Assembly (NCBI RefSeq): GCF_030013595.1
Contig: NZ_CP122768.1
Length of the DNA stretch: 64,000 nucleotides
Source: Escherichia coli
GTDB taxonomy: Bacteria; Pseudomonadota; Gammaproteobacteria; Enterobacterales; Enterobacteriaceae
Strand: one strand, 5' to 3'
The translations under genes were made by a program, and so were the position numbers. Below the pieces are notes generated by a model. It was given only the letters and a program-made list of their open reading frames with translations. It was not told where the DNA came from and searched no databases. Below are positions 1 through 64,000 of this stretch, piece by piece (positions within the stretch are counted from its first letter, which is position 1; the number at the start of each line of letters is the position of its first letter).

Positions 1-158
1 GAATACCCGCCCGATGCGCCTTTATAGGCGGGCGGCAACCAGACCATATTGATACCAATATCATTAAAACCGTCGGCGCGCTCGGCCAGTTCAGGCCAGA
101 GCTTACCGCCTTCCGGGTAATACCAGTGAAAACATTGTAACAGCGTGGGATTACGCAT
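1..158 (-). CDS. amyA: Cytoplasmic alpha-amylase, 5' end only (gene continues beyond window start)
   Basis: Reverse translation from ATG at 156-158 gives [31 protein letters not shown]..., matching the AmyA N-terminus; position after fliT as in E. coli. Confidence 0.6.
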
Positions 159-235
159 TCTTCGACTCCATTCAAGGGGAACATTAGAAGCGTAGCCGTA
201 ATCGGATTATTCGCGAGCCATCGGCTCGTTAAGAT

Positions 236-601
236 TCAAAAGAGGTTATCCTGCGGAGCCAGCACAAAGCCGCCCTGATCGCCATAGGCACTTAACACCG
301 ATTTTTGCATCGATGACTGACCGACCAGTTTCGCCAGTTCATCCATCCGAATCTGTAATAACTGCTTCACCTTGCTTTCGTTATCGAGAATCAGGCGCAG
401 CATCGGGCGGAGTTGCTCCTGCATCGTGGTGGACGGCTCAACCTCTTCAGTCAGGTGTGCAATCTCCTGCACCGCATTCACATACGCCATTTCGCTGGCG
501 ATGAGTTCGTCCCACTGTTCTTCCGTTGCCAGGCGTAACATGAGCTGGCTTTTTTCGACGAGTTGTTGCCAGGCGAAATACAAATGCGGTGCGTGGTTCA
601 T
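236..601 (-). CDS. fliT: Flagellar export chaperone / FlhDC anti-activator FliT
   Basis: 121-aa [36 protein letters not shown]...; synteny fliD-fliS-fliT. Confidence 0.85.
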
Positions 602-1011
602 CAGACTGGGTCCTGAATCAAAGAAGGGGAGAGTAACGACTCTTTCCAGGCATCGGCAATATTGCGCATTAATGCTTCCACTTCTTCGACTGCGGAGACA
701 TCGTTGCGTAAATTGGCTTGCAGCAAGCGCCTGACCATATAGCTATAAAGAGCAATCAAGTTTTGGGTTAATTCGTCTTTGCTCTCTTCATCAAGACTCA
801 CCCGCAGCCCGTTCTCAATGATGTTGATCGCTTTTGACAAAGAGACGCCTTTGCCTTGCTGATTGTTGTCCTGCATAAACAGGCGCGCTCTAACCAGTGC
901 GCTCAGCACTCCATCAAATAGCATGGTGACCAGCTGTTGCTGGCTGGCGCTCATTACGGCGCTTTCGACGCCAATTTGTGCATAGGCCTGGGTGCCTTTT
1001 GCCGCGTACAT
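601..1011 (-). CDS. fliS: Flagellin-specific chaperone FliS
   Basis: 136-aa ORF, stop overlaps fliT start; recognised FliS sequence and synteny. Confidence 0.9.
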
Positions 1012-1035
1012 GACCTGTCTCCCGATAAATAATGA

Positions 1036-2442
1036 TTACTTGGAATTACTGTTGTTTTCGAACTGCTGCGTTAAGTAGCTGCTGGTGCTATTTAACGAGG
1101 TCATTAAAACGTCCAGTTGGGTAAATTGTTCTTTGTAGCGAGCGACCTGCGCATCAATGCGATCGCTGGCGGCGTTGTAGTCTTTAGTTAACTTATTCAG
1201 GGTCTTACTAACGCCATCGGTAGCGGCTTTAATAATGCCCGTTGTCGAAAGCCAACTGGTCAGGTTGCTGCCGATGGTGGTCGTGATGCCGGTTTTTTTA
1301 CCATCGCCAACAATCAATGCACCTACGCCGCTGGCATCTTTTTTCAATGCAGCGGTGAGTTTGTCGGCATCCAGCTCCAGTTTGCCATCGCTGGGATCGG
1401 TCGTGATACCAATCTGCGCCAACGTTTTATAGTTGGAAGAACTAACGGTATTACTCAGCATCGACTTCAACTGCGTCTGAATCGTCCGCAACGTGGAGTC
1501 GCCGAGCAGTGCGCCATTGCTAGAACTCTGGCTATCAGCTCCCGCATCTACGGCGGTGTATTTGGTCAGGCTGCTGAAGGTATCTATTAGCGAGTTATAG
1601 GCATTCACCCAGTCTTTAATCGCCGTTTGCGCTTTGGAGGTGTCCTGAGTGATGGTCAGCGTCTGGTTGCCCGTGGTGACATCGTTCAGGTTCAGGGTGA
1701 TGTTTTCCAGCGCGTCGCTGATGGTGTTGCTGCTGTTCTCGATGGCGACGTTGTTGACCGTCAGCTGCGCATTCTGGGCGGCGACCGAGACCTCCATGCC
1801 GTTGCTGCTGGCACTGGCGTCATAGCCTATAAAACTTTGTAGCGCATCATCACCGCTAACCGAGAGCGTCATCGCATTGTCAAGGCCGGTGTCATTTGAT
1901 GTGACTGACAGACGATATTCACCGTTACCCACGTTAATGATGCTCGCGCTAACACCCGATTTTGCGTTGTTGATGGCATCACGGATCCCGCTTAACGACG
2001 AGTTAGCCGCGCTGATATCAATGGTAATCGGATCTTTGTCGCCGCCTTGTTGAATGGTGAGTTTGCTGTCGCTGGTGGCGATCGCCGTTTTCGTATCGTC
2101 TCTGGTGGTACGCGTGGTCAGGGTTTGCGCCTGCGCCAGATGGGTGACGCTGATGGTGTATTTCCCGGCGATGGCGTTACCTGCGGTGGTGGCACTGAAC
2201 GCGGTGGTGCTGCTGGTGGTGCTGGTGGCGGAAAAAAGATCGGCTTTAGACAATGCAGTATTGGCGGTCTGGAAAGTCGTCAGCGCGCTTTTCAGCGTAC
2301 CGTAGGCGCTAAGTTTAGCGGTAAACGACGATTGCTGATTTGAAATAGGGGTTAGCGTCGCTTTTTGCGCGGCGGTGAGGCTATCAAGGATTGAACTTAA
2401 ATCCAGGCCTGACCCGACTCCCAGCGATGAAATACTTGCCAT
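1036..2442 (-). CDS. fliD: Flagellar filament cap protein FliD
   Basis: 468-aa ORF with Ser/Thr-rich repetitive sequence typical of FliD; divergent from fliC. Confidence 0.9.
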   Translation of the reverse strand: MASISSLGVGSGLDLSSILDSLTAAQKATLTPISNQQSSFTAKLSAYGTLKSALTTFQTANTALSKADLFSATSTTSSTTAFSATTAGNAIAGKYTISVTHLAQAQTLTTRTTRDDTKTAIATSDSKLTIQQGGDKDPITIDISAANSSLSGIRDAINNAKSGVSASIINVGNGEYRLSVTSNDTGLDNAMTLSVSGDDALQSFIGYDASASSNGMEVSVAAQNAQLTVNNVAIENSSNTISDALENITLNLNDVTTGNQTLTITQDTSKAQTAIKDWVNAYNSLIDTFSSLTKYTAVDAGADSQSSSNGALLGDSTLRTIQTQLKSMLSNTVSSSNYKTLAQIGITTDPSDGKLELDADKLTAALKKDASGVGALIVGDGKKTGITTTIGSNLTSWLSTTGIIKAATDGVSKTLNKLTKDYNAASDRIDAQVARYKEQFTQLDVLMTSLNSTSSYLTQQFENNSNSK

Positions 2443-2485
2443 GCGATTTCCTTTTATCTTTCGACACGTAAAACGAATACCGGGG

Positions 2486-2513
2486 TTATCGGCCTGAATT
2501 GCGCAAAGTTTAC
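2486..2513 (-). promoter_or_regulatory. Sigma-28 (FliA) class 3 promoter for fliDST
   Basis: Minus strand reads TAAACTTT-N11-GCCGATAA, matching the sigma-28 consensus TAAAGTTT-N11-GCCGATAA. Confidence 0.6.
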
Positions 2514-2604
2514 GTTTAATTGTTTTTTTTAATAGCGGGAATAAGGGGCAGAGAAAAGAGTATTTCGGCGACTAACAAAAAATGGCTGTTTGTGAAAAAA
2601 ATTC

Positions 2605-2631
2605 TAAAGGTTGTTTTACGACAGACGATAA
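2605..2631 (+). promoter_or_regulatory. Sigma-28 (FliA) promoter of fliC
   Basis: TAAAGGTT-N11-GACGATAA about 75 bp upstream of the fliC start codon. Confidence 0.65.
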
Positions 2632-2707
2632 CAGGGTTGACGGCGATTGAGCCGACGGGTGGAAACCCAATACGTAATCAACGACTTGCAATATAGGATA
2701 ACGAATC

Positions 2708-4360
2708 ATGGCACAAGTCATTAATACCAACAGCCTCTCGCTGATCACTCAAAATAATATCAACAAGAACCAGTCTGCGCTGTCGAGTTCTATCGAGCGT
2801 CTGTCTTCTGGCTTGCGTATTAACAGCGCGAAGGATGACGCCGCAGGTCAGGCGATTGCTAACCGTTTTACTTCTAATATTAAAGGCCTGACTCAGGCTG
2901 CACGTAACGCCAACGACGGTATTTCTGTTGCACAGACCACCGAAGGCGCGCTGTCCGAAATCAACAACAACTTACAGCGTATTCGTGAACTGACGGTTCA
3001 GGCTTCTACCGGGACTAACTCTGATTCGGATCTGGACTCCATTCAGGACGAAATCAAATCCCGTCTGGACGAAATTGACCGCGTATCCGGTCAAACCCAG
3101 TTCAACGGTGTGAACGTACTGGCGAAAGACGGTTCGATGAAAATTCAGGTTGGTGCGAACGATGGCCAGACTATCACTATCGACCTGAAAAAAATTGACT
3201 CTGATACGCTGGGGCTGAGTGGGTTTAATGTGAATGGTGGCGGTTCTGTCGCTAACACTGCTGCATCTAAAGCTGACTTGGTAGCTGCTAATGCAACTGT
3301 GGTCGGCAACAAATATACTGTGAGTGCGGGTTACGATGCTGCTAAAGCGTCTGATTTGCTGGCTGGAGTTAGTGATGGTGATACTGTTCAGGCAACCATT
3401 AATAACGGCTTCGGAACGGCGGCTAGTGCAACGAATTACAAGTATGATAGTGCAAGTAAGTCTTACTCTTTTGATACCACAACGGCTTCAGCTGCCGATG
3501 TTCAGAAATATTTGACCCCAGGTGTTGGTGATACCGCTAAGGGCACTATTACTATCGATGGTTCTGCACAGGATGTTCAGATCAGTAGTGATGGTAAAAT
3601 TACGGCAAGCAATGGAGATAAACTCTACATTGATACAACTGGGCGCTTAACGAAAAACGGCTCTGGTGCATCTTTGACTGAGGCTAGTCTGTCCACACTT
3701 GCAGCCAATGATACCAAAGCGACAACCATTGACATCGGCGGTACCTCTATCTCCTTTACCGGTAATAGTACTACGCCGGACACTATTACTTATTCAGTAA
3801 CAGGTGCAAAAGTTGATCAGGCAGCTTTCGATAAAGCTGTATCAACCTCTGGAAACAATGTTGATTTCACTACCGCAGGTTATAGCGTAAACGGCACAAC
3901 TGGCGCTGTAACAAAAGGTGGTAATTCGGTTTATGTTGATAACAACGGGGCGTTGACCACATCTGATACTGTAGATTTTTACCTACAGGATGATGGTTCA
4001 GTGACTAACGGCAGCGGTAAGGCAGTTTATAAAGATGCTGACGGTAAATTGACGACAGATGCTGAAACAAAAGCAGCTACGACAGCCGATCCCCTGAAAG
4101 CTCTGGACGAAGCCATCAGCTCCATCGACAAATTCCGCTCCTCCCTCGGTGCCGTTCAAAACCGTCTGGATTCTGCGGTGACCAACCTGAACAACACCAC
4201 TACCAACCTGTCTGAAGCGCAGTCCCGTATTCAGGACGCCGACTATGCGACCGAAGTGTCCAATATGTCGAAAGCGCAGATCATTCAGCAGGCCGGTAAC
4301 TCCGTGCTGGCAAAAGCTAACCAGGTACCGCAGCAGGTTCTGTCTCTGCTGCAGGGTTAA
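2708..4360 (+). CDS. fliC: Flagellin (550 aa; conserved N/C termini, divergent central domain)
   Basis: N-terminus [55 protein letters not shown] and C-terminus ...[11 protein letters not shown] are canonical flagellin; middle is Thr/Ser/Gly-rich variable region. Confidence 0.9.
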
Positions 4361-4402
4361 TCGTCGTACCTGATTAACTGAGACTGACGGCAACGCCAAA
4401 TT

Positions 4403-4502
<100 letters not shown>

Positions 4503-4533
4503 ACTTGAATGGTAATTTGTCAGCAACGTGCTT

Positions 4534-4556
4534 CCCCGCCACCGGCGGGGTTTTTT
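4534..4556 (+). terminator. Rho-independent terminator downstream of fliC
   Basis: GC hairpin ccccgccaccggcgggg followed by a T-run. Confidence 0.6.
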
Positions 4557-4678
4557 CTGTCCGCAATTTACCGGTAACCCCCAAATAACCCCTCATTTCA
4601 CCCACTAATCGTCCGATTAAAAACCCTGCAGAAACGGATAATCATGCCGATAACTCATATAACGCAGGGCTGTTTATC

Positions 4679-5398
4679 GTGAATTCACTCTATACCGCTG
4701 AAGGTGTAATGGATAAACACTCGCTGTGGCAGCGTTATGTCCCGCTGGTGCGTCACGAAGCATTGCGCCTGCAGGTTCGACTGCCCGCGAGCGTGGAACT
4801 AGACGATCTGCTACAGGCGGGCGGCATTGGGTTACTTAATGCCGTCGAACGCTATGACGCCCTACAAGGAACGGCATTTACAACTTACGCAGTGCAGCGT
4901 ATCCGTGGCGCTATGCTGGATGAACTTCGCAGCCGTGACTGGGTGCCGCGCAGCGTGCGACGCAACGCGCGTGAAGTGGCACAGGCAATAGGGCAACTGG
5001 AGCAGGAACTTGGCCGCAACGCCACGGAAACTGAGGTAGCGGAACGTTTAGGGATCGATATTGCCGATTATCGCCAAATGTTGCTCGACACCAATAACAG
5101 CCAGCTCTTCTCCTACGATGAGTGGCGCGAAGAGCACGGCGATAGCATCGAACTGGTTACTGATGATCATCAGCGAGAAAACCCGCTACAACAACTGCTG
5201 GACAGTAATCTGCGCCAGCGGGTGATGGAAGCCATCGAAACGTTGCCGGAGCGCGAAAAACTGGTATTAACCCTCTATTACCAGGAAGAGCTGAATCTCA
5301 AAGAGATTGGCGCGGTGCTGGAGGTCGGGGAGTCGCGGGTCAGTCAGTTACACAGCCAGGCCATTAAACGGTTACGCACTAAACTGGGTAAGTTATAA
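4679..5398 (+). CDS. fliA: Flagellar sigma factor sigma-28 (FliA)
   Basis: 239-aa ORF, GTG start, MNSLYTAEGVMDKHSLWQRYVPLVRHEALRL...; recognised FliA. Confidence 0.9.
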   Translation: MNSLYTAEGVMDKHSLWQRYVPLVRHEALRLQVRLPASVELDDLLQAGGIGLLNAVERYDALQGTAFTTYAVQRIRGAMLDELRSRDWVPRSVRRNAREVAQAIGQLEQELGRNATETEVAERLGIDIADYRQMLLDTNNSQLFSYDEWREEHGDSIELVTDDHQRENPLQQLLDSNLRQRVMEAIETLPEREKLVLTLYYQEELNLKEIGAVLEVGESRVSQLHSQAIKRLRTKLGKL

Positions 5399-5443
5399 CG
5401 TCAGTAAATGCCGCACTTTAACTTTGACTACCAGGAGTTCTTA

Positions 5444-5995
5444 ATGATGGTGCAGCACCTGAAAAGACGGCCATTAAGCCGCTATCTTAAAGACTTTAAA
5501 CACAGCCAGACCCATTGCGCGCATTGCCGTAAATTACTCGATCGTATTACCCTCGTTCGCGATGGCAAAATAGTGAATAAAATCGAGATTTCCCGCCTGG
5601 ACATGCTTCTTGATGAAAATAGCTGGCAAGTGGAACAAAAATCATGGGCGGCATTGTGCCGATTTTGCGGTGATTTACATTGTAAAACGCAGAGTGATTT
5701 TTTCGATATTATCGGCTTTAAGCAATTTCTTTTTGAGCAAACTGAAATGAGCCCTGGTACGGTGCGTGAATATGTCGTTCGTCTGCGCCGTTTGGGGAAT
5801 CATCTTCACGAGCAAAATATTACCCTCGATCAGCTGCAGGACGGTTTCCTTGATGAAATCCTCGCCCCGTGGCTGCCCACCACCAGCACCAACAATTACC
5901 GCATCGCGTTACGGAAGTATCAACACTATCAGCGTCAAACGTGTACCGGACTTGTGCAGAAATCCTCCAGCCTGCCTGCTTCTGATATATATTAA
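5444..5995 (+). CDS. fliZ: Regulator FliZ
   Basis: Immediately downstream of fliA; start taken at internal MMVQHLKRRPL as I recall for FliZ (track ORF begins at 5408). Confidence 0.8.
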   Translation: MMVQHLKRRPLSRYLKDFKHSQTHCAHCRKLLDRITLVRDGKIVNKIEISRLDMLLDENSWQVEQKSWAALCRFCGDLHCKTQSDFFDIIGFKQFLFEQTEMSPGTVREYVVRLRRLGNHLHEQNITLDQLQDGFLDEILAPWLPTTSTNNYRIALRKYQHYQRQTCTGLVQKSSSLPASDIY

Positions 5996-6082
5996 ATAAG
6001 AATAAGATGTAGCGGAGTTGTTTTTGTGTTTACAAACAATGGCTCTACACTGCAAACAGACATAACAACATTCGGGGTGAAT

Positions 6083-7974
<1,892 letters not shown>

Positions 7975-7988
7975 CTCCGGAAACGCTC

Positions 7989-8657
7989 ATGCAAGAAAGT
8001 ATACAACTGGTTATTGATTCCTTGCCGTTCCTGCTGAAAGGGGCTGGGTATACGCTGCAACTCAGTATCGGCGGCATGTTTTTTGGCTTACTGCTAGGGT
8101 TTATTCTCGCGCTGATGCGCCTTTCACCAATCTGGCCCGTGCGCTGGCTGGCGCGTTTTTATATCTCTATTTTTCGTGGTACGCCACTCATCGCACAACT
8201 GTTTATGATCTATTACGGCTTGCCGCAGTTTGGCATCGAACTAGATCCCATTCCGTCAGCAATGATTGGTCTGTCGCTAAACACTGCCGCCTATGCTGCC
8301 GAAACGCTGCGTGCCGCCATTTCTTCTATTGATAAAGGTCAGTGGGAAGCTGCTGCCAGTATTGGTATGACGCCGTGGCAGACCATGCGTCGCGCGATTT
8401 TGCCACAGGCGGCGCGGGTGGCGTTGCCGCCGCTGTCGAACAGCTTTATCAGCCTGGTAAAAGATACGTCGCTGGCCGCGACAATCCAGGTGCCGGAGCT
8501 GTTCCGTCAGGCGCAGTTGATTACCTCGCGCACGCTGGAAGTGTTCACCATGTACCTGGCGGCTTCGCTCATCTACTGGATCATGGCGACAGTATTATCG
8601 ACGTTGCAGAACCATTTTGAGAATCAACTTAATCGCCAGGAGAGAGAACCAAAATGA
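7989..8657 (+). CDS. tcyL: L-cystine ABC transporter permease
   Basis: 222-aa polar amino-acid ABC permease with multiple hydrophobic segments; synteny (yecS). Confidence 0.85.
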   Translation: MQESIQLVIDSLPFLLKGAGYTLQLSIGGMFFGLLLGFILALMRLSPIWPVRWLARFYISIFRGTPLIAQLFMIYYGLPQFGIELDPIPSAMIGLSLNTAAYAAETLRAAISSIDKGQWEAAASIGMTPWQTMRRAILPQAARVALPPLSNSFISLVKDTSLAATIQVPELFRQAQLITSRTLEVFTMYLAASLIYWIMATVLSTLQNHFENQLNRQEREPK

Positions 8658-9406
8658 GTGCCATTGAAGTCAAGAACCTGGTGAAAAAATTCCACGGTCA
8701 GACGGTGCTGCACGGTATCGACCTTGAGGTGAAGCCTGGCGAAGTAGTGGCAATTATCGGTCCAAGTGGTTCCGGCAAAACCACGTTGCTACGCAGCATA
8801 AATCTGCTGGAACAACCGGAAGCGGGAACCATCACCGTTGGCGATATCACCATTGATACTGCACGTTCATTAAGTCAGCAAAAATCGCTGATTCGCCAGT
8901 TGCGTCAGCACGTCGGGTTTGTCTTCCAGAACTTTAATTTGTTTCCGCATCGTACGGTGCTGGAAAACATTATTGAAGGGCCGGTGATCGTCAAAGGTGA
9001 ACCGAAAGAAGAGGCCACGGCGCGCGCTCGCGAGCTGTTGGCGAAAGTTGGGCTGGCAGGTAAAGAAACCAGCTATCCACGTCGTTTGTCTGGCGGTCAA
9101 CAGCAGCGTGTCGCGATTGCGCGAGCGCTGGCAATGCGTCCTGAAGTGATTTTGTTTGACGAGCCAACGTCGGCGCTGGATCCAGAGCTGGTGGGCGAAG
9201 TCCTGAACACCATCCGCCAGCTGGCGCAGGAAAAGCGCACCATGGTGATTGTGACGCACGAAATGAGCTTTGCCCGGGATGTTGCGGACCGGGCGATCTT
9301 TATGGACCAGGGGCGGATAGTCGAGCAGGGGGCCGCAAAAGCGTTATTTGCCGATCCCGAGCAGCCTCGCACCCGCCAGTTCCTCGAGAAGTTTCTGCTG
9401 CAATAA
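8654..9406 (+). CDS. tcyN: L-cystine ABC transporter ATP-binding protein
   Basis: Walker A GPSGSGKTT, ABC signature LSGGQQQR, Walker B ILFDEPTSALD; overlaps tcyL stop (yecC). Confidence 0.85.
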   Translation: MSAIEVKNLVKKFHGQTVLHGIDLEVKPGEVVAIIGPSGSGKTTLLRSINLLEQPEAGTITVGDITIDTARSLSQQKSLIRQLRQHVGFVFQNFNLFPHRTVLENIIEGPVIVKGEPKEEATARARELLAKVGLAGKETSYPRRLSGGQQQRVAIARALAMRPEVILFDEPTSALDPELVGEVLNTIRQLAQEKRTMVIVTHEMSFARDVADRAIFMDQGRIVEQGAAKALFADPEQPRTRQFLEKFLLQ

Positions 9407-9635
9407 TAAGAAAAAATCAGCCCCGACGATTCACCTGTCGGGGCGGGACGCCATTTCAAGCGTAATAAAAGTGCTTAACAAATCAGCATAACTCATTAAT
9501 AACATAAGAGAATACGATAGCTTGCAAAAGTAATTCATTGCCTGAATAATATAAATTATATATAAATCTTATTTATGTGATAGTTTGAATTATCATTATA
9601 AATGATACTCACTCTCAGGGGCGTTGCGGTTTACT

Positions 9636-10358
9636 ATGCAGGATACGGATTTTTTCAGCTGGCGTCGCACGATGCTGTTGCGTTTTCAGAGGATGGAGGC
9701 CGCAGAAGAGGTCTACCATGAAATAGAGCTTCAGGCTCAGCAGCTGGAGTACGATTACTATTCGTTATGTGTTCGCCACCCGGTACCATTCACGCGACCT
9801 AAAGTGGCTTTCTACACCAATTACCCTGAGGCGTGGGTTAGTTATTATCAGGCAAAAAATTTTCTCGCAATTGATCCGGTGCTGAACCCTGAAAACTTTA
9901 GTCAGGGCCATTTAATGTGGAATGATGACTTATTCAGCGAAGCACAGCCGTTATGGGAAGCTGCGCGCGCACATGGTTTACGCCGCGGTGTCACTCAGTA
10001 TTTAATGCTGCCAAATCGGGCGCTGGGCTTTTTGTCCTTTTCCCGTTGCAGCACGCGCGAAATACCCATTCTTAGTGATGAACTGCAATTAAAAATGCAG
10101 TTACTGGTGCGCGAAAGTCTGATGGCTCTGATGCGTTTAAATGATGAAATAGTGATGACGCCAGAGATGAATTTCAGCAAGCGCGAAAAAGAAATTCTGA
10201 AATGGACGGCGGAAGGGAAGACATCAGCAGAGATAGCGATGATTTTGTCAATCTCTGAGAATACGGTCAATTTCCATCAGAAAAACATGCAGAAAAAAAT
10301 CAATGCACCAAATAAGACCCAGGTGGCCTGTTACGCGGCCGCTACTGGCTTAATTTGA
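9636..10358 (+). CDS. sdiA: LuxR-family quorum-sensing regulator SdiA
   Basis: MQDTDFFSWRRTMLLRFQRMEAAEEVYHEI... with C-terminal LuxR HTH (track ORF starts 12 nt upstream). Confidence 0.85.
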   Translation: MQDTDFFSWRRTMLLRFQRMEAAEEVYHEIELQAQQLEYDYYSLCVRHPVPFTRPKVAFYTNYPEAWVSYYQAKNFLAIDPVLNPENFSQGHLMWNDDLFSEAQPLWEAARAHGLRRGVTQYLMLPNRALGFLSFSRCSTREIPILSDELQLKMQLLVRESLMALMRLNDEIVMTPEMNFSKREKEILKWTAEGKTSAEIAMILSISENTVNFHQKNMQKKINAPNKTQVACYAAATGLI

Positions 10359-10386
10359 GCGCTTTTCTTTCTGCGTGCCAGATGCA

Positions 10387-10421
10387 AAAACCGGCTGAAA
10401 GGCACGCTCTCAGCCGGTTTT
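10387..10421. terminator. Bidirectional terminator hairpin between convergent sdiA and yecF
   Basis: aaaaccggctgaaaggcacgctctcagccggtttt, with A-run/T-run on either side. Confidence 0.55.
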
Positions 10422-10424
10422 ATA

Positions 10425-10649
10425 TTACTGACGGTAGGCTTGTTTAATTTGCTTAACCGTTTTGGAAAATACTGCAGCCTGGGTTTCGTCTTCGATCAGC
10501 GCAAGCTGTTTTTCCATCTTTAACATCACGCGGCCCGCGTCAGCTTGTCCCATCGCCTGCAGCATCAGCGTCAGCATCGCTTTCAGGCAGGAGACTTCAT
10601 TTGCCAGTTCTTGATTATTCTCGGCAGTAGAAAAATCAGGCGTACTCAT
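10425..10649 (-). CDS. yecF: Small protein YecF (DUF2594)
   Basis: 74-aa ORF between sdiA and uvrY, position as in E. coli. Confidence 0.7.
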
Positions 10650-11107
10650 TTATTTTCCTCGTCATGTTGCAATGAAAATTTGCGGTGAAAAATGTTAAGG
10701 CGGCGGAGTATACCATAAGCTTCGCTAAAAATAGCAGTGGTTGTTTTTTGAGCGTGATATCGGCAGTGCTATAAAATACGTTAATATAATGACCAATAAA
10801 TATTTTTATCATGAATGTTTTTTGCCCGTATTGTTCGGGTTAATTAATGTTACATATTCAGCGGGCTGATTTTCATTTTTGCTGAATAAAGTCAATTTTT
10901 GTCACATTTCATCGCAGGGCTTACAGTGAAACGATCCCGGAAGCCGTTGGTGACGGGCGTGACCATAACTGTGGACAATCGAATTTACAAAAACGAGAGA
11001 AAAATCGAATACCCACCATTTTTAACGTTTCAAAGTTGCAATAAAAACCGCTAATATACGAATGACTAACTATCAGTAGCGTTATCCCTATTTCTGGAGA
11101 TATTCCT

Positions 11108-11764
11108 TTGATCAACGTTCTACTTGTTGATGACCACGAACTGGTGCGCGCAGGGATACGACGCATTCTGGAAGATATAAAGGGTATAAAAGTCGTCGGT
11201 GAGGCATCGTGCGGTGAAGACGCCGTTAAGTGGTGCCGGGCAAATGCCGTTGACGTGGTGCTAATGGACATGAGTATGCCGGGCATTGGCGGTCTTGAGG
11301 CGACGCGTAAAATCGCGCGTTCCACAGCTGATGTCAAAATCATCATGCTTACCGTCCATACAGAAAACCCTTTACCAGCGAAAGTCATGCAGGCCGGTGC
11401 TGCGGGCTACCTCAGCAAAGGCGCGGCTCCGCAGGAAGTCGTGAGTGCGATCCGTTCTGTCTATTCAGGGCAGCGTTACATTGCTTCTGACATCGCTCAA
11501 CAAATGGCGTTAAGCCAGATCGAACCAGAAAAAACAGAAAGCCCATTTGCCAGTTTGTCTGAACGTGAATTGCAGATTATGCTGATGATCACCAAGGGCC
11601 AGAAGGTCAATGAGATCTCAGAACAGCTCAATCTCAGTCCGAAAACGGTGAACAGCTACCGCTATCGTATGTTCAGTAAACTAAACATTCATGGCGATGT
11701 TGAGCTGACTCACCTGGCAATTCGCCATGGTCTGTGTAATGCGGAGACATTATCAAGTCAGTGA
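11108..11764 (+). CDS. uvrY: Response regulator UvrY (BarA/UvrY two-component system)
   Basis: TTG start; [26 protein letters not shown]... receiver domain plus LuxR-type HTH. Confidence 0.9.
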
Positions 11765-13593
11765 GTGATCAGTTTGACGCAAAAGCGTTTTTAAAAACCG
11801 TAACCAGCCAGCCAGGCGTTTATCGCATGTATGATGCTGGTGGTACGGTTATCTATGTCGGCAAAGCGAAAGACCTGAAAAAACGGCTTTCCAGCTATTT
11901 CCGTAGCAACCTCGCTTCGCGCAAAACCGAAGCGCTGGTCGCCCAGATCCAGCAAATTGATGTAACGGTTACTCATACAGAAACCGAAGCGCTGTTGCTG
12001 GAACACAACTACATCAAACTCTATCAGCCGCGTTACAACGTTTTGCTACGCGATGATAAATCTTATCCTTTTATCTTCCTGAGTGGCGATACTCACCCGC
12101 GTCTGGCGATGCATCGTGGTGCGAAGCATGCCAAAGGTGAATATTTCGGCCCGTTCCCGAATGGCTATGCCGTACGTGAAACACTGGCGCTACTGCAAAA
12201 GATATTCCCCATTCGCCAGTGCGAAAATAGTGTTTATCGCAATCGCTCGCGTCCGTGTCTGCAATATCAGATAGGGCGCTGTCTGGGACCGTGCGTTGAA
12301 GGACTGGTGAGTGAAGAAGAATACGCTCAGCAGGTCGAGTATGTGCGCCTGTTTTTGTCTGGCAAAGATGATCAGGTGCTTACGCAACTCATTAGCCGTA
12401 TGGAAACTGCCAGCCAGAATCTGGAGTTTGAAGAAGCGGCACGTATTCGCGACCAAATTCAGGCGGTGCGACGCGTCACCGAAAAACAGTTTGTGTCCAA
12501 TACCGGCGACGACCTTGACGTTATTGGTGTGGCGTTCGATGCGGGCATGGCTTGTGTCCACGTATTGTTCATTCGTCAGGGTAAAGTGCTCGGCAGCCGC
12601 AGCTATTTCCCGAAAGTGCCTGGCGGTACGGAACTGAGCGAGGTGGTGGAAACCTTCGTAGGTCAGTTCTATTTACAAGGCAGCCAGATGCGCACCTTAC
12701 CGGGTGAGATCCTGCTCGATTTTAATCTTAGCGATAAAACGCTGCTCGCCGATTCCCTTTCAGAACTGGCGGGACGCAAGATTAATGTTCAAACTAAACC
12801 TCGCGGCGATCGGGCGCGTTATCTGAAACTCGCGCGCACCAATGCGGCGACGGCCTTAACCAGCAAACTTTCGCAGCAATCTACCGTTCACCAGCGACTG
12901 ACCGCACTTGCCAGCGTGTTGAAATTGCCGGAAGTGAAGCGGATGGAGTGCTTTGACATCAGCCATACCATGGGTGAACAAACCGTCGCTTCCTGTGTGG
13001 TGTTTGATGCTAACGGCCCGCTGCGTGCGGAGTATCGGCGCTATAACATTACTGGCATTACGCCGGGCGATGATTATGCGGCGATGAATCAGGTGCTGCG
13101 TCGGCGTTATGGTAAAGCCATCGACGACAGTAAGATCCCGGATGTGATCCTTATTGACGGCGGCAAAGGCCAGCTTGCGCAGGCGAAAAATGTCTTCGCC
13201 GAACTGGATGTCTCATGGGATAAAAATCATCCGCTGCTACTTGGCGTTGCCAAAGGAGCAGATAGGAAGGCTGGGCTGGAAACGCTGTTCTTTGAGCCGG
13301 AAGGTGAGGGATTCAGTTTGCCGCCAGATTCTCCCGCGCTGCATGTTATCCAGCATATTCGCGACGAATCACACGATCACGCGATTGGTGGGCACCGTAA
13401 AAAACGGGCGAAGGTCAAAAATACCAGTTCCCTGGAAACCATTGAAGGCGTCGGGCCAAAACGTCGGCAAATGTTGTTGAAATATATGGGCGGTTTGCAA
13501 GGTTTACGTAACGCCAGCGTTGAGGAAATTGCAAAAGTGCCGGGTATTTCGCAAGGTCTGGCAGAAAAGATCTTCTGGTCGTTGAAACATTGA
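11761..13593 (+). CDS. uvrC: Excinuclease ABC subunit C
   Basis: 610-aa ORF, GIY-YIG N-terminus ([25 protein letters not shown]), overlaps uvrY stop. Confidence 0.9.
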
Positions 13594-13649
13594 TGTCTCT
13601 GTAGCAACATAGGGGTAATCTTACTGACAACAGATAGTTACCCGTCATT

Positions 13650-14198
13650 ATGCAATTTAATATCCCTACGTTGCTTACACTGTTCCGTGTCATCCTTATC
13701 CCATTCTTTGTATTGGTCTTTTATCTGCCTGTCACCTGGTCGCCGTTTGCCGCCGCGCTCATTTTCTGCGTCGCGGCGGTGACTGACTGGTTCGATGGTT
13801 TTCTGGCACGCCGCTGGAACCAGAGTACCCGGTTTGGTGCTTTCCTTGACCCTGTAGCAGATAAAGTTCTCGTGGCTATCGCCATGGTGCTGGTAACCGA
13901 GCATTATCACAGCTGGTGGGTGACCTTACCGGCAGCAACGATGATCGCCCGTGAAATTATTATTTCTGCGCTACGCGAATGGATGGCGGAGTTGGGTAAA
14001 CGCAGTAGCGTGGCTGTCTCCTGGATTGGGAAAGTGAAAACCACTGCCCAGATGGTGGCGCTGGCCTGGCTGCTGTGGCGTCCGAACATTTGGGTTGAGT
14101 ACGCCGGTATTGCACTTTTCTTTGTGGCTGCGGTACTGACTCTGTGGTCAATGTTGCAATATTTGAGCGCTGCGCGTGCAGATTTGCTTGATCAGTGA
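13650..14198 (+). CDS. pgsA: CDP-diacylglycerol--glycerol-3-phosphate 3-phosphatidyltransferase
   Basis: 182-aa membrane ORF with CDP-alcohol phosphatidyltransferase motif ([11 protein letters not shown]...G...DPVADK). Confidence 0.9.
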
Positions 14199-14248
14199 TC
14201 GTTTCGGCGCAATTTTCAGCAAACGATCAAAAGTGGTGAAAAATATCG

Positions 14249-14276
14249 TTGACTCATCGCGCCAGGTAAGTAGAAT
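14249..14276 (+). promoter_or_regulatory. Sigma-70 promoter of the glyW-cysT-leuZ tRNA operon
   Basis: TTGACT - 16 bp - TAGAAT about 75 bp upstream of tRNA-Gly. Confidence 0.5.
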
Positions 14277-14349
14277 GCAACGCATCGAACGGCGGCACTG
14301 ATTGCCAGACGATAATAAAATCAAGTTATTAACTGATTGCTTGATGAAT

Positions 14350-14425
<76 letters not shown>

Positions 14426-14479
14426 GTTTAAAAGGCATCGGCGTCAAGCGGATGTCTGGCTGAAAGGCCTGAAGAATTT

Positions 14480-14553
14480 GGCGCGTTAACAAAGCGGTTA
14501 TGTAGCGGATTGCAAATCCGTCTAGTCCGGTTCGACTCCGGAACGCGCCTCCA
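14480..14553 (+). tRNA. cysT: tRNA-Cys (GCA)
   Basis: GGCGCGTTAACAAAGCGGTTATGTAGCGGATTGCAAATCCGTCTAGTCCGGTTCGACTCCGGAACGCGCCTCCA read directly. Confidence 0.92.
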
Positions 14554-14565
14554 CTTTCTTCCCGA

Positions 14566-14652
14566 GCCCGGATGGTGGAATCGGTAGACACAAGGGATTT
14601 AAAATCCCTCGGCGTTCGCGCTGTGCGGGTTCAAGTCCCGCTCCGGGTACCA
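14566..14652 (+). tRNA. leuZ: tRNA-Leu (TAA), long-variable-arm type; 3' part lies inside prophage attL
   Basis: GCCCGGATGGTGGAATCGGTAGACACAAGGGATTTAAAATCCC...GGTTCAAGTCCCGCTCCGGGTACCA read directly. Confidence 0.92.
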
Positions 14653-14722
14653 TGGGAAAGATGAGAATAAAATCAAAGCAATAAGCAGTGTCGTGAAACC
14701 ACCTTCGGGTGGTTTTTTTGTG
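14597..14722. repeat. Prophage attL: 126-bp direct repeat (3' 56 nt of tRNA-Leu plus downstream terminator)
   Basis: Same 126 bp at 60374..60499 with one mismatch (gatgaga vs gataaga); flanks differ on both sides. Confidence 0.85.
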
Positions 14723-14782
14723 TCTTCTTTCTCATTTCCGAAGATGCGTCCGAAGATGATTTTTCTCTGGACGCATCATCAT

Positions 14783-15826
14783 TCATTTTCTCTGGCCACC
14801 AACTACGGGCACTACTTTAACTTTTCGGTCATATGCTGCTGTCTGTCGTGGGTTCTTATGCCCGGAAATTGCTTGCTTCTCTTCCAGGCTGCCTTCCAGA
14901 TCAGAGATACCTTTTGCTTTCAGATCATGAAATGTGAAGTCTATTTGCAGATGAGGATATTTTTCCTGTGCTGCCGCTTTGACATCACGCCAACGAGAGT
15001 TAAAACCATCACGGGTGTACTTGCCTCCGGTAGTTTGATGAATCACAAACAGGCTACTGATTCCCGGTTTTAATGGCAGAGAACGAGCCAGAGCTATCGC
15101 TTTCTGCAGACGAGGCGACCAGGCTTTGATTTGCTTAACGCCGGTTTTTCCCTGACGAATGTAGATCCCGGAATCGAACAGCTGGTCTTTCTGTAATGAA
15201 AGTACATCACTCTGTCTGGCCACACATAAGTAGGCAATCTCCATTGCCACGCGAACAACATCAGGAGACACTTCATAAACGGCCTGATATTCTTCATCCG
15301 TAATATAACGTTCGCGTGCTGTCTCTTTAAACTGCTTAACTCCCTGACAAGGATTCCTCTGGACATAACCTCGTTCATAACCCCAACGGAATACCCTGGA
15401 CATAAAGCTTTTTTCCCTATTTGCCTGAGTTCGGCTTGATAAACCGCGTTGATCCATATAGCGCCGAATATGTTCAGGTTTGATTTTATCCGGGTCGATC
15501 TTCCCGAAGACAGGCAGAACTTTTCCGGAATATTTTGTGTAGTCTTTCCTGGTTTCGACTGCCAAATCCATAAAATCAGGGGAGGTCATGAATTGTTCCG
15601 CGAGCGCCTGAAAAGTATTTCTTTCTTTTTCGTCACCGACCGCTTTTTCATATGCCAGCCATACGGCTGATCGTGGCGCATCCAATGCGCACAGGCGTAT
15701 CGCTTTGTTATCTTTATTCCTGAATTCGTAGGCCGCTTTGCCCTGGTAAACACGAGGCGGCATCCAGTTATCTGCTGGGTTCTTTCTCTTTCCGGCCATT
15801 AAATATTGCTCCAAAATCAGGTTCAT
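14783..15826 (-). CDS. int: Prophage tyrosine integrase
   Basis: 347-aa ORF next to attL/tRNA, opposite orientation; C-terminal region (...HDLKAKGISDLEG...SGHKNPRQTAAYDRK) resembles tyrosine-recombinase catalytic region. Confidence 0.85.
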   Translation of the reverse strand: MNLILEQYLMAGKRKNPADNWMPPRVYQGKAAYEFRNKDNKAIRLCALDAPRSAVWLAYEKAVGDEKERNTFQALAEQFMTSPDFMDLAVETRKDYTKYSGKVLPVFGKIDPDKIKPEHIRRYMDQRGLSSRTQANREKSFMSRVFRWGYERGYVQRNPCQGVKQFKETARERYITDEEYQAVYEVSPDVVRVAMEIAYLCVARQSDVLSLQKDQLFDSGIYIRQGKTGVKQIKAWSPRLQKAIALARSLPLKPGISSLFVIHQTTGGKYTRDGFNSRWRDVKAAAQEKYPHLQIDFTFHDLKAKGISDLEGSLEEKQAISGHKNPRQTAAYDRKVKVVPVVGGQRK

Positions 15827-16031
15827 CTTCTTTTCGCGTCGTCACCTCCTGTAAATTGCGAAATTTTATTGGGTTCAAGAAATGGCCCCAGGTTGTTTTT
15901 GGGTGCCCGTCAGCCCTTTCCATGAAGAAAATTCCAGCCCGGCGAAGAGCCTCACATTGCTTTGATTTAAGTGGGCTTCCCGTCAGCTCGACCATTTCTT
16001 CTCTGGTGATTATGTCGTGATCGCTTTTCAT
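15768..16031 (-). CDS. Putative excisionase / small DNA-binding protein
   Basis: 87-aa ORF immediately upstream of int and overlapping its start, as for lambdoid xis; no diagnostic motif. Confidence 0.35.
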   Translation of the reverse strand: MKSDHDIITREEMVELTGSPLKSKQCEALRRAGIFFMERADGHPKTTWGHFLNPIKFRNLQEVTTRKEDEPDFGAIFNGRKEKEPSR

Positions 16032-16240
16032 GGTCTTTCCTCATTATGTAGCTTATTGCGTCATCTGCCTTCTGGCAGGCACGGGCAATATCAGACTCGG
16101 TCAAAGTCTGTTTCCTGACGCTGGCCGACAGTCGGCCAATTTTGATATCAAATGCGGAGAGCAGAGTTGCTCCCGGTTGCCATCGCAGCATTGTGATCCT
16201 CCGGTTACTGGTGAAACGCAATGCTAGCGATGGTGAGTTT

Positions 16241-16423
16241 TTATTTCTGATTAGGCGTAATCAGTTCTGGTGGGGGGAATGCCGATTTCTCCCGCGTGAC
16301 CTTAATGTTTTCTGGCAGGTGTAGCCCAAGTTCGCAGCGACTCCGTGCTTCAATAATGCCATTGGTACCATCGGCAAGTACCAGGTGAACCGCGTCACCA
16401 CGCTTTAATGTGAGTTTAAGCAT
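16241..16423 (-). CDS. Small early protein with CsrA-like sequence pattern
   Basis: 60 aa MLKLTLKRGDAV...GLHLPENIKVTREK; gapless alignment to CsrA (MLILTRRVGETL...GVNAPKEVSVHREE) conserves M1 L2 L4 T5 G9 G33 P37 V42 R44 E45. Confidence 0.3.
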   Translation of the reverse strand: MLKLTLKRGDAVHLVLADGTNGIIEARSRCELGLHLPENIKVTREKSAFPPPELITPNQK

Positions 16424-16992
16424 TAGCGTACCCTCAGCGAACGTTCGCCGCGTTCCAGATGTGCGCCTGGTACCGGGTTTAATAACTCGGCTGGTGGTGT
16501 TTCTCCACGCGCCAGTATTTCGGCGGCAACCGCCTCCGCAGATTCAATCACTTCTTTAATGGCTCGCTTGTTTGGTGTAATAACCGTTTCTACATCAACA
16601 AGTGACACGCCTTCATACTCATCCGGGATCTTATCTTTGCTATCGATAATTACCCGGATAGCCCCCTGTGCATCAGTAAATGTGTTTTTTGCGGTTTTTA
16701 GTTTATCCAGGCCAGCAGCTTGCAGGCAGGCGAGCATATGCTTCCGAATTGCTTTTTCCTTGCCTTCAAAGGACGTCTTACGGGTAGCCAGGCGAGACAT
16801 TTCTTCAGCGCAGGTACTGGCATTGCCCTGTAAATTACGGCAGATGACCATCATGGCGTCCAGTTTGTCTCCCAGTTCTCCTTCCATACCTTCAAGCGTG
16901 TCGGCGATCATCTCTGGCGTCAGTTCGTCGGAGGTTTCTAACAGGTCAATCAGACTGGCATATTCTTTTGCAATAGCGATAGCAGTGCTCAT
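16423..16992 (-). CDS. Phage recombination-module protein (Gp157-like, tentative)
   Basis: 189-aa acidic ORF directly downstream of the annealing-protein gene; family from memory. Confidence 0.4.
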   Translation of the reverse strand: MSTAIAIAKEYASLIDLLETSDELTPEMIADTLEGMEGELGDKLDAMMVICRNLQGNASTCAEEMSRLATRKTSFEGKEKAIRKHMLACLQAAGLDKLKTAKNTFTDAQGAIRVIIDSKDKIPDEYEGVSLVDVETVITPNKRAIKEVIESAEAVAAEILARGETPPAELLNPVPGAHLERGERSLRVR

Positions 16993-19214
16993 GCTGTTTG
17001 CTCCTGTGCTGCGGTGAGGGCGGTGAGGCGTTCGGTTTTGATTTCATTCAAACGGCGCAGGCGCGAACCAAGATAAGTTGAATACTCCTTATCACCTTTG
17101 GATTCTGCGGCCTTGCGGTGAACTTCTACTTCCCGCGCAATAAGGCCATAGACTTTATTAACTTCATTGGGGGTTACGGCTGCAGCCAGTGTTTTGGCAA
17201 CACCTGAGAGTCGTTCATCCAGTTCTTCACGCAGTCGGGTAGCATCCTCTGCTTTCTCGCTTGCCTTCTTAATACTGTATTCTGTATTCAGCTCGGCGGT
17301 GTAGGCACTATCGTTATGCATATCCATATAAACATCTGCCGCAAATCCCAGATGAGATAGTGCTTTGACGGTGGCATCAGTAAGAGACTTTTTGGAGGCC
17401 TCTTTTTCCATTACCAGTGCCCCTTTGTTATTTTTTGATATGTAATCCGTGTGGCCATATGACGGAATAAATCCTTTCACTCCGTTCCAGATGTACCAGA
17501 GATCTATCCGGATGGTGTGTACTGACAGGCAGAACAGGGAACCGTCAGCATCCCTGACAGGTTTTTGTCCAATAATTTTCCCTGTCTGATCCTGTATAGG
17601 TTCAAGTAATGGCACACCGCGATCCACTCGCTCCTCCTTGATTTCAACTCCCCAACCAATGCCTTCCATTCCCAGCACTTCAGTCGCACGCATCAAAATA
17701 TATTGTGCGCGTATGGAGTGCAGTCCTGCACCGTAATCATTATGTGTGACATACGCAGGATCGGTCCGCTGAACGCGATTCCAGATAGCCAAATTTGCTT
17801 TGCTCTGGTCATCATTCATTGCTGACAGATAATGCTCCATGCGAATTGATGCAGTTTTTTCCTCGGCATGGGGCGGCTCAACCAGCGCGTCAACGTTCTG
17901 CACCAGGTCTTTTACCTGCTCGCTAAGTTTTTCTTGTGGAGGAGTCTCTTCTGCCGGGGTAATAGCTGCAGGTTCCCTCTGTGATACGGCGTTATTTTCA
18001 GGTACGTCATACACATGGCGAGGCGTGACAAACTGCTCACGCAACTGCTGCAAACTACGTTCTCCAGCATTTGCTGCTTCGCTTTTTTCGCCCTGATTTG
18101 AGGGTGTTTCTGACATCATTCCATCAATTGAGAATCGCCCGCCGCCGTGGTTGGTGACTTTTACATCATCCTTTGGTGCTGTTTCCTTTGGCTTCTCTTC
18201 AACAGCATTTGCATCACGCTGCCCGTTAGCTTGCAGCCAGTTGTCGATGTGACTGCGCAGGGATTGCGGGAAGTGGTACGTGTCTTTTGCGGGGGCGCTC
18301 TGAATAACACCGAATACTGATGCGCGGTCATAGGCAAGGATCTGATCCGTTGTGCGCAAGGCCATTGACCAGCGTTTAAAATCCTCCCGATCCTGGCTGA
18401 TTATTTCGTCTGCCGCTTTCAGGACGCTGGGGGTGATTTTTTCCGGGCCAACGGGTAACAGGGCGCAGGCAATTTCACGATCCAGTGTGGCGTGAGTCTG
18501 TTGGTAAGGACGTGCGGATGCTGTTTCTGGTTTTACCTCCGGCAGCATTTCATCGCGTTTACCGGGATTCTCTACCCATTTTTTTATAAATTTGGAGATA
18601 GTCCAACTGGTCGGGTTTTGTTCCTGGGTATCGCAACTTGCCAAAATTGCATGTACCAGATTATTCAATCCAGCAATATGCATGTACTCGATGGGCTTAC
18701 ACGCCACCATGGCATCAAGAACGATGCGGTTAAACGCGTCAACCTCATCCTCACTGTCAGTATCACTGTTGTCGAGCATCTCCAGGTATTCACGCGTCTG
18801 CGCAAGCAATTCACTGTCGACTTCGTTGGCGTCGTGGCTGAACAGCAGGACGGCGGCGAAGCGTTCACGAGCCGGCAGTTTCATCAGGTCGTTAACCTGT
18901 GCGATATCTGCTGAACCGCTATCTGAATCAGCGGGGGTGTTAACTACCCATTTTTCGCCATCAAAACTGTGTTCTGTGGCAAACGTCTCATCAAACTCAC
19001 CGACGCCAGGGCGCGGTTGGCCCGGGGCATCTTCCCAGATTTTAGGTTTGAAATAGTTGTCGCCGTGGTCAGGGTAGGCTTCCCACAATTTGCCGATGAT
19101 GATGTTCTCGGCAACTTTTTTGTTAGGGGCGTCGATGGCGATGGCCAGCGCCGGGATCGCGCCGTTTTTGAGCGCGCCTTTTTTCGCTTCTAACAAGCCG
19201 TTAAAGATGGTCAT
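16989..19214 (-). CDS. Large early protein with C-terminal Erf/Rad52-type single-strand annealing domain (tentative)
   Basis: 741-aa ORF, RBS GAGGAAAGACCA before ATG; C-terminal ...KEASKKSLTDATVKALSHLGFAADVY resembles the Erf signature; N-terminal ~450 aa acidic, unrecognised. Confidence 0.5.
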   Translation of the reverse strand: MTIFNGLLEAKKGALKNGAIPALAIAIDAPNKKVAENIIIGKLWEAYPDHGDNYFKPKIWEDAPGQPRPGVGEFDETFATEHSFDGEKWVVNTPADSDSGSADIAQVNDLMKLPARERFAAVLLFSHDANEVDSELLAQTREYLEMLDNSDTDSEDEVDAFNRIVLDAMVACKPIEYMHIAGLNNLVHAILASCDTQEQNPTSWTISKFIKKWVENPGKRDEMLPEVKPETASARPYQQTHATLDREIACALLPVGPEKITPSVLKAADEIISQDREDFKRWSMALRTTDQILAYDRASVFGVIQSAPAKDTYHFPQSLRSHIDNWLQANGQRDANAVEEKPKETAPKDDVKVTNHGGGRFSIDGMMSETPSNQGEKSEAANAGERSLQQLREQFVTPRHVYDVPENNAVSQREPAAITPAEETPPQEKLSEQVKDLVQNVDALVEPPHAEEKTASIRMEHYLSAMNDDQSKANLAIWNRVQRTDPAYVTHNDYGAGLHSIRAQYILMRATEVLGMEGIGWGVEIKEERVDRGVPLLEPIQDQTGKIIGQKPVRDADGSLFCLSVHTIRIDLWYIWNGVKGFIPSYGHTDYISKNNKGALVMEKEASKKSLTDATVKALSHLGFAADVYMDMHNDSAYTAELNTEYSIKKASEKAEDATRLREELDERLSGVAKTLAAAVTPNEVNKVYGLIAREVEVHRKAAESKGDKEYSTYLGSRLRRLNEIKTERLTALTAAQEQTA

Positions 19215-19244
19215 TGGTCTTTCCTCATTACAGGTCAGTGGTCT

Positions 19245-19565
19245 TTAGTAGGGGATTTCATCAGTATCTGGCGTGTATTCGATGCAAAGTAACTGCTGGA
19301 TTTTGTCATCGATAGCAGCAATACGCTGTTGGGCGTCGGCGACTGTTTTCTGTTTTTGCTCATACAGCTGCTCGACCTGCAAACCGATGATGTCGATTGG
19401 CTGGGGCTGGTTGACGGTAATTTCAATTTCGCGGCTTTCCAGAAGGATGTACCTGTCTGGAAAATTTTTTGACATATCAACAGTCGCAACAAGCAGCTTT
19501 TCGTGGCTGAAAGTTGAAGTTGCATAATTAATAAAGAGTGTTACTGGGATGGTGCGCGCTTCCAT
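19245..19565 (-). CDS. Hypothetical early-left operon protein
   Basis: 106-aa ORF with AAGGAG RBS; first gene after the ORF-poor leader. Confidence 0.45.
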   Translation of the reverse strand: MEARTIPVTLFINYATSTFSHEKLLVATVDMSKNFPDRYILLESREIEITVNQPQPIDIIGLQVEQLYEQKQKTVADAQQRIAAIDDKIQQLLCIEYTPDTDEIPY

Positions 19566-20416
19566 AGCGACTCCTTGGTGATGTATACTCGGGACCGATC
19601 AGCGAATATTGATCAGCTTCCATAGCGTCAGTGTCGTTGGTCTTTCCTCATCACAAGTTTGGTCACTTGTGATAAATCCGAATGGTTTGGTCGCCGTTCG
19701 GGGTAACTGGCCCGCCTTGTGCGGGTCTTTTGCTATCTAAAGGGTGCCGGTTACGTTTCCGGCGTCGTTATGTTTCCATCACGACCGTACGGGGCTGGTC
19801 TTTCCTGTTTTGAGCTGGTCAGGCTCATGGTCAACGCTGGTCAGGCGTGGTACTTCCTCCGGTCTTTCCCTGGTGTCACGCTGCGGGTTTGGCCTCTCCT
19901 GTTGGGGACTCAGGCACAGCGATAAAACCTGGCTGTGTGAAAAAATGGCCCATCGTGCGGACTGGGCAAAGGCTAAACACAGCAAATTGATGATGGGCGC
20001 CCGGAATCGAACCGGGTAACGGGCAGGGAGTTCCCGTTAAACACCTGTTCACCACAACCGGGAGCGCACTCCGCCATTTCAAAATTTAACGACAAAGCTC
20101 AAAGTTGAGTCGATGAAGTGCGCTCTCGTGTTGTAGCCAGGACTCTTCCCTGGTGGTCACACCGTATCGCCTTGATGGTGAATCAATCGCTCATACCTGG
20201 CTGTGGCTTGCACATTCCGGCTAGCTGCTATGGAGACAACGCGTTAAGGCTCCGCTTCCATCCAGACCGCTTCGACACATGTGCCATATGCCGGCGAAGT
20301 CTTTCCCTCTGTCATCGTGTTGGCGCCGACGCGCAAAATTTGATGCCGTCTTTCCGGCTGTCAGAACGTGTTTCTGAACAACTGCCGCTGGGTAAGCGTT
20401 GTTGATGAAAGTGACT

Positions 20417-20436
20417 TTACAATTTGTATTTGTAAT
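20417..20436. promoter_or_regulatory. Putative left operator (OL-like) palindrome
   Basis: ttacaatttgtatttgtaat with TTACAA / TTGTAA half-sites, same half-site as at 21010..21048 on the other side of the repressor gene. Confidence 0.4.
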
Positions 20437-20561
20437 GGTCAACGTATTTTTAAAAAATAATTTGTAGTTAGGGGCAAAAAAATATTCACTGTGTAAAGGT
20501 GTTTTTGTGTTAGGGGGAAAGTTGCATGCCAGCAGCGGCTGGCCTGGAAATTTGAACTGAA

Positions 20562-20975
20562 CTATTTTGTCTGGTTTTTGGCTTCAAGTAGTTCTTTTAG
20601 CAGTAGATCGAAGTGCTCTCTTTTTTCTTTTAGCTCATTGATTAATTTATTTTTTTCGCTCTCAGGCAGTCCTCTGAATAGTTGCAGTAGAGCCTGTTCT
20701 TGCGGGGTTAGTTCTTGATTGTAATTACCCGGGTGTAGCGTGGATTCATCCAAATATTCACCTTCATTCATGAAGAAAAAATGAACAGGGTATCCGGTCA
20801 CTTTTGCTAGCTTGTCTAATTTATCTTTTCTTGGAGTTACCCCATTACACCATGCCTGAACTGATTGAGCCGTAACCCCAATATGGCGAGCTAACTCAGA
20901 TTGAGACCAGCCTAAGTCTTTTAGAATCCGTTGTAGTCGGCTAGCAAAAGCCATGTTTTTCGTTTTTGTGTTCAT
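20562..20975 (-). CDS. Prophage repressor (CI/RacR-like, XRE-family HTH)
   Basis: HTH LGWSQSELARHIGVTAQSVQAWCNG; divergent from cro-like gene; exact start uncertain (track ORF extends to 20990 with TTG). Confidence 0.6.
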   Translation of the reverse strand: MNTKTKNMAFASRLQRILKDLGWSQSELARHIGVTAQSVQAWCNGVTPRKDKLDKLAKVTGYPVHFFFMNEGEYLDESTLHPGNYNQELTPQEQALLQLFRGLPESEKNKLINELKEKREHFDLLLKELLEAKNQTK

Positions 20976-21009
20976 ACCGTAAGGATACAAGGTTTAATTG
21001 TAGGGAGCA

Positions 21010-21048
21010 TTGCAAATATAATTTGTAATTACAGTTATGATTTGTAAT
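21010..21048. promoter_or_regulatory. Putative right operator region (OR-like) between repressor and cro-like gene
   Basis: ttgcaaatataatttgtaa palindrome plus a second atttgtaat half-site. Confidence 0.45.
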
Positions 21049-21073
21049 GATGGCGCGGACACAAGGAGTCCAT

Positions 21074-21304
21074 ATGGATAAACAACTGCAAGACAAAATT
21101 CTTTCCGTAATGAGTCAATCCGAGTTAGGGCGGCGATTAGGGAAAAAACCACAAACGGTAAGCCTCTGGTTCAAAGGAAGGGTTCCCGGTGAAGAGGTTT
21201 TGCGCACATCTGAAGCTCTTGAATGGCGCGTGACCCCCCATGATCTTAGACCGGATCTTTACCCAAACCCAGATGACAGCTTGCCTAAAACGAAAGCAGC
21301 TTAA
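21074..21304 (+). CDS. Cro/YdaS-like HTH regulator
   Basis: AAGGAG RBS before MDKQLQDKIL...; HTH SQSELGRRLGKKPQTVSLWFKG; divergent from repressor. Confidence 0.55.
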   Translation: MDKQLQDKILSVMSQSELGRRLGKKPQTVSLWFKGRVPGEEVLRTSEALEWRVTPHDLRPDLYPNPDDSLPKTKAA

Positions 21305-21362
21305 CTGTTGGTGAGCCCCAAATCTGATTAAGCGTAATCAATTTTTAGCGACAGGAGACGCT

Positions 21363-21839
21363 ATGGAAAACCAAGAGGAATTACAAAAAGAGATTTTGAC
21401 CTGGGCGGCAAGGGCAGGGCAGGAACTCGTCACGATTGAAATCTGCCGGGCCTGGTTCAGTCAGGGACGCAATGATGAGTTGAGACTACATGAATTTGAG
21501 GACGCGGACGGCAATGTGGACTGGAGAGCCATCAACAACAATCGGCAGAAAATCTTTCGCTGGTTACGTGGCGAGACAACGGCGGCGCGCCGAAAAACTC
21601 AGGTGCTGGCCAGTGTGATGAAAGCCGTGCTACCCGCAGAACGGCGGGCGCGTCTGGAGTCGCCGGGCGATCCCGTTTTGCTGGCAACGCTGGCGGCAAA
21701 AGAAGGGGTGGAAGCGATTAACGCTGTACATCTCCACTTCGCGCCAGAGATAACTATTCAGGAAATTGACGAAGCAATAGCGGCGCTGGTAGCGACGCGA
21801 GGGGCAGTGATAAGCACTGCGCAAGGCCATCATGCATGA
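21363..21839 (+). CDS. YdaT-like / CII-like early regulator
   Basis: 158 aa; ...NRQKIFRWLRGET... resembles Rac YdaT as I recall; position after cro. Confidence 0.45.
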   Translation: MENQEELQKEILTWAARAGQELVTIEICRAWFSQGRNDELRLHEFEDADGNVDWRAINNNRQKIFRWLRGETTAARRKTQVLASVMKAVLPAERRARLESPGDPVLLATLAAKEGVEAINAVHLHFAPEITIQEIDEAIAALVATRGAVISTAQGHHA

Positions 21840-21878
21840 GCGCCTGACCAGCGTTTAACTTATACCGAGGAAAGACCG

Positions 21879-22103
21879 ATGTTAAGACATATTGACCGCA
21901 TTACCTGGCGTAACGGCTGGCACCTGAATGGACGCCCGGCACATGTTGCAGAGATCCAACCTATTTTTGATGGGCGTATGGCTGCCGCGCTTTCGGTGTG
22001 GGAGCAGTATGAATCCAGGAAGGTCGAGTTGCGCGACAAAGGGCTGAGCAATGCGGACTATGAAGCCGGTTGTCGTCAGATAGCCGAAGCTCTGGAGATC
22101 TGA
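21879..22103 (+). CDS. Hypothetical early protein
   Basis: 74-aa ORF preceded by the recurring ACCGAGGAAAGACC leader motif. Confidence 0.4.
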   Translation: MLRHIDRITWRNGWHLNGRPAHVAEIQPIFDGRMAAALSVWEQYESRKVELRDKGLSNADYEAGCRQIAEALEI

Positions 22104-22105
22104 GT

Positions 22106-23182
22106 ATGAGTCGTTTGCTGATTAACGAAAACCCCCTTCAGGTCCTGCCCACGTTGGCATGCACTATAGGGTTGAATGAAGCCATCGTTCTACAGCAAAT
22201 CCACTACTGGCTGAATTCATCTCAAAATTTCTTCGAAAATCGCCACTGGGTGTACAACAGTGTGACCGATTGGCAAGAACAATTCCCGTTCTGGAGCGAG
22301 TCGACAATAAAACGCGTGCTGGCCAATCTGGAAAAATTGAATGTGGTATTTACTGGGAACTTTAACAGTGATGCCTGGGATAAAACCAAGTGGTATTCAA
22401 TCAATTATGCCCAGTTATGTAAGATTGAAGAGACAACATTCCCTGTGGCCAATCGATTAGGTCAAGTTGACCCAATCGAAGAGGTCAATGTGACCCAAGC
22501 ATCAGGTCAAGTTGACCCATGCGCTAAGGTCAAAATGACCCAATCTCTTACAGAGAATACAACAGAGAGTACTACAGAGAGTACTACAGAGATAAAAGAT
22601 CCCCCTTACCCCCAAAAGGGGGAGGGCGAGGAAATCATTCTCGCTGACGCTCAAAAAGCTCTGAACTACTACAACGAGAAAGTCGGTACACGCTGCCGCG
22701 ACGTTAAACCGTTTGTCATGCTGCTGACTGCCACCACCACCCGCGCTGGTTACAGCGTGGCTGAGATTCAGTTAGTAATTCGTTGGGTTATTGCGACATG
22801 GCGCCGTCGTAGCGGAAGCGTGCCGAAACCTGCGAACATTTGCCGCGTAAACCGGTTTGACGGATATCTGGCTGACGCTGAGGCGTGGGCCACTGCTGAG
22901 GCTGCCGTTGACCCTGCTGAAGTTGTGAAGGGCTACAACGAGATTCTGGGCGACCTGCTACCTATAGCTGAAATTGATACTGACCGCCGTCGGGCAATCC
23001 TGCGCCTGCTGGCACATATGCGCACGCAAACTCTTGGCGCATTTATCGGCTACTTCGAAAAATTCCGCGATAACGCCCCAGACTTCTATTTCGGCGGCGA
23101 ATATCGCACCGGCTGGCGGGCAGGGTTTGATTACCTGATGAAGCCAGAAACACTGCGTAAAACCAGGGAAGGGGCATTATGA
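22106..23182 (+). CDS. Replication initiator (lambda O-like, ori iterons inside the gene)
   Basis: GGAG RBS before MSRLLINENPL...; four GGTCAA-NN-TGACCCA iterons and a TESTTESTTE-encoding repeat in mid-gene; followed by helicase. Confidence 0.6.
   Translation: MSRLLINENPLQVLPTLACTIGLNEAIVLQQIHYWLNSSQNFFENRHWVYNSVTDWQEQFPFWSESTIKRVLANLEKLNVVFTGNFNSDAWDKTKWYSINYAQLCKIEETTFPVANRLGQVDPIEEVNVTQASGQVDPCAKVKMTQSLTENTTESTTESTTEIKDPPYPQKGEGEEIILADAQKALNYYNEKVGTRCRDVKPFVMLLTATTTRAGYSVAEIQLVIRWVIATWRRRSGSVPKPANICRVNRFDGYLADAEAWATAEAAVDPAEVVKGYNEILGDLLPIAEIDTDRRRAILRLLAHMRTQTLGAFIGYFEKFRDNAPDFYFGGEYRTGWRAGFDYLMKPETLRKTREGAL
22460..22543. repeat. Origin iterons: 4 copies of GGTCAA(NN)TGACCCA at ~23-bp spacing
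   Basis: ggtcaagttgaccca / ggtcaatgtgaccca / ggtcaagttgaccca / ggtcaaaatgaccca, followed by (actacagagagt)n. Confidence 0.6.
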
Positions 23183-24570
23183 ATCCAGAAGAACTGGAAG
23201 CGATCGTTCTCGCTGGTCTGATTAACGGTGGCGCGACGCCTGACGCGTTTGATGTGATTGCCACTACTCCGGAGGAAGCCTTCAGCATCGTGTTTCACCG
23301 TCGCGCTTTCAGCGAAATCAAAAAGCAGGCACTGGCGAACGGCATGATCGACATGTTGTTTATCAGCGAAGCGCTGGGCGGTTCCAGCCTTGCGGATCTG
23401 TCTCAAATATCCCGGATCCCGGCAACGGTACCGAATCTGAAAGGCTATGCCGGGAAAATGGTGCGGGCATGGCGGAGCCGCAAAATGGCGGCATTGTTGC
23501 AATCTGGCGCGGATGGTATCCGTAACGCTGTAAACCAGAGTCAGCGTGATGAGGTTATTGAATCTCATGTTGCTCAGGTGCTGGATATGAGCGCCGCTAC
23601 CGGCACAGTCCAGCCGGTACACATCAAAGAGCTGTTACCGCTCTACATTGACACCGTTGATAAACGGATGTCTGGCGACGCGCAGGAAATGATGCTGAAA
23701 ACCGGAGTCGAGGATCTGGATGTCGCCCTGGGCGGTATCAACATGACCGACCTTGTTGTGGTTGCCGGTCGTCCAGGCATGGGGAAAACGGAATTTACCC
23801 TGAAGATTATCGATGGCGTTACCGCAGATGGCGGCGGCGCACTGTTTTTCAGCATGGAAATGGGCGCTCAGCAGATTGTTGAACGTACCGTTGCCGGGGC
23901 TGGGAATATGTCCACGTCGCGTCTGCGTAATCCAAAAGAAATGGACGATGAGGATTTGACCAGATTAACCGCCGCGCTTGCAATCATGCAGGATCGCGAT
24001 ATCTGGATTGTTGATGCCACTGATTTGACGATTGAGCAGATCCGCGCCATTGCAGAGACTCATAAACGCCGTTATCCGCACCTGAAGTTGATTGGTGTTG
24101 ATTACATGGGCCTGATCAAAAAACCGAAGGCCGAGCGCCACGATCTCGCTGTCGGGCATATCTCCCGCAACATGAAGACTATGGCCATGCGTCTGCATAC
24201 CCCTGTTTTTGCTCTTAGCCAGCTTTCCCGCCAGGTGGATTCTCGACCTGCTGGCCAGCGTCGCCCGGTGATGTCGGACCTGCGCGATTCCGGCAGTGTT
24301 GAGCAGGACGCTGACAGCATTTTGTTTTTGTACCGCGATGAAGTTTACACACCTGATTCACCTGCAAAGGGTATCGCCGAGGTGATTATCGGTAAAAACC
24401 GTTCTGGCGGGGCAGGTGAAATTATTTATCAGGAATTCCGGAATGGGCATTTCCTGCCAATTGATCAACACGTAGCACGCGAAAAATTACGCATCCAGAA
24501 GGAGGCAGAGCAACCGAGAAAACGTGAAAAACGGTATTCAAACAAAAACTTTAATACGGACCCATTTTAA
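23179..24570 (+). CDS. Replicative DNA helicase (DnaB family)
   Basis: 463 aa; Walker A GRPGMGKTEF, DnaB-like C-terminal motifs (SQLSRQVDSR, DLRDSGSVEQDADSILFLYRDEVY). Confidence 0.8.
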   Translation: MNPEELEAIVLAGLINGGATPDAFDVIATTPEEAFSIVFHRRAFSEIKKQALANGMIDMLFISEALGGSSLADLSQISRIPATVPNLKGYAGKMVRAWRSRKMAALLQSGADGIRNAVNQSQRDEVIESHVAQVLDMSAATGTVQPVHIKELLPLYIDTVDKRMSGDAQEMMLKTGVEDLDVALGGINMTDLVVVAGRPGMGKTEFTLKIIDGVTADGGGALFFSMEMGAQQIVERTVAGAGNMSTSRLRNPKEMDDEDLTRLTAALAIMQDRDIWIVDATDLTIEQIRAIAETHKRRYPHLKLIGVDYMGLIKKPKAERHDLAVGHISRNMKTMAMRLHTPVFALSQLSRQVDSRPAGQRRPVMSDLRDSGSVEQDADSILFLYRDEVYTPDSPAKGIAEVIIGKNRSGGAGEIIYQEFRNGHFLPIDQHVAREKLRIQKEAEQPRKREKRYSNKNFNTDPF

Positions 24571-24608
24571 CCACGCATGACCAGCGTGAAATAACCGAGG
24601 AAAGACCA

Positions 24609-25019
24609 ATGACCACCATTTCAGGCAAATTAGAGTACCCGTCGGACAAAGGACACATAGACGACGGTAAAAACTATCTCGACGTCATTTTGTGGAATAT
24701 GAACGCCGGGCCACGTGCGCGCACTCGTGCGGTTTTTGTACCAAGACCCAAAGCAGGCAATTTTTCAACACCAGCTCAGCCTGCCCGTCAGGCATCCGTA
24801 GCCGCAGCGCCAGCAGTGAAATGTAAGGGTAAAACGCACATCGGGATCGCGATTCGCAGAAATGGTGAGCGGCAAGTGAAACTCCACGAAACAGCGACAA
24901 CCTGGTGTGCTTCACCGCATGAAACTTACGACAAGATAACCGGGCAGCGCATTGGTGCGCCTGGTCGCTGTCGCCTGCTGTTGAGCTCCATCACTCCGAT
25001 AGAAAAGAAAGGGGCGTGA
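24609..25019 (+). CDS. Hypothetical nin-region protein
   Basis: 136-aa ORF preceded by ACCGAGGAAAGACCA leader motif. Confidence 0.4.
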   Translation: MTTISGKLEYPSDKGHIDDGKNYLDVILWNMNAGPRARTRAVFVPRPKAGNFSTPAQPARQASVAAAPAVKCKGKTHIGIAIRRNGERQVKLHETATTWCASPHETYDKITGQRIGAPGRCRLLLSSITPIEKKGA

Positions 25020-25020
25020 T

Positions 25021-25257
25021 ATGACCGGGCAATCAGATTACCTGCCGCCCGGCTTACCACACAACCGCGCCAAATGGCCCCAGGAATACCAGCTTAAAGA
25101 GCACTACGACATGCGAGCGGCGGCGCTGATCCGCCAACTCTTTGAGAAACGTATTCCGAGGGGAAGCGTGATTGAGCAAATCGGAATGACGCCGGATACA
25201 TACCGGGAATTTTTCAGAGAGCGTCTGAACTACTGGAGAGGGGTGATGGAACAATGA
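25021..25257 (+). CDS. Hypothetical nin-region protein
   Basis: 78-aa ORF, tightly packed with neighbours. Confidence 0.35.
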   Translation: MTGQSDYLPPGLPHNRAKWPQEYQLKEHYDMRAAALIRQLFEKRIPRGSVIEQIGMTPDTYREFFRERLNYWRGVMEQ

Positions 25258-25565
25258 AATACAAACGGTGGGTGCGTGCGGAAGTCGTAATCATCAAACA
25301 ATGTGCAGGCAGCATGACAGTTGAACGTATAGGGCAGCTTATTGGCAGAACCGGTGCAGCGGTACGCACAAAAGCGCGCGAGCTGAAAATCTGTATGTAT
25401 CTGCGGGGTAATTATCATCAGTCAGCGAAATACTGCCAGGAGGATATCGAGCTGGCAAGGGAATTACATCAGTCGGGTATTAATCGCCAGGATATCGCGG
25501 AAAAACTCGAAATGCCGATCGGAGCGGTGAATCAGTTTGTTTATTTTGAGCGGAGGATTTCATGA
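25254..25565 (+). CDS. Putative HTH DNA-binding protein
   Basis: 103 aa with two HTH-like segments (MTVERIGQLIGRTGAAVRTKAREL; INRQDIAEKLEMPIGAVNQF). Confidence 0.35.
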   Translation: MKYKRWVRAEVVIIKQCAGSMTVERIGQLIGRTGAAVRTKARELKICMYLRGNYHQSAKYCQEDIELARELHQSGINRQDIAEKLEMPIGAVNQFVYFERRIS

Positions 25566-25786
25566 AAGAACTTTTTCTGGCATTTGTGCCCCGGTTTATT
25601 AATGACCAGATCGCACTGACTAATAATGGTGAACAATATGAAATTGCCTGCAGCATGGTGGATGTGAATCCTGGCGAACGGTATGACGCGATGTGTGACC
25701 TGAAAATATTTACCTGGCTGGGTTGGGCTATTCCGTGTGGAGAACCAACCAATATTCGCCCATTTGAGAGCAGGGAGGCTGTATGA
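25562..25786 (+). CDS. Hypothetical protein
   Basis: 74-aa ORF overlapping neighbours by 4 nt. Confidence 0.3.
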   Translation: MKELFLAFVPRFINDQIALTNNGEQYEIACSMVDVNPGERYDAMCDLKIFTWLGWAIPCGEPTNIRPFESREAV

Positions 25787-25949
25787 GTGAATTGAAAATA
25801 CGAATGAACCCAAGTCGCAAGGCGATCAAATTTGCGCAGTGTGTCTTGCAGATGGCTGAAGGTGAATGTTATATAAAAGAGTGTCATGGATAACAAGGCA
25901 CTCACTATCAATGATTATCTGTTAAAAAAGCAATCGACAAGGAGTTGAA

Positions 25950-26207
25950 ATGCAGACTCAATTAAAGGTTAAAGGCGGTTATAGTCATTTTTTCTTCGCC
26001 AATATTGAAGTCTCACAAAGAGAGTCAAATGGCGGTTTGGTTGTCGTTAGGGATGTTAATATACCTATTACAACAACAACTCTCTCTCTGTTAGAGAATT
26101 ACGCTGTAGGGCAGGTGTTGACGTTAGAACAAAAGAATGGCGATTTTTTTGATGTGTATTACGTTGGAACTGATGGGAATAACTTTCAGTTTTCAACGCA
26201 CTGCTAA
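25950..26207 (+). CDS. Hypothetical AT-rich small protein (3' end lies in repeat copy A)
   Basis: 85-aa ORF with AAGGAG RBS; its last ~90 nt reappear degenerate at 31186.. Confidence 0.4.
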   Translation: MQTQLKVKGGYSHFFFANIEVSQRESNGGLVVVRDVNIPITTTTLSLLENYAVGQVLTLEQKNGDFFDVYYVGTDGNNFQFSTHC

Positions 26208-26350
26208 TTTATCAAGGCCCTGTGAGCAGGGCCTTCGAAAGCCTACTAAAGTCTGTTTCATAGAGAGAGTTATTTGCGATTAAAAAGGTATTTGGTCACG
26301 ACCAGCACGATAGAGAATACATCTTTCAAAGTACCGCCCATATAAAACAG
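26118..26350. repeat. Imperfect direct repeat, copy A (~230 bp)
   Basis: Roughly 80-85% identical by eye to 31186..31413 (ttgacgttagaacaaaa ... aaaaggtatttggtcacgacca). Confidence 0.7.
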
Positions 26351-26649
26351 TTACATATGCACTTGATGACTAAGCTGGCACCAGGTTAACACCATGCGCC
26401 AGCTTGAAGGAGACTTCAGTTATTGGTTTCTGAGGAAAGCGATTCTTGAAAGGGTCATTTGCGTCTGGCAGTCGACCATTTTCTTGACTTCAGCATCTGT
26501 TCCTTTCTTGACTTCAGCATCTGTTCCCTGCATTGAAACTTTACCGCACATAGCATCCTTAGTTTTGATCCACTGGCGCTGAGAAGGCAGCAACTTGAAC
26601 CGCCCCGGAAATCCTGGAGACTAAACTCCCTGAGAAAGAGGTAAACAGG

Positions 26650-26976
26650 ATGACTAAAAATACTCGTTTTTCCCCCGAAGTCCGTCAGCGGGCGATTCGT
26701 ATGGTTCTGGAAAGTCAGGATGAATATGACTCACAGTGGGCGGCAATTTGTTCCATTGCCCCAAAGATTGGCTGTACGCCGGAGACTCTGCGTGTCTGGG
26801 TTCGCCAGCATGAGCGGGATACCGGGGGCGGTGATGGTGGGCTCACCAGCGCTGAACGTCAGCGTCTGAAAGAGCTGGAACGTGAAAATCGTGAACTGCG
26901 CCGCAGTAACGATATCCTTCGCCAGGCTTCCGCTTATTTTGCGAAGGCGGAGTTCGACCGCCTCTGGAAAAAATGA
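26650..26976 (+). CDS. IS3-family transposase OrfA (HTH)
   Basis: [41 protein letters not shown]...; ends in AAAAAATGA frameshift window (A-run 26968-26973). Confidence 0.85.
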
Positions 26977-27863
26977 TGCCACTGCTGGATAAGCTGCGTG
27001 AGCAGTACGGGGTCGGACCGGTATGTAGCGAACTGCATATTGCCCCGTCAACGTATTACCATTGTCAGCAACAGCGACATCATCCGGATAAACGCAGTGC
27101 CCGTGCGCAGCACGATGACTGGCTGAAGAAAGAGATACAGCGCGTATACGATGAAAATCACCAGGTATACGGTGTGCGTAAAGTCTGGCGTCAGTTGTTA
27201 CGGGAAGGTATCAGAGTGGCCAGATGCACTGTGGCACGTCTCATGGCAGTTATGGGACTTGCCGGTGTTCTCCGGGGTAAAAAGGTCCGCACTACCGTCA
27301 GCCGGAAAGCCGTTGCCGCAGGCGACCGCGTAAACCGTCAGTTCGTGGCAGAACGACCTGACCAGCTGTGGGTGGCTGATTTTACTTACGTCAGCACATG
27401 GCAGGGCTTCGTCTATGTGGCGTTTATCATTGATGTGTTTGCCGGATACATCGTGGGGTGGCGGGTCTCATCGTCTATGGAAACGACATTCGTGCTGGAT
27501 GCGCTGGAGCAGGCGTTGTGGGCCCGTCGTCCGTCTGGCACCATCCATCACAGCGATAAAGGCTCTCAGTATGTGTCACTGGCCTATACGGAGCGACTAA
27601 AAGAAGCCGGATTACTGGCATCAACAGGGAGTACAGGCGACTCGTATGACAACGCGATGGCTGAGAGCATCAATGGTCTTTACAAAGCGGAGGTAATACA
27701 CCGTAAGAGCTGGAAAAAACGTGCAGAAGTGGAACTGGCCACACTAACGTGGGTGGACTGGTATAACAATCGACGATTGCTGGGAAGGCTGGGCCATACT
27801 CCTCCGGCAGAAGCAGAAAAAGCTTATTATGCTTCCATCGGAAACGATGATCTGGCAGCCTGA
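26973..27863 (+). CDS. IS3-family transposase OrfB (DDE catalytic domain), -1 frame relative to OrfA
   Basis: 296 aa with DDE integrase-core-like region (...[31 protein letters not shown]...[10 protein letters not shown]...[15 protein letters not shown]). Confidence 0.85.
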
Positions 27864-29436
27864 GTTCACAGATAAAACACTCTCCAGGAAACCCGGGGCG
27901 GTTCAACTCTTTTTTCTTCGCCGGGGTTAACTTGCTCCAGACGGTATTCAAATCAGAGTCAGCATTTGCAAATGCCATTCGGGACTGATCAAGGCTTTCA
28001 GATTTTTGCGGCTGAAGTTGTGCCTGCCTCTCTTTTTGCTTCTCCGCCTCATACCTGGCCTGTTCCTGTGCCCTGAGTTGCACCTGTTGTTCCGCTTCAA
28101 TTTGACTCTGTTGGGCATCCTTAGCCTGCTGGATTTTCTGCTGCTCAACGATCGGGTTGATAATGGAAAGCGATGTCAGTAAAGCGGCGCCCACTGATAT
28201 CGGATTATCAGAAGAGGTTTTTACAAAAACGTTTTTCTGATCGTCGGTCGCCTGCACGGTGTAGGTGATACGCCTTGAAAAGGCGTTTGCGTTGTTCTCC
28301 AAAAACAGATTTTCCATTTGCTTATCGAGATTACGATTAAAATTCTTTCTGTAAGCATCTGAAAGCTGGACGTACTCGTTCGCAGGTAGAGTCATCGTCA
28401 CGGTCCCTTCACAAGTTTTCATTGTGCTGCCCGTGTCACTTGATGTTGTGGAGATTTCAGAGACGGCTAGTTTGATCTTGTCCAGTGTGCTTCGTTTGGT
28501 CTGATTAGTGACATCAGGGTATTTATCGACCTGTTCAGAGAGTCCTTCATAAGCAGATTTTTTTAATAAATCCATGAGAGCTGATTGGGTCATTTCCGAA
28601 GAACAACCGATCTCATCTTTTTTGTTATCACAGCCTGTAAGGGCAATGGCGAGTAAGAGTACTGAGTATTTTAATCTCATGAATTCCCTTTAGAGTAAGG
28701 ATTGGTTTTTAAGACGCGGTCTGTAATCAGTTCCGAGAGCTACAGTAAACAACGCTGAGCACTGAACGCATCACAGGCAAGGTAAAAGGTGATATCGGCA
28801 AAGGCTGTGAAACCTTTAATTCAACAGATGGGAACGGTATGCACAGGATCCTGTAACGACGCTCCCAAAACTGGAAACCTGTAAGGCATGTTTTCGCTGC
28901 TGAACTTAATATACGAACCTGCACTATCATGAACATATTTTATATCGTTATACCCCGAGTGATTGTGCCCGGCAATGGATAGTGTCCTGGAGGAATTATT
29001 TCTAATGTAAAAGGAAGATATTTAATTTCGATGTGGGATTATTACCTGTCTATAAGAACAATGACTTTATCTGGCAGTAAGCAGACATCTATTAGCTTAC
29101 TGAAGGGGGGCTGTGATTTGACCATTAACGGCATGAGATATATTGTCTATTGGTGATTGTTCTGAGGCCGATATCACGTTAACGACCAAGTAAAATAACA
29201 TGAAAAATTATTTATTAATGATTGCCAGCATTAAATGTAGTGATACCTCATTAGCAGGGTGCTCCGCAATGACTGCGATGAACTAAAAAATCAGTCATAA
29301 CCATGAAAAAAACAAGTGTATCAGCGAAATTAAATCTGGTGAAAGCATTTAATTACTTGTTAATGACGCAATAAAAACATACTATGGAAATGTAACAGCT
29401 AATCTACAGTTCTTGTCAATAGGGGCGCACAAGAAA

Positions 29437-30027
29437 ATGTTAAATGAATTTAAGGAAAAGCTACTATCCGACGATATCCGCGATGTCTACCAACGATACC
29501 TTTTAGGACATGACATCTGGTATTTTCGGGAACAAAAAAAATCAATAACCTTTGCTAAAGATTATGATGAGTTTAAGCTATATATGTCTAAGAAGCTTGA
29601 AATTCATGTAAATAATATTGCAATTGTTGGAAGTGCTAAGATGGGATTCAGCTTGAGCCCTGATAAAAATTATCGAACATTTAACGATGAGTCAGATATA
29701 GACTTGGTTTTAGTATCCGACAGAATTTATAAATCTTCCTGGATGGCATTTATTGAATTACAATCAAAGAATTATTTGCCTGTATATGCTCCTGTAGCTA
29801 AAAATATTTTCAAAGGATTCGTGTCATTGAAGGAGTTAGATATTAGAGTCGATTTTTTTAATAAATGGTCCCGTAACGTTGAACCATTAAAAAAAGACAT
29901 TCAAACTATTTTTGGAATACCTAACGACATCAACTACAGAATTTATGACTCTTGGGAGTCCGTTGAACGCTATCACATAGCTGGGTTGAATAGTCTAAAA
30001 GATAAGTTACAAGGACAATTGATATGA
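29437..30027 (+). CDS. Nucleotidyltransferase-fold protein (Pol-beta superfamily signature), function unknown
   Basis: IAIVGSAKMGFSLSPDKNYRTFNDESDIDLVLVSD = hG[GS]...[DE]hDh motif; AT-rich; stop overlaps next start (ATGA); track ORF begins at TTG 29413. Confidence 0.5.
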   Translation: MLNEFKEKLLSDDIRDVYQRYLLGHDIWYFREQKKSITFAKDYDEFKLYMSKKLEIHVNNIAIVGSAKMGFSLSPDKNYRTFNDESDIDLVLVSDRIYKSSWMAFIELQSKNYLPVYAPVAKNIFKGFVSLKELDIRVDFFNKWSRNVEPLKKDIQTIFGIPNDINYRIYDSWESVERYHIAGLNSLKDKLQGQLI

Positions 30028-31082
30028 GAGCTATTGATCTAATTAAAGTTGAATCGAAAGACATTAAATGGTTGACGGATAATTTGAAATCAGGTGTTAT
30101 TACAGTTGATAATTCATATCAGAGAAAATATATCTGGCAGCAAAAAGACCAAGTGGCCTTAATTGAGACAATATTAATTGGCTACCCAATCCCTGAGATT
30201 TACCTTTGGGCAAATAATACTGATCCTGACACTGGAGATACTAAATATTCAATTGTAGATGGACAGCAAAGGCTAACCACAATCCAGCGATATTTAAATG
30301 ATGAGTTTAAGTTAAGCAAAGCAGCTATAGATGATAAAGAAGCCGACTATAGTGGGAAAATTTTTTCAGAATTGTCGGCAGATAACAAACGTGATTTTTG
30401 GCGATACCAATTCTCATCCAGATTTATTAATGAATCATTGAGATATGATGAGATTGCAAAGTTATTTTTACGTCTAAATAGAACAAATACTACGTTAAAT
30501 CCTCAAGAACTTCGTAATGCTGAATTTAATGGCGAGTTTTTAAGATTAGCCGAAGAAATTGCACAAAATGAATTTTGGGATAATTATAAGATATTTACTC
30601 AGTCAGATATCCGTCGGATGCAAGACATTCAATTCATCAGCACATTATTGATTTTCTTACGAATGGGTATTGAGCAGGATAATACACAAAAATCAATTAA
30701 TCGAGTGTATGATCAATACAATGAGAATTACCCTGAGGCGACTGAGGACAGAATTATCTTTAACGAAGTGTTAAGGATCATATCTCAAATTATCAACAAT
30801 AAACAAGTATTAGAATCAGTTGTAAAGAAAAAAGGCCATTTGTATTTTATATTTGTGCTGGCATACTATTATTTACAGCTTAGTAAATCTAAGCTTGTTG
30901 ATATGAATGTTATTAGTTCAAAGCTCGAGGATTTTTTTAATATTTATGAGTTAAATGAACAAGATAACCCCCATCCACTGGTTGAGGAATATAGATTCCT
31001 CAGCCAAGAGGGTTCAAAGAAGAGTCATAACAGACAGCGTAGATTTGATATTTTGAAAGAATTTTGCTCTTTACATGATTAA
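30024..31082 (+). CDS. DUF262 / ParB-like protein (GmrS-type N-domain only, no DUF1524/HNH half)
   Basis: YQRKYIW...IVDGQQRLTTI and ...LNRTNTTLNPQELRNAEF motifs typical of DUF262; 352 aa; AT-rich. Confidence 0.6.
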   Translation: MRAIDLIKVESKDIKWLTDNLKSGVITVDNSYQRKYIWQQKDQVALIETILIGYPIPEIYLWANNTDPDTGDTKYSIVDGQQRLTTIQRYLNDEFKLSKAAIDDKEADYSGKIFSELSADNKRDFWRYQFSSRFINESLRYDEIAKLFLRLNRTNTTLNPQELRNAEFNGEFLRLAEEIAQNEFWDNYKIFTQSDIRRMQDIQFISTLLIFLRMGIEQDNTQKSINRVYDQYNENYPEATEDRIIFNEVLRIISQIINNKQVLESVVKKKGHLYFIFVLAYYYLQLSKSKLVDMNVISSKLEDFFNIYELNEQDNPHPLVEEYRFLSQEGSKKSHNRQRRFDILKEFCSLHD

Positions 31083-31185
31083 ATGACGAAAGTGGGTTGT
31101 TTATAAGAATTGAATAAACAACCCATCATTTTAATGTACTCTGAATCCTCTCATTCTTAGTGAAATATTGTTTTTAGAACACGTA

Positions 31186-31413
31186 TTGACGTTAGAACAA
31201 AAAATAGATTTTTTTGTGATGTATTACGTTGGAGTTGATGGGATAATTATATGTTTTCAATACATTGTTAATTTATCAAGACCCTGCGACTAAGGTGTTC
31301 GAAAATCGACTAAAGTCTGTTTCATAGAGAGAGTTACTTGCGTTTAAAAAGGTATTTGGTCACGACCAACACGAGGCCGAATACCTCAGTTTAAGTACCG
31401 CTCATGTACAACA
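31186..31413. repeat. Imperfect direct repeat, copy B (~230 bp)
   Basis: Degenerate duplicate of 26118..26350, including a decayed copy of the 3' end of the 25950..26207 gene. Confidence 0.7.
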
Positions 31414-31603
31414 GTAACGTTTGCTGATAGTGTCGCATTATCTTGCAGAGGACGCAGGTTAAATAGAACAAGCATATGTACCTGGTTTTTGTAATATTGG
31501 GTATAACATATGCTTTATAGGAGCGCGCTCAATGACCAACCGAGAAAGAATCTCCTGACAGATACAGTTATTTTCACCCTCTCCATAACATAAGGGAGTT
31601 TTT

Positions 31604-32152
31604 ATGTCGGAAGTGAGTATCGTAGAAGACGCCCCACGCCCAGTAGTCGCCGAATTGGCAGATCTGTTACAAGCACAACCATTTCATCAGAATCAATATG
31701 ATAACTTATGTCGCTTTATGATTTATTTTTCCCTGGCTGAATCAAAGTTAACATCAATGGCTGCTGGCCTTGGTAGAACTGACGCACTGGCACAGGAACT
31801 GGTTGTGCATAACGGCATGGACAGTCAGACCATAGATGATTGCTATCGTTATTTTATACGACGCTATCGAGACAGCCCTGATAGCGATTACCGCTTCAAT
31901 AAACTGGCCCCGCCTGAGTATGTTAAGAATGCAATCAGAGAACGCTTTGTTACGCTACTTCAGATACAGTCTCCAACAATTGAAGATAAAATCAGCTTTG
32001 TGTTCAAAGTGATTTTTAGGTTACGGCATAATCTTTTCCATGGAGAAAAATGGTCTTACAACCTCGAAGACCAGGAAGCTAATTTTTCACATGCCAGCAA
32101 TGTACTACTATCCTGTTTGACTCTTACTCGCGGGAGTATGTGGCACCCTTGA
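31604..32152 (+). CDS. HEPN-motif protein (putative RNase / abortive-infection-like effector)
   Basis: AAGGGAG RBS; 182 aa containing FRLRHNLFHGEK, which fits the Rx4-6H HEPN motif. Confidence 0.45.
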   Translation: MSEVSIVEDAPRPVVAELADLLQAQPFHQNQYDNLCRFMIYFSLAESKLTSMAAGLGRTDALAQELVVHNGMDSQTIDDCYRYFIRRYRDSPDSDYRFNKLAPPEYVKNAIRERFVTLLQIQSPTIEDKISFVFKVIFRLRHNLFHGEKWSYNLEDQEANFSHASNVLLSCLTLTRGSMWHP

Positions 32153-32403
32153 ATGCTGGATGGATATTACGTATCGTCTGATAAGGGGTATCCAGATGTG
32201 GCTTGCAAAGAATGCCTGAGCATGTCTGTTATCGCAGAGGCGATCCTGCGCAAGCAGCCAGCTGAGTACCTGCATCTAACGCAGACCAGCTGCTCTTAAA
32301 CCGACTTCATTATCAAACATTATTTATTTTTAGCGACTACTTACTACATCTAGTGGTAGCTGAAATAAAATAACCTGCATATAGTGATTTTCGTCGTTTA
32401 AGT

Positions 32404-32500
32404 GCTTGACAATTCTGCACATGGCATTTAACGGTGTCTGTGGTAAACTATCCACAGAATAGTCAACAGTGTTGGATTGTGGATAATCGCCGGATATATG
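32404..32500 (+). promoter_or_regulatory. Putative promoter with palindromic operators upstream of small gene
   Basis: TTGACA at 32404; perfect palindrome tctgtggtaaactatccacaga; second inverted repeat gttggattgtggataatc; strong RBS GGGAGG. Confidence 0.4.
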
Positions 32501-32510
32501 GGGAGGATAA

Positions 32511-32705
32511 ATGGCTAAATATGAACTTCGACCACTGTCAGATAGCCGTAAGGCTGACATTGCTCGCAGTGCATTAGCACAAAATAGAGCCCCTGCTAAG
32601 CCTACTGCTTCAATGTCCTCTGGCTCTGCTTCAATACAGAGATCACGAGATACTGCGCGAGTAATGATGGATCGTGCATTCAGGACAGTTGTAGCCAAAG
32701 GATAA
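32511..32705 (+). CDS. Small hypothetical protein (64 aa)
   Basis: Strong RBS gggaggataaATG; followed by a clean terminator. Confidence 0.45.
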   Translation: MAKYELRPLSDSRKADIARSALAQNRAPAKPTASMSSGSASIQRSRDTARVMMDRAFRTVVAKG

Positions 32706-32722
32706 TTTTACTTTAATTGATT

Positions 32723-32749
32723 AAAGCGCCTTTTTCTGGCGCTTTTTTA
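32723..32749 (+). terminator. Rho-independent terminator
   Basis: agcgcctttttctggcgct hairpin plus T-run. Confidence 0.6.
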
Positions 32750-32764
32750 TTGCGGAAAAACCAA

Positions 32765-33445
32765 ATGGAAAAGCTCTGGGTTTTTACTCAATTAGTTACA
32801 GGGAAAGATGACACATCTGGCTTTTTGGCTTACGCGCTCTATAAGCACGACAAAAATGAATATGCAGAGAAGTTGCGTAGTAGTGGCGAATATACAGAAG
32901 AAGATATTAACGCCCAACTGAAGATCTTTCATGAGCAGACAGTTAACTCGCCAGGCCGAATTGAGTCTTACAAAGAAAAAGCAGAAGCCATCGTCACAAA
33001 CTTAACAGACCAGATAGATGCTGATATCCGGCTTGAGTACGATGCACAGTTAGCCGGTGCTAACTTGCAGGATGTTGAAATAGAACGGCTGAAAGCAGAA
33101 ATACAGGCTATGAAAGCATCACGTGAGAGCGAGCTAAGGAAGGCTGGAGAGGATGCTATTCTCAATTTTCATCGCATGGTTGAAATCACCCAGGCACGCA
33201 AACGTGGGCGTGTTTCCCGCTCGTTAGGATGGTACTGGAATGGGTTTGCCAGCATTTTCGCCACAATAACCTTCGCTGTCATTGTCTATGGTATTTGTAC
33301 TTGGGCATTGCCACAAAAATCCAGAGACGACATTGTGGATGGAGCGTTTAAAAATCTACAGGGATCGTTATTCCAACAGCCAAACATTCAATTTAATAAA
33401 GACAAAAACGAGAACGCTCAGCAACCTAACACAAGTGCCGAATAG
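32765..33445 (+). CDS. Coiled-coil protein with C-terminal transmembrane helix
   Basis: Start at MEKLWVFTQ after the terminator; hydrophobic segment GFASIFATITFAVIVYGICTW; track ORF begins at 32717 inside the terminator. Confidence 0.45.
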   Translation: MEKLWVFTQLVTGKDDTSGFLAYALYKHDKNEYAEKLRSSGEYTEEDINAQLKIFHEQTVNSPGRIESYKEKAEAIVTNLTDQIDADIRLEYDAQLAGANLQDVEIERLKAEIQAMKASRESELRKAGEDAILNFHRMVEITQARKRGRVSRSLGWYWNGFASIFATITFAVIVYGICTWALPQKSRDDIVDGAFKNLQGSLFQQPNIQFNKDKNENAQQPNTSAE

Positions 33446-33622
33446 TATCCCCGCGATGCTCCGGTAGCCTCACCATCTCGCGGGGCTTGCCTTTCCAGGT
33501 GATTGACATGATTACCAGTTTCTGAATACCGTTTTCAACGGTACTGAGCACCCAGGTGACGGTGAAACGTGAAGAATATCGCACCTTATTAAAGGTGCAG
33601 CCCCTCAAAAGAGGGGCTATTC

Positions 33623-33856
33623 TCACTTCTGCAGTATCTCGCCAATACCTGCCAGGTTCTCATCCATCTTGTCACCGTTTTCGATAAGGATGGAGTTGAG
33701 CCGATTCAGTTGCATAGCAATTTCAAGTTTGATTAAAGTATCTACCGATACATCAGTTTCTTTTGCTAACTTAGTAAGAGCCTCAGCCCGATTGGCTAAA
33801 TTAAAATCATCGAACTCATAACGACTTCTGCACGGCTGGTTGCCTAACGTACCCAT
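33623..33856 (-). CDS. Hypothetical small protein (77 aa)
   Basis: Minus-strand ORF with GAGGAA RBS; hairpin gcccctcaaaagaggggc just downstream of its stop. Confidence 0.4.
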   Translation of the reverse strand: MGTLGNQPCRSRYEFDDFNLANRAEALTKLAKETDVSVDTLIKLEIAMQLNRLNSILIENGDKMDENLAGIGEILQK

Positions 33857-34097
33857 AGTGATTCCTCATGATATAAAGACCCAACAATATAAATTACCAG
33901 GCACATCATAAGATAGGGGCCCAGCCCATATTTTCAAATATTTGCAAGTATCACCGTTCAGTCTAAAAACTTGGATGGTTGTTTCACGAGTCATAACAAA
34001 ACCCTGACTCGGCGGGTTTTCTTTTTATAGAACTCTGCGATGCGACAACGAATAATAAATTGTGCAAATAGTGCTGTTTTTATTATTCGAGGTGGAT

Positions 34098-34730
34098 ATG
34101 AGATCATTCTATGAGGACTGGCCTGAAACGTTTGTCACCCGACTTGACATGCTGCGGGCGCTGGATAACCGGGGGGCAACCCGGAGACTCTACACAAAAC
34201 GTACAGGGGCGATTTACAACGCGCTGGCAGACGAGGTTCGTGAGGCTGTGACTGGATTCAATACCAGTGAACTCGACTTAGGACCACTCTACCGGTATTA
34301 CAAACGTGGAGGAGAGAGCGACGCGCTGGCAGACACACTGATCGCACTGGCGCCGACTGTGTGCAGGCGCGTAATGATTTCCCCTGACGTATATACAATA
34401 CCGTACCTGTTTTTTGCGCTGTTGATAGCGCGAGGAGAGGACGACGATGCACGTGATTTTTTCAATATGATGATGCGGCCACTAATCGTGGCGTACCGGT
34501 TCAAACAACTGGCGCGTTATCTGGGAACAAAGGGCGGAGGGAGGCCACAGCACAGGCTAAAAGACGAGGCATTACAGATTGCAGAGGTTTTTTTCACAAA
34601 TAATCCCCACGCACGGGTTAGTGCGGCGGTGGCACGTATTAACGAAATTCTCGTAAAAAAATATGCTGACGTTCCGGCGGAGTCAACTATTAGAAAATGG
34701 TTAACCCATGTTTATGGAAATGAAAAATAA
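34098..34730 (+). CDS. Hypothetical protein (210 aa)
   Basis: RBS gaggtggatATG; track ORF extends upstream from a GTG at 34062. Confidence 0.45.
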   Translation: MRSFYEDWPETFVTRLDMLRALDNRGATRRLYTKRTGAIYNALADEVREAVTGFNTSELDLGPLYRYYKRGGESDALADTLIALAPTVCRRVMISPDVYTIPYLFFALLIARGEDDDARDFFNMMMRPLIVAYRFKQLARYLGTKGGGRPQHRLKDEALQIAEVFFTNNPHARVSAAVARINEILVKKYADVPAESTIRKWLTHVYGNEK

Positions 34731-34877
34731 TAACCATAAACCGTTTTTTCCGGGAATAAACCGTTTAATCAAATTCACGCGGTGAATATAATTGCTCATT
34801 ATTCCCCCATTGCATTTGATGTTATGACATACGATAAAAAATACTGTATATATACAGGGTTTCTGTCAGGGGGAAAT

Positions 34878-35057
34878 ATGAACACACACGAGGCGATCAG
34901 CAAATTACCGGATACGTGCCGGGCTGTAATCAAACGAGAAGAGGGGCGCGTAGTGATTGTACGCGTCCTCAGCGACGACGAGCGGATTGCCAGCCTGCTG
35001 GCGTTTCTCGAGTTGGCAGAAACAGCTGGATATACTATTACACCCCCTGACGCGTAA
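34878..35057 (+). CDS. Hypothetical small protein (59 aa)
   Basis: Internal ATG with GGGGGA RBS. Confidence 0.3.
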   Translation: MNTHEAISKLPDTCRAVIKREEGRVVIVRVLSDDERIASLLAFLELAETAGYTITPPDA

Positions 35058-35134
35058 TACGCGGTATAATACTGGTGCTGGTCTGAACACCCGGCACCAT
35101 TTTCTGAGCACTGCCGCGCCACCTGGAGTTAAAC

Positions 35135-35731
35135 ATGGCGCAGCATTCATTTATCAGGGTATCCGGCGGTTCGCTAATACCCGCGACACCAGACACGCAA
35201 CGCTGGTTGACTGAACGAGTCAAACCAGATGCTGTTGTGTATGCAGATTTCAAACAGGCGCGTAATCCCGCGTTTCATCGTAAATTTTTCTCACTTCTAA
35301 ACCTGGGCTTTGATTACTGGCATCCGTCCGGAGGGGCTATTTCTCCTGCGGAGCGCGAACTGGTCCATGGCTACGTTAAGTTACTGGCGTATTACGGTGG
35401 ACACGGTGATGTCATGGCAGAGCTGGCTGATCAGTATCTTCTCGATGAGTCGGAAAAGCGCGCGGGGAATATCAGTGCGGTGAAGTCGTTCGAGGCGTTT
35501 CGCGCCTGGGCGATTATGGAAGCTGGGTTTTATGACGTTCATCAGATGCCGGATGGCAGTTTGATGCGCGTACCTCGTTCAATCTCGTTTGCTGCGATGG
35601 ACGATCTTGAGTTCGGTCAACTGTATTCAGCCGTTTTAGATGTGCTGTGGAATTATATTTTGTTCCGCACGTTTGCCTCTCAGGAGGCCGCTGAAAATGC
35701 TGCCGCGCAGCTGCTGGATTACACATCATGA
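35135..35731 (+). CDS. Lambdoid nin-region protein (DUF1367-like, tentative)
   Basis: 198-aa ORF with GGAG RBS just upstream of the YbcO-like and Q-like genes. Confidence 0.45.
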   Translation: MAQHSFIRVSGGSLIPATPDTQRWLTERVKPDAVVYADFKQARNPAFHRKFFSLLNLGFDYWHPSGGAISPAERELVHGYVKLLAYYGGHGDVMAELADQYLLDESEKRAGNISAVKSFEAFRAWAIMEAGFYDVHQMPDGSLMRVPRSISFAAMDDLEFGQLYSAVLDVLWNYILFRTFASQEAAENAAAQLLDYTS

Positions 35732-36021
35732 AAAAAATCGACCTGAGAAAAGCTGCATGCGGTCGCGCTTGTACTGTGCGTATCCCCGGTGTGTGTAATC
35801 ACAATCCGGAAACCAGTGTACTGGCTCACTACCGCCTCGCCGGAACGTGCGGCACAGCCATCAAACCTCACGATATGCAGGGCGCTATCGCCTGCAGTGC
35901 GTGTCACGATGCCATCGACGGGCGTACAAAAACGGATTACGAGCACGACTCATTGTTGTTGATGCACGCTGAAGGAGTTTTCAGAACACTGGCTATCTGG
36001 CGCGATGAGGAGTTTATCTGA
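35728..36021 (+). CDS. YbcO-like Cys-rich nin-region protein (putative nuclease)
   Basis: 97 aa with CxxxC ... CSxCHDAIDGRT pattern; resembles DLP12 YbcO as I recall. Confidence 0.45.
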   Translation: MKKIDLRKAACGRACTVRIPGVCNHNPETSVLAHYRLAGTCGTAIKPHDMQGAIACSACHDAIDGRTKTDYEHDSLLLMHAEGVFRTLAIWRDEEFI

Positions 36022-36692
36022 TGAGTAACGAGTATTTATTGGAATATACCCGCATAAAACTGCGTGCTGCATTACGGGATTTGTCTGGTGGTTCTAAGGG
36101 GCAACTGGAAGCATTGTGTGAGCACCCGCCAGCAGATAAAAACGCATACCCACGCAAACATATTCATCGTGTGCAACTGGAGGACCGGACCGTTGATGCT
36201 CTGGTTCCGCCAGTTTATGCCCTGGAAAGTTTCAGCAGACGTCGCCCCGCGCCGCCGATGAATGATTTTGAATTCGCTGATTCATCGTGGCGCCGTGCCG
36301 TGAACGCGCTCGACGTTAGCCAGCAGGCGTGGTTGCGCTATTGCTACGGTGGTAACCTGGCGTTCAAACACCAAACAGCTATTTGTGAGGCTGTCTGGAG
36401 TCGCTATAAAGGAAACATCTCTGCGTCAACTCAGAGAAAAGTAGTCAAGCGCCTGCTTTCGTTGGTGTGGTTGTCCGTGCAGGCGGTCGCAGCAGCAAAT
36501 AAACGCGAGGATTTTAAGGAGATGGCCGGATCTGCGCTAGCTGGAATGTTGTCTGTTTCTCGTTCCACCTGGTGCGAAACATACTCCCCGCACTGGGTAG
36601 GAATGAAAGAGGCGGTGAGAGCACTTGATGAAGTGGCACTTTTTGCAACTTTGCATCATTATCAGAACCATTTAGACGACGTTTGCGTATAA
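36021..36692 (+). CDS. Late-gene antiterminator Q-like protein
   Basis: 223-aa ORF directly upstream of a promoter/terminator pair and the lysis cassette. Confidence 0.5.
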   Translation: MSNEYLLEYTRIKLRAALRDLSGGSKGQLEALCEHPPADKNAYPRKHIHRVQLEDRTVDALVPPVYALESFSRRRPAPPMNDFEFADSSWRRAVNALDVSQQAWLRYCYGGNLAFKHQTAICEAVWSRYKGNISASTQRKVVKRLLSLVWLSVQAVAAANKREDFKEMAGSALAGMLSVSRSTWCETYSPHWVGMKEAVRALDEVALFATLHHYQNHLDDVCV

Positions 36693-36760
36693 TGCTTGCA
36701 AAACCGAACAAAATAGGCCATATTTAACGCTAATTTGGTATGTTGCCAAATTTCTAAGAA

Positions 36761-36784
36761 CCTCGCCACGGCGGGGTTTTGTCG
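36761..36784 (+). terminator. tR'-like terminator in late-operon leader
   Basis: cctcgccacggcgggg hairpin plus ttttgtcgttt between the Q-like gene and holin. Confidence 0.5.
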
Positions 36785-36804
36785 TTTCTGAATCAGGAAA
36801 AATC

Positions 36805-37188
36805 ATGTCTGAACCTCTAACCGCTGGCGTTGCTGCTGGCTCGGCGGGGGTGACGTTTGCTGCGTTATTTCCTGAGGCAACACCTGCAGTGATGATCTGT
36901 GCGCTGGCAGGCGCAGCTCTCTATGTGTTGTCATCCGGGCAGCATCGATTCTGGAAGCAGGTTATTTTCGCACTCATTTCGTTTGTTGGCGGTGTGTATT
37001 GCGCTGAGACAGCATCAGCCATCATTACCGGTATTCTGAATGCGGTGCTGAGTCACCTGAACCCTCCCGTAACAGTAAAAGTCTCTCCCGCCATTGGTGC
37101 ACTGGTTGCATCAGTAATCAGCGTTACATCACTGTTGCGGATCATGTCACAAGCTCGTTTATGGAAATCAGATAAGGGGATGAAATAA
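36805..37188 (+). CDS. Putative holin
   Basis: 127-aa membrane protein with several hydrophobic segments, first late gene before endolysin. Confidence 0.5.
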   Translation: MSEPLTAGVAAGSAGVTFAALFPEATPAVMICALAGAALYVLSSGQHRFWKQVIFALISFVGGVYCAETASAIITGILNAVLSHLNPPVTVKVSPAIGALVASVISVTSLLRIMSQARLWKSDKGMK

Positions 37189-37460
37189 TGACCCTGCACT
37201 CTGTCCTCATCAATGCCAATGCAATTATCTGTCTGATGCTGGCACTGCGGTTGATGTTTTTTCAAAAAACAGGCCGCTATCGTTTTTTTATCTCACTAAC
37301 TGCTTACCTGGCGATTCTGTCTGCTGCGTGGATAGCCCTACGAATTTTTTACGGGAAATATACGCAGGTTGATCCCGCAGAGTTCTTTCTCAACCTCACC
37401 ATCTGTATTGCTGTCTGGCGGGCACGAGGAAATATTTCAAAAATAACAGGAGACAGGTAA
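37188..37460 (+). CDS. Putative holin/antiholin-like membrane protein
   Basis: 90-aa hydrophobic ORF between holin and endolysin. Confidence 0.4.
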   Translation: MTLHSVLINANAIICLMLALRLMFFQKTGRYRFFISLTAYLAILSAAWIALRIFYGKYTQVDPAEFFLNLTICIAVWRARGNISKITGDR

Positions 37461-37939
37461 TGACCGATCCTAAATGGCTAATTGAGGCACGAAAAAATCT
37501 CGGCATCCGGGAAATGAAAGGGAAGCAACATGCTGCAGAAATTGTGCAGTACTGGAAAGATATCAAACGCGGCGGTATTAAGGATGACGAAACACCATGG
37601 TGCGCCGCCTTCACCGGAGCAATGCTGGAACGTGTTGGTATTCGCTCAACGCGTTTTGAGTCTGCGAATTCTTATCTCGATTGGGGTAATGAACTGAAGG
37701 AGCCCGCCTATGGATGCATTGCTATTCTGTCTCGGTCTGGCGGTGGCCACGTTGGTTTTGTTGTCGGGAAAAATGCCGCCGGGGATTTAATGATTTTGGG
37801 TGGCAACCAGGCAGACGCAGTGAATATCAAAGCGTTTCCGAGCTCACGCGTTACCGGCTATCGCTGGCCAACAGGTCAAACGGATGTTCCACAATCACTT
37901 CCATTGGTGAATGCTGAGAAATCTATCTCAGAAGCGTAG
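37460..37939 (+). CDS. Putative endolysin (Cys/His peptidase-type cell-wall hydrolase)
   Basis: 159 aa; ETPWCAAF and GGHVGFVVG motifs suggest CHAP/NlpC-like peptidase; position in lysis cassette. Confidence 0.5.
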   Translation: MTDPKWLIEARKNLGIREMKGKQHAAEIVQYWKDIKRGGIKDDETPWCAAFTGAMLERVGIRSTRFESANSYLDWGNELKEPAYGCIAILSRSGGGHVGFVVGKNAAGDLMILGGNQADAVNIKAFPSSRVTGYRWPTGQTDVPQSLPLVNAEKSISEA

Positions 37940-37946
37940 GTAAAAT

Positions 37947-38138
37947 GTGAAAAAACTCCTCTTAGCTGTCGCGTTCTTCACGCTGGCAGGCTGCACACAT
38001 TCGACATACACCGAAGCGACTCGCGCTGACGGCAGCAGCATTAAACACGTGACGATCGCGCCGGGTACGAAGATTACTACTGCGAACGGTGGTTGTATTG
38101 ATTCAACCGGTGTCGTAACGGCTTGTCAGGCAAAGTGA
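37947..38138 (+). CDS. Small lipoprotein (possible outer-membrane spanin component)
   Basis: MKKLLLAVAFFTLAGC lipobox signal; 63 aa; end of lysis cassette. Confidence 0.45.
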   Translation: MKKLLLAVAFFTLAGCTHSTYTEATRADGSSIKHVTIAPGTKITTANGGCIDSTGVVTACQAK

Positions 38139-38239
38139 TTGTAACTTGCTGTTTTCGGTATTAAGTACCTTGAATTAGGTTTACGAGTTGGCATTATAGA
38201 AAAACTATATGGTTCACTAATGTGACATAAGGAAATATT

Positions 38240-38488
38240 ATGCCTAAGTTAAAACTTGTTAAGACATTGCTATTGCCAGGTAATAATAAGTATGAGATTT
38301 ATGCAAGAAATGAATATAGCAACGTAGAACAAATTATTCACTATAAACTGCGCTCTTGTAAGAACGAGCAAGGCCAGGATGGAATGTCTGAGGCGCAATG
38401 GGTTATTTATGATCCATTGTTTCCATTACCAGATGACCGCAATTATGCAAGTGTATCAAATATAGACGACTATCTGGTCGATTGCTAA
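38240..38488 (+). CDS. Hypothetical moron protein (82 aa)
   Basis: AT-rich; RBS aaggaa; terminator directly downstream. Confidence 0.4.
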   Translation: MPKLKLVKTLLLPGNNKYEIYARNEYSNVEQIIHYKLRSCKNEQGQDGMSEAQWVIYDPLFPLPDDRNYASVSNIDDYLVDC

Positions 38489-38496
38489 GTGAAATC

Positions 38497-38518
38497 AAAC
38501 CGCCTATGGGCGGTTTTT
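38497..38518. terminator. Bidirectional terminator between convergent moron genes
   Basis: aaaccgcctatgggcggttt with A/T runs on both sides. Confidence 0.55.
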
Positions 38519-38561
38519 ATTGCCATCACCATGGGAAGACATATAGTAATGGCATTTATCA

Positions 38562-39032
38562 TTATTCTTTGACGATAATGCTCGACTCTGCTGCTTCGCT
38601 ATCTTTCTTGGCAGAAAGCTCAGCTTTCAACTTCGAAAGGAGAGATGCTTCCATTGCATTAAGTATTGATTCGGTTTCAGAGTTAAATCCAGTGAATTTG
38701 ATAATGCGTTTCGTAACTTTTCCTTTTTCAGCGCTTGCTGCCAGACCGACATCGGTAGCGCTAACTTTCGCGCCTACGTCGCCCTTCAGCGAGTTGCCGT
38801 AATATTCTTCTATTTCGACAGTTTCAGAGATTAAAGTGCGTCTGGCGATGGCAAGTTCTTGCTCGATTTTTGAATAGGAATGTAGAGCCTCAGCTGTAAT
38901 CTCCTCGCTCTCTACTGGGAATGTAGGATTTCTGGTATCGCGAACACTAATATCTCTAACGTCAAAACCAATAATATTCGAGGTAGCAGTTGTTGCTGCG
39001 AGTTTGAGTATTGTCAAAACCAGTTCATTCAT
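38562..39032 (-). CDS. Hypothetical moron protein (156 aa)
   Basis: Minus-strand ORF with GGAGG RBS, convergent with 38240..38488. Confidence 0.4.
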   Translation of the reverse strand: MNELVLTILKLAATTATSNIIGFDVRDISVRDTRNPTFPVESEEITAEALHSYSKIEQELAIARRTLISETVEIEEYYGNSLKGDVGAKVSATDVGLAASAEKGKVTKRIIKFTGFNSETESILNAMEASLLSKLKAELSAKKDSEAAESSIIVKE

Positions 39033-39632
39033 TTTTAGCCTCCAGAGAATTGATTTAAGAATAACAAGTTAATGAAAAATTCCAAATGGCAAACCGGGAC
39101 TGGGCTTGAGCTTCAGAAGCGGTTCCTGTCCGAGTACGTCAAATCATGTGTATCACCGAAAGAATGGTGTGACGCGCAGGGACTGAGCTTCGCAACAGCT
39201 CGCCGACGTATAAAAAACAACTGCGCAATGTGCCAAAGAGCTGGTGGCTGATGAAAGAGACGTTTTACTTAAACGAGAGGCCGCCTTTTTTGTTTCAAGG
39301 CGGCACACATTCAACAGATTAAGGTAACCGATTTGACCATTTAGTTGCGCGCCAGTTGTTCTGAACCATAATCACCTGAAGTATCTCATCTGAAGGCTCC
39401 GCTTCGCGGCGTAAACATTCTCTTAAAGTTGAACAATGTAGATAAGAGGAGCTCGCACGAGTTTGATAGACCTGATGCGAGCCCCCGATTCCTGTCCTGA
39501 AAGGGAGATAGCCCCCCTGGTCGCGGGTCCTTTCCGAAATCCAAAACACCGAGGGTCGGTAGACGCGCAAAAACTCACTCGTTTTTAGTATTTTTTCATT
39601 TTGGGTATTTCCGGTTCCGGTGAGGATTTTTA

Positions 39633-40199
39633 ATGGCAAGTCAGGCTGAGGTCGCAGCACATTTACTGCTATCTGATCGTCGTCTGCGCGATCTTGCAAA
39701 ACTTCCGGGAGCTCCAGTCCCCCAAGGACGTGGCGATTGGGAACTTGACGCATGGCGCCATTTTTATATTCGTTATCTCCGGAGCAATAGACGCGACACA
39801 ACTAGTAATGACGAACCGGAAGCGGGGGACAATTCTCCCGAAAAAAATCGCGAGCAGTGGTTGAAAAATGAGGAACGGCAGGAGCGAATCCTGATGGCTC
39901 GCGTGAAACGCCGCATTCTTGCTAAACGCTACGCGCCAATTGAATTAATCAGCGTAGCTGTATCTCGCGTCGCAGTTGAATTACGTACCCGTGTCGAATC
40001 GTGGCCACCACGGTTAAAAAAGGTGTGGCCGGAAATGCCGCAGGAGGCGAGCAGTGTATTACGAGAGGAGCTGGCAATAGCCCTGAATGAACTGGCAGAC
40101 ATACGAATCGACTTCAGCGATTACGATGTCAGCGATATCGAACGCGATCTCGACAGGGTTGAATCCCTTGCGCGTGACGATACCGATGACGGGGGTTGA
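39633..40199 (+). CDS. Terminase small subunit (Nu1-like)
   Basis: 188-aa ORF immediately upstream of and overlapping the large terminase. Confidence 0.5.
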   Translation: MASQAEVAAHLLLSDRRLRDLAKLPGAPVPQGRGDWELDAWRHFYIRYLRSNRRDTTSNDEPEAGDNSPEKNREQWLKNEERQERILMARVKRRILAKRYAPIELISVAVSRVAVELRTRVESWPPRLKKVWPEMPQEASSVLREELAIALNELADIRIDFSDYDVSDIERDLDRVESLARDDTDDGG

Positions 40200-42048
40200 G
40201 TGGGCTGATAAACATTTTTATCTTCCCGAAGGCTCAAGCCATATTGCTGGCCACTGGACGACTCAGCCGGTCCAGGTAGTGATGTTAAATATGATGACGA
40301 ACGACGCGATAAAAATCGTGTCTGTTCGCAAATCAGCTCGTCTCGGTTATACAAAAATACTCGTCGCGGCGCTGCTCTATTTCGCTGAGCACAAAAAACG
40401 TAGTGCCGTGGTCTATCAGCCTATCGATGACGAATCGGATGGATTTGTCGCCGACGAGGTTGACCCCGCTATCGCCGAAATGCCGGTGATTCAGAAAATT
40501 TTCCCCGACTGGGATAAAAGCAACGAGCGTAACAATCTCCAGCGTAAAGAGATGAACGGGGCGATTATCGATTTTCGTGGCGCGAGTGCACCAGGAAATT
40601 TCCGGCGACTGACGAAACAGGTTGTCGAGGGTGACGAAGTCGACGGCTGGCCGCTGGAGGTTGCAAAAAAAGGCAAGGGCGAGGGCTCGCCCATCGAGCT
40701 GGCGCTCGTTCGAATTAAAGGTGCAGCGTACCCAAAAGCAATTTTCGGTTCGACGCCGACCGTTACCGGCAAAAGCCATATAGAAATGTTGGAAGACGCG
40801 GCTGATCTGACGTTTCGTTTTTACCTGAAGTGTCCGCATTGTGGCGAGGAGCAGGTCCTGGTATTTGGTTTCGACGGTATCGAATACGGTCTCAAGTGGG
40901 ATGACAGCCTGCAGACCAACGAGTCGAAATCGTCGTCCGCGTATTACCAGTGCTGCCACTGCCCGGAGCATTTTTACTATCGCGATCTCGAAAAAATGGA
41001 GCTCGCGGGGCGCTGGATAGCAGAGGACTGCACCTAGACGCGGGACGGCATTCATTTTTTTGATCACGACGGTGGTGTCGTTCGCGCGCCGAAACACGCG
41101 GCGATCGTGATAAACGCCCTGTATTCACTGAATCTCGACGGCTGGGGCGAGATTGTCAGCGAGTGGCTGAAAGCGAAAGGCGACCCACTCAAAGAAAAAA
41201 CGTTTCATAACACGACGCTCGGCGAGCTCTGGAGCGACGTGGCCAGCGAGCAGCTGGAGCACGATATTCTCGTTAATCGCCGGGAAAAATACGCCAGCCA
41301 GGTTCCTGACGGTGTTGTTTATATAACCGGCGGCATCGACTCTCAGACGTCCGGGCGCTACGAGTGTTACGTGTGGGGCTGGGGATCTGAGGAGGAGTGT
41401 TGGCTGATTGATAAAACAATCGTCCTCGGTCGCTACGACGAGGAGGACACGCTGCAGCGCGTCGACGGAGTGATTCGTAAACAATACCAGCGCAGCGACG
41501 GGACCACAATCGGCGTCAGTCGTTGGGCGTGGGATACCGGTGGTATAGACGCGCAGGTCGTTTATAACCGCTCGCTCAAACTCGGTCCGCTGTGGGTCAT
41601 TCCGATCAAAGGCGCGAGCTCATACGGCCAGCCGGTCGTAAATATGCCGCGTACCCGTAACGCGAATAAAGTTTATTTATCGTTAATCGGTACTGATACG
41701 GCAAAAGATTTGCTCGCGATGCGTCTGCCGCTGGAACCCGACCCTAAATCGGCGACACCGGGCGCAATTCATTTTCCCAACGACGATGAAATATTCGGCA
41801 CGACAGAGGCAAAACAGCTCGTCTCCGAAGTTCTGATCCCAAAACTCATTAACGGTCGCGTCGTTTATCGCTGGGACAATCAGGGCCGGCGAAATGAAGC
41901 GCTCGACTGCTGGGTGTACGGACTGGCGGCGCTGCGTATCAGTAAAATTCGTTTTCAGCTCAATCTCGAGACGCTCGCTGAGCAACGGAAAAAATCACAA
42001 AACAAACTGTCTCTCGAGGAGATGGCCAGAATGCTCGGAGGGAGCTAA
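40186..42048 (+). pseudogene. Terminase large subunit (lambda gpA-like) with in-frame amber codon at 41035..41037
   Basis: VEWADKHFYLPE..., CPHCGEEQ, ...TRDG..., GIDSQ, WGWG, NEALDC all align to lambda gpA as I recall it; TAG sits where gpA has Trp (IW-TRDG); reading continues in same frame; start ambiguous (40087 or 40186). Confidence 0.75.
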
Positions 42049-42281
42049 TGACGTCGCGCGAGGTTTTAACAGAACGACTGCTGGAAGCGGAAATCGCTCT
42101 GCACAAATTATTAACGGGTAAATCGACCGTGTCGCTGTCTCACGGCGATTCAGCAGGAAATAACCGGAGCTATCAATACTCGCAGGCGAGTATTGAGCAG
42201 CTCCGAACGTACATTATCGAGCTGAAATCACAGCTCGGTCTGAGTACGGGACGCCGTCGGCCCGTGGGAGTTCGATTATGA
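42048..42281 (+). CDS. Head-tail joining protein (lambda gpW-like)
   Basis: 77 aa, pattern similar to lambda W; between terminase and portal. Confidence 0.5.
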   Translation: MTSREVLTERLLEAEIALHKLLTGKSTVSLSHGDSAGNNRSYQYSQASIEQLRTYIIELKSQLGLSTGRRRPVGVRL

Positions 42282-43852
42282 CTGCTCCGCAGCAGCTGCT
42301 CGGGCCTGACGGTAAAACGCCACTACGCCGTTACGCGGGGTATAACGGCGGCGGTCCCGGTTTCGGTGGCCAGCTGATTGACTGGAACGCACCACAGCAG
42401 AGCGCCGACGCAGCACTGTTGCCGAATTTTTATCGCGGTAACGCGCGAGCAGACGATCTCGTTCGCAATAACGGCGTCGCGTCGAACGCCGTGCAACTGC
42501 ACCAGGATCATATCGTCGGCAATCTGTTTAAGTTGAGTTATCGCCCTAACTGGCGTTACCTCGGCATATCTCGCGAGGACGCCAGGGCGCTGGCGCGTGA
42601 CGTCGAGGTAGCGTGGACTGAATACGCCGAGGACCCTCACTGCACGATTGATATCGAGCGGAAACGGACGTTCACAATGATGATCCGCGAGGGCGTGGCT
42701 ACTCACGCTTTCAACGGTGAAACCTGCGTACAACCAGTCTGGGAGAGTAGTGCCGGCAGCGTTTTTCGGACGCGATTCAAAATGGTCTCACCGAAACGGA
42801 TTCGAAATCCGGGTTACGCAGCTGACACTCAATTTCGCCGCGCCGGTGTTGATATCGATAAAAACGGGGCCGCGGTCGGGTACTGGATAGCCGAGGATAC
42901 TTACCCTCTCGGCGGAGTCGGTAAATGCCGGCGTATCCCAGCACAGCTCAGCAGCGGCAGACACGCATTCATCCACATATTCGAGCCGCTCGAGGACGGA
43001 CAGACCCGCGGGGACAATATTTTTTACAGCGTCATGGAGCGCCTGAAAATGCTCGATACGTTGCAGCAAACACAGCTGCAGAGCGCCATCGTGAAAGCGA
43101 TGTACGCCGCGACAATCGAATCAGAGCTCGATAGCCAGCAGGCGTTTGAATATATCGCCGGCGCGGGTACTGATATCGATTCGAACCCGCTGAATTCGTT
43201 TATTCAGAGTTACGTGACGTACTACAACGGCGCAAATATCAAGCTCGGTGGCGTGAAAGTTCCCCACCTGCATCCCGGCGACAAACTCAGTTTACAGACC
43301 GCTCAGAATGCTGATGCTGGTTTTAGTTCACTGGAAAAATCACTCCTGCGTTACGTTGCAGCTGGCGTTGGCGCGTCATACGAAGAACTGAGCCGGGACT
43401 ACAGCCAGGTCAGTTACTCCAGCGCCCGGGCCAGCGCTAACGTCAGCTGGCGATTTTTCATGGGGCGTCGACGTTTTATCGCCGCGCGACAGGCGTCGCT
43501 GATGTTCTGCTGTTGGTTTGAAGAGGCGCTGGCACGCGGGATTATCACTCTGCCTAGCTCCGCGGTTCGGTCGTTTTATGAGGCGCGGAACTCCTGGACG
43601 AACGCGCTCTGGATCGGTGCTGGCCGAATGGCGATCGACGGACTGAAAGAAGTTCAGGAGAGCGCAATGCGAATCACGACTGGCCTCAGCACGTATCAGA
43701 ATGAACTGGCGCTGCAGGGGCAGGACTACGAAGAGGTTATGGAGCAACAGGAATACGAAATTCAGCGCCGGCGCGAAATGGGGTTGAGCGAGCCGTCCTG
43801 GTCTGTCTCTCATCCTTCAAATACCAACGATAACGGCTGGGGAGGTAACTGA
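42278..43852 (+). CDS. Portal protein (lambda gpB family)
   Basis: 524-aa ORF after terminase/W; lambda-type head gene order. Confidence 0.75.
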   Translation: MTAPQQLLGPDGKTPLRRYAGYNGGGPGFGGQLIDWNAPQQSADAALLPNFYRGNARADDLVRNNGVASNAVQLHQDHIVGNLFKLSYRPNWRYLGISREDARALARDVEVAWTEYAEDPHCTIDIERKRTFTMMIREGVATHAFNGETCVQPVWESSAGSVFRTRFKMVSPKRIRNPGYAADTQFRRAGVDIDKNGAAVGYWIAEDTYPLGGVGKCRRIPAQLSSGRHAFIHIFEPLEDGQTRGDNIFYSVMERLKMLDTLQQTQLQSAIVKAMYAATIESELDSQQAFEYIAGAGTDIDSNPLNSFIQSYVTYYNGANIKLGGVKVPHLHPGDKLSLQTAQNADAGFSSLEKSLLRYVAAGVGASYEELSRDYSQVSYSSARASANVSWRFFMGRRRFIAARQASLMFCCWFEEALARGIITLPSSAVRSFYEARNSWTNALWIGAGRMAIDGLKEVQESAMRITTGLSTYQNELALQGQDYEEVMEQQEYEIQRRREMGLSEPSWSVSHPSNTNDNGWGGN

Positions 43853-45159
43853 TGCCGTGGAATAATTTTCCGCACCTCGCCGCCCGGGCGTTCAATCAAC
43901 CGCTGTTGCTGGAGCCCACTTACGCGCGTGTATTTTTTTTGGCGCTGAGCGATCGGTTCGGTGCCAGACGACTGATTGATACAGCGTCCGGAGAGGTAAT
44001 GAGCAGCGACGAAATGAACGCGCTCGCGATGGGGTGGGACAGCAGCGAGCGATCGCGTCAGAAGTCGTACCGCGTGGAGCGTGGTATAGCCGTTCTGCCT
44101 GTTACCGGGACGCTGGTTCATAAATTGGGTTATATCAATCCGGTCAGTGGGATGAGCGGTTACGACGGAATCGCAAAACGTCTGCAGCAGGCGATTGCTG
44201 ATCCCGATGTTAAGGGGGTCTTGCTGGATATTGACTCCCCTGGCGGTGAGGTCGCCGGCGCGTTTGATACCGCTGATCTAATCGCCCGGGCGCGAGAGCA
44301 AAAACCGGTGTGGGCGCTGGCCAGCGATACGGCCTGCAGCGCCGCATATTTGCTGGCGTCAGCGTGTTCGCGCCGGCTGATAACGCAGACCGGCACGGTT
44401 GGTTCAATCGGTGTTCTGATGGCCCACCGCTGTGTCGAAAAGGCGCTGGAGATTGCCGGCGTTGACGTGACACTGATTTACGCCGGCGCGCACAAAGTCG
44501 ACGGTAACCCGTATTCCCAGCTGCCTGACGACGTTCGCGACGAATTCCAGCTGAGTATTAACAGCACGCGCGAGCAGTTCGCGCAAAAAGTCTCGGATTA
44601 TACCGGTCTGAAAAAATCCAGGGTGCTGGCCACGGAGGCCGCAGTATTTACCGGCGCAGACGCGATCAAATCTGGTCTCGCTGATCAACTCGTTAATTAC
44701 GCAGACGCTATCGCAGTGATGGCCGACGCACTGAAACCAAAAATGGAGCGATTTATGCCAGGTACAGAAACCACGGCGGAGACCACGACAACAGAACAAA
44801 CCGCGGACACGTCCACGGTCGCGCCGGTTGTGTTAAACACGGAGCAGATTCGCACGGACGCCGCATCGGGTGAACTGGCGCGCGTAATGGCCATTATCAA
44901 CTGCCCCGAAGCTGTCGGTCGCGAAGCACAGGCAAAAGCGCTCGCCGGCGTCCCCGGGATGACCGTCGAGCAGGCGCAGGTGGTCCTCGCGGCAGCACCG
45001 CAAACGGCGCAGGCGCGGACAGAAACGGCGCTCGATACACTAATGAGCACTGAATCACCGGCAACGATTCAGGATGCCGGCAGCACTACGGCAACAGGAA
45101 CAACCGCAAACGTCTCGATGCTCGTCGCGGCAGGGCGTTCAATTTTAGGGGATGAATAA
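43852..45159 (+). CDS. Head maturation protease / scaffold (lambda gpC-like, S49 family)
   Basis: 435-aa ORF after portal with ClpP/SppA-like region (GVLLDIDSPGGEVAG...). Confidence 0.65.
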   Translation: MPWNNFPHLAARAFNQPLLLEPTYARVFFLALSDRFGARRLIDTASGEVMSSDEMNALAMGWDSSERSRQKSYRVERGIAVLPVTGTLVHKLGYINPVSGMSGYDGIAKRLQQAIADPDVKGVLLDIDSPGGEVAGAFDTADLIARAREQKPVWALASDTACSAAYLLASACSRRLITQTGTVGSIGVLMAHRCVEKALEIAGVDVTLIYAGAHKVDGNPYSQLPDDVRDEFQLSINSTREQFAQKVSDYTGLKKSRVLATEAAVFTGADAIKSGLADQLVNYADAIAVMADALKPKMERFMPGTETTAETTTTEQTADTSTVAPVVLNTEQIRTDAASGELARVMAIINCPEAVGREAQAKALAGVPGMTVEQAQVVLAAAPQTAQARTETALDTLMSTESPATIQDAGSTTATGTTANVSMLVAAGRSILGDE

Positions 45160-45488
45160 TGACCACAGAAACGTATAGCCCAGATGATTTTATTCTGGGA
45201 CCCGATCTCGTTGTGACGACCGTCGGTCATTTTCAGGGCGGGATCAACGTACCCCGGCTGACGCCGGTCATGGTGGATGCTACCGCGGGGTCGTTTAAAG
45301 TGTGGGACGGCTCAGTCGGTAAAGCTGTCGGCCTTACGGCCACTGCGGTCAATACGGGCTCCAGTACTGTAGACTGCTCGTACTATAAATCAGGATCGTT
45401 CCGTTATACGGCGATTAACTGGGGGACGGTTACCGACGTAGCTAAACGCAAATCAGCGTTTGCTGGTACGCCGATCAGCGTCAGCTGA
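45159..45488 (+). CDS. Head decoration protein (gpD-like)
   Basis: 109-aa ORF between protease and major capsid gene; terminator hairpin follows at ~45509-45533. Confidence 0.5.
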   Translation: MTTETYSPDDFILGPDLVVTTVGHFQGGINVPRLTPVMVDATAGSFKVWDGSVGKAVGLTATAVNTGSSTVDCSYYKSGSFRYTAINWGTVTDVAKRKSAFAGTPISVS

Positions 45489-45547
45489 TAGCCCCAAGAA
45501 TTCAAAACAAGCCGCCTACGGGCGGTTTTTTTATACAGGATATATAA

Positions 45548-46582
45548 ATGAGCGATTCGTTTACTACGTCAGAACTGATTACCGCAACGCAGCAGGTATT
45601 TAAGTTCAATCCGTTGTTTTTAAGATTGTTTTTCCGTGAGACCTATACGTTTAAGAGCGAAGAGGTTTTTCTGGATAAAATCCCGGGAAAAGTGAACATG
45701 GCCGTGTATTGCGCGCCGATGATCACCGGCAAAGTTGACCGCACTCGCGGCTATTCAACGAACCATTTCAAACCGGGTTACACGAAGCCGAAGCACACGA
45801 TCAATCCGAATATGAGCATCAAGCGCTCCGCCGGTGAGCAGATTGGCCAGCCGGAAATGCCGGTCGAACGTCGTGCAAAAATCATCATGCAGAATCTGCT
45901 CGACGAGGAGCTCAGCATCAGCCAGCTCGAAGAGTTCCAGGCAGTGCAGGCGGTTCTGTACGGTAAGTACACCGTCTCCGGCAGCAATATCGAGACCTAT
46001 GAGATCGACATGAGCCGCAGCGCGACGAATAACGTTACTCAGTCCGGTTCGACAGCCTGGTCTACGCAGGACGCGGAAACGTATGACCCGAGCGACGATA
46101 TCGAATCCTACGCGGACCTCGCCTCCGGTGCAGTCAACGTCATCATTATGGACGGTAAAGCCTGGAAGCAGCTTAAACGCTTTAAAAAATTCTGGACGGC
46201 GCTGGATACGCGTCGCGGCTCAAACAGCCAGCTCGAGATCGCGCTGAAAAACCTGGGCGACGTTGTTAGCTTTAAGGGCTATTACGGTGACACAGCGTTG
46301 TTTGTCTACAAAGGACAATACATCGATCCGGAGACAGGCACTGAAAAGCGTTATATGCCGGATAGCACGATGATTTTGGGCAACACAAAAAATCGCGGAC
46401 TCCGCACTTATGGCGCAATCCAGGACGAAGACGCTTTGAAAGAGGGTATCAGCGAGGCCACGCGCTATCCGAAAGTCTGGACCACTACCGGTGATCCGGC
46501 AGTGACGCAGACAATGACCCAATCCGCGCCAGCAATGGTGCTCACGGACGCTGATGCGTTTGTCGTCGTAAAAATCGCGTAA
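45548..46582 (+). CDS. Major capsid protein (lambda gpE-like)
   Basis: 344-aa ORF in major-capsid position; terminator hairpin after stop (~46583-46604). Confidence 0.75.
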   Translation: MSDSFTTSELITATQQVFKFNPLFLRLFFRETYTFKSEEVFLDKIPGKVNMAVYCAPMITGKVDRTRGYSTNHFKPGYTKPKHTINPNMSIKRSAGEQIGQPEMPVERRAKIIMQNLLDEELSISQLEEFQAVQAVLYGKYTVSGSNIETYEIDMSRSATNNVTQSGSTAWSTQDAETYDPSDDIESYADLASGAVNVIIMDGKAWKQLKRFKKFWTALDTRRGSNSQLEIALKNLGDVVSFKGYYGDTALFVYKGQYIDPETGTEKRYMPDSTMILGNTKNRGLRTYGAIQDEDALKEGISEATRYPKVWTTTGDPAVTQTMTQSAPAMVLTDADAFVVVKIA

Positions 46583-46616
46583 GAGCCGAAAGGCTCTTTT
46601 TTGTTAAGGAAGCAAC

Positions 46617-47030
46617 ATGAGCACAAAAACAGAATTGCTGGCGCGCATTGACGATCTGAGCGCTCAGCTCGGTCGCGAATTACCGCGCAGCGGGACTATT
46701 GCTGAACTGGAATCAATCGTCGCTGGCGCTGAGTCAGAGCTCGATATTTTGAACGAGCAATCCGGTGACGCGAGTGATGCCAACATTAATGCGAACGCAT
46801 CAGATGAAACTGATGATGACAGCGCAGAACAACCGTCAATCGCGAGCACGACGTCACAACCAGAACTGTCTCCCGCTACGCGCCGCGTTAAGCTGCGTAA
46901 CACGCTGGATGTATATCACTACGTGAACGGGCGTCGCGTTCGCGAGATTGTTGCCGCTGGCCGTGAAATTGTTGTTGATTCACCAGAGGTTGCAGACCTC
47001 ATCGCAGCTGATCACGTTTACGCTCTATGA
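46617..47030 (+). CDS. DNA packaging protein (gpFI-like)
   Basis: 137-aa acidic ORF after capsid gene. Confidence 0.45.
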   Translation: MSTKTELLARIDDLSAQLGRELPRSGTIAELESIVAGAESELDILNEQSGDASDANINANASDETDDDSAEQPSIASTTSQPELSPATRRVKLRNTLDVYHYVNGRRVREIVAAGREIVVDSPEVADLIAADHVYAL

Positions 47031-47407
47031 GCTACTACGATGACCTCCGGGCCGGCGATGAGGAGATGATTCTGGAGTGGGGACGGCCCGTTAAATTACG
47101 CGGTAAAACCGACCCCATTATCGCTATTTTCAACGAGCCTTACGCGCGCGTTGACGTTCCTCACGCTGGTTTTATTACCGGTACAGTAACGAGCCTGACA
47201 GCGCTCTCAGACGACGTCGCCGGCATTGTTGCGCGTGACGTCGTCCGGGTTCCAAAGCAGCGCAGCATCGAACCTGACGGCTCTGTTACCTGGTCTGGCT
47301 GGACCGATTACGTGGTTAAAGAGTCTCAGCCAGACGGTGTCGGGCTCACGAATATTTTTTTAGAGCCTCATACGTCCAGCGAAAACAGCGAGTATTCAAA
47401 ATACTAA
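47027..47407 (+). CDS. Head-tail joining protein (gpFII-like)
   Basis: 126-aa ORF overlapping FI stop. Confidence 0.45.
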   Translation: MSYYDDLRAGDEEMILEWGRPVKLRGKTDPIIAIFNEPYARVDVPHAGFITGTVTSLTALSDDVAGIVARDVVRVPKQRSIEPDGSVTWSGWTDYVVKESQPDGVGLTNIFLEPHTSSENSEYSKY

Positions 47408-47437
47408 GTGGGACCGCGGTCCTACTAAGGGGGAACC

Positions 47438-48118
47438 GTGGCCGATTTACGTAGTAACGCGCAGATGTTCGATATCGATGTTTCGGCGCTGGAGCAGCTC
47501 AGAGTCGAAATCAGCGCGACGCAACATCAAATGTTAATGGCATACAACAGGGCGCTGAACCGAACTGCAAAACATATGCACCGAATTTCAGCAGGAATGA
47601 TTTTGACTGCACTGGCAGCTAAAAATCATAAGGCCGTAGATAAACGAATCAAACCGTTCATTAAGCGCCGCGATTTTACAAAAGAAGGGGCAGGAGATCT
47701 GAGTAGCGTAAAACTCTGGTACGGCCTGAACGATTTCCGTGTATCTGAGCTAAAGGGGCGATTACAAAATCCCAGGAAGCAGAAGCAGCCTCGCAATCCA
47801 GAGACCGGTCAATTTTTGAAAACAAAAAAAGGCGCTCGAGGGGCAACTTTTACACCCAAAAGTGCAGGGCTGGCGATGCTGAGCTGGCCCGATTCATTCG
47901 TAGCGAAACGCTACGGTGCGAAAAGTGTCTGGATTCGACTGGCTCGCGGAGGAATCGAAGAGGCTCGCGTACCGGTGCACGAAGCGCTGGAGGATGCTAT
48001 CGATGATTATATTTTTGAAAACATTGGCACCGTGTTCATGGGTTTTTTTGAACAGGACTTGCGTGGTCGCGTGAAAGGTAATGTCCACGTAGACCCAAAA
48101 ACAGGGAAACGATTATGA
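47438..48118 (+). CDS. Hypothetical virion morphogenesis / tail completion protein
   Basis: 226-aa ORF between head and baseplate genes. Confidence 0.35.
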   Translation: MADLRSNAQMFDIDVSALEQLRVEISATQHQMLMAYNRALNRTAKHMHRISAGMILTALAAKNHKAVDKRIKPFIKRRDFTKEGAGDLSSVKLWYGLNDFRVSELKGRLQNPRKQKQPRNPETGQFLKTKKGARGATFTPKSAGLAMLSWPDSFVAKRYGAKSVWIRLARGGIEEARVPVHEALEDAIDDYIFENIGTVFMGFFEQDLRGRVKGNVHVDPKTGKRL

Positions 48119-48651
48119 GCGGACTGGATGCATTTGACGAATATCTTGATCGCGTTAAAGGCGCGGTTTTACAAATACCGTTCATCAAAACATTCGGCAT
48201 TTATCCAGAAATTCCGGCAGGATTTGAAACGCCAGCTCTGTTCCTGGAAATCAGCAACTGGTCACAGAGTGACGAATCGGTTCCAGGCTCAATTCAGTCA
48301 GTCGAGCTGTCGTGTAATTTGTATTTGCTGCGTGAGTTTGCGGCTGATCAGTACGGACTGAAATCGCAGAATGCAGCGCTCTATATGACGAGCTGGATTA
48401 ATGGGCGAATGTTTGGTGCCGGAACTAAACCAGCAAAATTCAGCGACGCGGAACCGTGTGACTGGATTAAAAACGGGCAGTCAGTCGGTTCGCATTCAGT
48501 TCAGTGCGTGTCGTTCACGCAGGTTGTAGGCGTTGGTCCAGATATTTTCGATTATCCCTCACAGGGAACCCTGAAAAATATATACGTCGGAATAGCGCCA
48601 GATATCGGCGCAGAACATGAGGGCGACTACTATGGCCCAATCGGACGATGA
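48115..48651 (+). CDS. Hypothetical virion morphogenesis protein
   Basis: 178-aa ORF, translationally coupled to neighbours. Confidence 0.35.
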   Translation: MSGLDAFDEYLDRVKGAVLQIPFIKTFGIYPEIPAGFETPALFLEISNWSQSDESVPGSIQSVELSCNLYLLREFAADQYGLKSQNAALYMTSWINGRMFGAGTKPAKFSDAEPCDWIKNGQSVGSHSVQCVSFTQVVGVGPDIFDYPSQGTLKNIYVGIAPDIGAEHEGDYYGPIGR

Positions 48652-49534
48652 ATATGCCGCAGCGGAGAACGCGCGTCGGCTGCGTGACGCAGTTAAACGC
48701 GGCACGATAGCTGCAGTTAAAATGAATCCTCCCCGTTGCCGCGTCTCATTTGGCGGCGAGCACCAGTCAGGCTGGCTACAGTGGTTTACACACGCAACGT
48801 CTGAGCGCGTCGACTGGAGCGCTCCATCAGTGGGTGATCCCGTTACCGTTGTTTCTGAGGGCGGGGACACGCGGAACGGTGTAGTTATGCTCGGGTTACA
48901 CATTGACGACAAAGCTCCGCCCAGTAGTGACCCACATGATCATGTCACTGCATACTGTGACGGGGCTACGATGACGTATAACACAAAAAATCACACTCTG
49001 ACATGGCAGGGCGTACCGGACGGCGTAGTAAAAATACTCGGTGAGTCTGAAATAGAAATATTCGGACGTGCAGACGTTACTATTAATAGCGAAAACGTTG
49101 TCAATATTCACGGTGGAAAATTAATTAACGCAGACGCTGATATTATTAATGTGACAGCGACAGATACAATTAACGCACATGCTGATTTAGTGAACGTTAT
49201 AGCAACGAGTTCTGTTAGTGTTACTGCTGCGAACAGAATATCGCTGACAGCTCAAACAATCAGTGCGTGGGCTCCGGGTGGGATAACACTAGCTGGTCCA
49301 ACTCATATTACCGAGACATTAGTAGTAGATAAATTAGCGACATTCCATAACGATATTTCTGTCACTGGAGATAACGGTGGAACAGGTAATATCACAACTC
49401 GCGGTAGTGTGTTAGCAGGGCAAGAGGTGCAGGATCGACAAGGCACAATAGCTGAAGTCCGCACAACGTATAACGGACACACTCATATATGTCCGGACGG
49501 GGAAACACAACAACCGAACCAACCAATGGCGTAA
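48617..49534 (+). CDS. Baseplate spike protein (P2 gpV-like)
   Basis: 305 aa; first gene of a V-W-J-I-H order. Confidence 0.6.
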   Translation: MRATTMAQSDDEYAAAENARRLRDAVKRGTIAAVKMNPPRCRVSFGGEHQSGWLQWFTHATSERVDWSAPSVGDPVTVVSEGGDTRNGVVMLGLHIDDKAPPSSDPHDHVTAYCDGATMTYNTKNHTLTWQGVPDGVVKILGESEIEIFGRADVTINSENVVNIHGGKLINADADIINVTATDTINAHADLVNVIATSSVSVTAANRISLTAQTISAWAPGGITLAGPTHITETLVVDKLATFHNDISVTGDNGGTGNITTRGSVLAGQEVQDRQGTIAEVRTTYNGHTHICPDGETQQPNQPMA

Positions 49535-49878
49535 ATATGCTTGGAATGGACCGTAACACTGGTAAACCTTTATCCGGGGTTGACCACATTTGTCAGTCTA
49601 TCGTTGATATTTTAACGACCCCGCTGGGAACACGTGTAATGCTGCCGGAATATGGAAGCAAATTATTTGACCTCGTTGATAATCCCACTGATCCGTCGCT
49701 TGCTATGAGAATAATGATGGAAAGTGCAGGAGCAATAGCACGCTGGGAACCACGCGTCAGAATTGACAGAATAAATGTGTTAGCAGTGGATATCGGGAAA
49801 ATAACAATATTAATTATCGCAACAGATATCGAAACACAACAGCGATTAGAGTTTAATAATATGGAGCTGATATTTTGA
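49489..49878 (+). CDS. Baseplate protein (P2 gpW-like)
   Basis: 129-aa ORF after V. Confidence 0.55.
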   Translation: MSGRGNTTTEPTNGVNMLGMDRNTGKPLSGVDHICQSIVDILTTPLGTRVMLPEYGSKLFDLVDNPTDPSLAMRIMMESAGAIARWEPRVRIDRINVLAVDIGKITILIIATDIETQQRLEFNNMELIF

Positions 49879-50795
49879 TAACATTAACAGTTCAGAATTC
49901 GATAGTGAAAACTATTGATATGAGTCTGCTGCCGCCGCCCGCGTTTGTTAAAACCCCGCTATTTTCAGATGTTAAATCTAATCTATTGTCAGAGCTGCAG
50001 ATATTATATCCACAATTTAACGCACTCCTGGAGTCAGACCCGGCCGTTAAACTGCTGGAAATAGTTGCATACAGAGAAATTATCATTACAGCGCGGGTAA
50101 ATCAGGGGATGCTCGCGGTATTACTCGCGTTTGCAAAAGAGTGGGACCTCGACCAGATTGGCGCTAATTTTGACTGCCTGCGGCTGTTGATAACGCCAGC
50201 TAATCGTGATGCGATTCCCCCGACTGAGGCGGTTTACGAGAGTGACGACGAGTATCGTCATCGCATACAGCTATCGTGGTACGCGCGGAATACTGCCGGC
50301 AGTACAAACGCGTATAACTATTTCGCGCTATCGAGTGATCCCGACGTTCTGTCAGCTCAGGCATACGGACCGCCGGTGACACAACCAGGGTACGTCGATA
50401 TGTATGTCCTGTCGCGAACCGGCGACGGCACTCCGCCTCAATCACTACTGAATACAGTTAATGCAGCGCTGTCTCCTGATGACACCCGACCGCTAACCGA
50501 TTTCGTTACAGTAAAACCTGCGTCGAACCTGAATTACCGGGTTGAGGCCGTTATCGTAGCCGGGCTTGGACCCGACCAGAACGTTTTGCTTAACGGTGCT
50601 CAGAGCGATTTGGCGATATATGTGGATACGCAGCATAAAATCGGAGCGACGGCAGCTCTGTCAGGAATTTACGACGCGATACATCGTGACGGCACTGAAC
50701 GTGTGATTCTGATATCGCCAACAGAGGACGTGATTGCTGGCGTCGGACAGGCTCCGCACTGCACTGAAATTAAACTCAGCGTGCAAATGGGGTAG
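49875..50795 (+). CDS. Baseplate protein J
   Basis: 306-aa ORF in J position. Confidence 0.65.
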   Translation: MITLTVQNSIVKTIDMSLLPPPAFVKTPLFSDVKSNLLSELQILYPQFNALLESDPAVKLLEIVAYREIIITARVNQGMLAVLLAFAKEWDLDQIGANFDCLRLLITPANRDAIPPTEAVYESDDEYRHRIQLSWYARNTAGSTNAYNYFALSSDPDVLSAQAYGPPVTQPGYVDMYVLSRTGDGTPPQSLLNTVNAALSPDDTRPLTDFVTVKPASNLNYRVEAVIVAGLGPDQNVLLNGAQSDLAIYVDTQHKIGATAALSGIYDAIHRDGTERVILISPTEDVIAGVGQAPHCTEIKLSVQMG

Positions 50796-50797
50796 CT

Positions 50798-51424
50798 ATG
50801 GCAAGTCAAAGTGTGCTGCCTCCGAACGCAATAACTCCCGAGAGGGCGCTTGAGGTTGTTTTATCTCACGTCGGCGATCTGCCTGGCGATATTCGAATTA
50901 TTAAAAATCCCGATTTGTGCCCTGCAAATCTGTTGCCGTGGCTGGCGTGGGAGTACGCGGTCACCTACTGGAACCCCGACTGGAGTGAGCAGCAAAAACG
51001 CGAAATTATTAAGGCCGCAGCCTGGCAAAATAAATATCGCGGCACGCGTGGTGCCGTCGAACGAGCATTATTAACGGTGGGATTTGAGAGCAAAATGAGA
51101 GAGTGGTTTGAAGCCACGCCCAGGGACGACCCGTATACATTCGCAATTAAAATATATCTGCTAAAAAGTATAGGGTTAGATTTAGAACTATTGAATACCT
51201 TTATTGCACAAATATTTGATGCAAAAAATTGCCGTTCCTTATTAAAAGAAATAAATTTTGAAACGGGTGTCGATGGTGAGTTTTTTATAGCTGGTGCACC
51301 TTACGCGAAAATAGGCGTAAATATTCCAGCAGACGGCGACGGCGGTGTAAAAATTAACGGCGGGCTATATATATCAGGCTCACCAATTGTTAGTTTAAAT
51401 GTGGAGATAGGGCCAAATGGCTGA
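50798..51424 (+). CDS. Tail protein I-like
   Basis: 208-aa ORF in I position. Confidence 0.55.
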   Translation: MASQSVLPPNAITPERALEVVLSHVGDLPGDIRIIKNPDLCPANLLPWLAWEYAVTYWNPDWSEQQKREIIKAAAWQNKYRGTRGAVERALLTVGFESKMREWFEATPRDDPYTFAIKIYLLKSIGLDLELLNTFIAQIFDAKNCRSLLKEINFETGVDGEFFIAGAPYAKIGVNIPADGDGGVKINGGLYISGSPIVSLNVEIGPNG

Positions 51425-52595
51425 AAATAAAATTTACGCAGTACTGACAGACCGGGGGGCACAACTTGAGGCCGCGGCATTAGCATCAGGTGTGCCGGTA
51501 GTACTGAATAAATTCGTTATTGGTGACGCGAACGGAAACGACGACGTAACACCGGACCCGTCACGAACAGTATTAATTCACGAAACGTATCGCGGAGATA
51601 TTAAATCGTCAGAAAATAGCGGCAATCAGGTTATTTTTACACTGTACGTACCACCGGAAACCGGCGGTTATACTATTCGAGAGGTTGGAATATTAACAGA
51701 TAAAGGCGAGCTGTACTCTGTAGCACGCTCGCCGGATATTTTAAAACCCACGGACAGCAACGGCGCGCTGATTTCAATCACATATAAATACACTCTCGCG
51801 GTGTCCAGCGCGTCTACTGTTAACGTTGTCATTGATAACAGTAGTGGAATGAGCCAAGCAGATGCAGATAAGCGTTATTTGCAGATAAGCAAAAATTTAT
51901 CTGAAATTAAAGATAAGGGCGCGGCGGCGCAACAAGCTGGGCGAGAAAATCTCGGCGTTAACTTAAATAACTATTATAAAAAAGAAGAGATAGATAATAA
52001 ATTTTCAGAAGTGGATAATGAGTTAAATAATATAAACCCAGTCATGACGGTTAACCATTTACAGCCTGATTCTGACGGCAATGTTAATGTGGATTCGGGA
52101 TACGCAAAACTGGGCGGCGACGGGGCATTTAATTTAGTTGCTCTGTTTCCGCAGCAATCTGAACCTGACGCGACAAATAAAACCATGCCTGGTTACCGGC
52201 TTTCTTCTGTGATATTTAAAGCGAATCCCAGCCTTGAAATTTTGGCTCATGGATATTTATTTGGATTGTGGGAATTAATTGCCATTCCGTTAGTGACAGT
52301 ATCTAGCGGATACGAACTGAATGGCGGTGTTTCTGGTGCTGTAATGGCTCGGCGAATTCCTGTTGGCAATATAAACAAATTCAGCAATATAAAAAAACCT
52401 CATTATCCTCAGGGCCGTGGCGTGGTGGGAACGTATGAAACTGCCTACATAAACATTGAATGCGATATTGAGGGAGTTGGAACCGGACTAATATTCACGA
52501 CAAATAATAATGATGTTGAGGAATACGGTCGTCAATTATATCAAAACGCAATAAACGGTATGTACGGCACAGTAACAAACGGTTATCAAAGTTGA
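51417..52595 (+). CDS. Tail fiber protein (P2 gpH-like N-terminal domain)
   Basis: 392 aa; N-terminus (...VIGDANGNDD...TVLIHETYRGDI...VPPETGGYTIREVGILTDKGELYSVA) follows the P2 H N-terminal pattern. Confidence 0.6.
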   Translation: MAENKIYAVLTDRGAQLEAAALASGVPVVLNKFVIGDANGNDDVTPDPSRTVLIHETYRGDIKSSENSGNQVIFTLYVPPETGGYTIREVGILTDKGELYSVARSPDILKPTDSNGALISITYKYTLAVSSASTVNVVIDNSSGMSQADADKRYLQISKNLSEIKDKGAAAQQAGRENLGVNLNNYYKKEEIDNKFSEVDNELNNINPVMTVNHLQPDSDGNVNVDSGYAKLGGDGAFNLVALFPQQSEPDATNKTMPGYRLSSVIFKANPSLEILAHGYLFGLWELIAIPLVTVSSGYELNGGVSGAVMARRIPVGNINKFSNIKKPHYPQGRGVVGTYETAYINIECDIEGVGTGLIFTTNNNDVEEYGRQLYQNAINGMYGTVTNGYQS

Positions 52596-52607
52596 TGGAG
52601 GTAATAA

Positions 52608-54107
52608 ATGAGCACTAATTTTTTGCACGGCCCCCGCACGCTCGAATACGACGACGGAACAAAAGAGATCAGCACGGTCGATATTTCCGTTATCGGTATC
52701 GTCGGCACTGCCCCGGATGCGAGCGCCCCCACATGCGCATCACTACTATGGGGATCAGAACTCGCAGATAATCTTGTTCAGTTTTCCACTGTCATGCCTG
52801 GGGCCGACGGAAACAACTGGATTGTCGAAATCGTCAATCTCGGTATTAACGGGAATGTAGCAACTCCAGGATACAGCACACTGCCCGACGGTTCGAGAAA
52901 ATTAACAATGATCACGGACGGTGCCATGACTCCGTCAAAAATGTACGATCAGAACCAGCAGTATAAAGAAGGACTCCAGATTGGAGAATATATTAACGTC
53001 ACATTCGGTGGTGATCACGCAGGAACGGGGACTGTATTCGCGCTCCCCCCAACAAATTTATCCGGTGGTAAAGACGAATCGTTCAAATATAATGTTCCGA
53101 CGTTAATTGCAGGCAGTCAAAAAAAAGCTGGATTGCTCGGTGGGTCTGGCACCCTTCCTCCCGCTGTATCTGAAATCCTAAATCAGGATGACGCTATTAT
53201 TGTTGTTGTCCGCGTTGAAGAAGACAGTGACGAAACAAAAATGAGGCAGAACGTCGTTAACGGGATTAACGCATTGTTGACGTCTGCACAAATAAATCAA
53301 GTGACTCCGAGAATTTTAATTGCTCCAGATTATAGTGCTAACGATTATATCGCTGAACAACTTGAAGTGGTGACAAATAAATTACGAGGTGTTGGGTATA
53401 TCGATTCACCGCGAGGCGCTACGCCTGCTGACGTTGTGAATCGTCGTCAGAGATATGGCGCCAGGATGGAAATTTTACGCCCTCGCGTTTATTCTACGAG
53501 TGATGTCAGTGGGTTATCTCGTCCGTATTCAGCTATCGCTGCTGGTTTGCGAGCCAGAATTGATAATGAAAAAGGATTCTGGTGGAGTAAATCGAACCAG
53601 AATATCTACGGAGTTACAGGGCTTGAACAAGTCGACGATTTTATTATTGGTGAGACAAACTGCACAGCGAACCTGTTGAACGCCAGTCAGGTCAGCACAA
53701 TTATTCGCTATGACGGGTTCCGGCACTGGGGTAACTATCTGTGTAGCCTCAGTCCCCAATGGTCCTTTGAATGCGTTCGTCGAACAGCTGACGTAATTGA
53801 GGATTCTATAGCCCGGGCAATGATGACCGATTTTATTGATCGTCCGATAGATCTGCACCTCGGAACAGACGTTGTCGAGTCGATAAACGCATATCTGCAC
53901 AAATTAGAGGAGCAGGGCGCGATTAACGGAGGGCGTGCGTGGTTAGACGGTGAGCTGAATACAAAAGAAAGTCTGGCCGCTGGTAATCTTTATATTAATG
54001 TTGATTTTGGTCCGAAATCTCCGGCACAAACAATTACGTTAATGTACCGCATTAATAATGACTATACAGTTGAAGCACTGGCCTCACTTTTTAAAGAAAC
54101 AGCCTGA
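52608..54107 (+). CDS. Contractile tail sheath protein
   Basis: 499-aa ORF followed by tube gene; myovirus sheath position. Confidence 0.75.
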   Translation: MSTNFLHGPRTLEYDDGTKEISTVDISVIGIVGTAPDASAPTCASLLWGSELADNLVQFSTVMPGADGNNWIVEIVNLGINGNVATPGYSTLPDGSRKLTMITDGAMTPSKMYDQNQQYKEGLQIGEYINVTFGGDHAGTGTVFALPPTNLSGGKDESFKYNVPTLIAGSQKKAGLLGGSGTLPPAVSEILNQDDAIIVVVRVEEDSDETKMRQNVVNGINALLTSAQINQVTPRILIAPDYSANDYIAEQLEVVTNKLRGVGYIDSPRGATPADVVNRRQRYGARMEILRPRVYSTSDVSGLSRPYSAIAAGLRARIDNEKGFWWSKSNQNIYGVTGLEQVDDFIIGETNCTANLLNASQVSTIIRYDGFRHWGNYLCSLSPQWSFECVRRTADVIEDSIARAMMTDFIDRPIDLHLGTDVVESINAYLHKLEEQGAINGGRAWLDGELNTKESLAAGNLYINVDFGPKSPAQTITLMYRINNDYTVEALASLFKETA

Positions 54108-54124
54108 TAATTCGGAGAGTAAAT

Positions 54125-54637
54125 ATGTCAGATAGCAACGCTTACCGCGCGTTTGCGCTATTCGTGCAAGGTGAACGGGTTTTAAATTGTACTGAATATA
54201 CTCCTGTTGATATGAAAATAATCGAGGACGAGTTTAAAACAGGCGCGATGGATACAGCCATAACACTGGATGGGGGGATGGAGAAAATGTCAGCCAGTTT
54301 TAAAGTTTCTGGTTCTGATTCTGGTGTTATGAGCTATTTCGGGTTAATACCGGGAGTCAAGACGCGGTTTGAAATTCGTAGTGCGTACACAGACTCCTAT
54401 GGAATAAATTTTGAGCGTATTGATACCTACGAGGGACTTATTACGGCAATCACTGATGACGCTCAGGGGACTGATTCAAAATCGTCAGTGGGGCAATCAG
54501 TAACGATTGCTCCGAGCTATTATAAACGAGTTCAAAATGGACGAATTATTTACGAAATTCATCCTGCAAAAATGAAGCGTGTTATCAACGGTGTTGATGT
54601 TCTTGCAGGCGTCGCTCGAATCCTTCATGTATATTAA
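54125..54637 (+). CDS. Tail tube protein
   Basis: 170-aa ORF directly after sheath. Confidence 0.7.
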   Translation: MSDSNAYRAFALFVQGERVLNCTEYTPVDMKIIEDEFKTGAMDTAITLDGGMEKMSASFKVSGSDSGVMSYFGLIPGVKTRFEIRSAYTDSYGINFERIDTYEGLITAITDDAQGTDSKSSVGQSVTIAPSYYKRVQNGRIIYEIHPAKMKRVINGVDVLAGVARILHVY

Positions 54638-54649
54638 AAGGTAAGTAAA

Positions 54650-54931
54650 ATGGAATCCTTATTAGACAGTATGACTATTACGCTCTCTCGCCCGTTTATT
54701 ATTAAGGGCGAGAGTTGCGATACAATTACTATTCGCGAACCAAAATTACGCGACCGCATTATGTTCAGTAACGATAAAAGTGGTCTTGAAGAGCGGACAG
54801 CGACAATGCTGGCGCGCCTGGCAAATCTGGAGCGAGATGATTTATATGCACTGCCTGCGTGCGATTACGATCAAATGGAGGCCGCGTTTAACGAACTGGT
54901 AAAGCCCCCGAAAGGCCGACGTCAGATATAG
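54650..54931 (+). CDS. Tail assembly chaperone-like protein
   Basis: 93-aa ORF between tube and tape measure. Confidence 0.4.
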   Translation: MESLLDSMTITLSRPFIIKGESCDTITIREPKLRDRIMFSNDKSGLEERTATMLARLANLERDDLYALPACDYDQMEAAFNELVKPPKGRRQI

Positions 54932-55039
54932 TTATTCTGATTCCGTTTATTGCGAAAAAACTTGCCATCCCGCCCGATACGCAAATGGACCTGCCGTATC
55001 GGGTTTTTAATTTCTATGTAAACGAGGTCATGAAAACCG

Positions 55040-56680
55040 ATGGCTATTTCTCAAAACTTTAAAACTCAGGTTGTATTCGGGGGGCGAATAGACCCGTCGT
55101 TTCGGCGTGGTACAACAGAACTCAACGATGCAATTCGGCAGACGTCGTCTACTGTCGGAAAATTAACGAAAAGCCAGGATAAATTAAAAGACAAAATCGC
55201 AGCAATGAAACTGGCGGGTAAAGACGTTTCTGATTTATCTGCTCAGTATCAAAAGCTGGACCGTCGGATAAAAGCGACAACACAGGACCAGGAAGCTCTG
55301 AATACTCAGCTCGCTAAAAAACAGCGGCTGGAGAAATGGACGGGGCGCGCAAAAGGGGCTGCAAAATGGGGAGGGCGAGCGGCTGCAAGAACGATAAAGG
55401 CAACAGGAAAAGGCATCAAATGGGGGACGCTTGGCGCGGCGGGGCTCATTGGCGGTGCAGCTGCTGGTGCGCTGGCAATGAATGCAGAGACGTCAGAAAA
55501 ACTCGGTCTGGCGAAGTCCTACGGCGTTGGCGTCGAAAAATACGCCGCGTGGGACAATATCGGTAAAGCAGCCGGGCTTAACGGCGAAAATATCGGGGAT
55601 TTGTCAGAAGAACTTACAAATAAAATCGGCGAAATCGGAAACGAAAAAAACCTGAATCCCATGTTGTTTCAAATCGGCCTGACGAAAAAACGAATGGCTA
55701 GCTGGGATCGGGAAAAACAGTTTAATGAGGTTATGCGTCGCATCTCTGAAATGAAAGATGAGAAGCAAGCGGCGAGTCTTGCTGACCAGCTCATGGGGGG
55801 CGAAGCTAATAAAATCATGACGTATATGAAGGCCACTGGTAAAAGTTGGGAACAGACAATGGCCGACGCGCAAAAATCGAATCTGTTAACAAAAGAGGGT
55901 GCGGAAGGAGCGGCGCGTGCGCATGTATCAGTGACAAATCTGTGGGGCTCTATTACGTCGGGGCTTGCAGATACACTCGGTAAAATCGGGGGGGAACTCG
56001 CGCCGACGTTTGACTCAGTACGCGAAACATTTACAGCATGGTTTAAGGACAATCAGGGCGGATTTGTCAGCACAATTACTGAGTGGGTAAAGCCCGAAAG
56101 CATGAAAAAAATGTGGGAGGGGATAGTCAGTTTTGGCGAAGCTTGCGTTAAATTCGGAAAAATAATTTGGGCAGTAGCAAAAAAACTTGAGTGGTTAATT
56201 CCGGACGAGAAAACAGACGAGGAACAGCGCGTATATAACGAAGAATATAATAAGGCGTATCAGGAATTCATGGATAGTGGTGGTAAATATTCACCGAATC
56301 CCGGACAGGCAGCAGATAATGTAGCAAAAGCAAAAGCCGACGAAGCCGTAGATAATATGCGACACCCTGAACGTCTTGCTCGTGCAAAATCACAGGCTGA
56401 ATCAATGCTCTCATTTGCTAACCCGTTTACTGGATTAATAAATAAAAACTCAACGCCTGAATCACAAAACTCAGCAACGTTGAATATTGACGCGCTGAGA
56501 CAGGCAGTCGCAACTCCTGCTCCAGAGCAAAACAATAAAATTGAAATCAATATTGTCGGAGCAACTGATCCGCAATCAATACAGCAATCTGCAGCATCGG
56601 GGGTGCTCGATGGGTTGAGACAAGTTGCGAGTTCGTACAATCGTGGCGCGATGTTTGATAAACCAGCTCCGGCGGGGTGA
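55040..56680 (+). CDS. Tail tape measure protein
   Basis: 546 aa, Ala/Gly/Lys-rich with coiled-coil-like repeats; position before U-X-D. Confidence 0.65.
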   Translation: MAISQNFKTQVVFGGRIDPSFRRGTTELNDAIRQTSSTVGKLTKSQDKLKDKIAAMKLAGKDVSDLSAQYQKLDRRIKATTQDQEALNTQLAKKQRLEKWTGRAKGAAKWGGRAAARTIKATGKGIKWGTLGAAGLIGGAAAGALAMNAETSEKLGLAKSYGVGVEKYAAWDNIGKAAGLNGENIGDLSEELTNKIGEIGNEKNLNPMLFQIGLTKKRMASWDREKQFNEVMRRISEMKDEKQAASLADQLMGGEANKIMTYMKATGKSWEQTMADAQKSNLLTKEGAEGAARAHVSVTNLWGSITSGLADTLGKIGGELAPTFDSVRETFTAWFKDNQGGFVSTITEWVKPESMKKMWEGIVSFGEACVKFGKIIWAVAKKLEWLIPDEKTDEEQRVYNEEYNKAYQEFMDSGGKYSPNPGQAADNVAKAKADEAVDNMRHPERLARAKSQAESMLSFANPFTGLINKNSTPESQNSATLNIDALRQAVATPAPEQNNKIEINIVGATDPQSIQQSAASGVLDGLRQVASSYNRGAMFDKPAPAG

Positions 56681-57105
56681 CAATGAGTGATGCAATAAAC
56701 GGTGCTGAAGACATCATGCTCGGCTTGGGTGATTTCATTTTTGCTATATCAACAGTAGCGTACAACAAACTGCAACGTAGTGACGCCTGGCGCTGGGCTC
56801 AGCAAACACGATTCGGGAAAAACGACGCGTTGCAGATAACTGGACGACCGAACCCCACTATCACGATTGATGGAAAAATAAACGCGTTATTTCTTGACGG
56901 GTGCGGCGTTGGCCTGTTGACGGATTTGCGGGCATTGGGAAACACGGGAGAACCCCAGCAGCTAGTGCTGGGGACTGGGGAAGTGAAGGGGTACTGGGTG
57001 CTGCGGGAACTAACTGAAACGCAAAACAGCTTTTTGATGGGCGGAACCCCAAAATCGCAGGACTTTTCACTCACGCTCGAATATTATGGAGTTTCGCTAG
57101 ATTAA
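56677..57105 (+). CDS. Tail protein (P2 gpU-like)
   Basis: 142-aa ORF overlapping tape-measure stop. Confidence 0.5.
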   Translation: MTMSDAINGAEDIMLGLGDFIFAISTVAYNKLQRSDAWRWAQQTRFGKNDALQITGRPNPTITIDGKINALFLDGCGVGLLTDLRALGNTGEPQQLVLGTGEVKGYWVLRELTETQNSFLMGGTPKSQDFSLTLEYYGVSLD

Positions 57106-57262
57106 TACAAAATCAAGCGCTACCAGAGCACTTAACAAGTATAAAAATAAAAAAAACTACGAACATAAATGTAAAACAACCTGATGGTATTTTTTTGACG
57201 CCGAAATACTAATACCTCTCCGACTACTAAAATTAATTCTCATTATGAAATCCTTTTAATTA

Positions 57263-57487
57263 ATGGGGCCCCAAATGATTACATACACTACACGGGACGG
57301 TGACCGTCTCGATCAGATCTGCCTTGCTGTCTACGGGAGAACAGCAAAAACGACAGAAACCGTGTTATATCAGGTTTTAAATTACGGCGTAACGGATATG
57401 TGTGCCGTGTTTCGTGCAGGAGAAAAAATTGTTTTACCAGAAATCGACCCCGAACCGGTTAAAAAAGAAACGCAATTATGGGATTGA
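57263..57487 (+). CDS. Tail protein X-like
   Basis: 74-aa ORF between U and D. Confidence 0.5.
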   Translation: MGPQMITYTTRDGDRLDQICLAVYGRTAKTTETVLYQVLNYGVTDMCAVFRAGEKIVLPEIDPEPVKKETQLWD

Positions 57488-57490
57488 TGA

Positions 57491-58534
57491 ATGAGTGATT
57501 ACGTAAATACTGGCGTGGAAGCATGGAAGCCCAATTTTTATATATCTGCTGATAATGAAAACATCACGGATAAAATAAGAAAAGGTTTGATCAATATCAC
57601 GCTCACAGATTATGGTGGTTCGAGTAAACAGACAGACGAATTACGCGTAGCAATCGTTTCTGAAACTCTGAAAATTCCGGCCCGCGGAGTAAAAATCAGT
57701 ATTGGGCTCGGTTTCGGTAATCAGATAATTGATAAGGGTGTATACATCGTTGATGGTGCGAGCAGTGGCGGTGAACCCCGGGTAGTTGATTTCACAGCAA
57801 AAGCAGCGCCGATGAACGCATCAAAAGGCTCTCCGACAGTTCAGAGCAAAAAAACTCGCTCCTGGAGCGACGTCACTGTCAGCAATATCGTTGCAACAAT
57901 AGCGAGCGATAACGGGCTAAAACCACGCGTATCAAAGCGGTTTGCAGACAATATTATCACGCAACTCGATCAAGTCGGCGAGTCAGATATGCACCTGATG
58001 TCGAGACTAGCAACACGATTCGATGCGGTGAGTAAACCCGCGGGAGGGTACTGGATATTCCTGCCGCGCGGCGCGGGCGAATCTGTTAGCGGAGCGCCGC
58101 TTCAGCACTACACGCTCACGCGTCGTGATAACTCCAGCTGGGGTTATTCACGAAACGGACAAAGTGGCGATAGTGGTAGCGGTGGCGAAAATCCGGAACC
58201 GACGTATCTGATTAAATATCACGACACAGCAACTGGGCAGATCAAAGAATTGCGGACAGGTAGTGGCGGCGATCCTGTCATTGAATGGCCGACAGTTGAG
58301 CCGTCGCTCGACGCAGCGAAAGAAGCTGCACCAGGGCTCAAGGGCGGTGCAGCTAAAAAAGAGTTCTCTATGACGTACACGACGCCAGCGACGCTCGATT
58401 TAGTGTCGCTGACAGCAGAATGCAAAGTCACAACTCAAGGATTCGGGACCGAGGAGGACCGGGACTGGACTATCAACACGCTGAGCCTGACGCTTGCTGA
58501 AAACGGCTTTTCGGTTCGACTGTCACTGGAGTAA
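57491..58534 (+). CDS. Tail protein D-like (late control D)
   Basis: 347-aa ORF, end of the contractile-tail gene set. Confidence 0.65.
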   Translation: MSDYVNTGVEAWKPNFYISADNENITDKIRKGLINITLTDYGGSSKQTDELRVAIVSETLKIPARGVKISIGLGFGNQIIDKGVYIVDGASSGGEPRVVDFTAKAAPMNASKGSPTVQSKKTRSWSDVTVSNIVATIASDNGLKPRVSKRFADNIITQLDQVGESDMHLMSRLATRFDAVSKPAGGYWIFLPRGAGESVSGAPLQHYTLTRRDNSSWGYSRNGQSGDSGSGGENPEPTYLIKYHDTATGQIKELRTGSGGDPVIEWPTVEPSLDAAKEAAPGLKGGAAKKEFSMTYTTPATLDLVSLTAECKVTTQGFGTEEDRDWTINTLSLTLAENGFSVRLSLE

Positions 58535-58539
58535 ATGAA

Positions 58540-59487
58540 ATGGCAGTAATATCGGGTGTATACGCAAACGGGATCGGTGGGCCAGTTGTCGGCGTTCAGT
58601 TAGTATTAACAGCGCGGGTCACGAGTTCAGGCGTAGTAATGACCACCGTTGTAGAGCAAAAAACAGGCGCGGCGGGTGAGTACAAATTTGATATGAAGCC
58701 CGGCGTTTATGTCGTCACTGGTTGTGGCGCGTATCTGGGCGTGATTAATGTTAATCCGGACAGCCCAGACGGTACGCTAAACAACTATTTAACTAATTTT
58801 AGCGCAGACGAAATGACGCCGGCGGCGCTGACCGAGATCCAGGAACTGGTTAACGAGGCGAAGGCCGCGGCGGCTACTGCTCAGGATGCTGCTGCGCAGG
58901 CGATAACCGCAGTAGAAAAAATCGGCACGCCTGCGCCGTACATCCCGCCAGCGTGGGACGCCCCGGGGAGCACAATTTTTGGATATCTTTATATTGATAA
59001 AGGCACGTCATATCTACGGCCGGGGGAGATTGTTTCCGCGTCGTCAATTTACGTTGGCAACGTGACAATGATCGATAAGGGGAGCGGCCCGATGATCGGC
59101 ATGAGTCACACGCAGCAGCCCAGCGGTGGGAGTTGGCGTTTGCAAGGCAGCACAACACCAAATACAGACGCGAGTGTTAAATCAATGCGCAGCGCATTGA
59201 TTTTTCTCAGAATTGATAGCGACAGCCTGTTAACGCCCTCTCTGTTAAAAAGCGGTCGCGGCTCTGCGCGGGTGCGTAATTGCCGTTACGTAAACGCAGA
59301 GGGGACCTCGATTGATTGCGAGATTTTCACAGCAAACAGATGGATTCCGTTTACAGCGGCCGCTGATGACGTAACTGATTGGGGACGAAAAATTTTCAGC
59401 GACGCCCTAGCCGGTTTGTACGGTGTGATTGGCGTATTCGGCGCCCCCCTTTTTCCAGCTAATTGCAGTGAATCACCAGTAGTCTAG
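58540..59487 (+). CDS. Tail-fiber-related protein with Stf-like N-terminal domain
   Basis: N-terminus MAVISGVYANGIGGPVVGVQLVLTARVTSSGVV... resembles lambdoid side-tail-fiber N-termini; C-terminal part unrecognised. Confidence 0.4.
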   Translation: MAVISGVYANGIGGPVVGVQLVLTARVTSSGVVMTTVVEQKTGAAGEYKFDMKPGVYVVTGCGAYLGVINVNPDSPDGTLNNYLTNFSADEMTPAALTEIQELVNEAKAAAATAQDAAAQAITAVEKIGTPAPYIPPAWDAPGSTIFGYLYIDKGTSYLRPGEIVSASSIYVGNVTMIDKGSGPMIGMSHTQQPSGGSWRLQGSTTPNTDASVKSMRSALIFLRIDSDSLLTPSLLKSGRGSARVRNCRYVNAEGTSIDCEIFTANRWIPFTAAADDVTDWGRKIFSDALAGLYGVIGVFGAPLFPANCSESPVV

Positions 59488-59732
59488 CCCCCTGACCATC
59501 ATGGTGTAACAGGAGTTCGCTTGGCTGAAACGGATTCTCGGCGCGGTTATCTCTTGAGTAAATGAAACGGACTTGGGGAGGCTATAGAGAGCGCCAATTT
59601 AGTATTAACGACAGTCGACTGCAAACGGCACCTGCGTTATTTTTATGTGTAAGCCGAAGGACGAAGAGCCTCTGGTGCTGGACGTTGTTATCGTTAGATG
59701 CTGACAATTTTTAATATTGGGAGTTTTCAAAC

Positions 59733-60152
59733 ATGGTCGTTAAAAATGCTCTTGCCTGTGGGATTATGCTTGCTCTTGTCGGTTGTGCTACAAAACCTGT
59801 CTCAAATGAACAAGCCACACCTGTTCCTGAAAAACAAATAATCAGTACCGCGTTACTCGAAAAACGAGACGGTACGGGAGAGGTGATCATCAAGCGTGAC
59901 TCGGGGTTCTTTGGAAGCGCGTGCTTTTCCCGTGTTTATGTTGATGGTAAAGAGGTGGCAGATTTAGGTACAGCTCAGAAAGTCGTTGTATACCCAACGA
60001 TTGGAGATCATGTCTTCAGCGCGTGGCCTAAAGGGGTATGTGGCGGTGGCATGAGCGAACAGGCGGGCAAGGTGACAACAGAACGTACTTTGATGTATCG
60101 CATAGGGTATGGATCAAACGGTGAATATGGCATTCACCCAACTGCGTTTTAA
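59733..60152 (+). CDS. Prophage-end lipoprotein (moron)
   Basis: MVVKNALACGIMLALVGC lipobox; 139 aa; last gene before attR; hairpin at ~60172-60200. Confidence 0.5.
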   Translation: MVVKNALACGIMLALVGCATKPVSNEQATPVPEKQIISTALLEKRDGTGEVIIKRDSGFFGSACFSRVYVDGKEVADLGTAQKVVVYPTIGDHVFSAWPKGVCGGGMSEQAGKVTTERTLMYRIGYGSNGEYGIHPTAF

Positions 60153-60373
60153 TTTGTGTTGGGGTATGTGAGTTTTTCTCATACCCCTTTACCTCACTTT
60201 GCTCTTGACTGTTTGGTCACATCAAGGCGCAAAACATCACCATTTTTTGCCAAAAACCTTCAGAAGATGATGAGTAAGACGTGTCATAACTATATGATTA
60301 TTTGATATTCACACACACCATTATGTCCGGATAATTTACCATAATCATTTGAAATTATTGCACAAAACGAACA

Positions 60374-60499
60374 ATTTAAAATCCCTCGGCGTTCGCGCTG
60401 TGCGGGTTCAAGTCCCGCTCCGGGTACCATGGGAAAGATAAGAATAAAATCAAAGCAATAAGCAGTGTCGTGAAACCACCTTCGGGTGGTTTTTTTGTG
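60374..60499. repeat. Prophage attR: second copy of 126-bp repeat (includes 3' 56 nt of tRNA-Leu, 60374..60429)
   Basis: Identical to 14597..14722 except one base. Confidence 0.85.
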
Positions 60500-60624
60500 C
60501 CTGCAACTTGTCGTTACACCCTCCTTAATTTTTAATCACCGGCAAAGCCACTCAAAAAGTATCTCTGTTACGGACCGACATGTAAGATAGGTGCTGGCGA
60601 GTTGAGATCCACAAGGAAAAGCGT

Positions 60625-61290
60625 ATGAAAACGGGACCGTTAAACGAAAGTGAGTTGGAATGGCTGGACGATATTCTGACCAAATACAACACTGACCACG
60701 CCATTCTTGATGTGGCGGAGCTGGACGGTTTATTGACGGCGGTGTTGAGTTCTCCGCAAGAGATTGAACCGGCACAGTGGCTGGTTGCCGTGTGGGGTGG
60801 GGCTGACTATGTGCCACGCTGGGCGTCAGAGAAAGAGATGACGCGCTTTATGAACCTGGCTTTTCAGCATATGGCCGATACCGCAGAGCGTCTGAACGAA
60901 TTCCCGGAGCAGTTTGAGCCGTTATTCGGCTTGCGAGAAGTCGATGGCAGCGAGCTGACGATTGTTGAGGAGTGGTGCTTTGGCTATATGCGGGGCGTGG
61001 CACTTTCTGACTGGTCAACGTTACCCGATTCGTTAAAACCAGCGCTGGAGGCGATTGCGCTGCACGGTACTGAGGAAAACTTCGAGCGGGTAGAGAAGAT
61101 GTCGCCAGAAGCGTTTGAAGAGAGCGTAGATGCCATTCGACTGGCGGCGCTTGATCTACATGCGTACTGGATGGCGCATCCGCAGGAAAAAGCTGTTCAG
61201 CAACCGATCAAAGCAGAAGAGAAACCGGGGCGTAATGATCCTTGCCCGTGCGGTAGTGGTAAGAAATTTAAGCAGTGCTGCCTGCATTAA
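60625..61290 (+). CDS. yecA: UPF0149/SEC-C motif protein YecA
   Basis: 221 aa ending in [18 protein letters not shown] (SEC-C metal-binding motif); position next to leuZ. Confidence 0.85.
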
Positions 61291-61351
61291 GAGATCAAAT
61301 TGGGTGTCAGCGTTAATTCTGGCACCCAATAAGGAATTTGAGGCTATCTGA

Positions 61352-62563
61352 TCACCCCACTTCTGGTAACAAGCCTGCTGCAATCAAAAATTGCACGCTA
61401 ATCACAGCAATACCACAGAGAAACACCACCACCAGCGCCGGACGACCACCTTTCACCCGGTAACCCGCCTGAGGATTGTGCTTTCTGCTTTGCCAGGTCA
61501 ACAGCGAAGGGATAATCAATGCCAGTACCGCCAGCGCCACACCGGCGTAACCCAGCGCCATCACAAATCCTCGTGGATAAAACAGTGCAAATGCTAACGG
61601 CGGCAGAAAGGTAATTGCACCAGTTTGCAATCGTCCACCAACGGTATTTGAACGCTGAAACAAATCTGCCAGATAATCAAATAAACCTAACGCAACGCCG
61701 AGAAATGACGTGGCGAGGGCTAAATCAGCAAATAAATGCACCGCCAGCTCAACATGCGGAGAGGCCACCATTTCGCGTAATGCCTGTAACAGCCCGTTTA
61801 ATCCGGCATGATTAGCCAGCAATCCCATAAAGGTTGTTGAATCAATGCTGCCAAGCGTTGCCACCTGCCAGAAAATATATGCCACCAGGGGGATCGCACT
61901 ACCGGTTATAAACACCCAGCGTAGCTTACGAATGTTGCCATCCATATAGCTGACAATACTCGGCACGCTACCGTGAAAACCAAACGACGTAAAAATCACC
62001 GGGATTGCAGACAGTGCCAGCCCCTGTTGCAACGGCAGGGTTAAAAGATTCACTTTGTGAATATGCGGTAGCAGTAGTACCAGCATTACCACCAGAAAAA
62101 TAATCTTAGCGCTGAACAGAAAACGGTTAAACAAATCGACCAGCGATGTCCCGACACAAACCACGCCACCGGCAACAAAAGTGAACAACAGCACGCCAGC
62201 GGTTGCCGACATTGAAATACCTGTCCAGTCGCTGATGCTGGAGGCCAACAATTCACCAGCCCCGCTGATGTATGCCGCAGTCAGAGCATACATTAAGAAC
62301 ATCATACTGAAGCCTGTCAGCCACTGACCGTAGCGTCCCAGATAGCGTTTTGCCAGCGTGCCCAGACCGGTATCTGCCGGGACATGCTGGTACACCTCCA
62401 GTAGTAATAGCGCCGTGTAGCACATCAACGCCCAAAGCCCAATCAACAAGATTAACGTGACGCTAAAACCAACACCTGCCGCAGCCAGCGGCATTGCCAG
62501 CATGCCTGCGCCAATTGTGGTTCCCGCCACGATAAAAACACTTCCCAGAGTTCTGTTTTTCAC
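61352..62563 (-). CDS. tyrP: Tyrosine-specific permease
   Basis: 403-aa polytopic membrane protein of the aromatic amino-acid permease family; TyrR box upstream. Confidence 0.88.
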
Positions 62564-62654
62564 GCTTTCTTCTGTCCTGACGATCTTTATGAGTGATATC
62601 TGCGGCGCAGGTTAAGGCATAACGGCTGCTTCGTCAAACCGGCGTTACATATGG

Positions 62655-62672
62655 TGTAAATATAAATGTACA
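62655..62672. promoter_or_regulatory. TyrR box in tyrP regulatory region
   Basis: TGTAAATATAAATGTACA matches TGTAAA-N6-TTTACA. Confidence 0.55.
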
Positions 62673-62753
62673 ATAAAATGCATTCAGTCCTGCGCTGGCG
62701 CAAAGTCTTGGTAAGCGGCAATCGCTACGCTAGCCTTTTTTCGAGGAGGAACG

Positions 62754-62993
62754 ATGGACTCTATTCACGGTCATGAAGTGTTAAATATGATGATTGAATC
62801 AGGTGAGCAATATACGCATGCCAGTCTGGAAGCTGCGATTAAAGCGCGTTTTGGTGAACAGGCACGTTTTCACACTTGCTCGGCAGAAGGGATGACAGCG
62901 GGAGAGCTGGTAGCGTTTCTGGCAGCAAAAGGCAAATTTATACCTTCGGAAGAAGGTTTTTCGACCGATCAGAGTAAGATTTGCCGTCACTGA
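62754..62993 (+). CDS. yecH: Small protein YecH
   Basis: 79-aa ORF with GGAGG RBS between tyrP and ftnA. Confidence 0.65.
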   Translation: MDSIHGHEVLNMMIESGEQYTHASLEAAIKARFGEQARFHTCSAEGMTAGELVAFLAAKGKFIPSEEGFSTDQSKICRH

Positions 62994-63030
62994 TTTGAAA
63001 CGGCGGCAGTAAACCTGCCGCCGGAGAACA

Positions 63031-63528
63031 TTAGTTTTGTGTGTCGAGGGTAGAGAGTTCTTTGTCGATAAAATACAAACCTTCGCCGCTTTTGCCTGCC
63101 AGACTTAATTTATCAATAATCGATTTGAACAGTTTCTCTTCTTCATGCTGCTCAGAAACATACCATTGCAGGAAATTAAATGTTGGGTAGTCCTGATTGG
63201 TCATTGCAGCATGAGCCAGTTCGTTAATTTTCTGCGTGATTAATTGTTCGTGTTTATAGGTTTCCTGGAATAATTCATCAAGTGAGGAATATTCAGCAAA
63301 CGGAGATTCAACGGTATTAATACGCGGTAAATTGCCGGTATCAGTCAGATAATCAAACAGACGCTGCATATGCGTCATCTCTTCCTGGGCGTGACGGCGC
63401 AGGAACGCGGCAGCACCTTCGAAGGTATGATAGCTGCACCAGGCGCTCATTTGCTGATAAAGCAGTGAAGAGTACAGTTCCAGGTTCATCTGCTCATTAA
63501 GTTTTTCAATCATTTCTGGTTTCAGCAT
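63031..63528 (-). CDS. ftnA: Ferritin (non-haem iron storage)
   Basis: [31 protein letters not shown]... ferritin-like four-helix sequence; start at internal Met of track ORF. Confidence 0.85.
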
Positions 63529-63698
63529 GATAGTGCTCCACAAAGGTTATATTTGTTGCTGTGGCGTCACTATAATTTGTTATTTTATTATTTGCAAAAG
63601 GTAAAATATAAACTTCATTTATTAAAAATACGAATGGGAATAAAACGCATTACCGCTATTTCTTTAATCAGCGAAGATCCCCTCGCTGATTAAAATAT

Positions 63699-63953
63699 TT
63701 AGAGAAAGACAGGGAAGGCGGAATGATGGCACTGATATGACAAAGTGAATTCCGTATTCAAACATAAGGAACCCGCAAAGAGGCTACAGTTGCCTACTGG
63801 CTGACCAAAGGGGATAGCGTGGGTATAGCCTTCCTGCTGGCATGCGCGATCGGCGATCCCGCGACTGACATAACGATCGGTATGGGCATGCTGCAAAAAA
63901 GCCTGGTCATAAACCAACCGTACAATACCTGTTGCCGCGTCAACTTCGCTCAC
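63699..63953 (-). CDS. Hypothetical small ORF (84 aa)
   Basis: ORF only; not recognised, and strand does not match what I expect for yecJ. Confidence 0.2.
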   Translation of the reverse strand: MSEVDAATGIVRLVYDQAFLQHAHTDRYVSRGIADRACQQEGYTHAIPFGQPVGNCSLFAGSLCLNTEFTLSYQCHHSAFPVFL

Positions 63954-64000
63954 ATGGGCCTGGCGAGTAACCGTACACCCCGCCAGCGTTATTAATGAAA

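Follow-up and report, generated by a model that had tools for sequence, protein, structure and literature searches.

The flagellins of E. coli H6 and H7 and of Achromobacter possess three outer domains, D2–D4, which bear no similarity to the D2/D3 domains of Salmonella (Kreutzberger et al., PMC8931119). Through 180-degree rotations these domains pair up, and the result is an outer-domain sheath, which in H7 stabilises the intermediate waveform and prolongs tumbles, with a change in swimming behaviour (PMC8931119). A D4 dimer motif that includes two Asn residues (N319 and N323 of H7) has been called 'highly conserved', while the H48 flagellin of K-12 has Salmonella-like outer domains and is without a sheath (PMC8931119). 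At the level of the gene, synonymous differences among H7 alleles gather in the conserved ends, a pattern that Hu and Reeves credit to serotype-switching recombination ending in the conserved regions (PMC7018530). In Shigella fliC is cryptic and flagella are not normally expressed (PMC10132075, PMC7018530). Here we compare with these systems the fliC gene found in a 64,000-nucleotide stretch of E. coli DNA, the whole of which is referred to below as the window.

The fliC locus and its expression signals

A single open reading frame occupies 2708..4360 on the plus strand, starts with ATG and, stop codon included, encodes the 550-residue FliC that the earlier note had reported there. Three Pfam matches lie far over their cut-offs: Flagellin_N at residues 5–140 (E 1.4e-46, 158.5 bits), the enterobacterial FliC central domain at 330–454 (E 4.6e-28) and Flagellin_C at 463–548 (E 4.6e-32, 110.6 bits). 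The terminal Pfam domains, together with long terminal helices in an AlphaFold model, place the protein among the flagellins of the FliC/FljB family. The gene lies between fliD and fliA behind a FliA-type promoter motif, as expected of the fliC locus. Upstream, fliT, fliS and fliD on the minus strand are all intact, as are fliA, fliZ, tcyJ, dcyD, tcyL and tcyN on the plus strand downstream, and the gene order around fliC is the standard E. coli arrangement. We put the probability that the feature is an intact, ordinary chromosomal fliC encoding H14 flagellin at about 0.93, and no evidence against its identification as an H14 fliC was found. The gene and its flanking signals are as follows.

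2486..2512, minus strand: divergent FliA-type promoter for fliD-fliS-fliT, TAAA-N15-GCCGATAA; a perfect consensus match, not part of fliC
2605..2631, plus strand: FliA (sigma-28) type promoter of fliC, TAAA-N15-GACGATAA; from a pattern search, one mismatch to the consensus, identical to K-12
2708..4360, plus strand: fliC coding sequence, H14-type flagellin of 550 residues; open reading frame, Pfam domains, 100% nucleotide identity to the annotated fliC of NZ_CM149870.1 and matches to H14-labelled strains
4364..4556, plus strand: fliC 3′UTR, approximate limits from alignment to K-12; equivalent of the stretch that holds the sRNA FliX in K-12, with REP-like sequence
4534..4560, plus strand: predicted intrinsic terminator of fliC, a 7-bp GC stem followed by a T-run; from a terminator scan, shared with K-12 and a further H14 strain

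The flanks follow K-12 closely. The fliD–fliC intergenic region is identical to that of K-12 at 263 of 265 positions, and the 3′UTR alignment, in which K-12 is included, has a mean column identity of 98% over three sequences, extending through the FliX stretch. Because the promoter, 5′ leader, 3′UTR and terminator are all K-12-like, the allelic replacement is confined to the coding interior. Sigma-28 consensus matches number four in the window against 0.38 expected by chance. A scan for sigma-70 promoters returned none above chance (2 found, 2.7 expected), and no excess is expected since fliC uses sigma-28. The expression signals of fliC are standard, with the working of the predicted elements taken from K-12: transcription would start from the FliA (sigma-28) class-3 promoter and stop at the GC-rich intrinsic terminator past the K-12-like 3′UTR.

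Several smaller observations concern the same neighbourhood. Two more one-mismatch sigma-28 matches, at 5709–5735 (minus strand, antisense within fliZ) and 28792–28818 (minus strand, in a prophage), may be due to chance. In the fliC 3′UTR, two Rfam matches fall below their gathering scores, ES036 at 4424–4467 on the minus strand (36.2 bits against 37.6) and naRNA4 at 4471–4521 on the plus strand (41.7 against 59.5); both probably derive from REP elements, and K-12 has this sequence too. The fliZ frame (5408–5995) has a mechanical start at 5408 that would give 195 residues, and the start annotated in a near-identical genome, at 5444, gives 183 residues as in K-12; the extension upstream of 5444 is probably not translated. 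Another flagellin gene or a phase-variation locus within the 64-kb window was considered, and rejected because tblastn matches fliC alone; the window does not extend to flhDC or the other flagellar regions.

Conserved ends and an outer-domain region of the H6/H7 class

Against the K-12 reference (MG1655 fliC, b1923, NC_000913; 498 residues), the protein divides into two conserved ends and a central region that differs almost completely. In blocks of 25 residues, identity to K-12 FliC is 0.92–1.0 over residues 1–150 and 0.76 over 151–175, drops to 0.04–0.48 over 176–450, recovers to 0.60 over 451–475 and is 1.0 from residue 476 to 550. BLASTP against K-12 FliC aligns residues 1–189 only; similarly, blastn against K-12 fliC aligns only nucleotides 1–520 and 1381–1653, with no DNA alignment between nucleotides 521 and 1380. 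The three parts of the coding sequence are listed here.

2708..3232, plus strand: conserved N-terminal part ('C1'), residues 1–175, D0/D1 core; K-12 identity 92–100% to residue 150 and 76% over 151–175, Flagellin_N at 5–140
3233..4090, plus strand: hypervariable central region, residues 176–461, specifying H14; predicted D2–D4 outer domains of the H6/H7 class; K-12 identity 4–48%, found in 47 of 5,426 genomes, PDB and fold matches
4091..4357, plus strand: conserved C-terminal part ('C2'), residues 462–550, D1/D0 core; 100% identical to K-12 from residue 476, Flagellin_C at 463–548, model helix 462–549

The earlier note had described conserved N and C termini, here 92–100% identical to K-12 FliC at the ends, around a central domain divergent from that of the 498-residue K-12 H48 type, and both descriptions agree with the block identities. 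With 4–48% identity per block over residues 176–450, the central domain is neither K-12-like nor identical to that of K-12, identity being the outcome that the note had named as fatal to its claim. Its description of the centre as rich in Thr, Ser, Gly and Asn needs one correction. Residues 176–460 contain 15.8% Thr, 14.4% Ala, 11.6% Gly, 10.5% Ser and 9.8% Asp, and only 6.3% Asn, which is more abundant in the N-terminal part (10.9%); the region is therefore better described as rich in Thr, Ala, Gly, Ser and Asp.

The terminal parts would build the D0/D1 filament core, as in solved flagellar filaments, from the helices of residues 1–175 and 462–550, and the AlphaFold model places helices at residues 7–129 and 462–549. 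The N-terminal part is 99.4% identical to H6 and 98.3% to H7. In comparison with the K-12 H48 flagellin (498 residues; PDB 8CXM for the core), the D0/D1 core, promoter, leader, 3′UTR, terminator and gene neighbourhood are all alike, whereas the central regions have no detectable sequence relation.

The closest structural counterparts of the central region are found in H6 and H7. In a PDB sequence search with the whole protein, the only matches that run full length in a single stretch are the flagellins of EPEC O127:H6 (7SN7/7SQJ, ~620 bits) and EHEC O157:H7 (7SN4), and the K-12 and Salmonella flagellins match at the two ends only. The central 286 residues searched alone return only H6 (7SN7/7SQJ), over their full length (E 2e-22), and are 38.5% identical to the H6 of E2348/69 and 29.7% identical to the H7 of Sakai. 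An AlphaFold2 model, made from an alignment of 44 whole-length relatives, has a mean pLDDT of 85.8, mostly above 90 in residues 180–460. The top five Foldseek matches of this model are all to sheath-forming flagellins, among them Azotobacter vinelandii (9N59), H7, H6 and Achromobacter (7SQD), at E values of 1e-48 to 1e-34, compared with 1e-29 or weaker for Salmonella-type flagellins. Global TM-scores of the model to the H6 and H7 chains are 0.38–0.57, a measure of limited use for a multi-domain protein.

The H14 central region is homologous to D2–D4 of H6 and H7 and bears no sequence relation to its K-12 H48 counterpart; in having three such outer domains, the protein belongs with the sheath-class flagellins. 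Its likeness to EPEC H6 (7SN7/7SQJ) and EHEC H7 (7SN4) extends from a core that is 96.6–99.4% identical, through full-length homology of the central region, to the best match of the predicted fold; it differs from both in its H antigen and at the first interface Asn, which is replaced by R313, and from H7 in lacking the H7 insertions (550 against 585 residues). An H6/H7-like sheath on H14 filaments is moderately likely by this comparison, in which case the filaments would carry an outer-domain sheath of the H6/H7 kind rather than a surface of the K-12/Salmonella type. R313 and global TM-scores of no more than 0.38–0.57 tell against a sheath. Neither a structure nor a micrograph of H14 filaments was found, and PMC7018530, which mentions morphotypes, does not name H14 among them. 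Since H14 groups with H6 and H7 and H48 is Salmonella-like, H14 and H48 differ in outer-domain fold class and thus in more than an epitope. The view that the divergence is useful for strain typing only is nearly right, and falls short only in passing over the fold class.

Arginine 313 in the D4 dimer motif

The motif at the D4 dimer interface can be located in H14 by an alignment anchored on the two H7 residues.

3623..3667, plus strand: D4 dimer-interface motif, residues 306–320, with the R313 codon at 3644–3646; alignment anchored on H7 N319/N323, motif as defined in PMC8931119

In this alignment N319 of H7 corresponds to R313 of H14, and N323 corresponds to N317, so that the second Asn is kept. 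Wherever the motif was present in an H14-type sequence examined, whether of E. coli or of S. flexneri, it contained R313. None of 43 whole-length relatives, 13 of which have Asn, has Arg at this position, and neither has any of 150 representative hits covered by a motif scan, in which Asn (16), Glu (4) and Lys (1) occur. The replacement of the first conserved Asn by R313 may alter the packing of an H14 sheath.

In H7, the N319F/N323F and N319R/N323R double mutants are nearly non-motile (PMC8931119). An H14 flagellin might have outer domains of the H6/H7 fold and yet form no D4-dimer sheath, or pack in another way, owing to Arg313. The constancy of R313 in H14-type sequences, with no Arg among the relatives, is consistent with such a reading, as is the drastic loss of soft-agar motility in H7 N319R N323R (PMC8931119); that mutant, however, is altered at both Asn residues and H14 keeps N317, and in Achromobacter Glu is tolerated at the second of the two Asn positions (PMC8931119). 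The remaining motif, G-x-L-T-K-N, is also kept, in surroundings of high identity to H6. Moreover, H14 is among the recognised H types, and typing of H antigens relies on expressed flagella. We therefore consider the loss of the D4-dimer sheath, or its repacking, possible but doubtful, and favour H14 as a flagellin of the H6/H7 class with R313 as a minor point. We do not take R313 as evidence against function, because a single natural Arg is not equivalent to two mutated residues and the H14 type is an established one. A bolder and less probable idea, offered tentatively, is that H14 flagellin, the silent S. flexneri copy included, is a natural variant of the sheath class in which the first Asn of D4 has become fixed as Arg and the surface packs unlike that of either H6/H7 or K-12. 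If so, H14 swimming or tumbling might differ from that of both. The only wider interest lies in a sheath-class flagellin that naturally carries Arg where, in H7, mutation jointly with a second one crippled motility.

H type, variation within H14 and the wider window

In a whole-gene megablast against 5,426 complete E. coli genomes, the conserved ends match nearly everywhere and the full length matches in 46 only. The variable region (3233–4090) is present in 47 of the 5,426 (0.9%), in every case on the chromosome and within a gene annotated as fliC. Identity over the gene is 100% with two UK pig isolates (HCP5S3_I2 and LCP30S3_I5), 99.3% with a Dutch environmental isolate and 98.4% with strain 06-00048. 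Among these four genomes, all those fetched share the protein WP_034173522.1; three other E. coli genomes thus encode the very FliC of the window, and this exact protein is already public, on 180 contigs.

Three independent labels identify the allele as H14. Strain 06-00048 (CFSAN004178, CP015229) is published as O36:H14 (PMC5009963); SerotypeFinder assigns O88:H14 to strain H22 (CP120563; PMC10508162), which is 97.3% identical over the gene and 97.6% over the variable region; and NZ_CP061754, titled O18ac:H14 strain 873.10, is 96.4% identical in the variable region. The published H14 serotypes may be in silico calls and not agglutination results, as with SerotypeFinder in PMC10508162, and the available part of PMC5009963 states no method. 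No serotype was found in the literature, the CI5 genome paper included, for 2012EL-2448, the Swiss STEC strains or CI5. By these sequence comparisons the allele is H14, an uncommon type that is already catalogued, and the sequence is a known one with nothing new in it. This bears out the assertion of the earlier note that the H antigen is other than that of K-12. The practical use is to give the source strain its H type, H14, which also occurs in STEC (O36:H14, for example), in the probiotic candidate H22 and, as a silent gene, in S. flexneri.

Comparison within H14 separates the history of the conserved ends from that of the variable region. The O36:H14 gene of CP015229 lies in the same locus (fliD | fliC-fliA) and encodes the identical 550-residue protein, but differs at 27 nucleotides, all synonymous, of which 16 fall in the N-terminal conserved part, 9 in the C-terminal conserved part and only 2 in the 858-nt variable region (99.8% identity); this points to different recombination histories of the flanks. 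Similarly, the fliC of OZ197100 shows 11 nucleotide differences and no amino-acid change, with almost all of the differences in the conserved ends. As far as substitution patterns can tell, the two comparisons are a clean example of purifying selection and of recombination end-points within the gene. Because synonymous differences concentrate in the conserved ends, as they do in H7 (PMC7018530), we infer the same recombination history for H14. The presence of an H14 allele within K-12-like flanks would then reflect the swapping of H types by homologous recombination with end-points in the conserved gene ends.

The variable-region variant in the window is a minority form. Variable-region identities in the 47 genomes fall into groups of at least 99.8% (n = 4, the form in the window), 97.3–97.6% (n = 6) and 96.3–96.7% (n = 37, the commonest form, of the 2012EL-2448 type). 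Relative to 2012EL-2448 there are 56 nucleotide differences and 13 amino-acid changes, all of the latter within residues 180–410 and with a cluster at 405–410. The 90%-identity cluster of the protein also includes many 550-residue entries from Shigella flexneri, whose FliC is identical to that of the window at 542 of 550 residues, has 14 differences from the common E. coli H14 form, carries the D4 motif with R313, and differs from the window protein by eight substitutions, S171N, S180A, D335N, A390V, G405V, N406D, G414E and Q527L.

Two other readings of these patterns can be considered. The confinement of the 13 changes to the variable region, their cluster at 405–410 and the grouping of genomes into sets of 4, 6 and 37 would fit a sub-variant that is serologically distinct from the common form and hence a new H subtype, which is nonetheless very unlikely: a strain with the identical protein is the one published as O36:H14 (PMC5009963), and 95.5% identity in the variable region fits the small variation within an H type as compared with that between types (PMC7018530). 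More improbable still is an origin of the window in S. flexneri or an enteroinvasive relative, with an intact but cryptic fliC. The shared 90% cluster with its 542 of 550 identical residues and the description of Shigella fliC as cryptic (PMC10132075) speak for such an origin; against it, identity to E. coli pig isolates reaches 99.9% over aligned blocks of the window and 100% in fliC, 8 residues differ from the S. flexneri protein while three other E. coli genomes have the identical one, and fliD, fliS, fliT, fliA and fliZ are intact. A Shigella origin was rejected, the closest genomes being E. coli, and we retain an ordinary H14 fliC of E. coli as the preferred reading.

Over the wider window, identity to the pig-isolate genome is ~99.9% in aligned blocks, and four of the IS insertions of that genome are absent. 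Of these four, one is an ISVsa5/IS10 in yecU and one lies in the terminase gene of the prophage. An IS3-family element at 26593–27905 is 95% identical to an IS3 placed elsewhere in the closest genome. Given the missing insertions, the window stems from a close relative of that genome and not from the same assembly. A tRNA-Gly/Cys/Leu cluster, glyW-cysT-leuZ, at 14350–14652 is directly followed by a large prophage that extends from about 14780 to at least 59500. According to the annotation of the near-identical NZ_CM149870.1, this prophage contains a tyrosine integrase, a replicative helicase, antiterminator Q, holins, terminase, portal and capsid, and also P2-like baseplate, sheath and tube genes. 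In O157:H7 Sakai, prophage Sp13 adjoins the same tRNAs.

Follow-up and report, generated by a model that had tools for sequence, protein, structure and literature searches.

What separates leuZ from yecA in this Escherichia coli chromosome, and why do the two ends of the intervening DNA match each other over so long a stretch? leuZ is a known site for prophages and integrative elements in STEC (PMC8767318, PMC7067040), and in the window analyzed here, 64,000 nucleotides of contig NZ_CP122768.1, 45.65 kb of phage DNA lies between the end repeats and parts leuZ from yecA. A first-pass annotation had placed a ~45.9 kb prophage in the 3′ end of leuZ, with 126-bp att repeats and an att core described as unusually long.

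The insertion at leuZ

The window carries tRNA-Gly, tRNA-Cys and tRNA-Leu(taa) at 14350-14652 (ARAGORN), the last being leuZ. Both a repeat finder and pairwise alignment identify a direct repeat of 126 bp at the two ends of the phage DNA (Table 1), with only two copies within the window and one mismatch (G at 14663, A at 60440); a near-perfect repeat of this length is far beyond chance. Its left edge falls one base 5′ of the 7-nt anticodon loop, and alignment confirms the composition first described, the last 56 nt of leuZ (to 14652) plus 70 nt through the terminator hairpin and T-run. The latter portion contains the whole 67-nt 3′ETS-leuZ sRNA with its terminator, and 3 further nt.

We joined 13800-14596 to 60374-61200 as a synthetic empty site and searched it against 5426 complete E. 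coli genomes. This junction is contiguous in 3781 of them (identity of at least 95% over the records, 99.6-99.8% for the best matches), and in K-12 and strain GMF054 it aligns base for base, making the repeats exact insertion boundaries, as had been proposed. The right flank is yecA and tyrP, as the first-pass annotation stated, and is identical to K-12 at 983 of 1001 positions; in a close relative, PGAP labels the attR spot 'tRNA-OTHER'. The integrase gene predicted next to attL is also there, on the minus strand. Repeats, tRNA calls and empty site agree, and three characteristics of a tRNA-targeting prophage were found: end repeats that include the tRNA 3′ part, an uninterrupted site in other genomes, and a tyrosine recombinase adjoining att. 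We read the element as a temperate phage genome of 45.8 kb (44.5 kb minus its IS629), integrated into leuZ by its own tyrosine integrase, in a copy that is probably packaging-defective, and assign this reading a probability of about 0.93.

Table 1. Features of the leuZ prophage, with positions in the 64,000-nt window.
Feature	Position	Strand	Evidence
leuZ, tRNA-Leu(UAA)	14566..14652	+	ARAGORN, Rfam
attL identity block, 126 bp	14597..14722	+	repeat finder, alignments
Inferred crossover interval: anticodon loop TTTAAAA (14598-14604), 3′ anticodon stem, variable arm	14597..14625		
3′ETS-leuZ sRNA copy with terminator, in glyW-cysT-leuZ operon; phage-derived	14653..14719	+	alignment, K-12 annotation
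Candidate arm-type sites for Int in the P′ arm, TCCGAAGATG twice in tandem	14737..14758	+	inference
Tyrosine integrase	14783..15799	-	Pfam PF00589 (above cut-off), PF22022
DUF4224 protein overlapping int start; putative excisionase/directionality factor	15768..16031	-	Pfam PF13986, 1e-14
Early-left genes: Gp157-family protein, 741-aa exonuclease	16423..19214	-	
Immunity region, Rac-prophage type: HTH repressor (-), YdaS/Cro-like and YdaT-like genes (+)	20562..21839		Pfam HTH_3, YdaS_toxin, YdaT_toxin
Replication module: RepO-like initiator, DnaB-type helicase	22106..24570	+	repeat family; PGAP names in relatives
IS629, 1310 bp, inserted in LprI-family cargo gene	26596..27905	+	98.8% identical to Stx-phage IS629
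Low-GC (38.7%) cargo region	28681..34061		GC content
Two-gene candidate defence pair: unknown protein, DUF262/GmrSD_N protein	29413-31082		Pfam GmrSD_N 1e-24
DUF1367 and DUF1364 proteins, Q antiterminator, two holins, endolysin	35135..37939	+	PGAP annotation of 99.9% identical relative
Small terminase subunit	39633..40199	+	phrog_57, 2e-39
Large terminase (lambda gpA type), in-frame amber TAG at 41035-41037	40174..42048	+	translation
Lambda-like head: gpW, portal, S49 protease, decoration protein, major capsid, FI, head-tail joining	42048..47407	+	
P2-ordered contractile tail	47438..59487	+	PGAP, PHROG names
Lipoprotein moron (lipobox LVGC)	59733..60152	+	translation; phrog_890 'lipoprotein' 3e-52
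TCAGAAGATG, candidate P-arm arm-type site	60260..60269	+	
attR identity block: host-derived promoterless leuZ 3′ part, native 3′ETS-leuZ and terminator, then yecA	60374..60499	+	

Modules, cargo and condition of this copy

The genome is modular, running from int and a putative xis through early-left recombination, Rac-type immunity, an iteron origin with RepO/DnaB, cargo, Q/lysis and a Nu1/A terminase to head and tail. Residues R, K, H, H and Y of the integrase align with the catalytic residues of lambda Int, the second Arg being replaced by Lys, as it also is in the isolated phages mEp390, ZF40 and ST64B. The mEp390 gene in the position of the DUF4224 gene is annotated 'putative excisionase'. 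No S24 peptidase match was found in the HTH repressor with Pfam, while four iterons of ~22 bp (22444-22533) lie inside the RepO-like gene. The terminase module is of the cos-type Nu1/A class, and at the right end a hairpin downstream of the lipoprotein moron (60161-60187), which has only a short T-run, is possibly this gene's own terminator.

The cargo segment raises the question of whether one element or two is present. This 5.4-kb segment has a GC content of 38.7%, compared with 48-50%, and its candidate defence pair matches NsnA (4e-41) and PD-T4-2_A (2.5e-19) in PADLOC. Just upstream, IS629 is flanked by a 3-bp target duplication, ACT (26593-26595 and 27906-27908), contains an ALIL frameshift pseudoknot (26931-27047) and splits the LprI-family gene into 26420-26595 and 27906-28680 on the minus strand; in the relative L001, junction comparison finds the insertion site uninterrupted. 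Of a diverged 240-bp repeat pair, copy a (26112-26351) lies ~2.3 kb before the segment, from which IS629 and the LprI gene separate it, and copy b (31180-31415) lies inside the segment. The low GC and this repeat pair could be taken to indicate a composite of a prophage and a separately acquired island, yet there is one integrase and there are two att copies only, and the position of the cargo, between replication and Q, is one at which the ST131 relatives have other genes in an otherwise collinear genome. The 240-bp repeat, moreover, duplicates the end of a phage gene in decayed form, which is what phages exchanging modules would be expected to leave. We consider a composite origin extremely unlikely and treat the region as a single phage genome.

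The condition of this phage genome hinges on its large terminase gene, both halves of which match phrog_15. The codon that is amber here is TGG (Trp) in L001 and ST131, the two relatives compared, a single G-to-A base change. Truncated TerL would end at about residue 287 of 625, and so lose the half annotated by PGAP as the gpA endonuclease subunit. It would presumably also lack the portal-binding C-terminus. Packaging has probably been lost because of this premature codon, which, judged from the sequence, makes this copy probably packaging-defective. A fully functional and inducible prophage, in which the amber codon is a sequencing or assembly error or is read through in a suppressor host, would be in keeping with several observations: the remaining long genes are all intact, with 99.9% identity to those of the relative, no IS interrupts terL or the 741-aa exonuclease gene, unlike in the closest relative, the change is one G-to-A base, and GenBank has partial records of phages in this family under vB_EcoM names. 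The sequence as given nevertheless reads TAG against TGG in two relatives, with loss of the endonuclease half of TerL, and we judge full function unlikely, although it deserves real weight, and retain the packaging-defective reading. The one hint that the family is active comes from partial records such as vB_EcoM-705R4; a search of IMG/VR gave no contig with this phage in excised attP form.

The amber call rests on one base, so that an assembly error, or suppression in a supE or supF host, is conceivable; the assembly of the closest relative has odd substitutions in glyW, which indicates that such assemblies can carry errors. The first-pass annotation had missed both the amber codon and IS629.

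Proposed strand exchange and the rebuilt leuZ transcription unit

In the mechanism we propose, the phage attP would carry a 126-bp copy of leuZ from the anticodon loop through the operon end (tRNA 3′ half, 67-nt 3′ETS-leuZ and terminator), and strand exchange would take place at the left end of this block, in or near the anticodon loop. After integration, attL would be an intact, expressed leuZ-3′ETS unit whose 3′ portion is phage DNA, and the displaced host copy of the leuZ 3′ part would end at attR, without a promoter. A natural experiment is provided by a chimera in strain MB20, where a sister integrase is used and the block of phage type can be told from that of the host at ~8 positions, among them a 2-nt deletion. 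From the first polymorphism, in the T-stem 29 bp into the block, the MB20 attL block is phage-type rightward, while attR is of host type throughout its block. For this integrase family, strand exchange thus appears to fall within the first 29 bp, in or close to the anticodon loop, the exact position here being transferred from an MB20 integrase only 63% identical to the present one. Because of this natural experiment we infer that the integrated leuZ is a chimera, host-derived in its 5′ part and phage-supplied from about the anticodon loop onward. Since the attP block rebuilds the leuZ 3′ half, the sRNA and the terminator, lysogens would express from attL a tRNA 3′ half and a sponge RNA supplied by the phage.

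This arrangement accounts for the repeat length. What had been called an unusually long att core is an identity block rather than a core, with the crossover within its first ~29 bp. It is the site that determines this length, which is nothing out of the ordinary there, because comparable blocks occur in mEp390, ZF40 and an unrelated P2-like prophage at leuZ in O157; the transcription-unit content (tRNA 3′ half, 3′ETS-leuZ sponge and terminator) explains the long repeat, and not an unusual recombinase. Were 126 bp of identity needed by the recombinase itself, as a truly long core or for homologous recombination, rather than to rebuild the transcription unit, one would see the near-identity of the att copies over the full block that is found in the window and in ST131. 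However, MB20 integrated despite its block differences and deletion, the same block limits apply to an unrelated integrase of P2 type, and the block stops 3 nt past the terminator T-run, where the transcription unit ends. A recombinase requirement is therefore most improbable, and transcription-unit content remains our explanation. The arm-type sites of this phage are candidates: in mEp390 and ZF40, motifs of 8-10 bp particular to each phage are repeated where TCCGAAGATG lies here and in the P arm, while the count of TCAGAAGATG across the window is not above chance, its position alone being suggestive.

In the K-12 annotation, 3′ETS-leuZ (b4759) is immediately 3′ of leuZ, and it acts as a sponge for RyhB and RybB (PMC6191717). 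The attR copy matches b4759 at 67/67 positions and the attL copy at 66/67, the exception being nt 11 (14663), which is G instead of the A of K-12. In silico duplexes with RyhB and RybB have near-equal energies for both alleles, with the core pairing (nt 24-43) unchanged. Phage-borne alleles differ from one another, with A-to-G at nt 11 here and more changes plus the 2-nt deletion in MB20, and the RyhB/RybB seed AUAAGCAGUGUCGU is kept in this phage, MB20 and mEp390, the ZF40 block differing there. The G/A mismatch could also be a post-integration mutation instead of a phage allele; ST131 has A at the matching position in both att copies, and attL copies in IMG/VR are mixed (one G, five A, three of the latter in tandem P2-like arrays).

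Something is inserted at leuZ in ~30% of complete E. coli genomes, so that in many strains the leuZ 3′ half and sponge RNA that are expressed would come from a phage. It may be hypothesized that leuZ phages swap the expressed sponge for their own copy, that lysogeny could tune RyhB/RybB buffering, and that selection on attP could keep a working sponge, although we think this quite unlikely. If true, buffering at leuZ lysogens would affect iron and envelope-stress noise. No paper linking leuZ prophages with the 3′ETS-leuZ sponge was found in the literature searched; the effect of a phage-supplied sponge on sRNA regulation is testable and probably small.

Relation to other prophages and phages

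Site, integrase family and phage type all recur across hundreds of E. coli genomes sequenced to date, those of the ST131 clone among them. Of complete E. coli genomes, ~8% have this integrase and these att junctions at leuZ; 428 contain the attL-int junction, 431 that of attR and 441 the late region, and ST131 is represented. As a prophage call, this copy adds little; what is useful is the explanation of the att repeat, the crossover mapping and the prevalence of the phage-supplied leuZ 3′ half. The leuZ prophage of ST131 (e.g., NZ_OY019088.1, 583.4-626.1 kb) and ~430 other genomes share integrase, junctions, block and gene order with it. The ST131 late region is 91-94% identical in nucleotides, whereas the cargo between the replication and Q modules, the RepO segment, the fibre tip and the right-end genes differ. 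The mosaicism noted in the first pass is evident here, as blocks at 97%, at 91-94% or unrelated. The nearest copy, NZ_CM149870.1, is 99.4-99.9% identical; this nearest relative has two IS3-family elements and ISVsa5 in terL, in contrast to IS629 and the terL amber codon here. Partial phage records of the same family exist (vB_EcoM-705R4, -720R5, -569R10 and -783R5; ON470624 etc.), though no full-length genome matching this family, common as a prophage, was found in the phage collection searched.

The integrase is 63-64% identical to those of Enterobacteria phage mEp390 (JQ182729) and Pectobacterium phage ZF40, and all three share a TFHDLKAKG motif. Each of these phages has a small gene overlapping the int start, an attP block directly after the int stop (leuZ 3′ half, 3′ETS-like trailer and terminator) and its own arm-type repeats. 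The mEp390 attP, annotated at 121 bp, has the same content, and ZF40 has the same kind of block; both blocks carry host- or lineage-specific substitutions, such as a compensated T-stem pair, and the rest of both genomes is unrelated at the DNA level. The present phage thus has an mEp390/ZF40-type Int with a leuZ-3′ETS attP, down to a block that starts at the anticodon loop.

Its likeness to lambda lies in a divergent cI/cro-type immunity region, iterons inside the initiator gene, Q antitermination, a lysis cassette, the Nu1/A terminase and an integrase of the lambda Int fold. The lambda-like head first described is borne out by the W-B-C-D-E-FI order, although the major capsid is only ~57% identical (aa) to lambda-type capsids (N15 and several lambdoid/Stx1a phages). 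Unlike lambda, which integrates between gal and bio, this phage uses a tRNA gene, its repressor lacks an S24 peptidase match, and in place of the non-contractile lambda tail (V, G/T, H, M, L, K, I, J) it has a sheath, a tube and a P2-type baseplate.

Of the 'P2/Mu-like contractile tail' first proposed, the contractile P2 part holds, and no Mu-specific tail feature was seen. The genes (baseplate V, W, J and I, fibre, sheath, tube, assembly protein, tape measure, U, X and D) follow the P2 (Peduoviridae) set and order by PGAP and PHROG names, V-W-J-I-H, FI, FII, E, T, U, X, D, and the module also encodes a second fibre-N-terminal-domain protein. Unlike P2, the nearest relatives of the sheath are Hafnia phage yong2 and Citrobacter phage Chris1 (46% identity), and the P2 capsid and terminase genes (Q, P, O, N, M, L), gene A replication and P2 regulators are absent, with a lambda-type head and terminase and RepO/DnaB replication with iterons instead. 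A degraded P2-like prophage at leuZ in O157:H7 has the same leuZ block, with its right edge at the terminator and the left edge of tRNA similarity common to this phage, mEp390 and ZF40, while its integrase, at the attR end, is unrelated (26% over a partial alignment).

Prophage boundaries and the empty site

The left end of the prophage lies within the glyW-cysT-leuZ operon, which encodes tRNA-Gly, tRNA-Cys and tRNA-Leu(UAA) downstream of pgsA. Using a repeat finder and direct alignment, the 126-bp block at attL was found again at attR with one mismatch (G at 14663, A at 60440), with no third copy in the window. The repeat starts one base 5′ of the 7-nt anticodon loop and spans the final 56 nt of leuZ, then 70 nt more through a GC hairpin and T-run. 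To obtain a synthetic empty site, we fused the left flank in silico to the right repeat copy and searched the product against complete E. coli genomes. This sequence is contiguous in 3781 of the 5426 (99.6-99.8% identity in the best-matching records), with K-12 and strain GMF054 matching the predicted junction base for base, while comparison of the right flank places yecA and then tyrP directly after attR. The repeat alignment and the uninterrupted junction in other genomes therefore confirm the boundaries that the first-pass annotation had drawn at the att repeats, together with its identification of yecA and tyrP, and nothing in the prophage-free leuZ-yecA junction or in the repeats as limits of the insertion spoke against that reading. 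The earlier prophage interpretation is thus supported, with corrections concerning the tail type, the supposed core and the lesions.

The att block and the site of exchange

In the K-12 annotation, the 67 nt right after leuZ are the sRNA 3′ETS-leuZ (b4759), an external transcribed spacer that base-pairs with RyhB, whose level it reduces, as stated where PMC6191717 cites Lalaouna et al. 2015. What had been described as an unusually long att core is not a core: the 126 bp are the 3′ part of the tRNA (56 nt), the entire 3′ETS with its terminator and 3 nt more, and the end of the block coincides with that of the transcription unit. The same arrangement stands directly after the int stop codon in phage mEp390, for which the depositors annotated a 121-bp putative attP, and in Pectobacterium phage ZF40. 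In both, as in the window phage, resemblance to the tRNA breaks off at the 5′ boundary of the anticodon loop. In the O157 P2-like prophage, the left edge of the block differs from this point by no more than one base and the right edge is the terminator T-run, yet the integrase, of P2 type, is unrelated (26% identity across a partial alignment) and encoded at the attR end. Because the same block is found in sister phages and with the unrelated O157 integrase, its length is set by what the site must rebuild and not by the recombinase.

The G/A mismatch was considered as a marker of the crossover and rejected as ambiguous, as ST131 has A in both copies; IMG/VR attL copies carry one G and five A at this site, three of the five in tandem P2-like arrays. 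The crossover was instead mapped with a chimera in E. coli MB20 (NZ_CP073976.1), in which a 5.7-kb remnant with an mEp390-like integrase occupies leuZ. In this strain, every polymorphism of the attL block is phage-type, beginning with the first: a compensated pair in the T stem, several differences in the 3′ETS, among them a 2-nt deletion, and an altered terminator loop. The attR block, by contrast, is K-12 throughout; together, the two blocks place the exchange inside the first 29 bp. This interval and the conserved left edge point to the anticodon loop as the likely overlap region, a role assigned by homology to the window integrase. Judged by its alleles, MB20 attL would express leuZ with the phage-type compensated T-stem pair and an altered 3′ETS. 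The remnant keeps only int, the DUF4224 gene, IS1, the gtrA/gtrB/glucosyltransferase O-antigen modification operon and humD.

Between the int stop and the block, each phage carries repeated copies of a phage-specific 8-10-bp motif, which recurs in the opposite arm. In the window this motif is TCCGAAGATG, which is not above chance in number (4 found, 4.3 expected) and is suggestive solely in its placement, so that the motifs are putative arm-type integrase sites as judged by position. In the closest relative, NZ_CM149870.1 (its region here labelled L001), PGAP annotates a 105-nt 'tRNA-OTHER' at attR (L001 48820-48924), and the phage sequence GTCCGGAT, 49 nt upstream of the attR block, resembles the leuZ acceptor 5′ strand GCCCGGAT. 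A phage-encoded tRNA 5′ half was rejected as an explanation, since GTCCGGAT also resembles TCCGAAGATG and occupies the position of the arm-type repeats in mEp390 and ZF40; it is probably a coincidence or an arm-type site, not a tRNA. An exact gapped pattern for the excised attP form gave 0 matches in IMG/VR, and each of the 7 contigs there with the block joined to the P′ arm (the int side of attL) shows an attL or a tandem-prophage arrangement. In IMG/VR contigs L013, L018 and L019, the order is attR-side flank of a P2-like prophage, block and, immediately adjoining the block, the P′ arm and integrase of the window phage type; both phage types can therefore occupy leuZ head to tail.

As attL to the right of the anticodon region is, on this mapping, phage DNA, the 3′ half of the expressed tRNA and the 3′ETS would be phage-supplied. 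The sole difference from the host copy is an A-to-G change at 3′ETS nt 11. In RNAduplex predictions, nt 24-43 form the core of the pairing with RyhB and RybB, and the two alleles are almost equal in duplex energy (-45.9 and -45.8 kcal/mol for RyhB, -25.8 and -26.7 kcal/mol for RybB); no functional change is predicted for the nt-11 substitution, and a real regulatory effect of the phage-supplied 3′ETS is unlikely. The attR copy is without a promoter and lies behind the hairpin downstream of the lipoprotein gene, which may terminate transcription. Our search found no literature linking leuZ prophages to the 3′ETS sponge, and the inclusion of the whole sponge in the att block is the single aspect not found there.

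Gene content, cargo and lesions

Gene names were transferred gene by gene from the PGAP annotation of NZ_CM149870.1, a pig isolate 99.4-99.9% identical to the window prophage, and key genes were checked independently with Pfam, PHROGs and PADLOC.

Features of the leuZ prophage and its flanks, in order from attL (window coordinates)
Feature	Position	Strand	Remarks
glyW-cysT-leuZ	14350-14652		tRNA operon
attL block	14597-14722
MB20 exchange interval	14597-14625		by correspondence
Anticodon loop	14598-14604		likely overlap region
3′ETS-leuZ	14653-14719
TCCGAAGATG	14737-14758		two copies
Tyrosine integrase	14783-15799	-	nearest attL
DUF4224 gene			overlaps integrase gene; same-position mEp390 gene annotated putative excisionase
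Gp157-family protein, 741-aa exonuclease
Interval without annotated gene	19566-20561		~1 kb, 106-aa early-left gene to repressor
HTH-only repressor			faces YdaS/Cro-like and YdaT-like genes; Rac-prophage type immunity region
RepO-like initiator	22444-22533 (iterons)		four ~22-bp iterons within gene
DnaB-type helicase			before cargo region
Variable cargo region			38.7% GC vs 48-50% elsewhere
Repeat copy a	26112-26351		upstream of LprI gene
23-aa hydrophobic ORF MGGTLKDVFSIVLVVTKYLFNRK	26270-26341	-	possible small membrane peptide gene
IS629	26596-27905		target duplication ACT
Candidate defence pair	29413-31082	+	two overlapping genes
Repeat copy b	31180-31415		within low-GC cargo
DUF1367 and DUF1364 proteins, Q antiterminator, two holins, endolysin			in that order
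Recombination scar	38110-39460		near expected cos region
Small-terminase fragment	39086-39227		upstream of real terS
terL	40174-42048		in-frame TAG at 41035-41037
Head			Nu1/A-type terminase; lambda order: gpW, portal, S49 protease, decoration protein, major capsid, FI, head-tail joining protein
Tail			contractile, P2 order: V, W, J, I, fibre, sheath, tube, assembly protein, tape measure, U, X, D
Second fibre-like gene			right end
Lipoprotein moron	59733-60152	+	lipobox LVGC, phrog_890; before attR
Hairpin	60161-60187		may be a terminator
TCCGAAGATG, one mismatch	60260-60269
'tRNA-OTHER' of relative	~60325-60429		probably not a tRNA
attR block	60374-60499

The integrase gene adjoins attL as first noted, and the proposed lambda-like head and contractile tail are borne out by gene order and by their relatives: the capsid protein is ~57% identical to those of N15 and several lambdoid/Stx1a phages, and the sheath shares 46% identity with its counterparts in Hafnia phage yong2 and Citrobacter phage Chris1. 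The tail follows P2 order where P2/Mu-like had been written, and no Mu-specific feature was noticed. The region is also mosaic in the usual sense: against the ST131 copy it is a patchwork in which some blocks are 97% and others 91-94% identical, while the rest show no similarity. At the recombination scar, PGAP marks the N-terminal piece of a second small-terminase gene as frameshifted, and the ~1.2 kb around this piece is unrelated to the ST131 copy. The lipoprotein moron is also kept in ST131, with a possible role in surface exclusion or host fitness. In the interval before the repressor, for which relatives have no annotated gene, we found only short TTG/GTG-start ORFs, none with a PHROG match; a PL-type promoter would be expected here, as would small early genes or RNAs.

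The two overlapping cargo genes encode a 204-aa protein (function unassigned) and a 352-aa DUF262/GmrSD_N protein with PADLOC matches to NsnA (4e-41) and PD-T4-2_A (2.5e-19), making them a candidate anti-phage defence pair. The ST131 relative instead has ImmA/IrrE-type and other genes there. Among the cargo proteins, only the DUF262 protein had a PADLOC or Pfam match, and PHROGs matches of the others were solely to families of unknown function. Each copy of the ~240-bp direct repeat (80-82% identity between copies) spans the 3′-terminal part of an 85-aa gene and a hairpin, as well as the minus-strand 23-aa ORF, which is intact in ST131 too and broken in copy b, a decayed duplicate. An ncRNA or type I toxin locus was rejected, there being no Rfam match and no Pfam match for the ORF; consensus scans inside the repeats found no terminator, and the only promoter-like site, weak and at chance level, is in copy b. 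The pair looks like the scar of a module exchange.

The terL TAG is TGG (Trp) in the 99.9% relative and in ST131, and the truncated product would be without the half that PGAP names gpA endonuclease subunit. This prophage can probably neither cut nor package DNA, unless the TAG is an assembly error or the host amber-suppressing. IS629 interrupts an LprI-family cargo gene; NZ_CM149870.1 is without this IS629 and has two IS3-family elements and ISVsa5 inside terL, so both copies of the lineage are damaged, differently. In that relative, glyW has two substitutions (L001 185-187) against window 14373 and 14375, where the window equals K-12. These are probably assembly errors, and single-base calls such as the terL amber accordingly depend on read support.

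Integrase and known occupants of leuZ

The window integrase has Lys where lambda Int has the second catalytic Arg (Arg311). The motif TFHDLKAKG, which includes this Lys, is common to the integrases of the window prophage, mEp390, ZF40 and ST64B; because the three isolated phages have the same Lys, it would not be a defect, and the integrase is presumably functional. The mEp390 and ZF40 integrases are 63-64% identical to it. Five complete E. coli genomes have a third integrase variant at leuZ (76-79% nucleotide identity), and no mEp390 lysogens were found among the complete genomes.

About 30% of complete E. coli genomes have no contiguous leuZ-yecA junction. The attL-plus-integrase junction of the window prophage is present in 428, its attR junction in 431 and its late region in 441, ST131 isolates being among the carriers of the junctions. 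O157:H7 has a degraded P2-like prophage at the same spot, and leuZ is a site of prophages or integrative elements in studies of STEC O121 and O145 (PMC8767318, PMC7067040). In the phage collection, the family comprises four partial records alone, vB_EcoM-705R4 and its relatives, at 93% identity, and 28 CRISPR spacers from urinary E. coli are reported to match 705R4 (PMC12736100). The window prophage belongs to a known, widespread family at a known site.

Follow-up and report, generated by a model that had tools for sequence, protein, structure and literature searches.

A 60-residue protein of a lambdoid Escherichia coli prophage with a predicted CsrA/YqeH-type fold

Introduction

Among the early-left genes of a lambdoid prophage in Escherichia coli is a 60-codon open reading frame, here called ORF60, which the first-pass annotation had put forward as a CsrA-like RNA-binding regulator on account of a gapless match to E. 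coli CsrA. The question raised by this locus is whether such a resemblance, in so short a protein, reflects membership of the CsrA family, a related fold or chance, and what the protein might do. The analysis is centred on a stretch of 64,000 nucleotides of contig NZ_CP122768.1 (assembly GCF_030013595.1), referred to below as the window.

CsrA is an obligate intertwined dimer. Its binding of GGA motifs combines strand 1 from one subunit with strand 5 from the partner subunit, and L2, L4 and R44 are key to RNA binding. True CsrA genes are annotated in 88 phage records, ORF60 not being among these, so a 'phage CsrA' would not in itself be new. The CsrA dimer and YqeH's C-terminal domain are atypical beta-sandwiches of very similar architecture, with topologies related by segment swapping: in CsrA two interlocked subunits make up the dimer, and in YqeH a single chain contains two compact repeats (Andreeva & Murzin, PMC2954204). 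A CsrA-like dimer with compact side-by-side subunits was postulated in 2010 in the same study as a 'hypothetical evolutionary link'.

ORF60 as a gene

ORF60 was found in the ORF listing as first quoted, at 16241..16423 on the minus strand, with an ATG start and the sequence MLKLTLKRGDAVHLVLADGTNGIIEARSRCELGLHLPENIKVTREKSAFPPPELITPNQK. Residues 1-47 form a predicted five-strand core, followed by a low-confidence tail (residues 48-60). The ATG (16423-16421) shares bases with the TAA stop codon of the Gp157 gene (16425-16423), in the arrangement TAATG, and a Shine-Dalgarno sequence, GAGGG (16431..16435, minus strand), can be read in the sequence 7 nt 5' of it. By HMM match, ORF60 belongs over its full length to phrog_2482 (E 5.4e-35, residues 1-60 aligned to positions 1-61 of the 61-position model), a family without annotated function, so that membership is silent on mechanism. 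Its homologues, in ~75 clusters with lengths of 56-61 aa, are all 'hypothetical protein' and carry no Pfam domain. The named hosts are Enterobacterales throughout, including Escherichia, Salmonella, Klebsiella, Enterobacter, Citrobacter, Serratia, Pectobacterium, Brenneria and Sodalis. Homologues are also encoded by Pectobacterium phage ZF40 (gp05, 43% identity) and in the phage record vB_SmeS_BUCT708 (67% identity), which is named for Stenotrophomonas.

The prophage region containing ORF60 is present in 467 of 5,426 complete E. coli genomes (~9%). Comparison of seven ORF60 DNA sequences gave pS values of 0.65-0.89 (synonymous sites saturated) against pN values of 0.22-0.49, with dN/dS of 0.10-0.34 where computable; ORF60 is a genuine gene under purifying selection. 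A more distant phage group, exemplified by locus L020 (IMG/VR contig 2857232910_000003, 5653-6034) and similar loci, has a homologue of 56 aa with L at position 44 instead of R, which is separated from Gp157 by an extra 59-aa ORF. As a side observation, the metagenome protein P0030 is a frameshifted ORF60 that enters an overlapping 46-aa alternative-frame ORF (16261-16401, minus strand) and then returns, probably through a sequencing or assembly error.

Prophage context

The window prophage is lambdoid and of the YdaS/YdaT type, and has tRNA-Leu as its integration site, on the downstream side of uvrC-pgsA-tRNA(Gly, Cys, Leu). It encodes a cI-like repressor (20562-20990), YdaS/Cro (21047-21304) and YdaT (21363-21839). 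Leftward from the immunity region there follow a 106-aa protein (phrog_2479), a 741-aa YdfE-like 'exonuclease' (phrog_2489; 16989..19214, minus strand), a 189-aa Siphovirus Gp157 family protein (PF05565, E 2.5e-28; phrog_253, 'Mu Gam-like end protection'; 16423..16992, minus strand), ORF60, a 74-aa protein (phrog_27062; 15967..16191, minus strand), an excisionase-like DUF4224 protein (xis; 15768..16031, minus strand) and a tyrosine integrase (int; 14783..15826, minus strand), whose gene adjoins tRNA-Leu. Precomputed annotation places the Pfam families YdfE_N and YdfE_C on homologues of the 741-aa protein; the protein itself matched nothing in the Pfam copy used or among PDB sequences. Its C-terminal third may resemble a Rad52/Sak-type annealase motif, an idea for which the PDB sequence search came back empty.

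Gene order and the annotation of the neighbours confirmed the placement of ORF60 in the early-left operon. The block of YdfE-like, Gp157 and ORF60 genes, of which the YdfE-like gene is the first large one, is identical in all 14 sequence-distinct contexts compared (genomes, metagenomes and phages), and the distance from Gp157 to ORF60 is at most 41 nt in most of the contexts examined (80 nt in L013). The adjoining xis and int genes vary in family (DUF4224, Exc, HTH_17). Because the block is fixed while xis and int types vary, ORF60 belongs to the Gp157 block and not to the integration module: it is the last gene of the YdfE-like/Gp157 block in the early-left operon of a lambdoid prophage family of Enterobacterales.

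The strict linkage and translational coupling of ORF60 to Gp157 in all contexts, while xis and int are swapped, would also suit a putative protein-binding subunit of a Gp157/YdfE-like DNA-end or recombination module, in which the sandwich predicted for ORF60 (see below) would hold a partner peptide in place of nucleic acid. The family numbers phrog_2479, phrog_2482 and phrog_2489 are adjacent; if PHROG numbering follows family size, these three would be of similar size, consistent with co-occurrence. Against this, end protection for Gp157 and exonuclease activity for the YdfE-like protein are annotations only, and the sole candidate for a docking peptide, the C-terminal LIxxNQK of ORF60, is explained by a predicted operator. 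Such an accessory subunit is considered unlikely.

The bacterial genes next to the prophage include uvrY-uvrC-pgsA, just upstream of the tRNA-Leu site (~11100-11765, mapped from L001 2410-3066; 14300-14700). The CsrB and CsrC RNAs are turned on by UvrY, a response regulator. This neighbourhood, set by the tRNA attachment site, looks coincidental.

Sequence comparison with CsrA

The gapless match to E. coli CsrA (reference sequence identical to PDB 1y00) could be reproduced, with 10 identities in the first 46 positions (M1, L2, L4, T5, G9, G33, P37, V42, R44 and E45). In this fixed register the BLOSUM62 score is 32, compared with -32.9 +/- 15.0 in 200,000 composition-preserving shuffles (z 4.3, p ~6.5e-5), and the same shuffle test with Bacillus and Geobacillus CsrA gave scores of 37-38 (z 4.6-4.8). 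By this measure the match is above chance for a pre-specified register; since CsrA was chosen after the sequence had been seen, the fairer figure is the Pfam score. A Pfam scan of ORF60 returned PF02599 as the sole match (E 0.1, residues 1-45 on model positions 1-45), at 13 bits against a gathering cut-off of 27 bits, and membership of the CsrA family was thus not borne out. In single Pfam scans of 50 family members, 12 matched PF02599 at E <= 10 (best E 9.1e-4), making it the Pfam family matched by most of them, while SH3_2 was matched by 6 of the 50 with a best E of 6.2e-4, on par with CsrA. The most divergent members, ZF40 gp05 included, matched neither family in Pfam.

Wider searches gave a similar picture. 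Neither phmmer nor the family profile retrieved CsrA from PDB sequences at E <= 10. The family profile, run against 1.84 billion representatives at E <= 1e-3, matched 17 proteins, mostly short and family-sized together with a few long multi-stretch proteins; outside the family none was CsrA-like in length (~60 aa). Proteins in this library are unnamed. A word-index search of 5.8 billion proteins with a wider profile (E <= 10) returned family members only, on none of which PF02599 or another Pfam domain is annotated. In the opposite direction, narrow HMMs for CsrA and YqeH were built in this analysis, with the 806 ORFs of the window serving as decoys, and the CsrA HMM ranked ORF60 fourth at 3 bits, without separation from the rest. 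Profile-profile comparison by hhalign aligned the ORF60 family with a 13-sequence CsrA alignment at P 0.008-0.009, and with a narrower CsrA alignment at P 0.027, the N-terminal register differing between comparisons (two registers). The larger alignment consists of four PDB-verified sequences, two database proteins and seven further sequences accepted on scores of 74-98 bits on PF02599; these seven were added because the best 120 matches of a CsrA homologue search, nearly all >90% identical to the query, gave little diversity. The B. subtilis CsrA sequence used is identical to PDB 1t3o.

Conservation of the ten aligned residues among the 50 family members is uneven. M1 (50), L2 (48), G9 (49) and P37 (49) are kept almost throughout, R44 in 40 and E45 in 34, and V, I or L occupies position 42 in 47; T or S is found at position 5 in 30, L4 is kept in 17 (L, M or I in 40) and G33 in 13. 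Position 10 is acidic in 46 members. The positions conserved in the ORF60 family and in CsrA alike are M1, L2, acidic 10, P37 and R44. The RNA-binding residues of CsrA are not reproduced as a set: R6, A8, R44 and E46 are present in 13/13 sequences of the CsrA alignment and L4 in 12/13, and the ORF60 family mostly has L at position 6 and K at position 46. ORF60 resembles CsrA (PF02599; PDB 1y00, 1vpz, 2bti, 2jpp) in its length of ~60 aa, M1-L2, acidic residue 10, P37, the V-x-V/I-x-R44 strand and E45, but differs in the absence of R6, A36 and E46, the variability of L4 and R44, the sub-threshold Pfam score and the lack of reciprocal detection, as well as in having no predicted C-terminal helix and a model topology that looks YqeH-type and is not demonstrably interlocked. 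By sequence statistics ORF60 is not CsrA, and the resemblance stays below the level of family membership.

These differences bear on whether ORF60 could be a functional analogue of CsrA, that is, a GGA-binding dimer acting through L2/L4 and R44, which would compete with or mimic CsrA on host mRNAs or on CsrB/CsrC as a host-takeover factor. In its favour, the gapless match takes in L2, L4 and R44, PF02599 is the only Pfam match of the window protein, most family members keep R44 and the acidic residue 10, true CsrA genes do occur in phages, and the genes downstream of both YdaT-boxes described below have GGA-containing Shine-Dalgarno sequences in hairpin loops. On the other hand, R44 is lost in 10 of the 50 members and L4, R6 and E46 are unconserved, so that the specificity of ORF60 need not be that of CsrA. 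A true functional analogue is regarded as very unlikely.

Predicted structure and fold relatives

The ORF60 monomer was modelled with AlphaFold2 from an alignment of 20 sequences. The model shows four strands at a pLDDT of 78, and a Foldseek search of the PDB with it found nothing below E = 1; as the monomer lacks a compact shape, this null result carries no information. As CsrA is an obligate dimer, two copies of ORF60 were modelled together, joined by a (GGGGS)5 linker, and the same construct was built for 27 homologues. In the resulting model both halves contain strands at residues 2-6, 11-15, 21-26, 30-35 and 41-45, the fifth being seen in the dimer model only; the core has a pLDDT of ~89 and the model a pTM of 0.65, with linker and tails disordered. 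CsrA has its strands at roughly 2-5, 11-14, 18-23, 30-35 and 40-44. ORF60, at ~60 aa, is thus predicted to have five strands at about the positions of those in CsrA. No helix of four or more residues is present in either the monomer or the dimer model, and pLDDT is <70 past residue 45, so that no counterpart of the C-terminal helix of CsrA is seen; the L020-type homologues stop at residue 56, and their tail is unrelated.

The topology of the dimer model is YqeH-like, corresponding to the two-repeat beta-sandwich of the YqeH/NOA1 C-terminal domain. The structure prediction proposed with the original claim thus gives, for the dimer, the sandwich common to CsrA and YqeH/NOA1, though not a demonstrably interlocked CsrA topology with strands 1 and 5 exchanged. 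A CsrA-related fold for ORF60 is likely; the model behind it is a single linker fusion, calculated from a shallow alignment.

At the sequence level the relation to YqeH is marginal. The ORF60 family was aligned by hhalign with YqeH repeat 1 at P 0.028-0.038 and with repeat 2 at P 0.10-0.12, while the structurally accepted pair of CsrA and YqeH repeat 1, used for calibration, gave P 0.007-0.017. The scores of the ORF60 family appear to be at the same level as those of the accepted pair, all of them marginal, and the three pairs among ORF60, CsrA and YqeH repeat 1 align one segment in one register (beta4, P37, beta5, R44). The YqeH/NOA1 C-terminal (PNR) domain (PDB 3ec1, 3h2y, 8csp chain 9) is 11-17% identical to ORF60. 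In YqeH the two repeats are non-identical and share one chain with a circularly permuted GTPase and a zinc finger, whereas ORF60 is free-standing and would homodimerise; gene annotations of the ORF60 block include no GTPase. TRAP (MtrB), the trp RNA-binding attenuation protein, was also compared with ORF60 and scored at noise level. TRAP is a ring oligomer of ~11 subunits that binds GAG/UAG repeats.

The resemblance to CsrA and YqeH could also be coincidental, with ORF60 an unrelated small all-beta protein (e.g. an SH3-like barrel) and the dimer model an artefact of fusion. Every sequence statistic is sub-threshold, SH3_2 competes with CsrA in the Pfam scans, the monomer model matches nothing in the PDB, alternating patterns in short beta-rich proteins inflate shuffle z-scores, and a shallow alignment lies behind the single fused-copy model. 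ORF60 itself shows neither a sequence nor a fold match to an SH3-type domain (PF07653, SH3_2). Coincidence is judged rather improbable.

The C-terminal motif and the YdaT-boxes

The most conserved part of the ORF60 family is the C-terminal L54-I55-x-x-N58-Q59-K60. Codons 54-59 overlap a perfect inverted repeat written in the LIxxNQ codons, CTGATTA-N4-TAATCAG, equivalent to (C/T)TGATT-N6-AATCA(G/A), at 16247..16264 (YdaT-box 1). Codon choice at these residues is nearly fixed in 14 sequences that elsewhere are saturated at synonymous sites (I55 ATT 14/14, N58 AAT 14/14, Q59 CAG 12/13, K60 AAA 12/12), while L2, G9, G19, R29 and P37 use 3-5 codons each in the same sequences and other invariant residues overall use 2-5. 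A palindrome search allowing two or fewer mismatches found three matches, compared with 0.17 expected by chance. YdaT-box 2, CTGATTAAGCGTAATCAA, lies at 21324..21341 between ydaS/cro and ydaT; relatives carry it at the same position, and boxes 1 and 2 change together by phage lineage.

For YdaT, the CII equivalent of these phages, PMC9986795 gives the operator as 5'-TTGATT-N6-AATCAA-3', and PMC11879457 reports that a YdaT-box in the Rac prophage activates a reverse, PRE-like promoter 29-fold. The authors of the CP-933P paper state that a YdaT tetramer can hold two operators and that the cryptic prophage CP-933P has only one strong site; the prophage family described here, by contrast, has two predicted boxes, 5.1 kb apart.

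The L020-type homologues do not have the LIxxNQK tail, yet the palindrome is kept there under an unrelated 56-aa hydrophobic ORF, which argues that the tail is conserved because of the operator. The C-terminal 'LIxxNQK' is thus mostly a DNA-level element, a predicted YdaT operator, and not a protein motif, and the conserved protein body of ORF60 is residues 1-47.

Several other explanations of the motif and palindrome were considered and set aside. A docking peptide or degron is out, given the frozen synonymous sites, the recurrence of the palindrome after ydaS and the loss of the tail in L020. On sequence, an RNA hairpin, an intrinsic terminator, nut/boxB-like and IHF sites and a LexA box were dropped as well: the stems are conserved in sequence and the loops are not, site 1 has no U-tract on the transcribed strand, and a LexA box would need another spacing, while the palindrome fits the published YdaT-box.

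A predicted promoter and hairpins beside the boxes

Exactly 20 nt downstream of YdaT-box 1 is a -10-like hexamer, TAGCAT (16221..16226, minus strand), and TAnnnT recurs at this spacing in 25 of 27 distinct contexts. This spacing places the centre of the box at ~-41.5 of a predicted leftward promoter, which would be YdaT-dependent, would start transcription near 16213-16215 and would face the 74-aa gene, xis and int. It may be an analogue of the lambda pI promoter, which is CII-dependent. Term searches of PMC9986795 and PMC11879457 found no description of such a YdaT-dependent leftward promoter.

The 74-aa gene, whose end overlaps the start of xis, has the N-terminus MLRWQPG (M-x-x-W-Q/K-P-G, conserved) and a strong Shine-Dalgarno sequence, GGAGGA, and its product has no Pfam match. 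It is unannotated in the RefSeq relative NZ_CP098214 and called in L006, L008, L010, L012, L014 and L016. Its start region is part of a conserved RNA hairpin, H2 (16181..16233, minus strand), in which the AUG and codons 2-4 are taken up in pairing with the 5' arm and the Shine-Dalgarno sequence (16196-16201) lies in the loop. The fold is common to 13/13 relatives, with compensatory changes at 10 of 18 pairs and a covariation score of 0.274, compared with 0.134 +/- 0.015 in shuffles (none of 500 reached 0.274) and at most 0.115 with the partners slid; in the window its folding energy is -31.7 kcal/mol (z -4.78). An Rfam scan of hairpins H1 and H2 assigned no family, the lone match, to c4-a1b1 (E 0.61), being noise.

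The TAGCAT stretch of the predicted promoter is part of the 5' arm of H2. A transcript that reads through ORF60 would fold H2 and hide the start codon of the 74-aa gene, and a transcript from the predicted promoter, without the 5' arm, would leave it open, suggesting promoter-dependent translation of the 74-aa gene.

A small hairpin is also present on the plus strand, directly after YdaT-box 2 and a T-run (21346-21365; TAGCG-ACAGGAGA-CGCTA), with the ydaT Shine-Dalgarno sequence in its loop. Its last base is the A of the ydaT ATG, and it is conserved in L001, L004 and L006-L009. Both YdaT-boxes have in common the layout of box, hairpin with the Shine-Dalgarno sequence in its loop, and start codon.

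Proposed function of ORF60

YqeH needs its C-terminal 'peptide/nucleotide-recognition' domain to bind 30S, and the isolated domain gave no RNA shift (PMC2741578). NOA1 is an RNA-binding protein that guides the folding of rRNA (PMC9892005). Both structural relatives, CsrA and YqeH/NOA1, act on RNA, from which we infer that ORF60 is a small dimeric binder of single-stranded nucleic acid. The same YqeH data suit the accessory subunit discussed above, which was held unlikely, since the domain is named for peptide as well as nucleotide recognition and alone gives no RNA shift.

The preferred reading, tentative and falling somewhat short of probable, is that ORF60 is a dimer with a CsrA/YqeH-type sandwich, which binds single-stranded nucleic acid and is expressed from the early-left operon. 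The early-left transcript would serve for the synthesis of both Gp157 and ORF60, and two copies of ORF60 would pack their residues 1-47 into the sandwich common to the CsrA dimer and the YqeH/NOA1 C-terminal domain. The dimer would bind single-stranded nucleic acid, most likely RNA, at the edges that strands 1 (M1-L2-x-hydrophobic) and 5 (V-x-I-x-R44) make up. Its targets may be phage early transcripts or recombination intermediates, and it would be no copy of the host Csr regulator. Dimerisation, nucleic-acid binding, ligand and biological role are all argued here by analogy. Of the original proposal of a CsrA-like RNA-binding regulator, a related fold thus stands as likely, family membership (13 versus 27 bits) does not, and RNA binding is conjectural.

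Implications

What is new, on the modelled fold, is that phrog_2482 is placed with the CsrA/YqeH sandwich, possibly in the role of the postulated free-standing intermediate. ORF60 fits that intermediate by its length, its weakly CsrA-like sequence and its predicted YqeH-type homodimer, but the intermediate is itself a hypothesis with no described family, and the match to it is made via one linker-fused AlphaFold2 model. It is a doubtful extension that the ORF60 family is the free-standing homodimeric CsrA/YqeH sandwich linking the two folds in the scheme of Andreeva & Murzin, which would have survived in Enterobacterales temperate phages and would there regulate phage early transcripts by binding RNA. 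If true, ORF60 would be a living intermediate that links the RNA-associated folds of CsrA and YqeH/NOA1 via segment swapping.

If the prediction holds, it would supply a fold, and an activity open to testing, for a family without assigned function that is found in ~9% of complete E. coli genomes and also in phages, Pectobacterium ZF40 being one. The top 'protein motif' of ORF60 is a predicted operator overlapping the reading frame, which calls for caution in motif-based inference on small phage proteins. YdaT-box 1, in turn, probably exposes a CII-like control point, operated by YdaT, for the integration genes of these prophages.

Follow-up and report, generated by a model that had tools for sequence, protein, structure and literature searches.

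Recurrent start-region labels in the early genes of an Escherichia coli prophage and a candidate antisense RNA that would read them

Several early genes of this prophage, on both strands, begin behind the same short leader. What does this leader do, and why does it also occur where no gene follows? The motif GGAAAGACC has seven exact copies in the 64 kb stretch analyzed here (the window), all within 16040-24599, the prophage early region, and all oriented with early transcription. In four cases the start codon lies 0-1 nt after the motif (21879+, 24609+, 19214- and 16031-). With up to one mismatch allowed across the window, GAGGAAAGACC gave 6 matches against 0.71 expected, a count of at least 6 being reached in 0/100 shuffles, and CTGACCAGCG gave 15 against 3.35 expected. 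Hairpins with a GACC loop and a stem of at least 4 bp are similarly enriched (8 found within 15700-25100, 0.71 expected). All copies listed in the first-pass annotation were recovered (21843-21878 and 24577-24608 on the plus strand; 19215-19250, 19637-19649 and 19796-19870 on the minus strand), together with one that it had not listed, at 16032-16042 (-), directly before the ATG at 16031 of a DUF4224/xis gene.

In its complete form the label runs from a hairpin through an A/C-rich spacer, usually 10-13 nt long, to GAGGAAAGACC-N-AUG. The first target start region (21837..21881, +) leads into ATG 21879 of phrog_2465, the first gene of the replication block; its hairpin, UGAGCGC[CUGACCA]GCGUUUA (21837-21857; loops are bracketed throughout), is followed by an 11-nt spacer and by GAGGAAAGACC at 21867-21877. 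The second (24572..24611, +) serves ATG 24609 of phrog_5148, the gene after DnaB, with the hairpin CACGC[AUGACCA]GCGUG (24572-24588, z -2.36), a 10-nt spacer and GAGGAAAGACC at 24597-24607. In the third (19212..19250, -), GAGGAAAGACC at 19226-19216 precedes ATG 19214 of a 741-aa exonuclease, and the hairpin is degenerate, CA[CUGACC]UG being a 2-bp remnant; relatives carry a full hairpin at this position. The product had been called Erf-like, a name we found no support for; the protein matches the ‘exonuclease’ PHROG phrog_2489. The fourth (16029..16042, -) has GAGGAAAGACC at 16042-16032, adjoining ATG 16031 of the DUF4224 excisionase-like (xis) gene, with no hairpin in the window; in Serratia relatives, GUGUCGU[GUGACCG]ACGACGC stands upstream. 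The genes behind the copies belong to unrelated families, are exclusively non-structural and follow the motif in a single orientation. At the immediate-early genes cro, cII and phrog_2479 there is no motif, and the Shine-Dalgarno sequences (SDs) are ordinary.

The motif is the mark of one enterobacterial temperate phage family, and comparison across this family bears out the suggestion that the leader is more than a ribosome-binding site (RBS). The consensus, (G)AGGAAAGACC at 0-4 nt from the ATG, is not an SD core set in unrelated flanks: conserved positions extend 3' of the SD (AAGACC), and most copies have an upstream hairpin in which the GACC loop (CUGACCA or GACCAA) is conserved while the stems covary freely. 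In an unbiased set, stems of 4 bp or longer flank 68% of the TGACC occurrences that lie no more than 45 nt upstream of GGAAAGACC, compared with 3.2% of TGACC elsewhere in the same loci. Target stems are 75.6% paired against 57.0% in shuffles, and none of 500 shuffles was as high. The hairpin-to-RBS spacer measures 10-13 nt in 58/71 unique gene-proximal copies. Two flavors of the motif, GGAAAGACC (A-type) and GGCAAGACC (C-type), are rarely found together in one genome; among 52 loci with at least three start-proximal copies, 30 had only GGAAAGACC, 19 only GGCAAGACC and 3 were mixed. Because stems and spacers vary between copies within a genome, simple gene conversion is disfavored. Covariation, spacing and genome-specific flavors lend the same comparative support to the earlier proposal of a shared translational signal or phage-regulator binding site. 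About 8% of complete genomes of E. coli, O25b:H4-ST131 included, carry a prophage of this family, whose hosts are E. coli, Klebsiella, Enterobacter, Serratia and Pectobacterium.

Could such a label act purely in cis, as an optimized translation-initiation cassette that needs no trans factor? The hairpin would then insulate or stabilize the 5' side after the upstream stop, an A/C-rich standby region and a strong SD would follow, and the cassette would have spread as a linker by duplication and recombination at gene boundaries, in modular exchange. In keeping with this, the label is present only at cistrons that lack translational coupling to the preceding one, with the preceding stop codon 1-8 nt before the hairpin or at its 3' edge; accessory genes inserted into the operon carry their own label and come flanked by copies; and GAGGAAAGACC-N-ATG occurs singly and hairpin-free, as a plain RBS, in unrelated phages. 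A hairpin that merely stabilizes has no need of an invariant loop over variable stems, however, and a cis enhancer that the same ribosome reads is not expected to change from A to C at one position in all copies of a genome when the anti-SD is common to the hosts. With stems this diverse, recombination would also have no more than about 20 nt of uninterrupted homology to work with. We regard a purely cis-acting label as unlikely.

Not every copy is a gene leader, as had been assumed: no ORF lies behind 19637-19649 or 19796-19870. The first of these most probably mirrors the gene of the regulator itself, a putative antisense sRNA encoded on the plus strand. Taken over 19637-19672, it appears to be the complement of a candidate sRNA gene of ~140 nt (19596..19733, +; the start is approximate, 19594-19598) that opposes the PL operon, with the PL leader on one side of it and the first PL gene on the other. 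A candidate -10 box, TATACT (19584..19589, +), would belong to the putative sRNA promoter; TATA(C/A)T is kept in 32/32 distinct family sequences, with an extended TGnTATAAT in some members. The corresponding -35 region is weak, which is why a generic promoter scan did not call this promoter, and it would fall across the phrog_2479 start codon (19565-19563, -). Conservation of the -10 box could also stem from its place in the phrog_2479 5' UTR on the other strand. Downstream, the predicted seed GUCGUUGGUCUUUCCUC (19633..19649, +) is the complement of GAGGAAAGACCAACGAC and is single-stranded in the predicted minimum-energy fold. An alternative RNAalifold pairing joins the seed to a conserved 5' GAUCAGYG element, which in this model could mask it.

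The seed is followed by two hairpins and a terminator. Hairpin 1, UCACAAGU[UUGGUC]ACUUGUGA (19651..19672, +), corresponds to the GACCAA-loop copy on the minus strand; in relatives its stems are wholly different (e.g. CCGUAGGG/CCCUACGG) and its loop is constant. Hairpin 2, CCGAAUGGU[UUGGUC]GCCGUUCGG (19678..19701, +), presents the same UUGGUC loop over many U-G pairs, which become C-A mismatches if read on the opposite strand. The candidate sRNA would end at a rho-independent terminator, GGCCCGC CUUGU GCGGGUC then UUUUGCUAUC (19709..19737, +), clear in 15/16 aligned relatives, where the stem comes in two covarying types and the tails range from U4 to U7. For the candidate as a whole, RNAalifold predicted 29 pairs, 18 with compensatory changes. 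Hairpins 1 and 2 together are 97.1% paired against 81.7% in shuffles (matched by 0/500), with compensatory changes at 14/18 pairs; on the PL-sense strand, pairing at the same positions drops from 97.1% to 81.2%. Promoter, covarying structure and intrinsic terminator all fall on one strand, the combination by which an independent sRNA gene is recognized. The region is without annotation in all RefSeq E. coli genomes sampled, and cmscan searches of 14000-32000 and 19570-19760 returned no Rfam family for the candidate, with no match to the C4 covariance model and 14.1 bits for isrK against a gathering score of 50.

Four cistrons are complementary to the seed from SD to AUG. Across 186 ORF start regions, predicted seed duplexes averaged -11.0 kcal/mol (sd 4.3), and the four strongest were those of the four motif genes (-32.9, -31.1, -25.6 and -25.3 kcal/mol), the best duplex outside them reaching -20.2 kcal/mol. 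The exonuclease start region matches the seed complement at 20/22 nt (-32.9 kcal/mol), and the xis start region (16029..16042, -), where the hairpin is missing, accounts for the -25.3 kcal/mol duplex. The sRNA gene is itself a motif copy, so its complementarity to other copies is true by construction. The seed flavor equals the target flavor in 40/40 loci with a detected sRNA gene, a match that may also reflect common descent and homogenization. The UUGGUC loops of both sRNA hairpins also complement the target loops, with only 5 bp of predicted loop-loop pairing. The hairpin lies 1-3 nt from the seed in the sRNA and 10-13 nt from the RBS in the targets, so the geometry of pairing is only plausible.

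The other ORF-less copies form an array in the PL leader (19797..19880, -), with GGAAAGACC at 19869-19861 and 19805-19797 and two hairpins, ACGC[CUGACCA]GCGU (19848-19834, -) and UGAGC[CUGACCA]GCUCA (19827-19811, -). Short ORFs within the array are not conserved, and the arrays of relatives are denser. Upstream of the array, the leader also contains a terminator-like hairpin with a U7 tract. A candidate PL promoter (TTGACC, 17 nt, TAAAGT; 20414..20442, -) sits beside AATTTGTAAT-like operator repeats, and a transcript from it would converge on the candidate sRNA gene and cross it. We propose that the leader sites may be decoys for the candidate sRNA.

The hairpins also bring to mind boxB-like nut sites for processive antitermination in the manner of lambda or P22 N. 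The P22 boxB, which we take to be GCGCUGACAAAGCGC, resembles GCGCCUGACCAGCGC here; the terminator-like U7-tract hairpin lies upstream of the array; and no N homologue is annotated, so another antitermination device might be expected. Against this, neither boxA form, GCTCTT(T/A)A or CGCTCTT, was found on the transcribed strands of 14600-30000, the early region holds no plausible small N-like Arg/Lys-rich ORF, and the product of the first PL gene, phrog_2479, is acidic. The hairpins come several to an operon and deep inside it, instead of one beside each promoter, and their tight coupling to RBS and start codon has no role in nut function. We consider nut sites highly improbable.

Motif anatomy, covarying target and sRNA hairpins, -10 box, terminator, complementarity and matched flavors, all established by sequence comparison, point instead to a trans-acting antisense RNA that would keep the cistrons for recombination, excision and replication from being translated, the PL leader supplying additional decoy sites; we give this reading about an even chance of being right. 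The candidate would have to be expressed and to pair in trans, the direction of its effect would be repression and the leader would serve as decoy. One and the same address label stands before every ‘delayed-early’ cistron that is translated independently (the exonuclease block, xis-int, phrog_2465-RepO-DnaB and the block that follows DnaB). It is made up of a hairpin that presents GACCA in a U-turn-type loop (C-U-G-A-CCA), an unstructured spacer of 10-13 nt and GAGGAAAGACC-N-AUG. The two UUGGUC loops of the sRNA would first kiss the target GACCA loop, and the single-stranded seed UUGGUCUUUCCUC would then zip over SD, spacer and start codon. This would keep out the 30S subunit, possibly creating an RNase III substrate, and repress recombination, excision and replication jointly. 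Upon induction, PL would fire, its transcript would run antisense across the sRNA gene and would bring the extra hairpin and GGAAAGACC sites of 19797-19880. With the sRNA promoter occluded and the sRNA soaked up, the targets would be released.

A protein could read the same label. Translational control by bound protein has precedents in T4 RegA, the MS2 coat protein and ThrRS on thrS. As in the thrS and MS2 operators and the T4 RegA sites, the hairpin here lies directly upstream of or overlaps the SD, a position at which a bound factor would bar the 30S subunit, and as with RegA one operator type is common to several mRNAs; in contrast to those systems, no matching protein was found in the prophage. 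If the label were an operator for a phage RNA-binding repressor or activator that reads the GACC loop, GGNAAGACC or both, the plus-strand RNA would be incidental or a decoy. Conservation of the loop and of the single-stranded 9-mer is consistent with this, as are the genome-specific flavors, the position of the hairpin 21-24 nt upstream of the AUG, where the 30S footprint has its 5' edge, and the several small proteins of unknown function always encoded in the module. One of these products, the 60-aa protein of 16241-16423 (-), aligns with CsrA from end to end, and Pfam CsrA is the top family in 11/22 of its relatives, albeit sub-threshold (best E 9e-4). The CsrA link is nonetheless weak: the match scores 13 bits where the cut-off is 27, hhalign gives a probability of 6%, BLASTP yields no alignment, CsrA is absent from the fold and PDB-profile matches of the 60-aa protein, and GGA, which CsrA-type proteins need, is missing from the C-type motif GAGGCAAGACC. 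No early protein matched a known RNA-binding family at threshold, the phrog_2465 model (pLDDT 90) has no PDB neighbor, and an operator offers no reason for a promoter and a terminator to be conserved on the other strand. On balance, we doubt that a protein is the reader.

Known phage RNAs offer parallels to the proposed antisense RNA. The C4 antisense RNA has relatives in P4 CI RNA, N15 CA RNA, P22 sar and lambda OOP. In P1, as summarized in PMC8198154 with reference to Citron & Schuster 1990, full repression of ant needs C4. Like C4 of P1 and P7 (immI), the candidate would be a small phage RNA that pairs with ribosome-binding regions of phage mRNAs and in this way adds a second layer of repression, acting post-transcriptionally, and regulator and target sites share the early/immunity region. 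The two have no sequence or Rfam relationship, however, and whereas C4 is matured by RNase P from a sense operon transcript, the candidate would be made from the strand opposite to its operon, where it has a -10 box and a terminator of its own. It would also address at least four separate cistrons in both divergent early operons through one standard label, with extra decoy-like copies in the leader. Kissing-loop antisense systems with YUNR U-turn loops include CopA/CopT, Sok/hok and RNAI/RNAII. The loops here likewise start Y-U-N-R (C-U-G-A in targets, U-U-G-G in the sRNA), a sequence suggestive of a U-turn, and 5-6 loop bases would make fast loop-loop contact before a helix forms over the SD. 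Those pairs are cis-encoded with one target each, whereas here a single combination of loop and seed would serve several mRNAs in trans.

An analogy, not a homology, exists with the start-associated sequences (SAS) of Cluster K mycobacteriophages, asymmetric 13-bp SD-containing motifs located 3-7 bp before the starts of some non-structural genes, in a single orientation and with unrelated gene families behind them (PMC3203893). About half of them have an upstream inverted repeat (ESAS), the consensus varies by subcluster and the function is unknown; in ESAS it is the repeat arms that are conserved, the differences between them lend no support to RNA pairing, and the authors favored DNA-binding proteins (PMC3203893). 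Our motif likewise precedes unrelated non-structural genes in one orientation, but it differs from the SAS consensus GGGATAGGAGCCC (3-7 bp before starts) in sequence ((G)AGGAAAGACC), distance (0-4 nt) and hosts. In contrast to ESAS, the stems here covary, the loop is conserved and a candidate trans-acting RNA can be named.

A broader reading, which we advance tentatively and hold somewhat less probable than the antisense mechanism itself, is that one phage sRNA provides a post-transcriptional ‘second immunity’. Interchangeable RNA labels (kissing hairpin plus SD-spacer) would mark every delayed-early cistron, the PL-leader sponge would lift the block on induction, and the GGAAAGACC and GGCAAGACC flavors would sort Enterobacterales phages into specificity (hetero-immunity) groups based on RNA. 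If true, a very common prophage family controls excision, recombination and replication through one sRNA and a reusable label, beyond its cI-type repressor, in a compact natural design that places several genes under one sRNA. This would explain why newly acquired early genes carry the same leader, and would provide a hypothesis for the mycobacteriophage start-associated sequences, namely that an antisense copy, equipped with a promoter and terminator of its own, may be found there. Prophage stability and superinfection specificity would also gain a second determinant.

The prophage sits in the E. coli chromosome at tRNA-Leu(UAA) (14566-14652), with uvrC-pgsA-glyW-cysT upstream of it. At the centre of its early region lies a cI-like repressor gene (20562-20990, minus strand). 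The leftward early genes, read from the minus strand, comprise int (14783-15826), an xis-like gene of the DUF4224 type (15768-16031), an ORF of 60 aa (16241-16423), Gp157, a 741-aa exonuclease (16989-19214) and phrog_2479 (19245-19565); next to phrog_2479 is an ORF-less stretch of ~1 kb. Rightward, on the plus strand, are cro/YdaS-like (21047-21304), cII/YdaT-like (21363-21839) and phrog_2465 (21879-22103), followed by a RepO-like gene, DnaB (23179-24570), phrog_5148 (24609-25019) and more genes beyond. Of 5426 complete E. coli genomes, 479 have this early region with an identity of at least 95%. A megablast search against GenBank phages returned no close relative of it, the nearest being ‘Stenotrophomonas’ phage BUCT708 at ~72% identity. 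AATTTGTAAT-like repeats occur on both sides of the repressor gene (20425-20480 and 21010-21050) and resemble OL and OR operators for the prophage's immunity type; cI and cro vary among relatives that otherwise have the same early module. An IS3-family element with a programmed-frameshift ALIL pseudoknot (26931-27047, 119 bits) lies inside the early-right region at 26650-27863, and in a near-identical prophage of another strain it is the exonuclease gene that is interrupted by an IS3 copy.

The first-pass annotation had described a recurring leader motif of ~35 nt before several early genes. Each copy it listed is present at its coordinates, and one more lies directly before the xis-like ATG at 16031. 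The motif itself is real; what had been read as its linear upstream half, ‘CTGACCAGCG’, is actually part of a hairpin, comprising its loop and the 3' arm of its stem. We call the whole unit, a hairpin with a GACC loop, a spacer and a conserved sequence abutting the start codon, the label. In the 64-kb window, GAGGAAAGACC with at most one mismatch was found 6 times against 0.71 expected, and the early region holds 8 GACC-loop hairpins, again against 0.71 expected. All seven exact copies of the 9-mer GGAAAGACC in the window fall within 16040-24599; copies to the left of the immunity region are on the minus strand and those to its right on the plus strand, so that they are co-oriented with transcription. 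Four of them lie 0-1 nt from start codons (16031 and 19214, minus; 21879 and 24609, plus), and three are within the ORF-less leader (19647, 19805 and 19869).

In the window the hairpin takes the forms AGCGC[CUGACCA]GCGUU before 21879 and CACGC[AUGACCA]GCGUG before 24609 (both plus strand), ACGC[CUGACCA]GCGU and UGAGC[CUGACCA]GCUCA in the leader, and UCACAAGU[GACCAA]ACUUGUGA at 19672-19651 (minus strand). When IMG/VR was scanned with GAGGAAAGACCNATG, at least 120 stretches matched, many with 3-5 copies on both strands, and the multi-copy stretches all carried the same early-gene module. Of 262 unique motif contexts, 127 were preceded by a GACC-loop hairpin whose stem was 4 bp or longer; among these 127, the loop was CUGACCA in 71, GACCAA in 24, AUGACCA in 14 and one of a few others in the rest, while the stems differed entirely between copies. 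When TGACC sites were taken without selection for pairing, stems of at least 4 bp formed at 68% of those up to 45 nt upstream of GGAAAGACC, compared with 3.2% of TGACC elsewhere in the same loci. In this unselected alignment the 5-bp stem was 75.6% paired versus 57.0% after shuffling (0/500 shuffles as high), and sliding the partner column gave 22-51%. In 58/71 unique gene-proximal copies, 10-13 nt separate the hairpin from GGNAAGACC, and the stop codon of the upstream ORF falls either 1-8 nt 5' of the hairpin or precisely at its 3' edge.

Genes that start over the preceding stop codon have no label, nor do the promoter-proximal genes (cro, cII and phrog_2479), whose Shine-Dalgarno (SD) sequences are ordinary (AAGGAG or CAGGAG). 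The label thus marks early cistrons that are promoter-distal and independently initiated. Serratia relatives retain it at the four orthologous positions despite a weaker SD. Several other roles for its parts were considered and rejected. AAGACCA is complementary to 16S 986-992 (UGGUCUU), but that segment is base-paired in helix 32; CTGACC as a -35 box has no -10 at a usable distance; and the 7-nt loop as a mimic of the tRNA-Val GAC anticodon arm would have C at position 37, and 5- and 6-nt loops also exist. An unannotated ORF of 74-84 aa (15967-16221, minus strand) spans the motif copy close to xis (...ISYIMRKDHEKRS...) and shares ~65 nt with the xis-like gene in a different frame; tblastn found it in 24 related loci, which nucleotide conservation alone may explain.

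The label occurs in two flavours, A-type and C-type, the latter carrying the A-to-C form GGCAAGACC, and the hairpin loops are identical between the two classes. Among 52 loci with at least three start-proximal copies, 30 had A-type labels only and 19 C-type only, and 3 were mixed. In a Symbiopectobacterium relative, 9 sites have GGCAAGACC and one further site has GGTAAGACC, and a second IMG/VR scan found the C-type in many phages, including Pectobacterium phage ZF40. Since stems and spacers vary among the copies inside one genome, single-base conversion from copy to copy is an unlikely cause of this purity, and it is simpler to suppose a trans-acting partner that matches the labels.

A candidate for such a partner is found in the prophage itself. 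The ORF-less copy adjoining phrog_2479 has the longest hairpin of the set, and its ‘start codon’ is ACG in many phages. Read on the plus strand, the same sequence contains, family-wide, the parts of a gene for a small RNA (sRNA) of ~140 nt (~19596-19733). A -10 box, TATA(C/A)T (19584-19589), is kept in 32/32 distinct sequences and extended to TGnTATAAT in some; it is followed by a 5' hairpin (19598-19617) whose GAUCAG(Y) loop is conserved in nearly all relatives, retaining a GATC (Dam) site just 3' of the promoter. Next come a seed, (U)UGGUCUU(U/G)CCU(C/A) (19637-19649), two hairpins with UUGGUC loops (19651-19672 and 19678-19701), GGGUAA, and a rho-independent terminator with a U-tract (19709-19727). 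RNAalifold predicted 29 pairs, 18 with compensatory changes. In hairpins 1 and 2, 97.1% of cells were paired versus 81.7% in shuffled alignments and 39-50% in slid controls, and 14/18 pairs were compensatory, a result matched by 0/500 shuffles. Many of these pairs are U-G, so that pairing drops to 81.2% on the strand sense to PL, the candidate leftward early promoter; the structure is therefore one of the plus strand. The region has no match in Rfam and is unannotated in RefSeq, and it occurs in 448/5426 complete E. coli genomes, including O25b:H4-ST131. Weaknesses of the candidate gene are its weak -35 and a -10 box that overlaps the 5' UTR of another gene. The seed could also be masked by pairing with the GAUCAGYG element near the 5' end (GAUCAGCG with CGUUGGUC). 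Closely 3' of the terminator is a second terminator-like hairpin on the plus strand (19743-19766; GGUGCCGGUUACGUUUCCGGCGUC then GUUAUGUUUC), whose CCGG..CCGG element is kept in relatives. The 33 nt at 19634-19666, covering the seed and half of hairpin 1, are 100% identical to a CRISPR-annotated sequence in E. coli strain 2020CK-00188, presumably a spacer taken from this phage family.

The seed follows the flavour of the labels. Its U-to-G form, GGUCUUGCC, is the counterpart of GGCAAGACC, and seed and target flavours agreed in 40/40 loci in which a strict pattern detected the sRNA gene (33 A-type, 7 C-type). A purely cis-acting start region, or a recombination ‘linker’, would agree with the label positions and with the cassette-like arrival of accessory genes. 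That reading fits the positions but not all the features, as it leaves the invariant loops, the genome-pure flavours and the opposite-strand promoter and terminator without explanation.

Full-length RNAduplex predictions of the sRNA against 65-nt start regions gave meaningless long-range duplexes and were replaced by a seed-only scan, in which the 22-nt seed region was paired with the start regions (-25 to +10) of every window ORF of 60 aa or longer, 186 in total. The top four duplexes were exactly those of the four labelled genes: the exonuclease (-32.9 kcal/mol), the gene at 24609 (-31.1), the gene at 21879 (-25.6) and xis (-25.3), with the next best at -20.2 and a mean over the 186 ORFs of -11.0 (sd 4.3). 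At the exonuclease start, 20/22 nt agree with the seed complement, from the SD through codon 2. Because the sRNA gene is itself a copy of the motif, complementarity alone is not independent evidence. The sRNA loops, UGGUC (UGGUU in Serratia), complement GACCA of the target loops, which start C-U-G-A, a YUNR-type pattern; U-turns of this type are a signature of kissing antisense systems. We propose that the sRNA would first touch each label loop-to-loop and then pair over the SD, spacer and AUG, so that the cistrons for recombination, excision and replication would be blocked at initiation. Transcription from PL (-35 TTGACC at 20442, -10 TAAAGT at 20414, minus strand) runs convergently through the sRNA gene, and the leader holds additional hairpin/GGAAAGACC units (19797-19880), denser in relatives; induction would thus both hinder sRNA synthesis and titrate the sRNA. 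The predicted kissing contact is only 5 bp, and the hairpins are degenerate at two targets in the window. Judged from sequence, the complete scheme, including relief by the PL leader, has about an even chance of being correct.

It is possible that the label is instead an operator for a protein, as the early module encodes several small proteins of unknown function. The protein of the 60-aa ORF (MLKLTLKRGDAVHLVL...) is conserved in the module and aligns with CsrA without gaps over its full length (L2, L4, T5, G9, G33, P37, V42, R44, E45); in 11/22 relatives the highest-ranking Pfam family is CsrA, the best E of 9e-4 being below threshold, and in an AlphaFold2 model of the protein (pLDDT 82) five strands follow a CsrA-like order. 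This resemblance, suggestive by eye, had no backing from hhalign, BLASTP, a PDB-profile search or a fold search with Foldseek, and C-type labels do not contain GGA. For phrog_2465 as a trans factor, a model with pLDDT 90.3 had no PDB neighbour at E<=0.001. A nut-like reading of the hairpins fails: boxA and an N-like protein are absent, and the sites are wrong in number and placement.

The PL leader contains other RNA features. A core of ~170 nt (20122-20293, minus strand, PL-sense) is strongly conserved, unannotated and present in otherwise unrelated phages: in P1, P7, D6 and SJ46 it is flanked by trnI and ban, and in SPN1S, Tyrion, PAT1 and phiV10, all Uetakeviruses, by terL and portal; in lambdoid phage mEp390 it follows just past the repressor gene, and Klebsiella phage SopranoGao has it too. 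RNAalifold on eight sequences gave 33 pairs, 8 of them compensatory, with G-U pairs that fit the minus strand. The core has no Rfam entry and no likeness to the HK022 put region, and looks like an undescribed structured RNA. As an antisense regulator it was rejected by eye, being complementary to the motif over at most 4-5 bp, and as an HK022 put RNA because the shared 10-16-mers are chance only and located inside nun. Hairpins with GAAAGA or GAAGAGU loops, each preceded by UGAC, recur at 20343-20363, 19861-19880 and 20143-20165 (all minus strand), and the core has one as its 3' hairpin; they include GCCG[GAAAGA]CGGC in the window, stems CCCG/CGGG and GUGU/ACAC in loci L125 and L123, and CCAGG[GAAGAGU]CCUGG. 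GAAAGA is kept even where the ribosome-binding-site motif is GGCAAGACC, so these hairpins are a class separate from the label. Directly after the core, within 19938-20072 (minus strand), is a piece resembling tRNA, whose T-arm, CCCGGUUCGAUUCCGGG, is perfect and which gave a weak tRNA-Sec hit (19.3 bits), followed by a hairpin and U7 terminator resembling the RprA 3' end (34 bits versus a gathering score of 70). The T-arm piece and terminator suggest that PL first yields a terminated or processed RNA of ~460 nt ahead of the early genes.

A literature search by sequence and topic in open-access papers returned only unrelated primers and papers, with neither motif nor sRNA described. The nearest system in appearance is SAS/ESAS in mycobacteriophages of Cluster K; RNA pairing is not supported by the inverted repeats there (PMC3203893), whereas the stems of the prophage label covary. 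The nearest in function is the P1/P7 antisense RNA C4, without which ant is not fully repressed (PMC8198154). The candidate sRNA has no sequence or Rfam relationship to C4 and differs in having its own opposite-strand promoter and in that it would address several targets on both operons. The leader motif is real and richer than first described, and we hold with moderate confidence that it represents phage control by antisense RNA.
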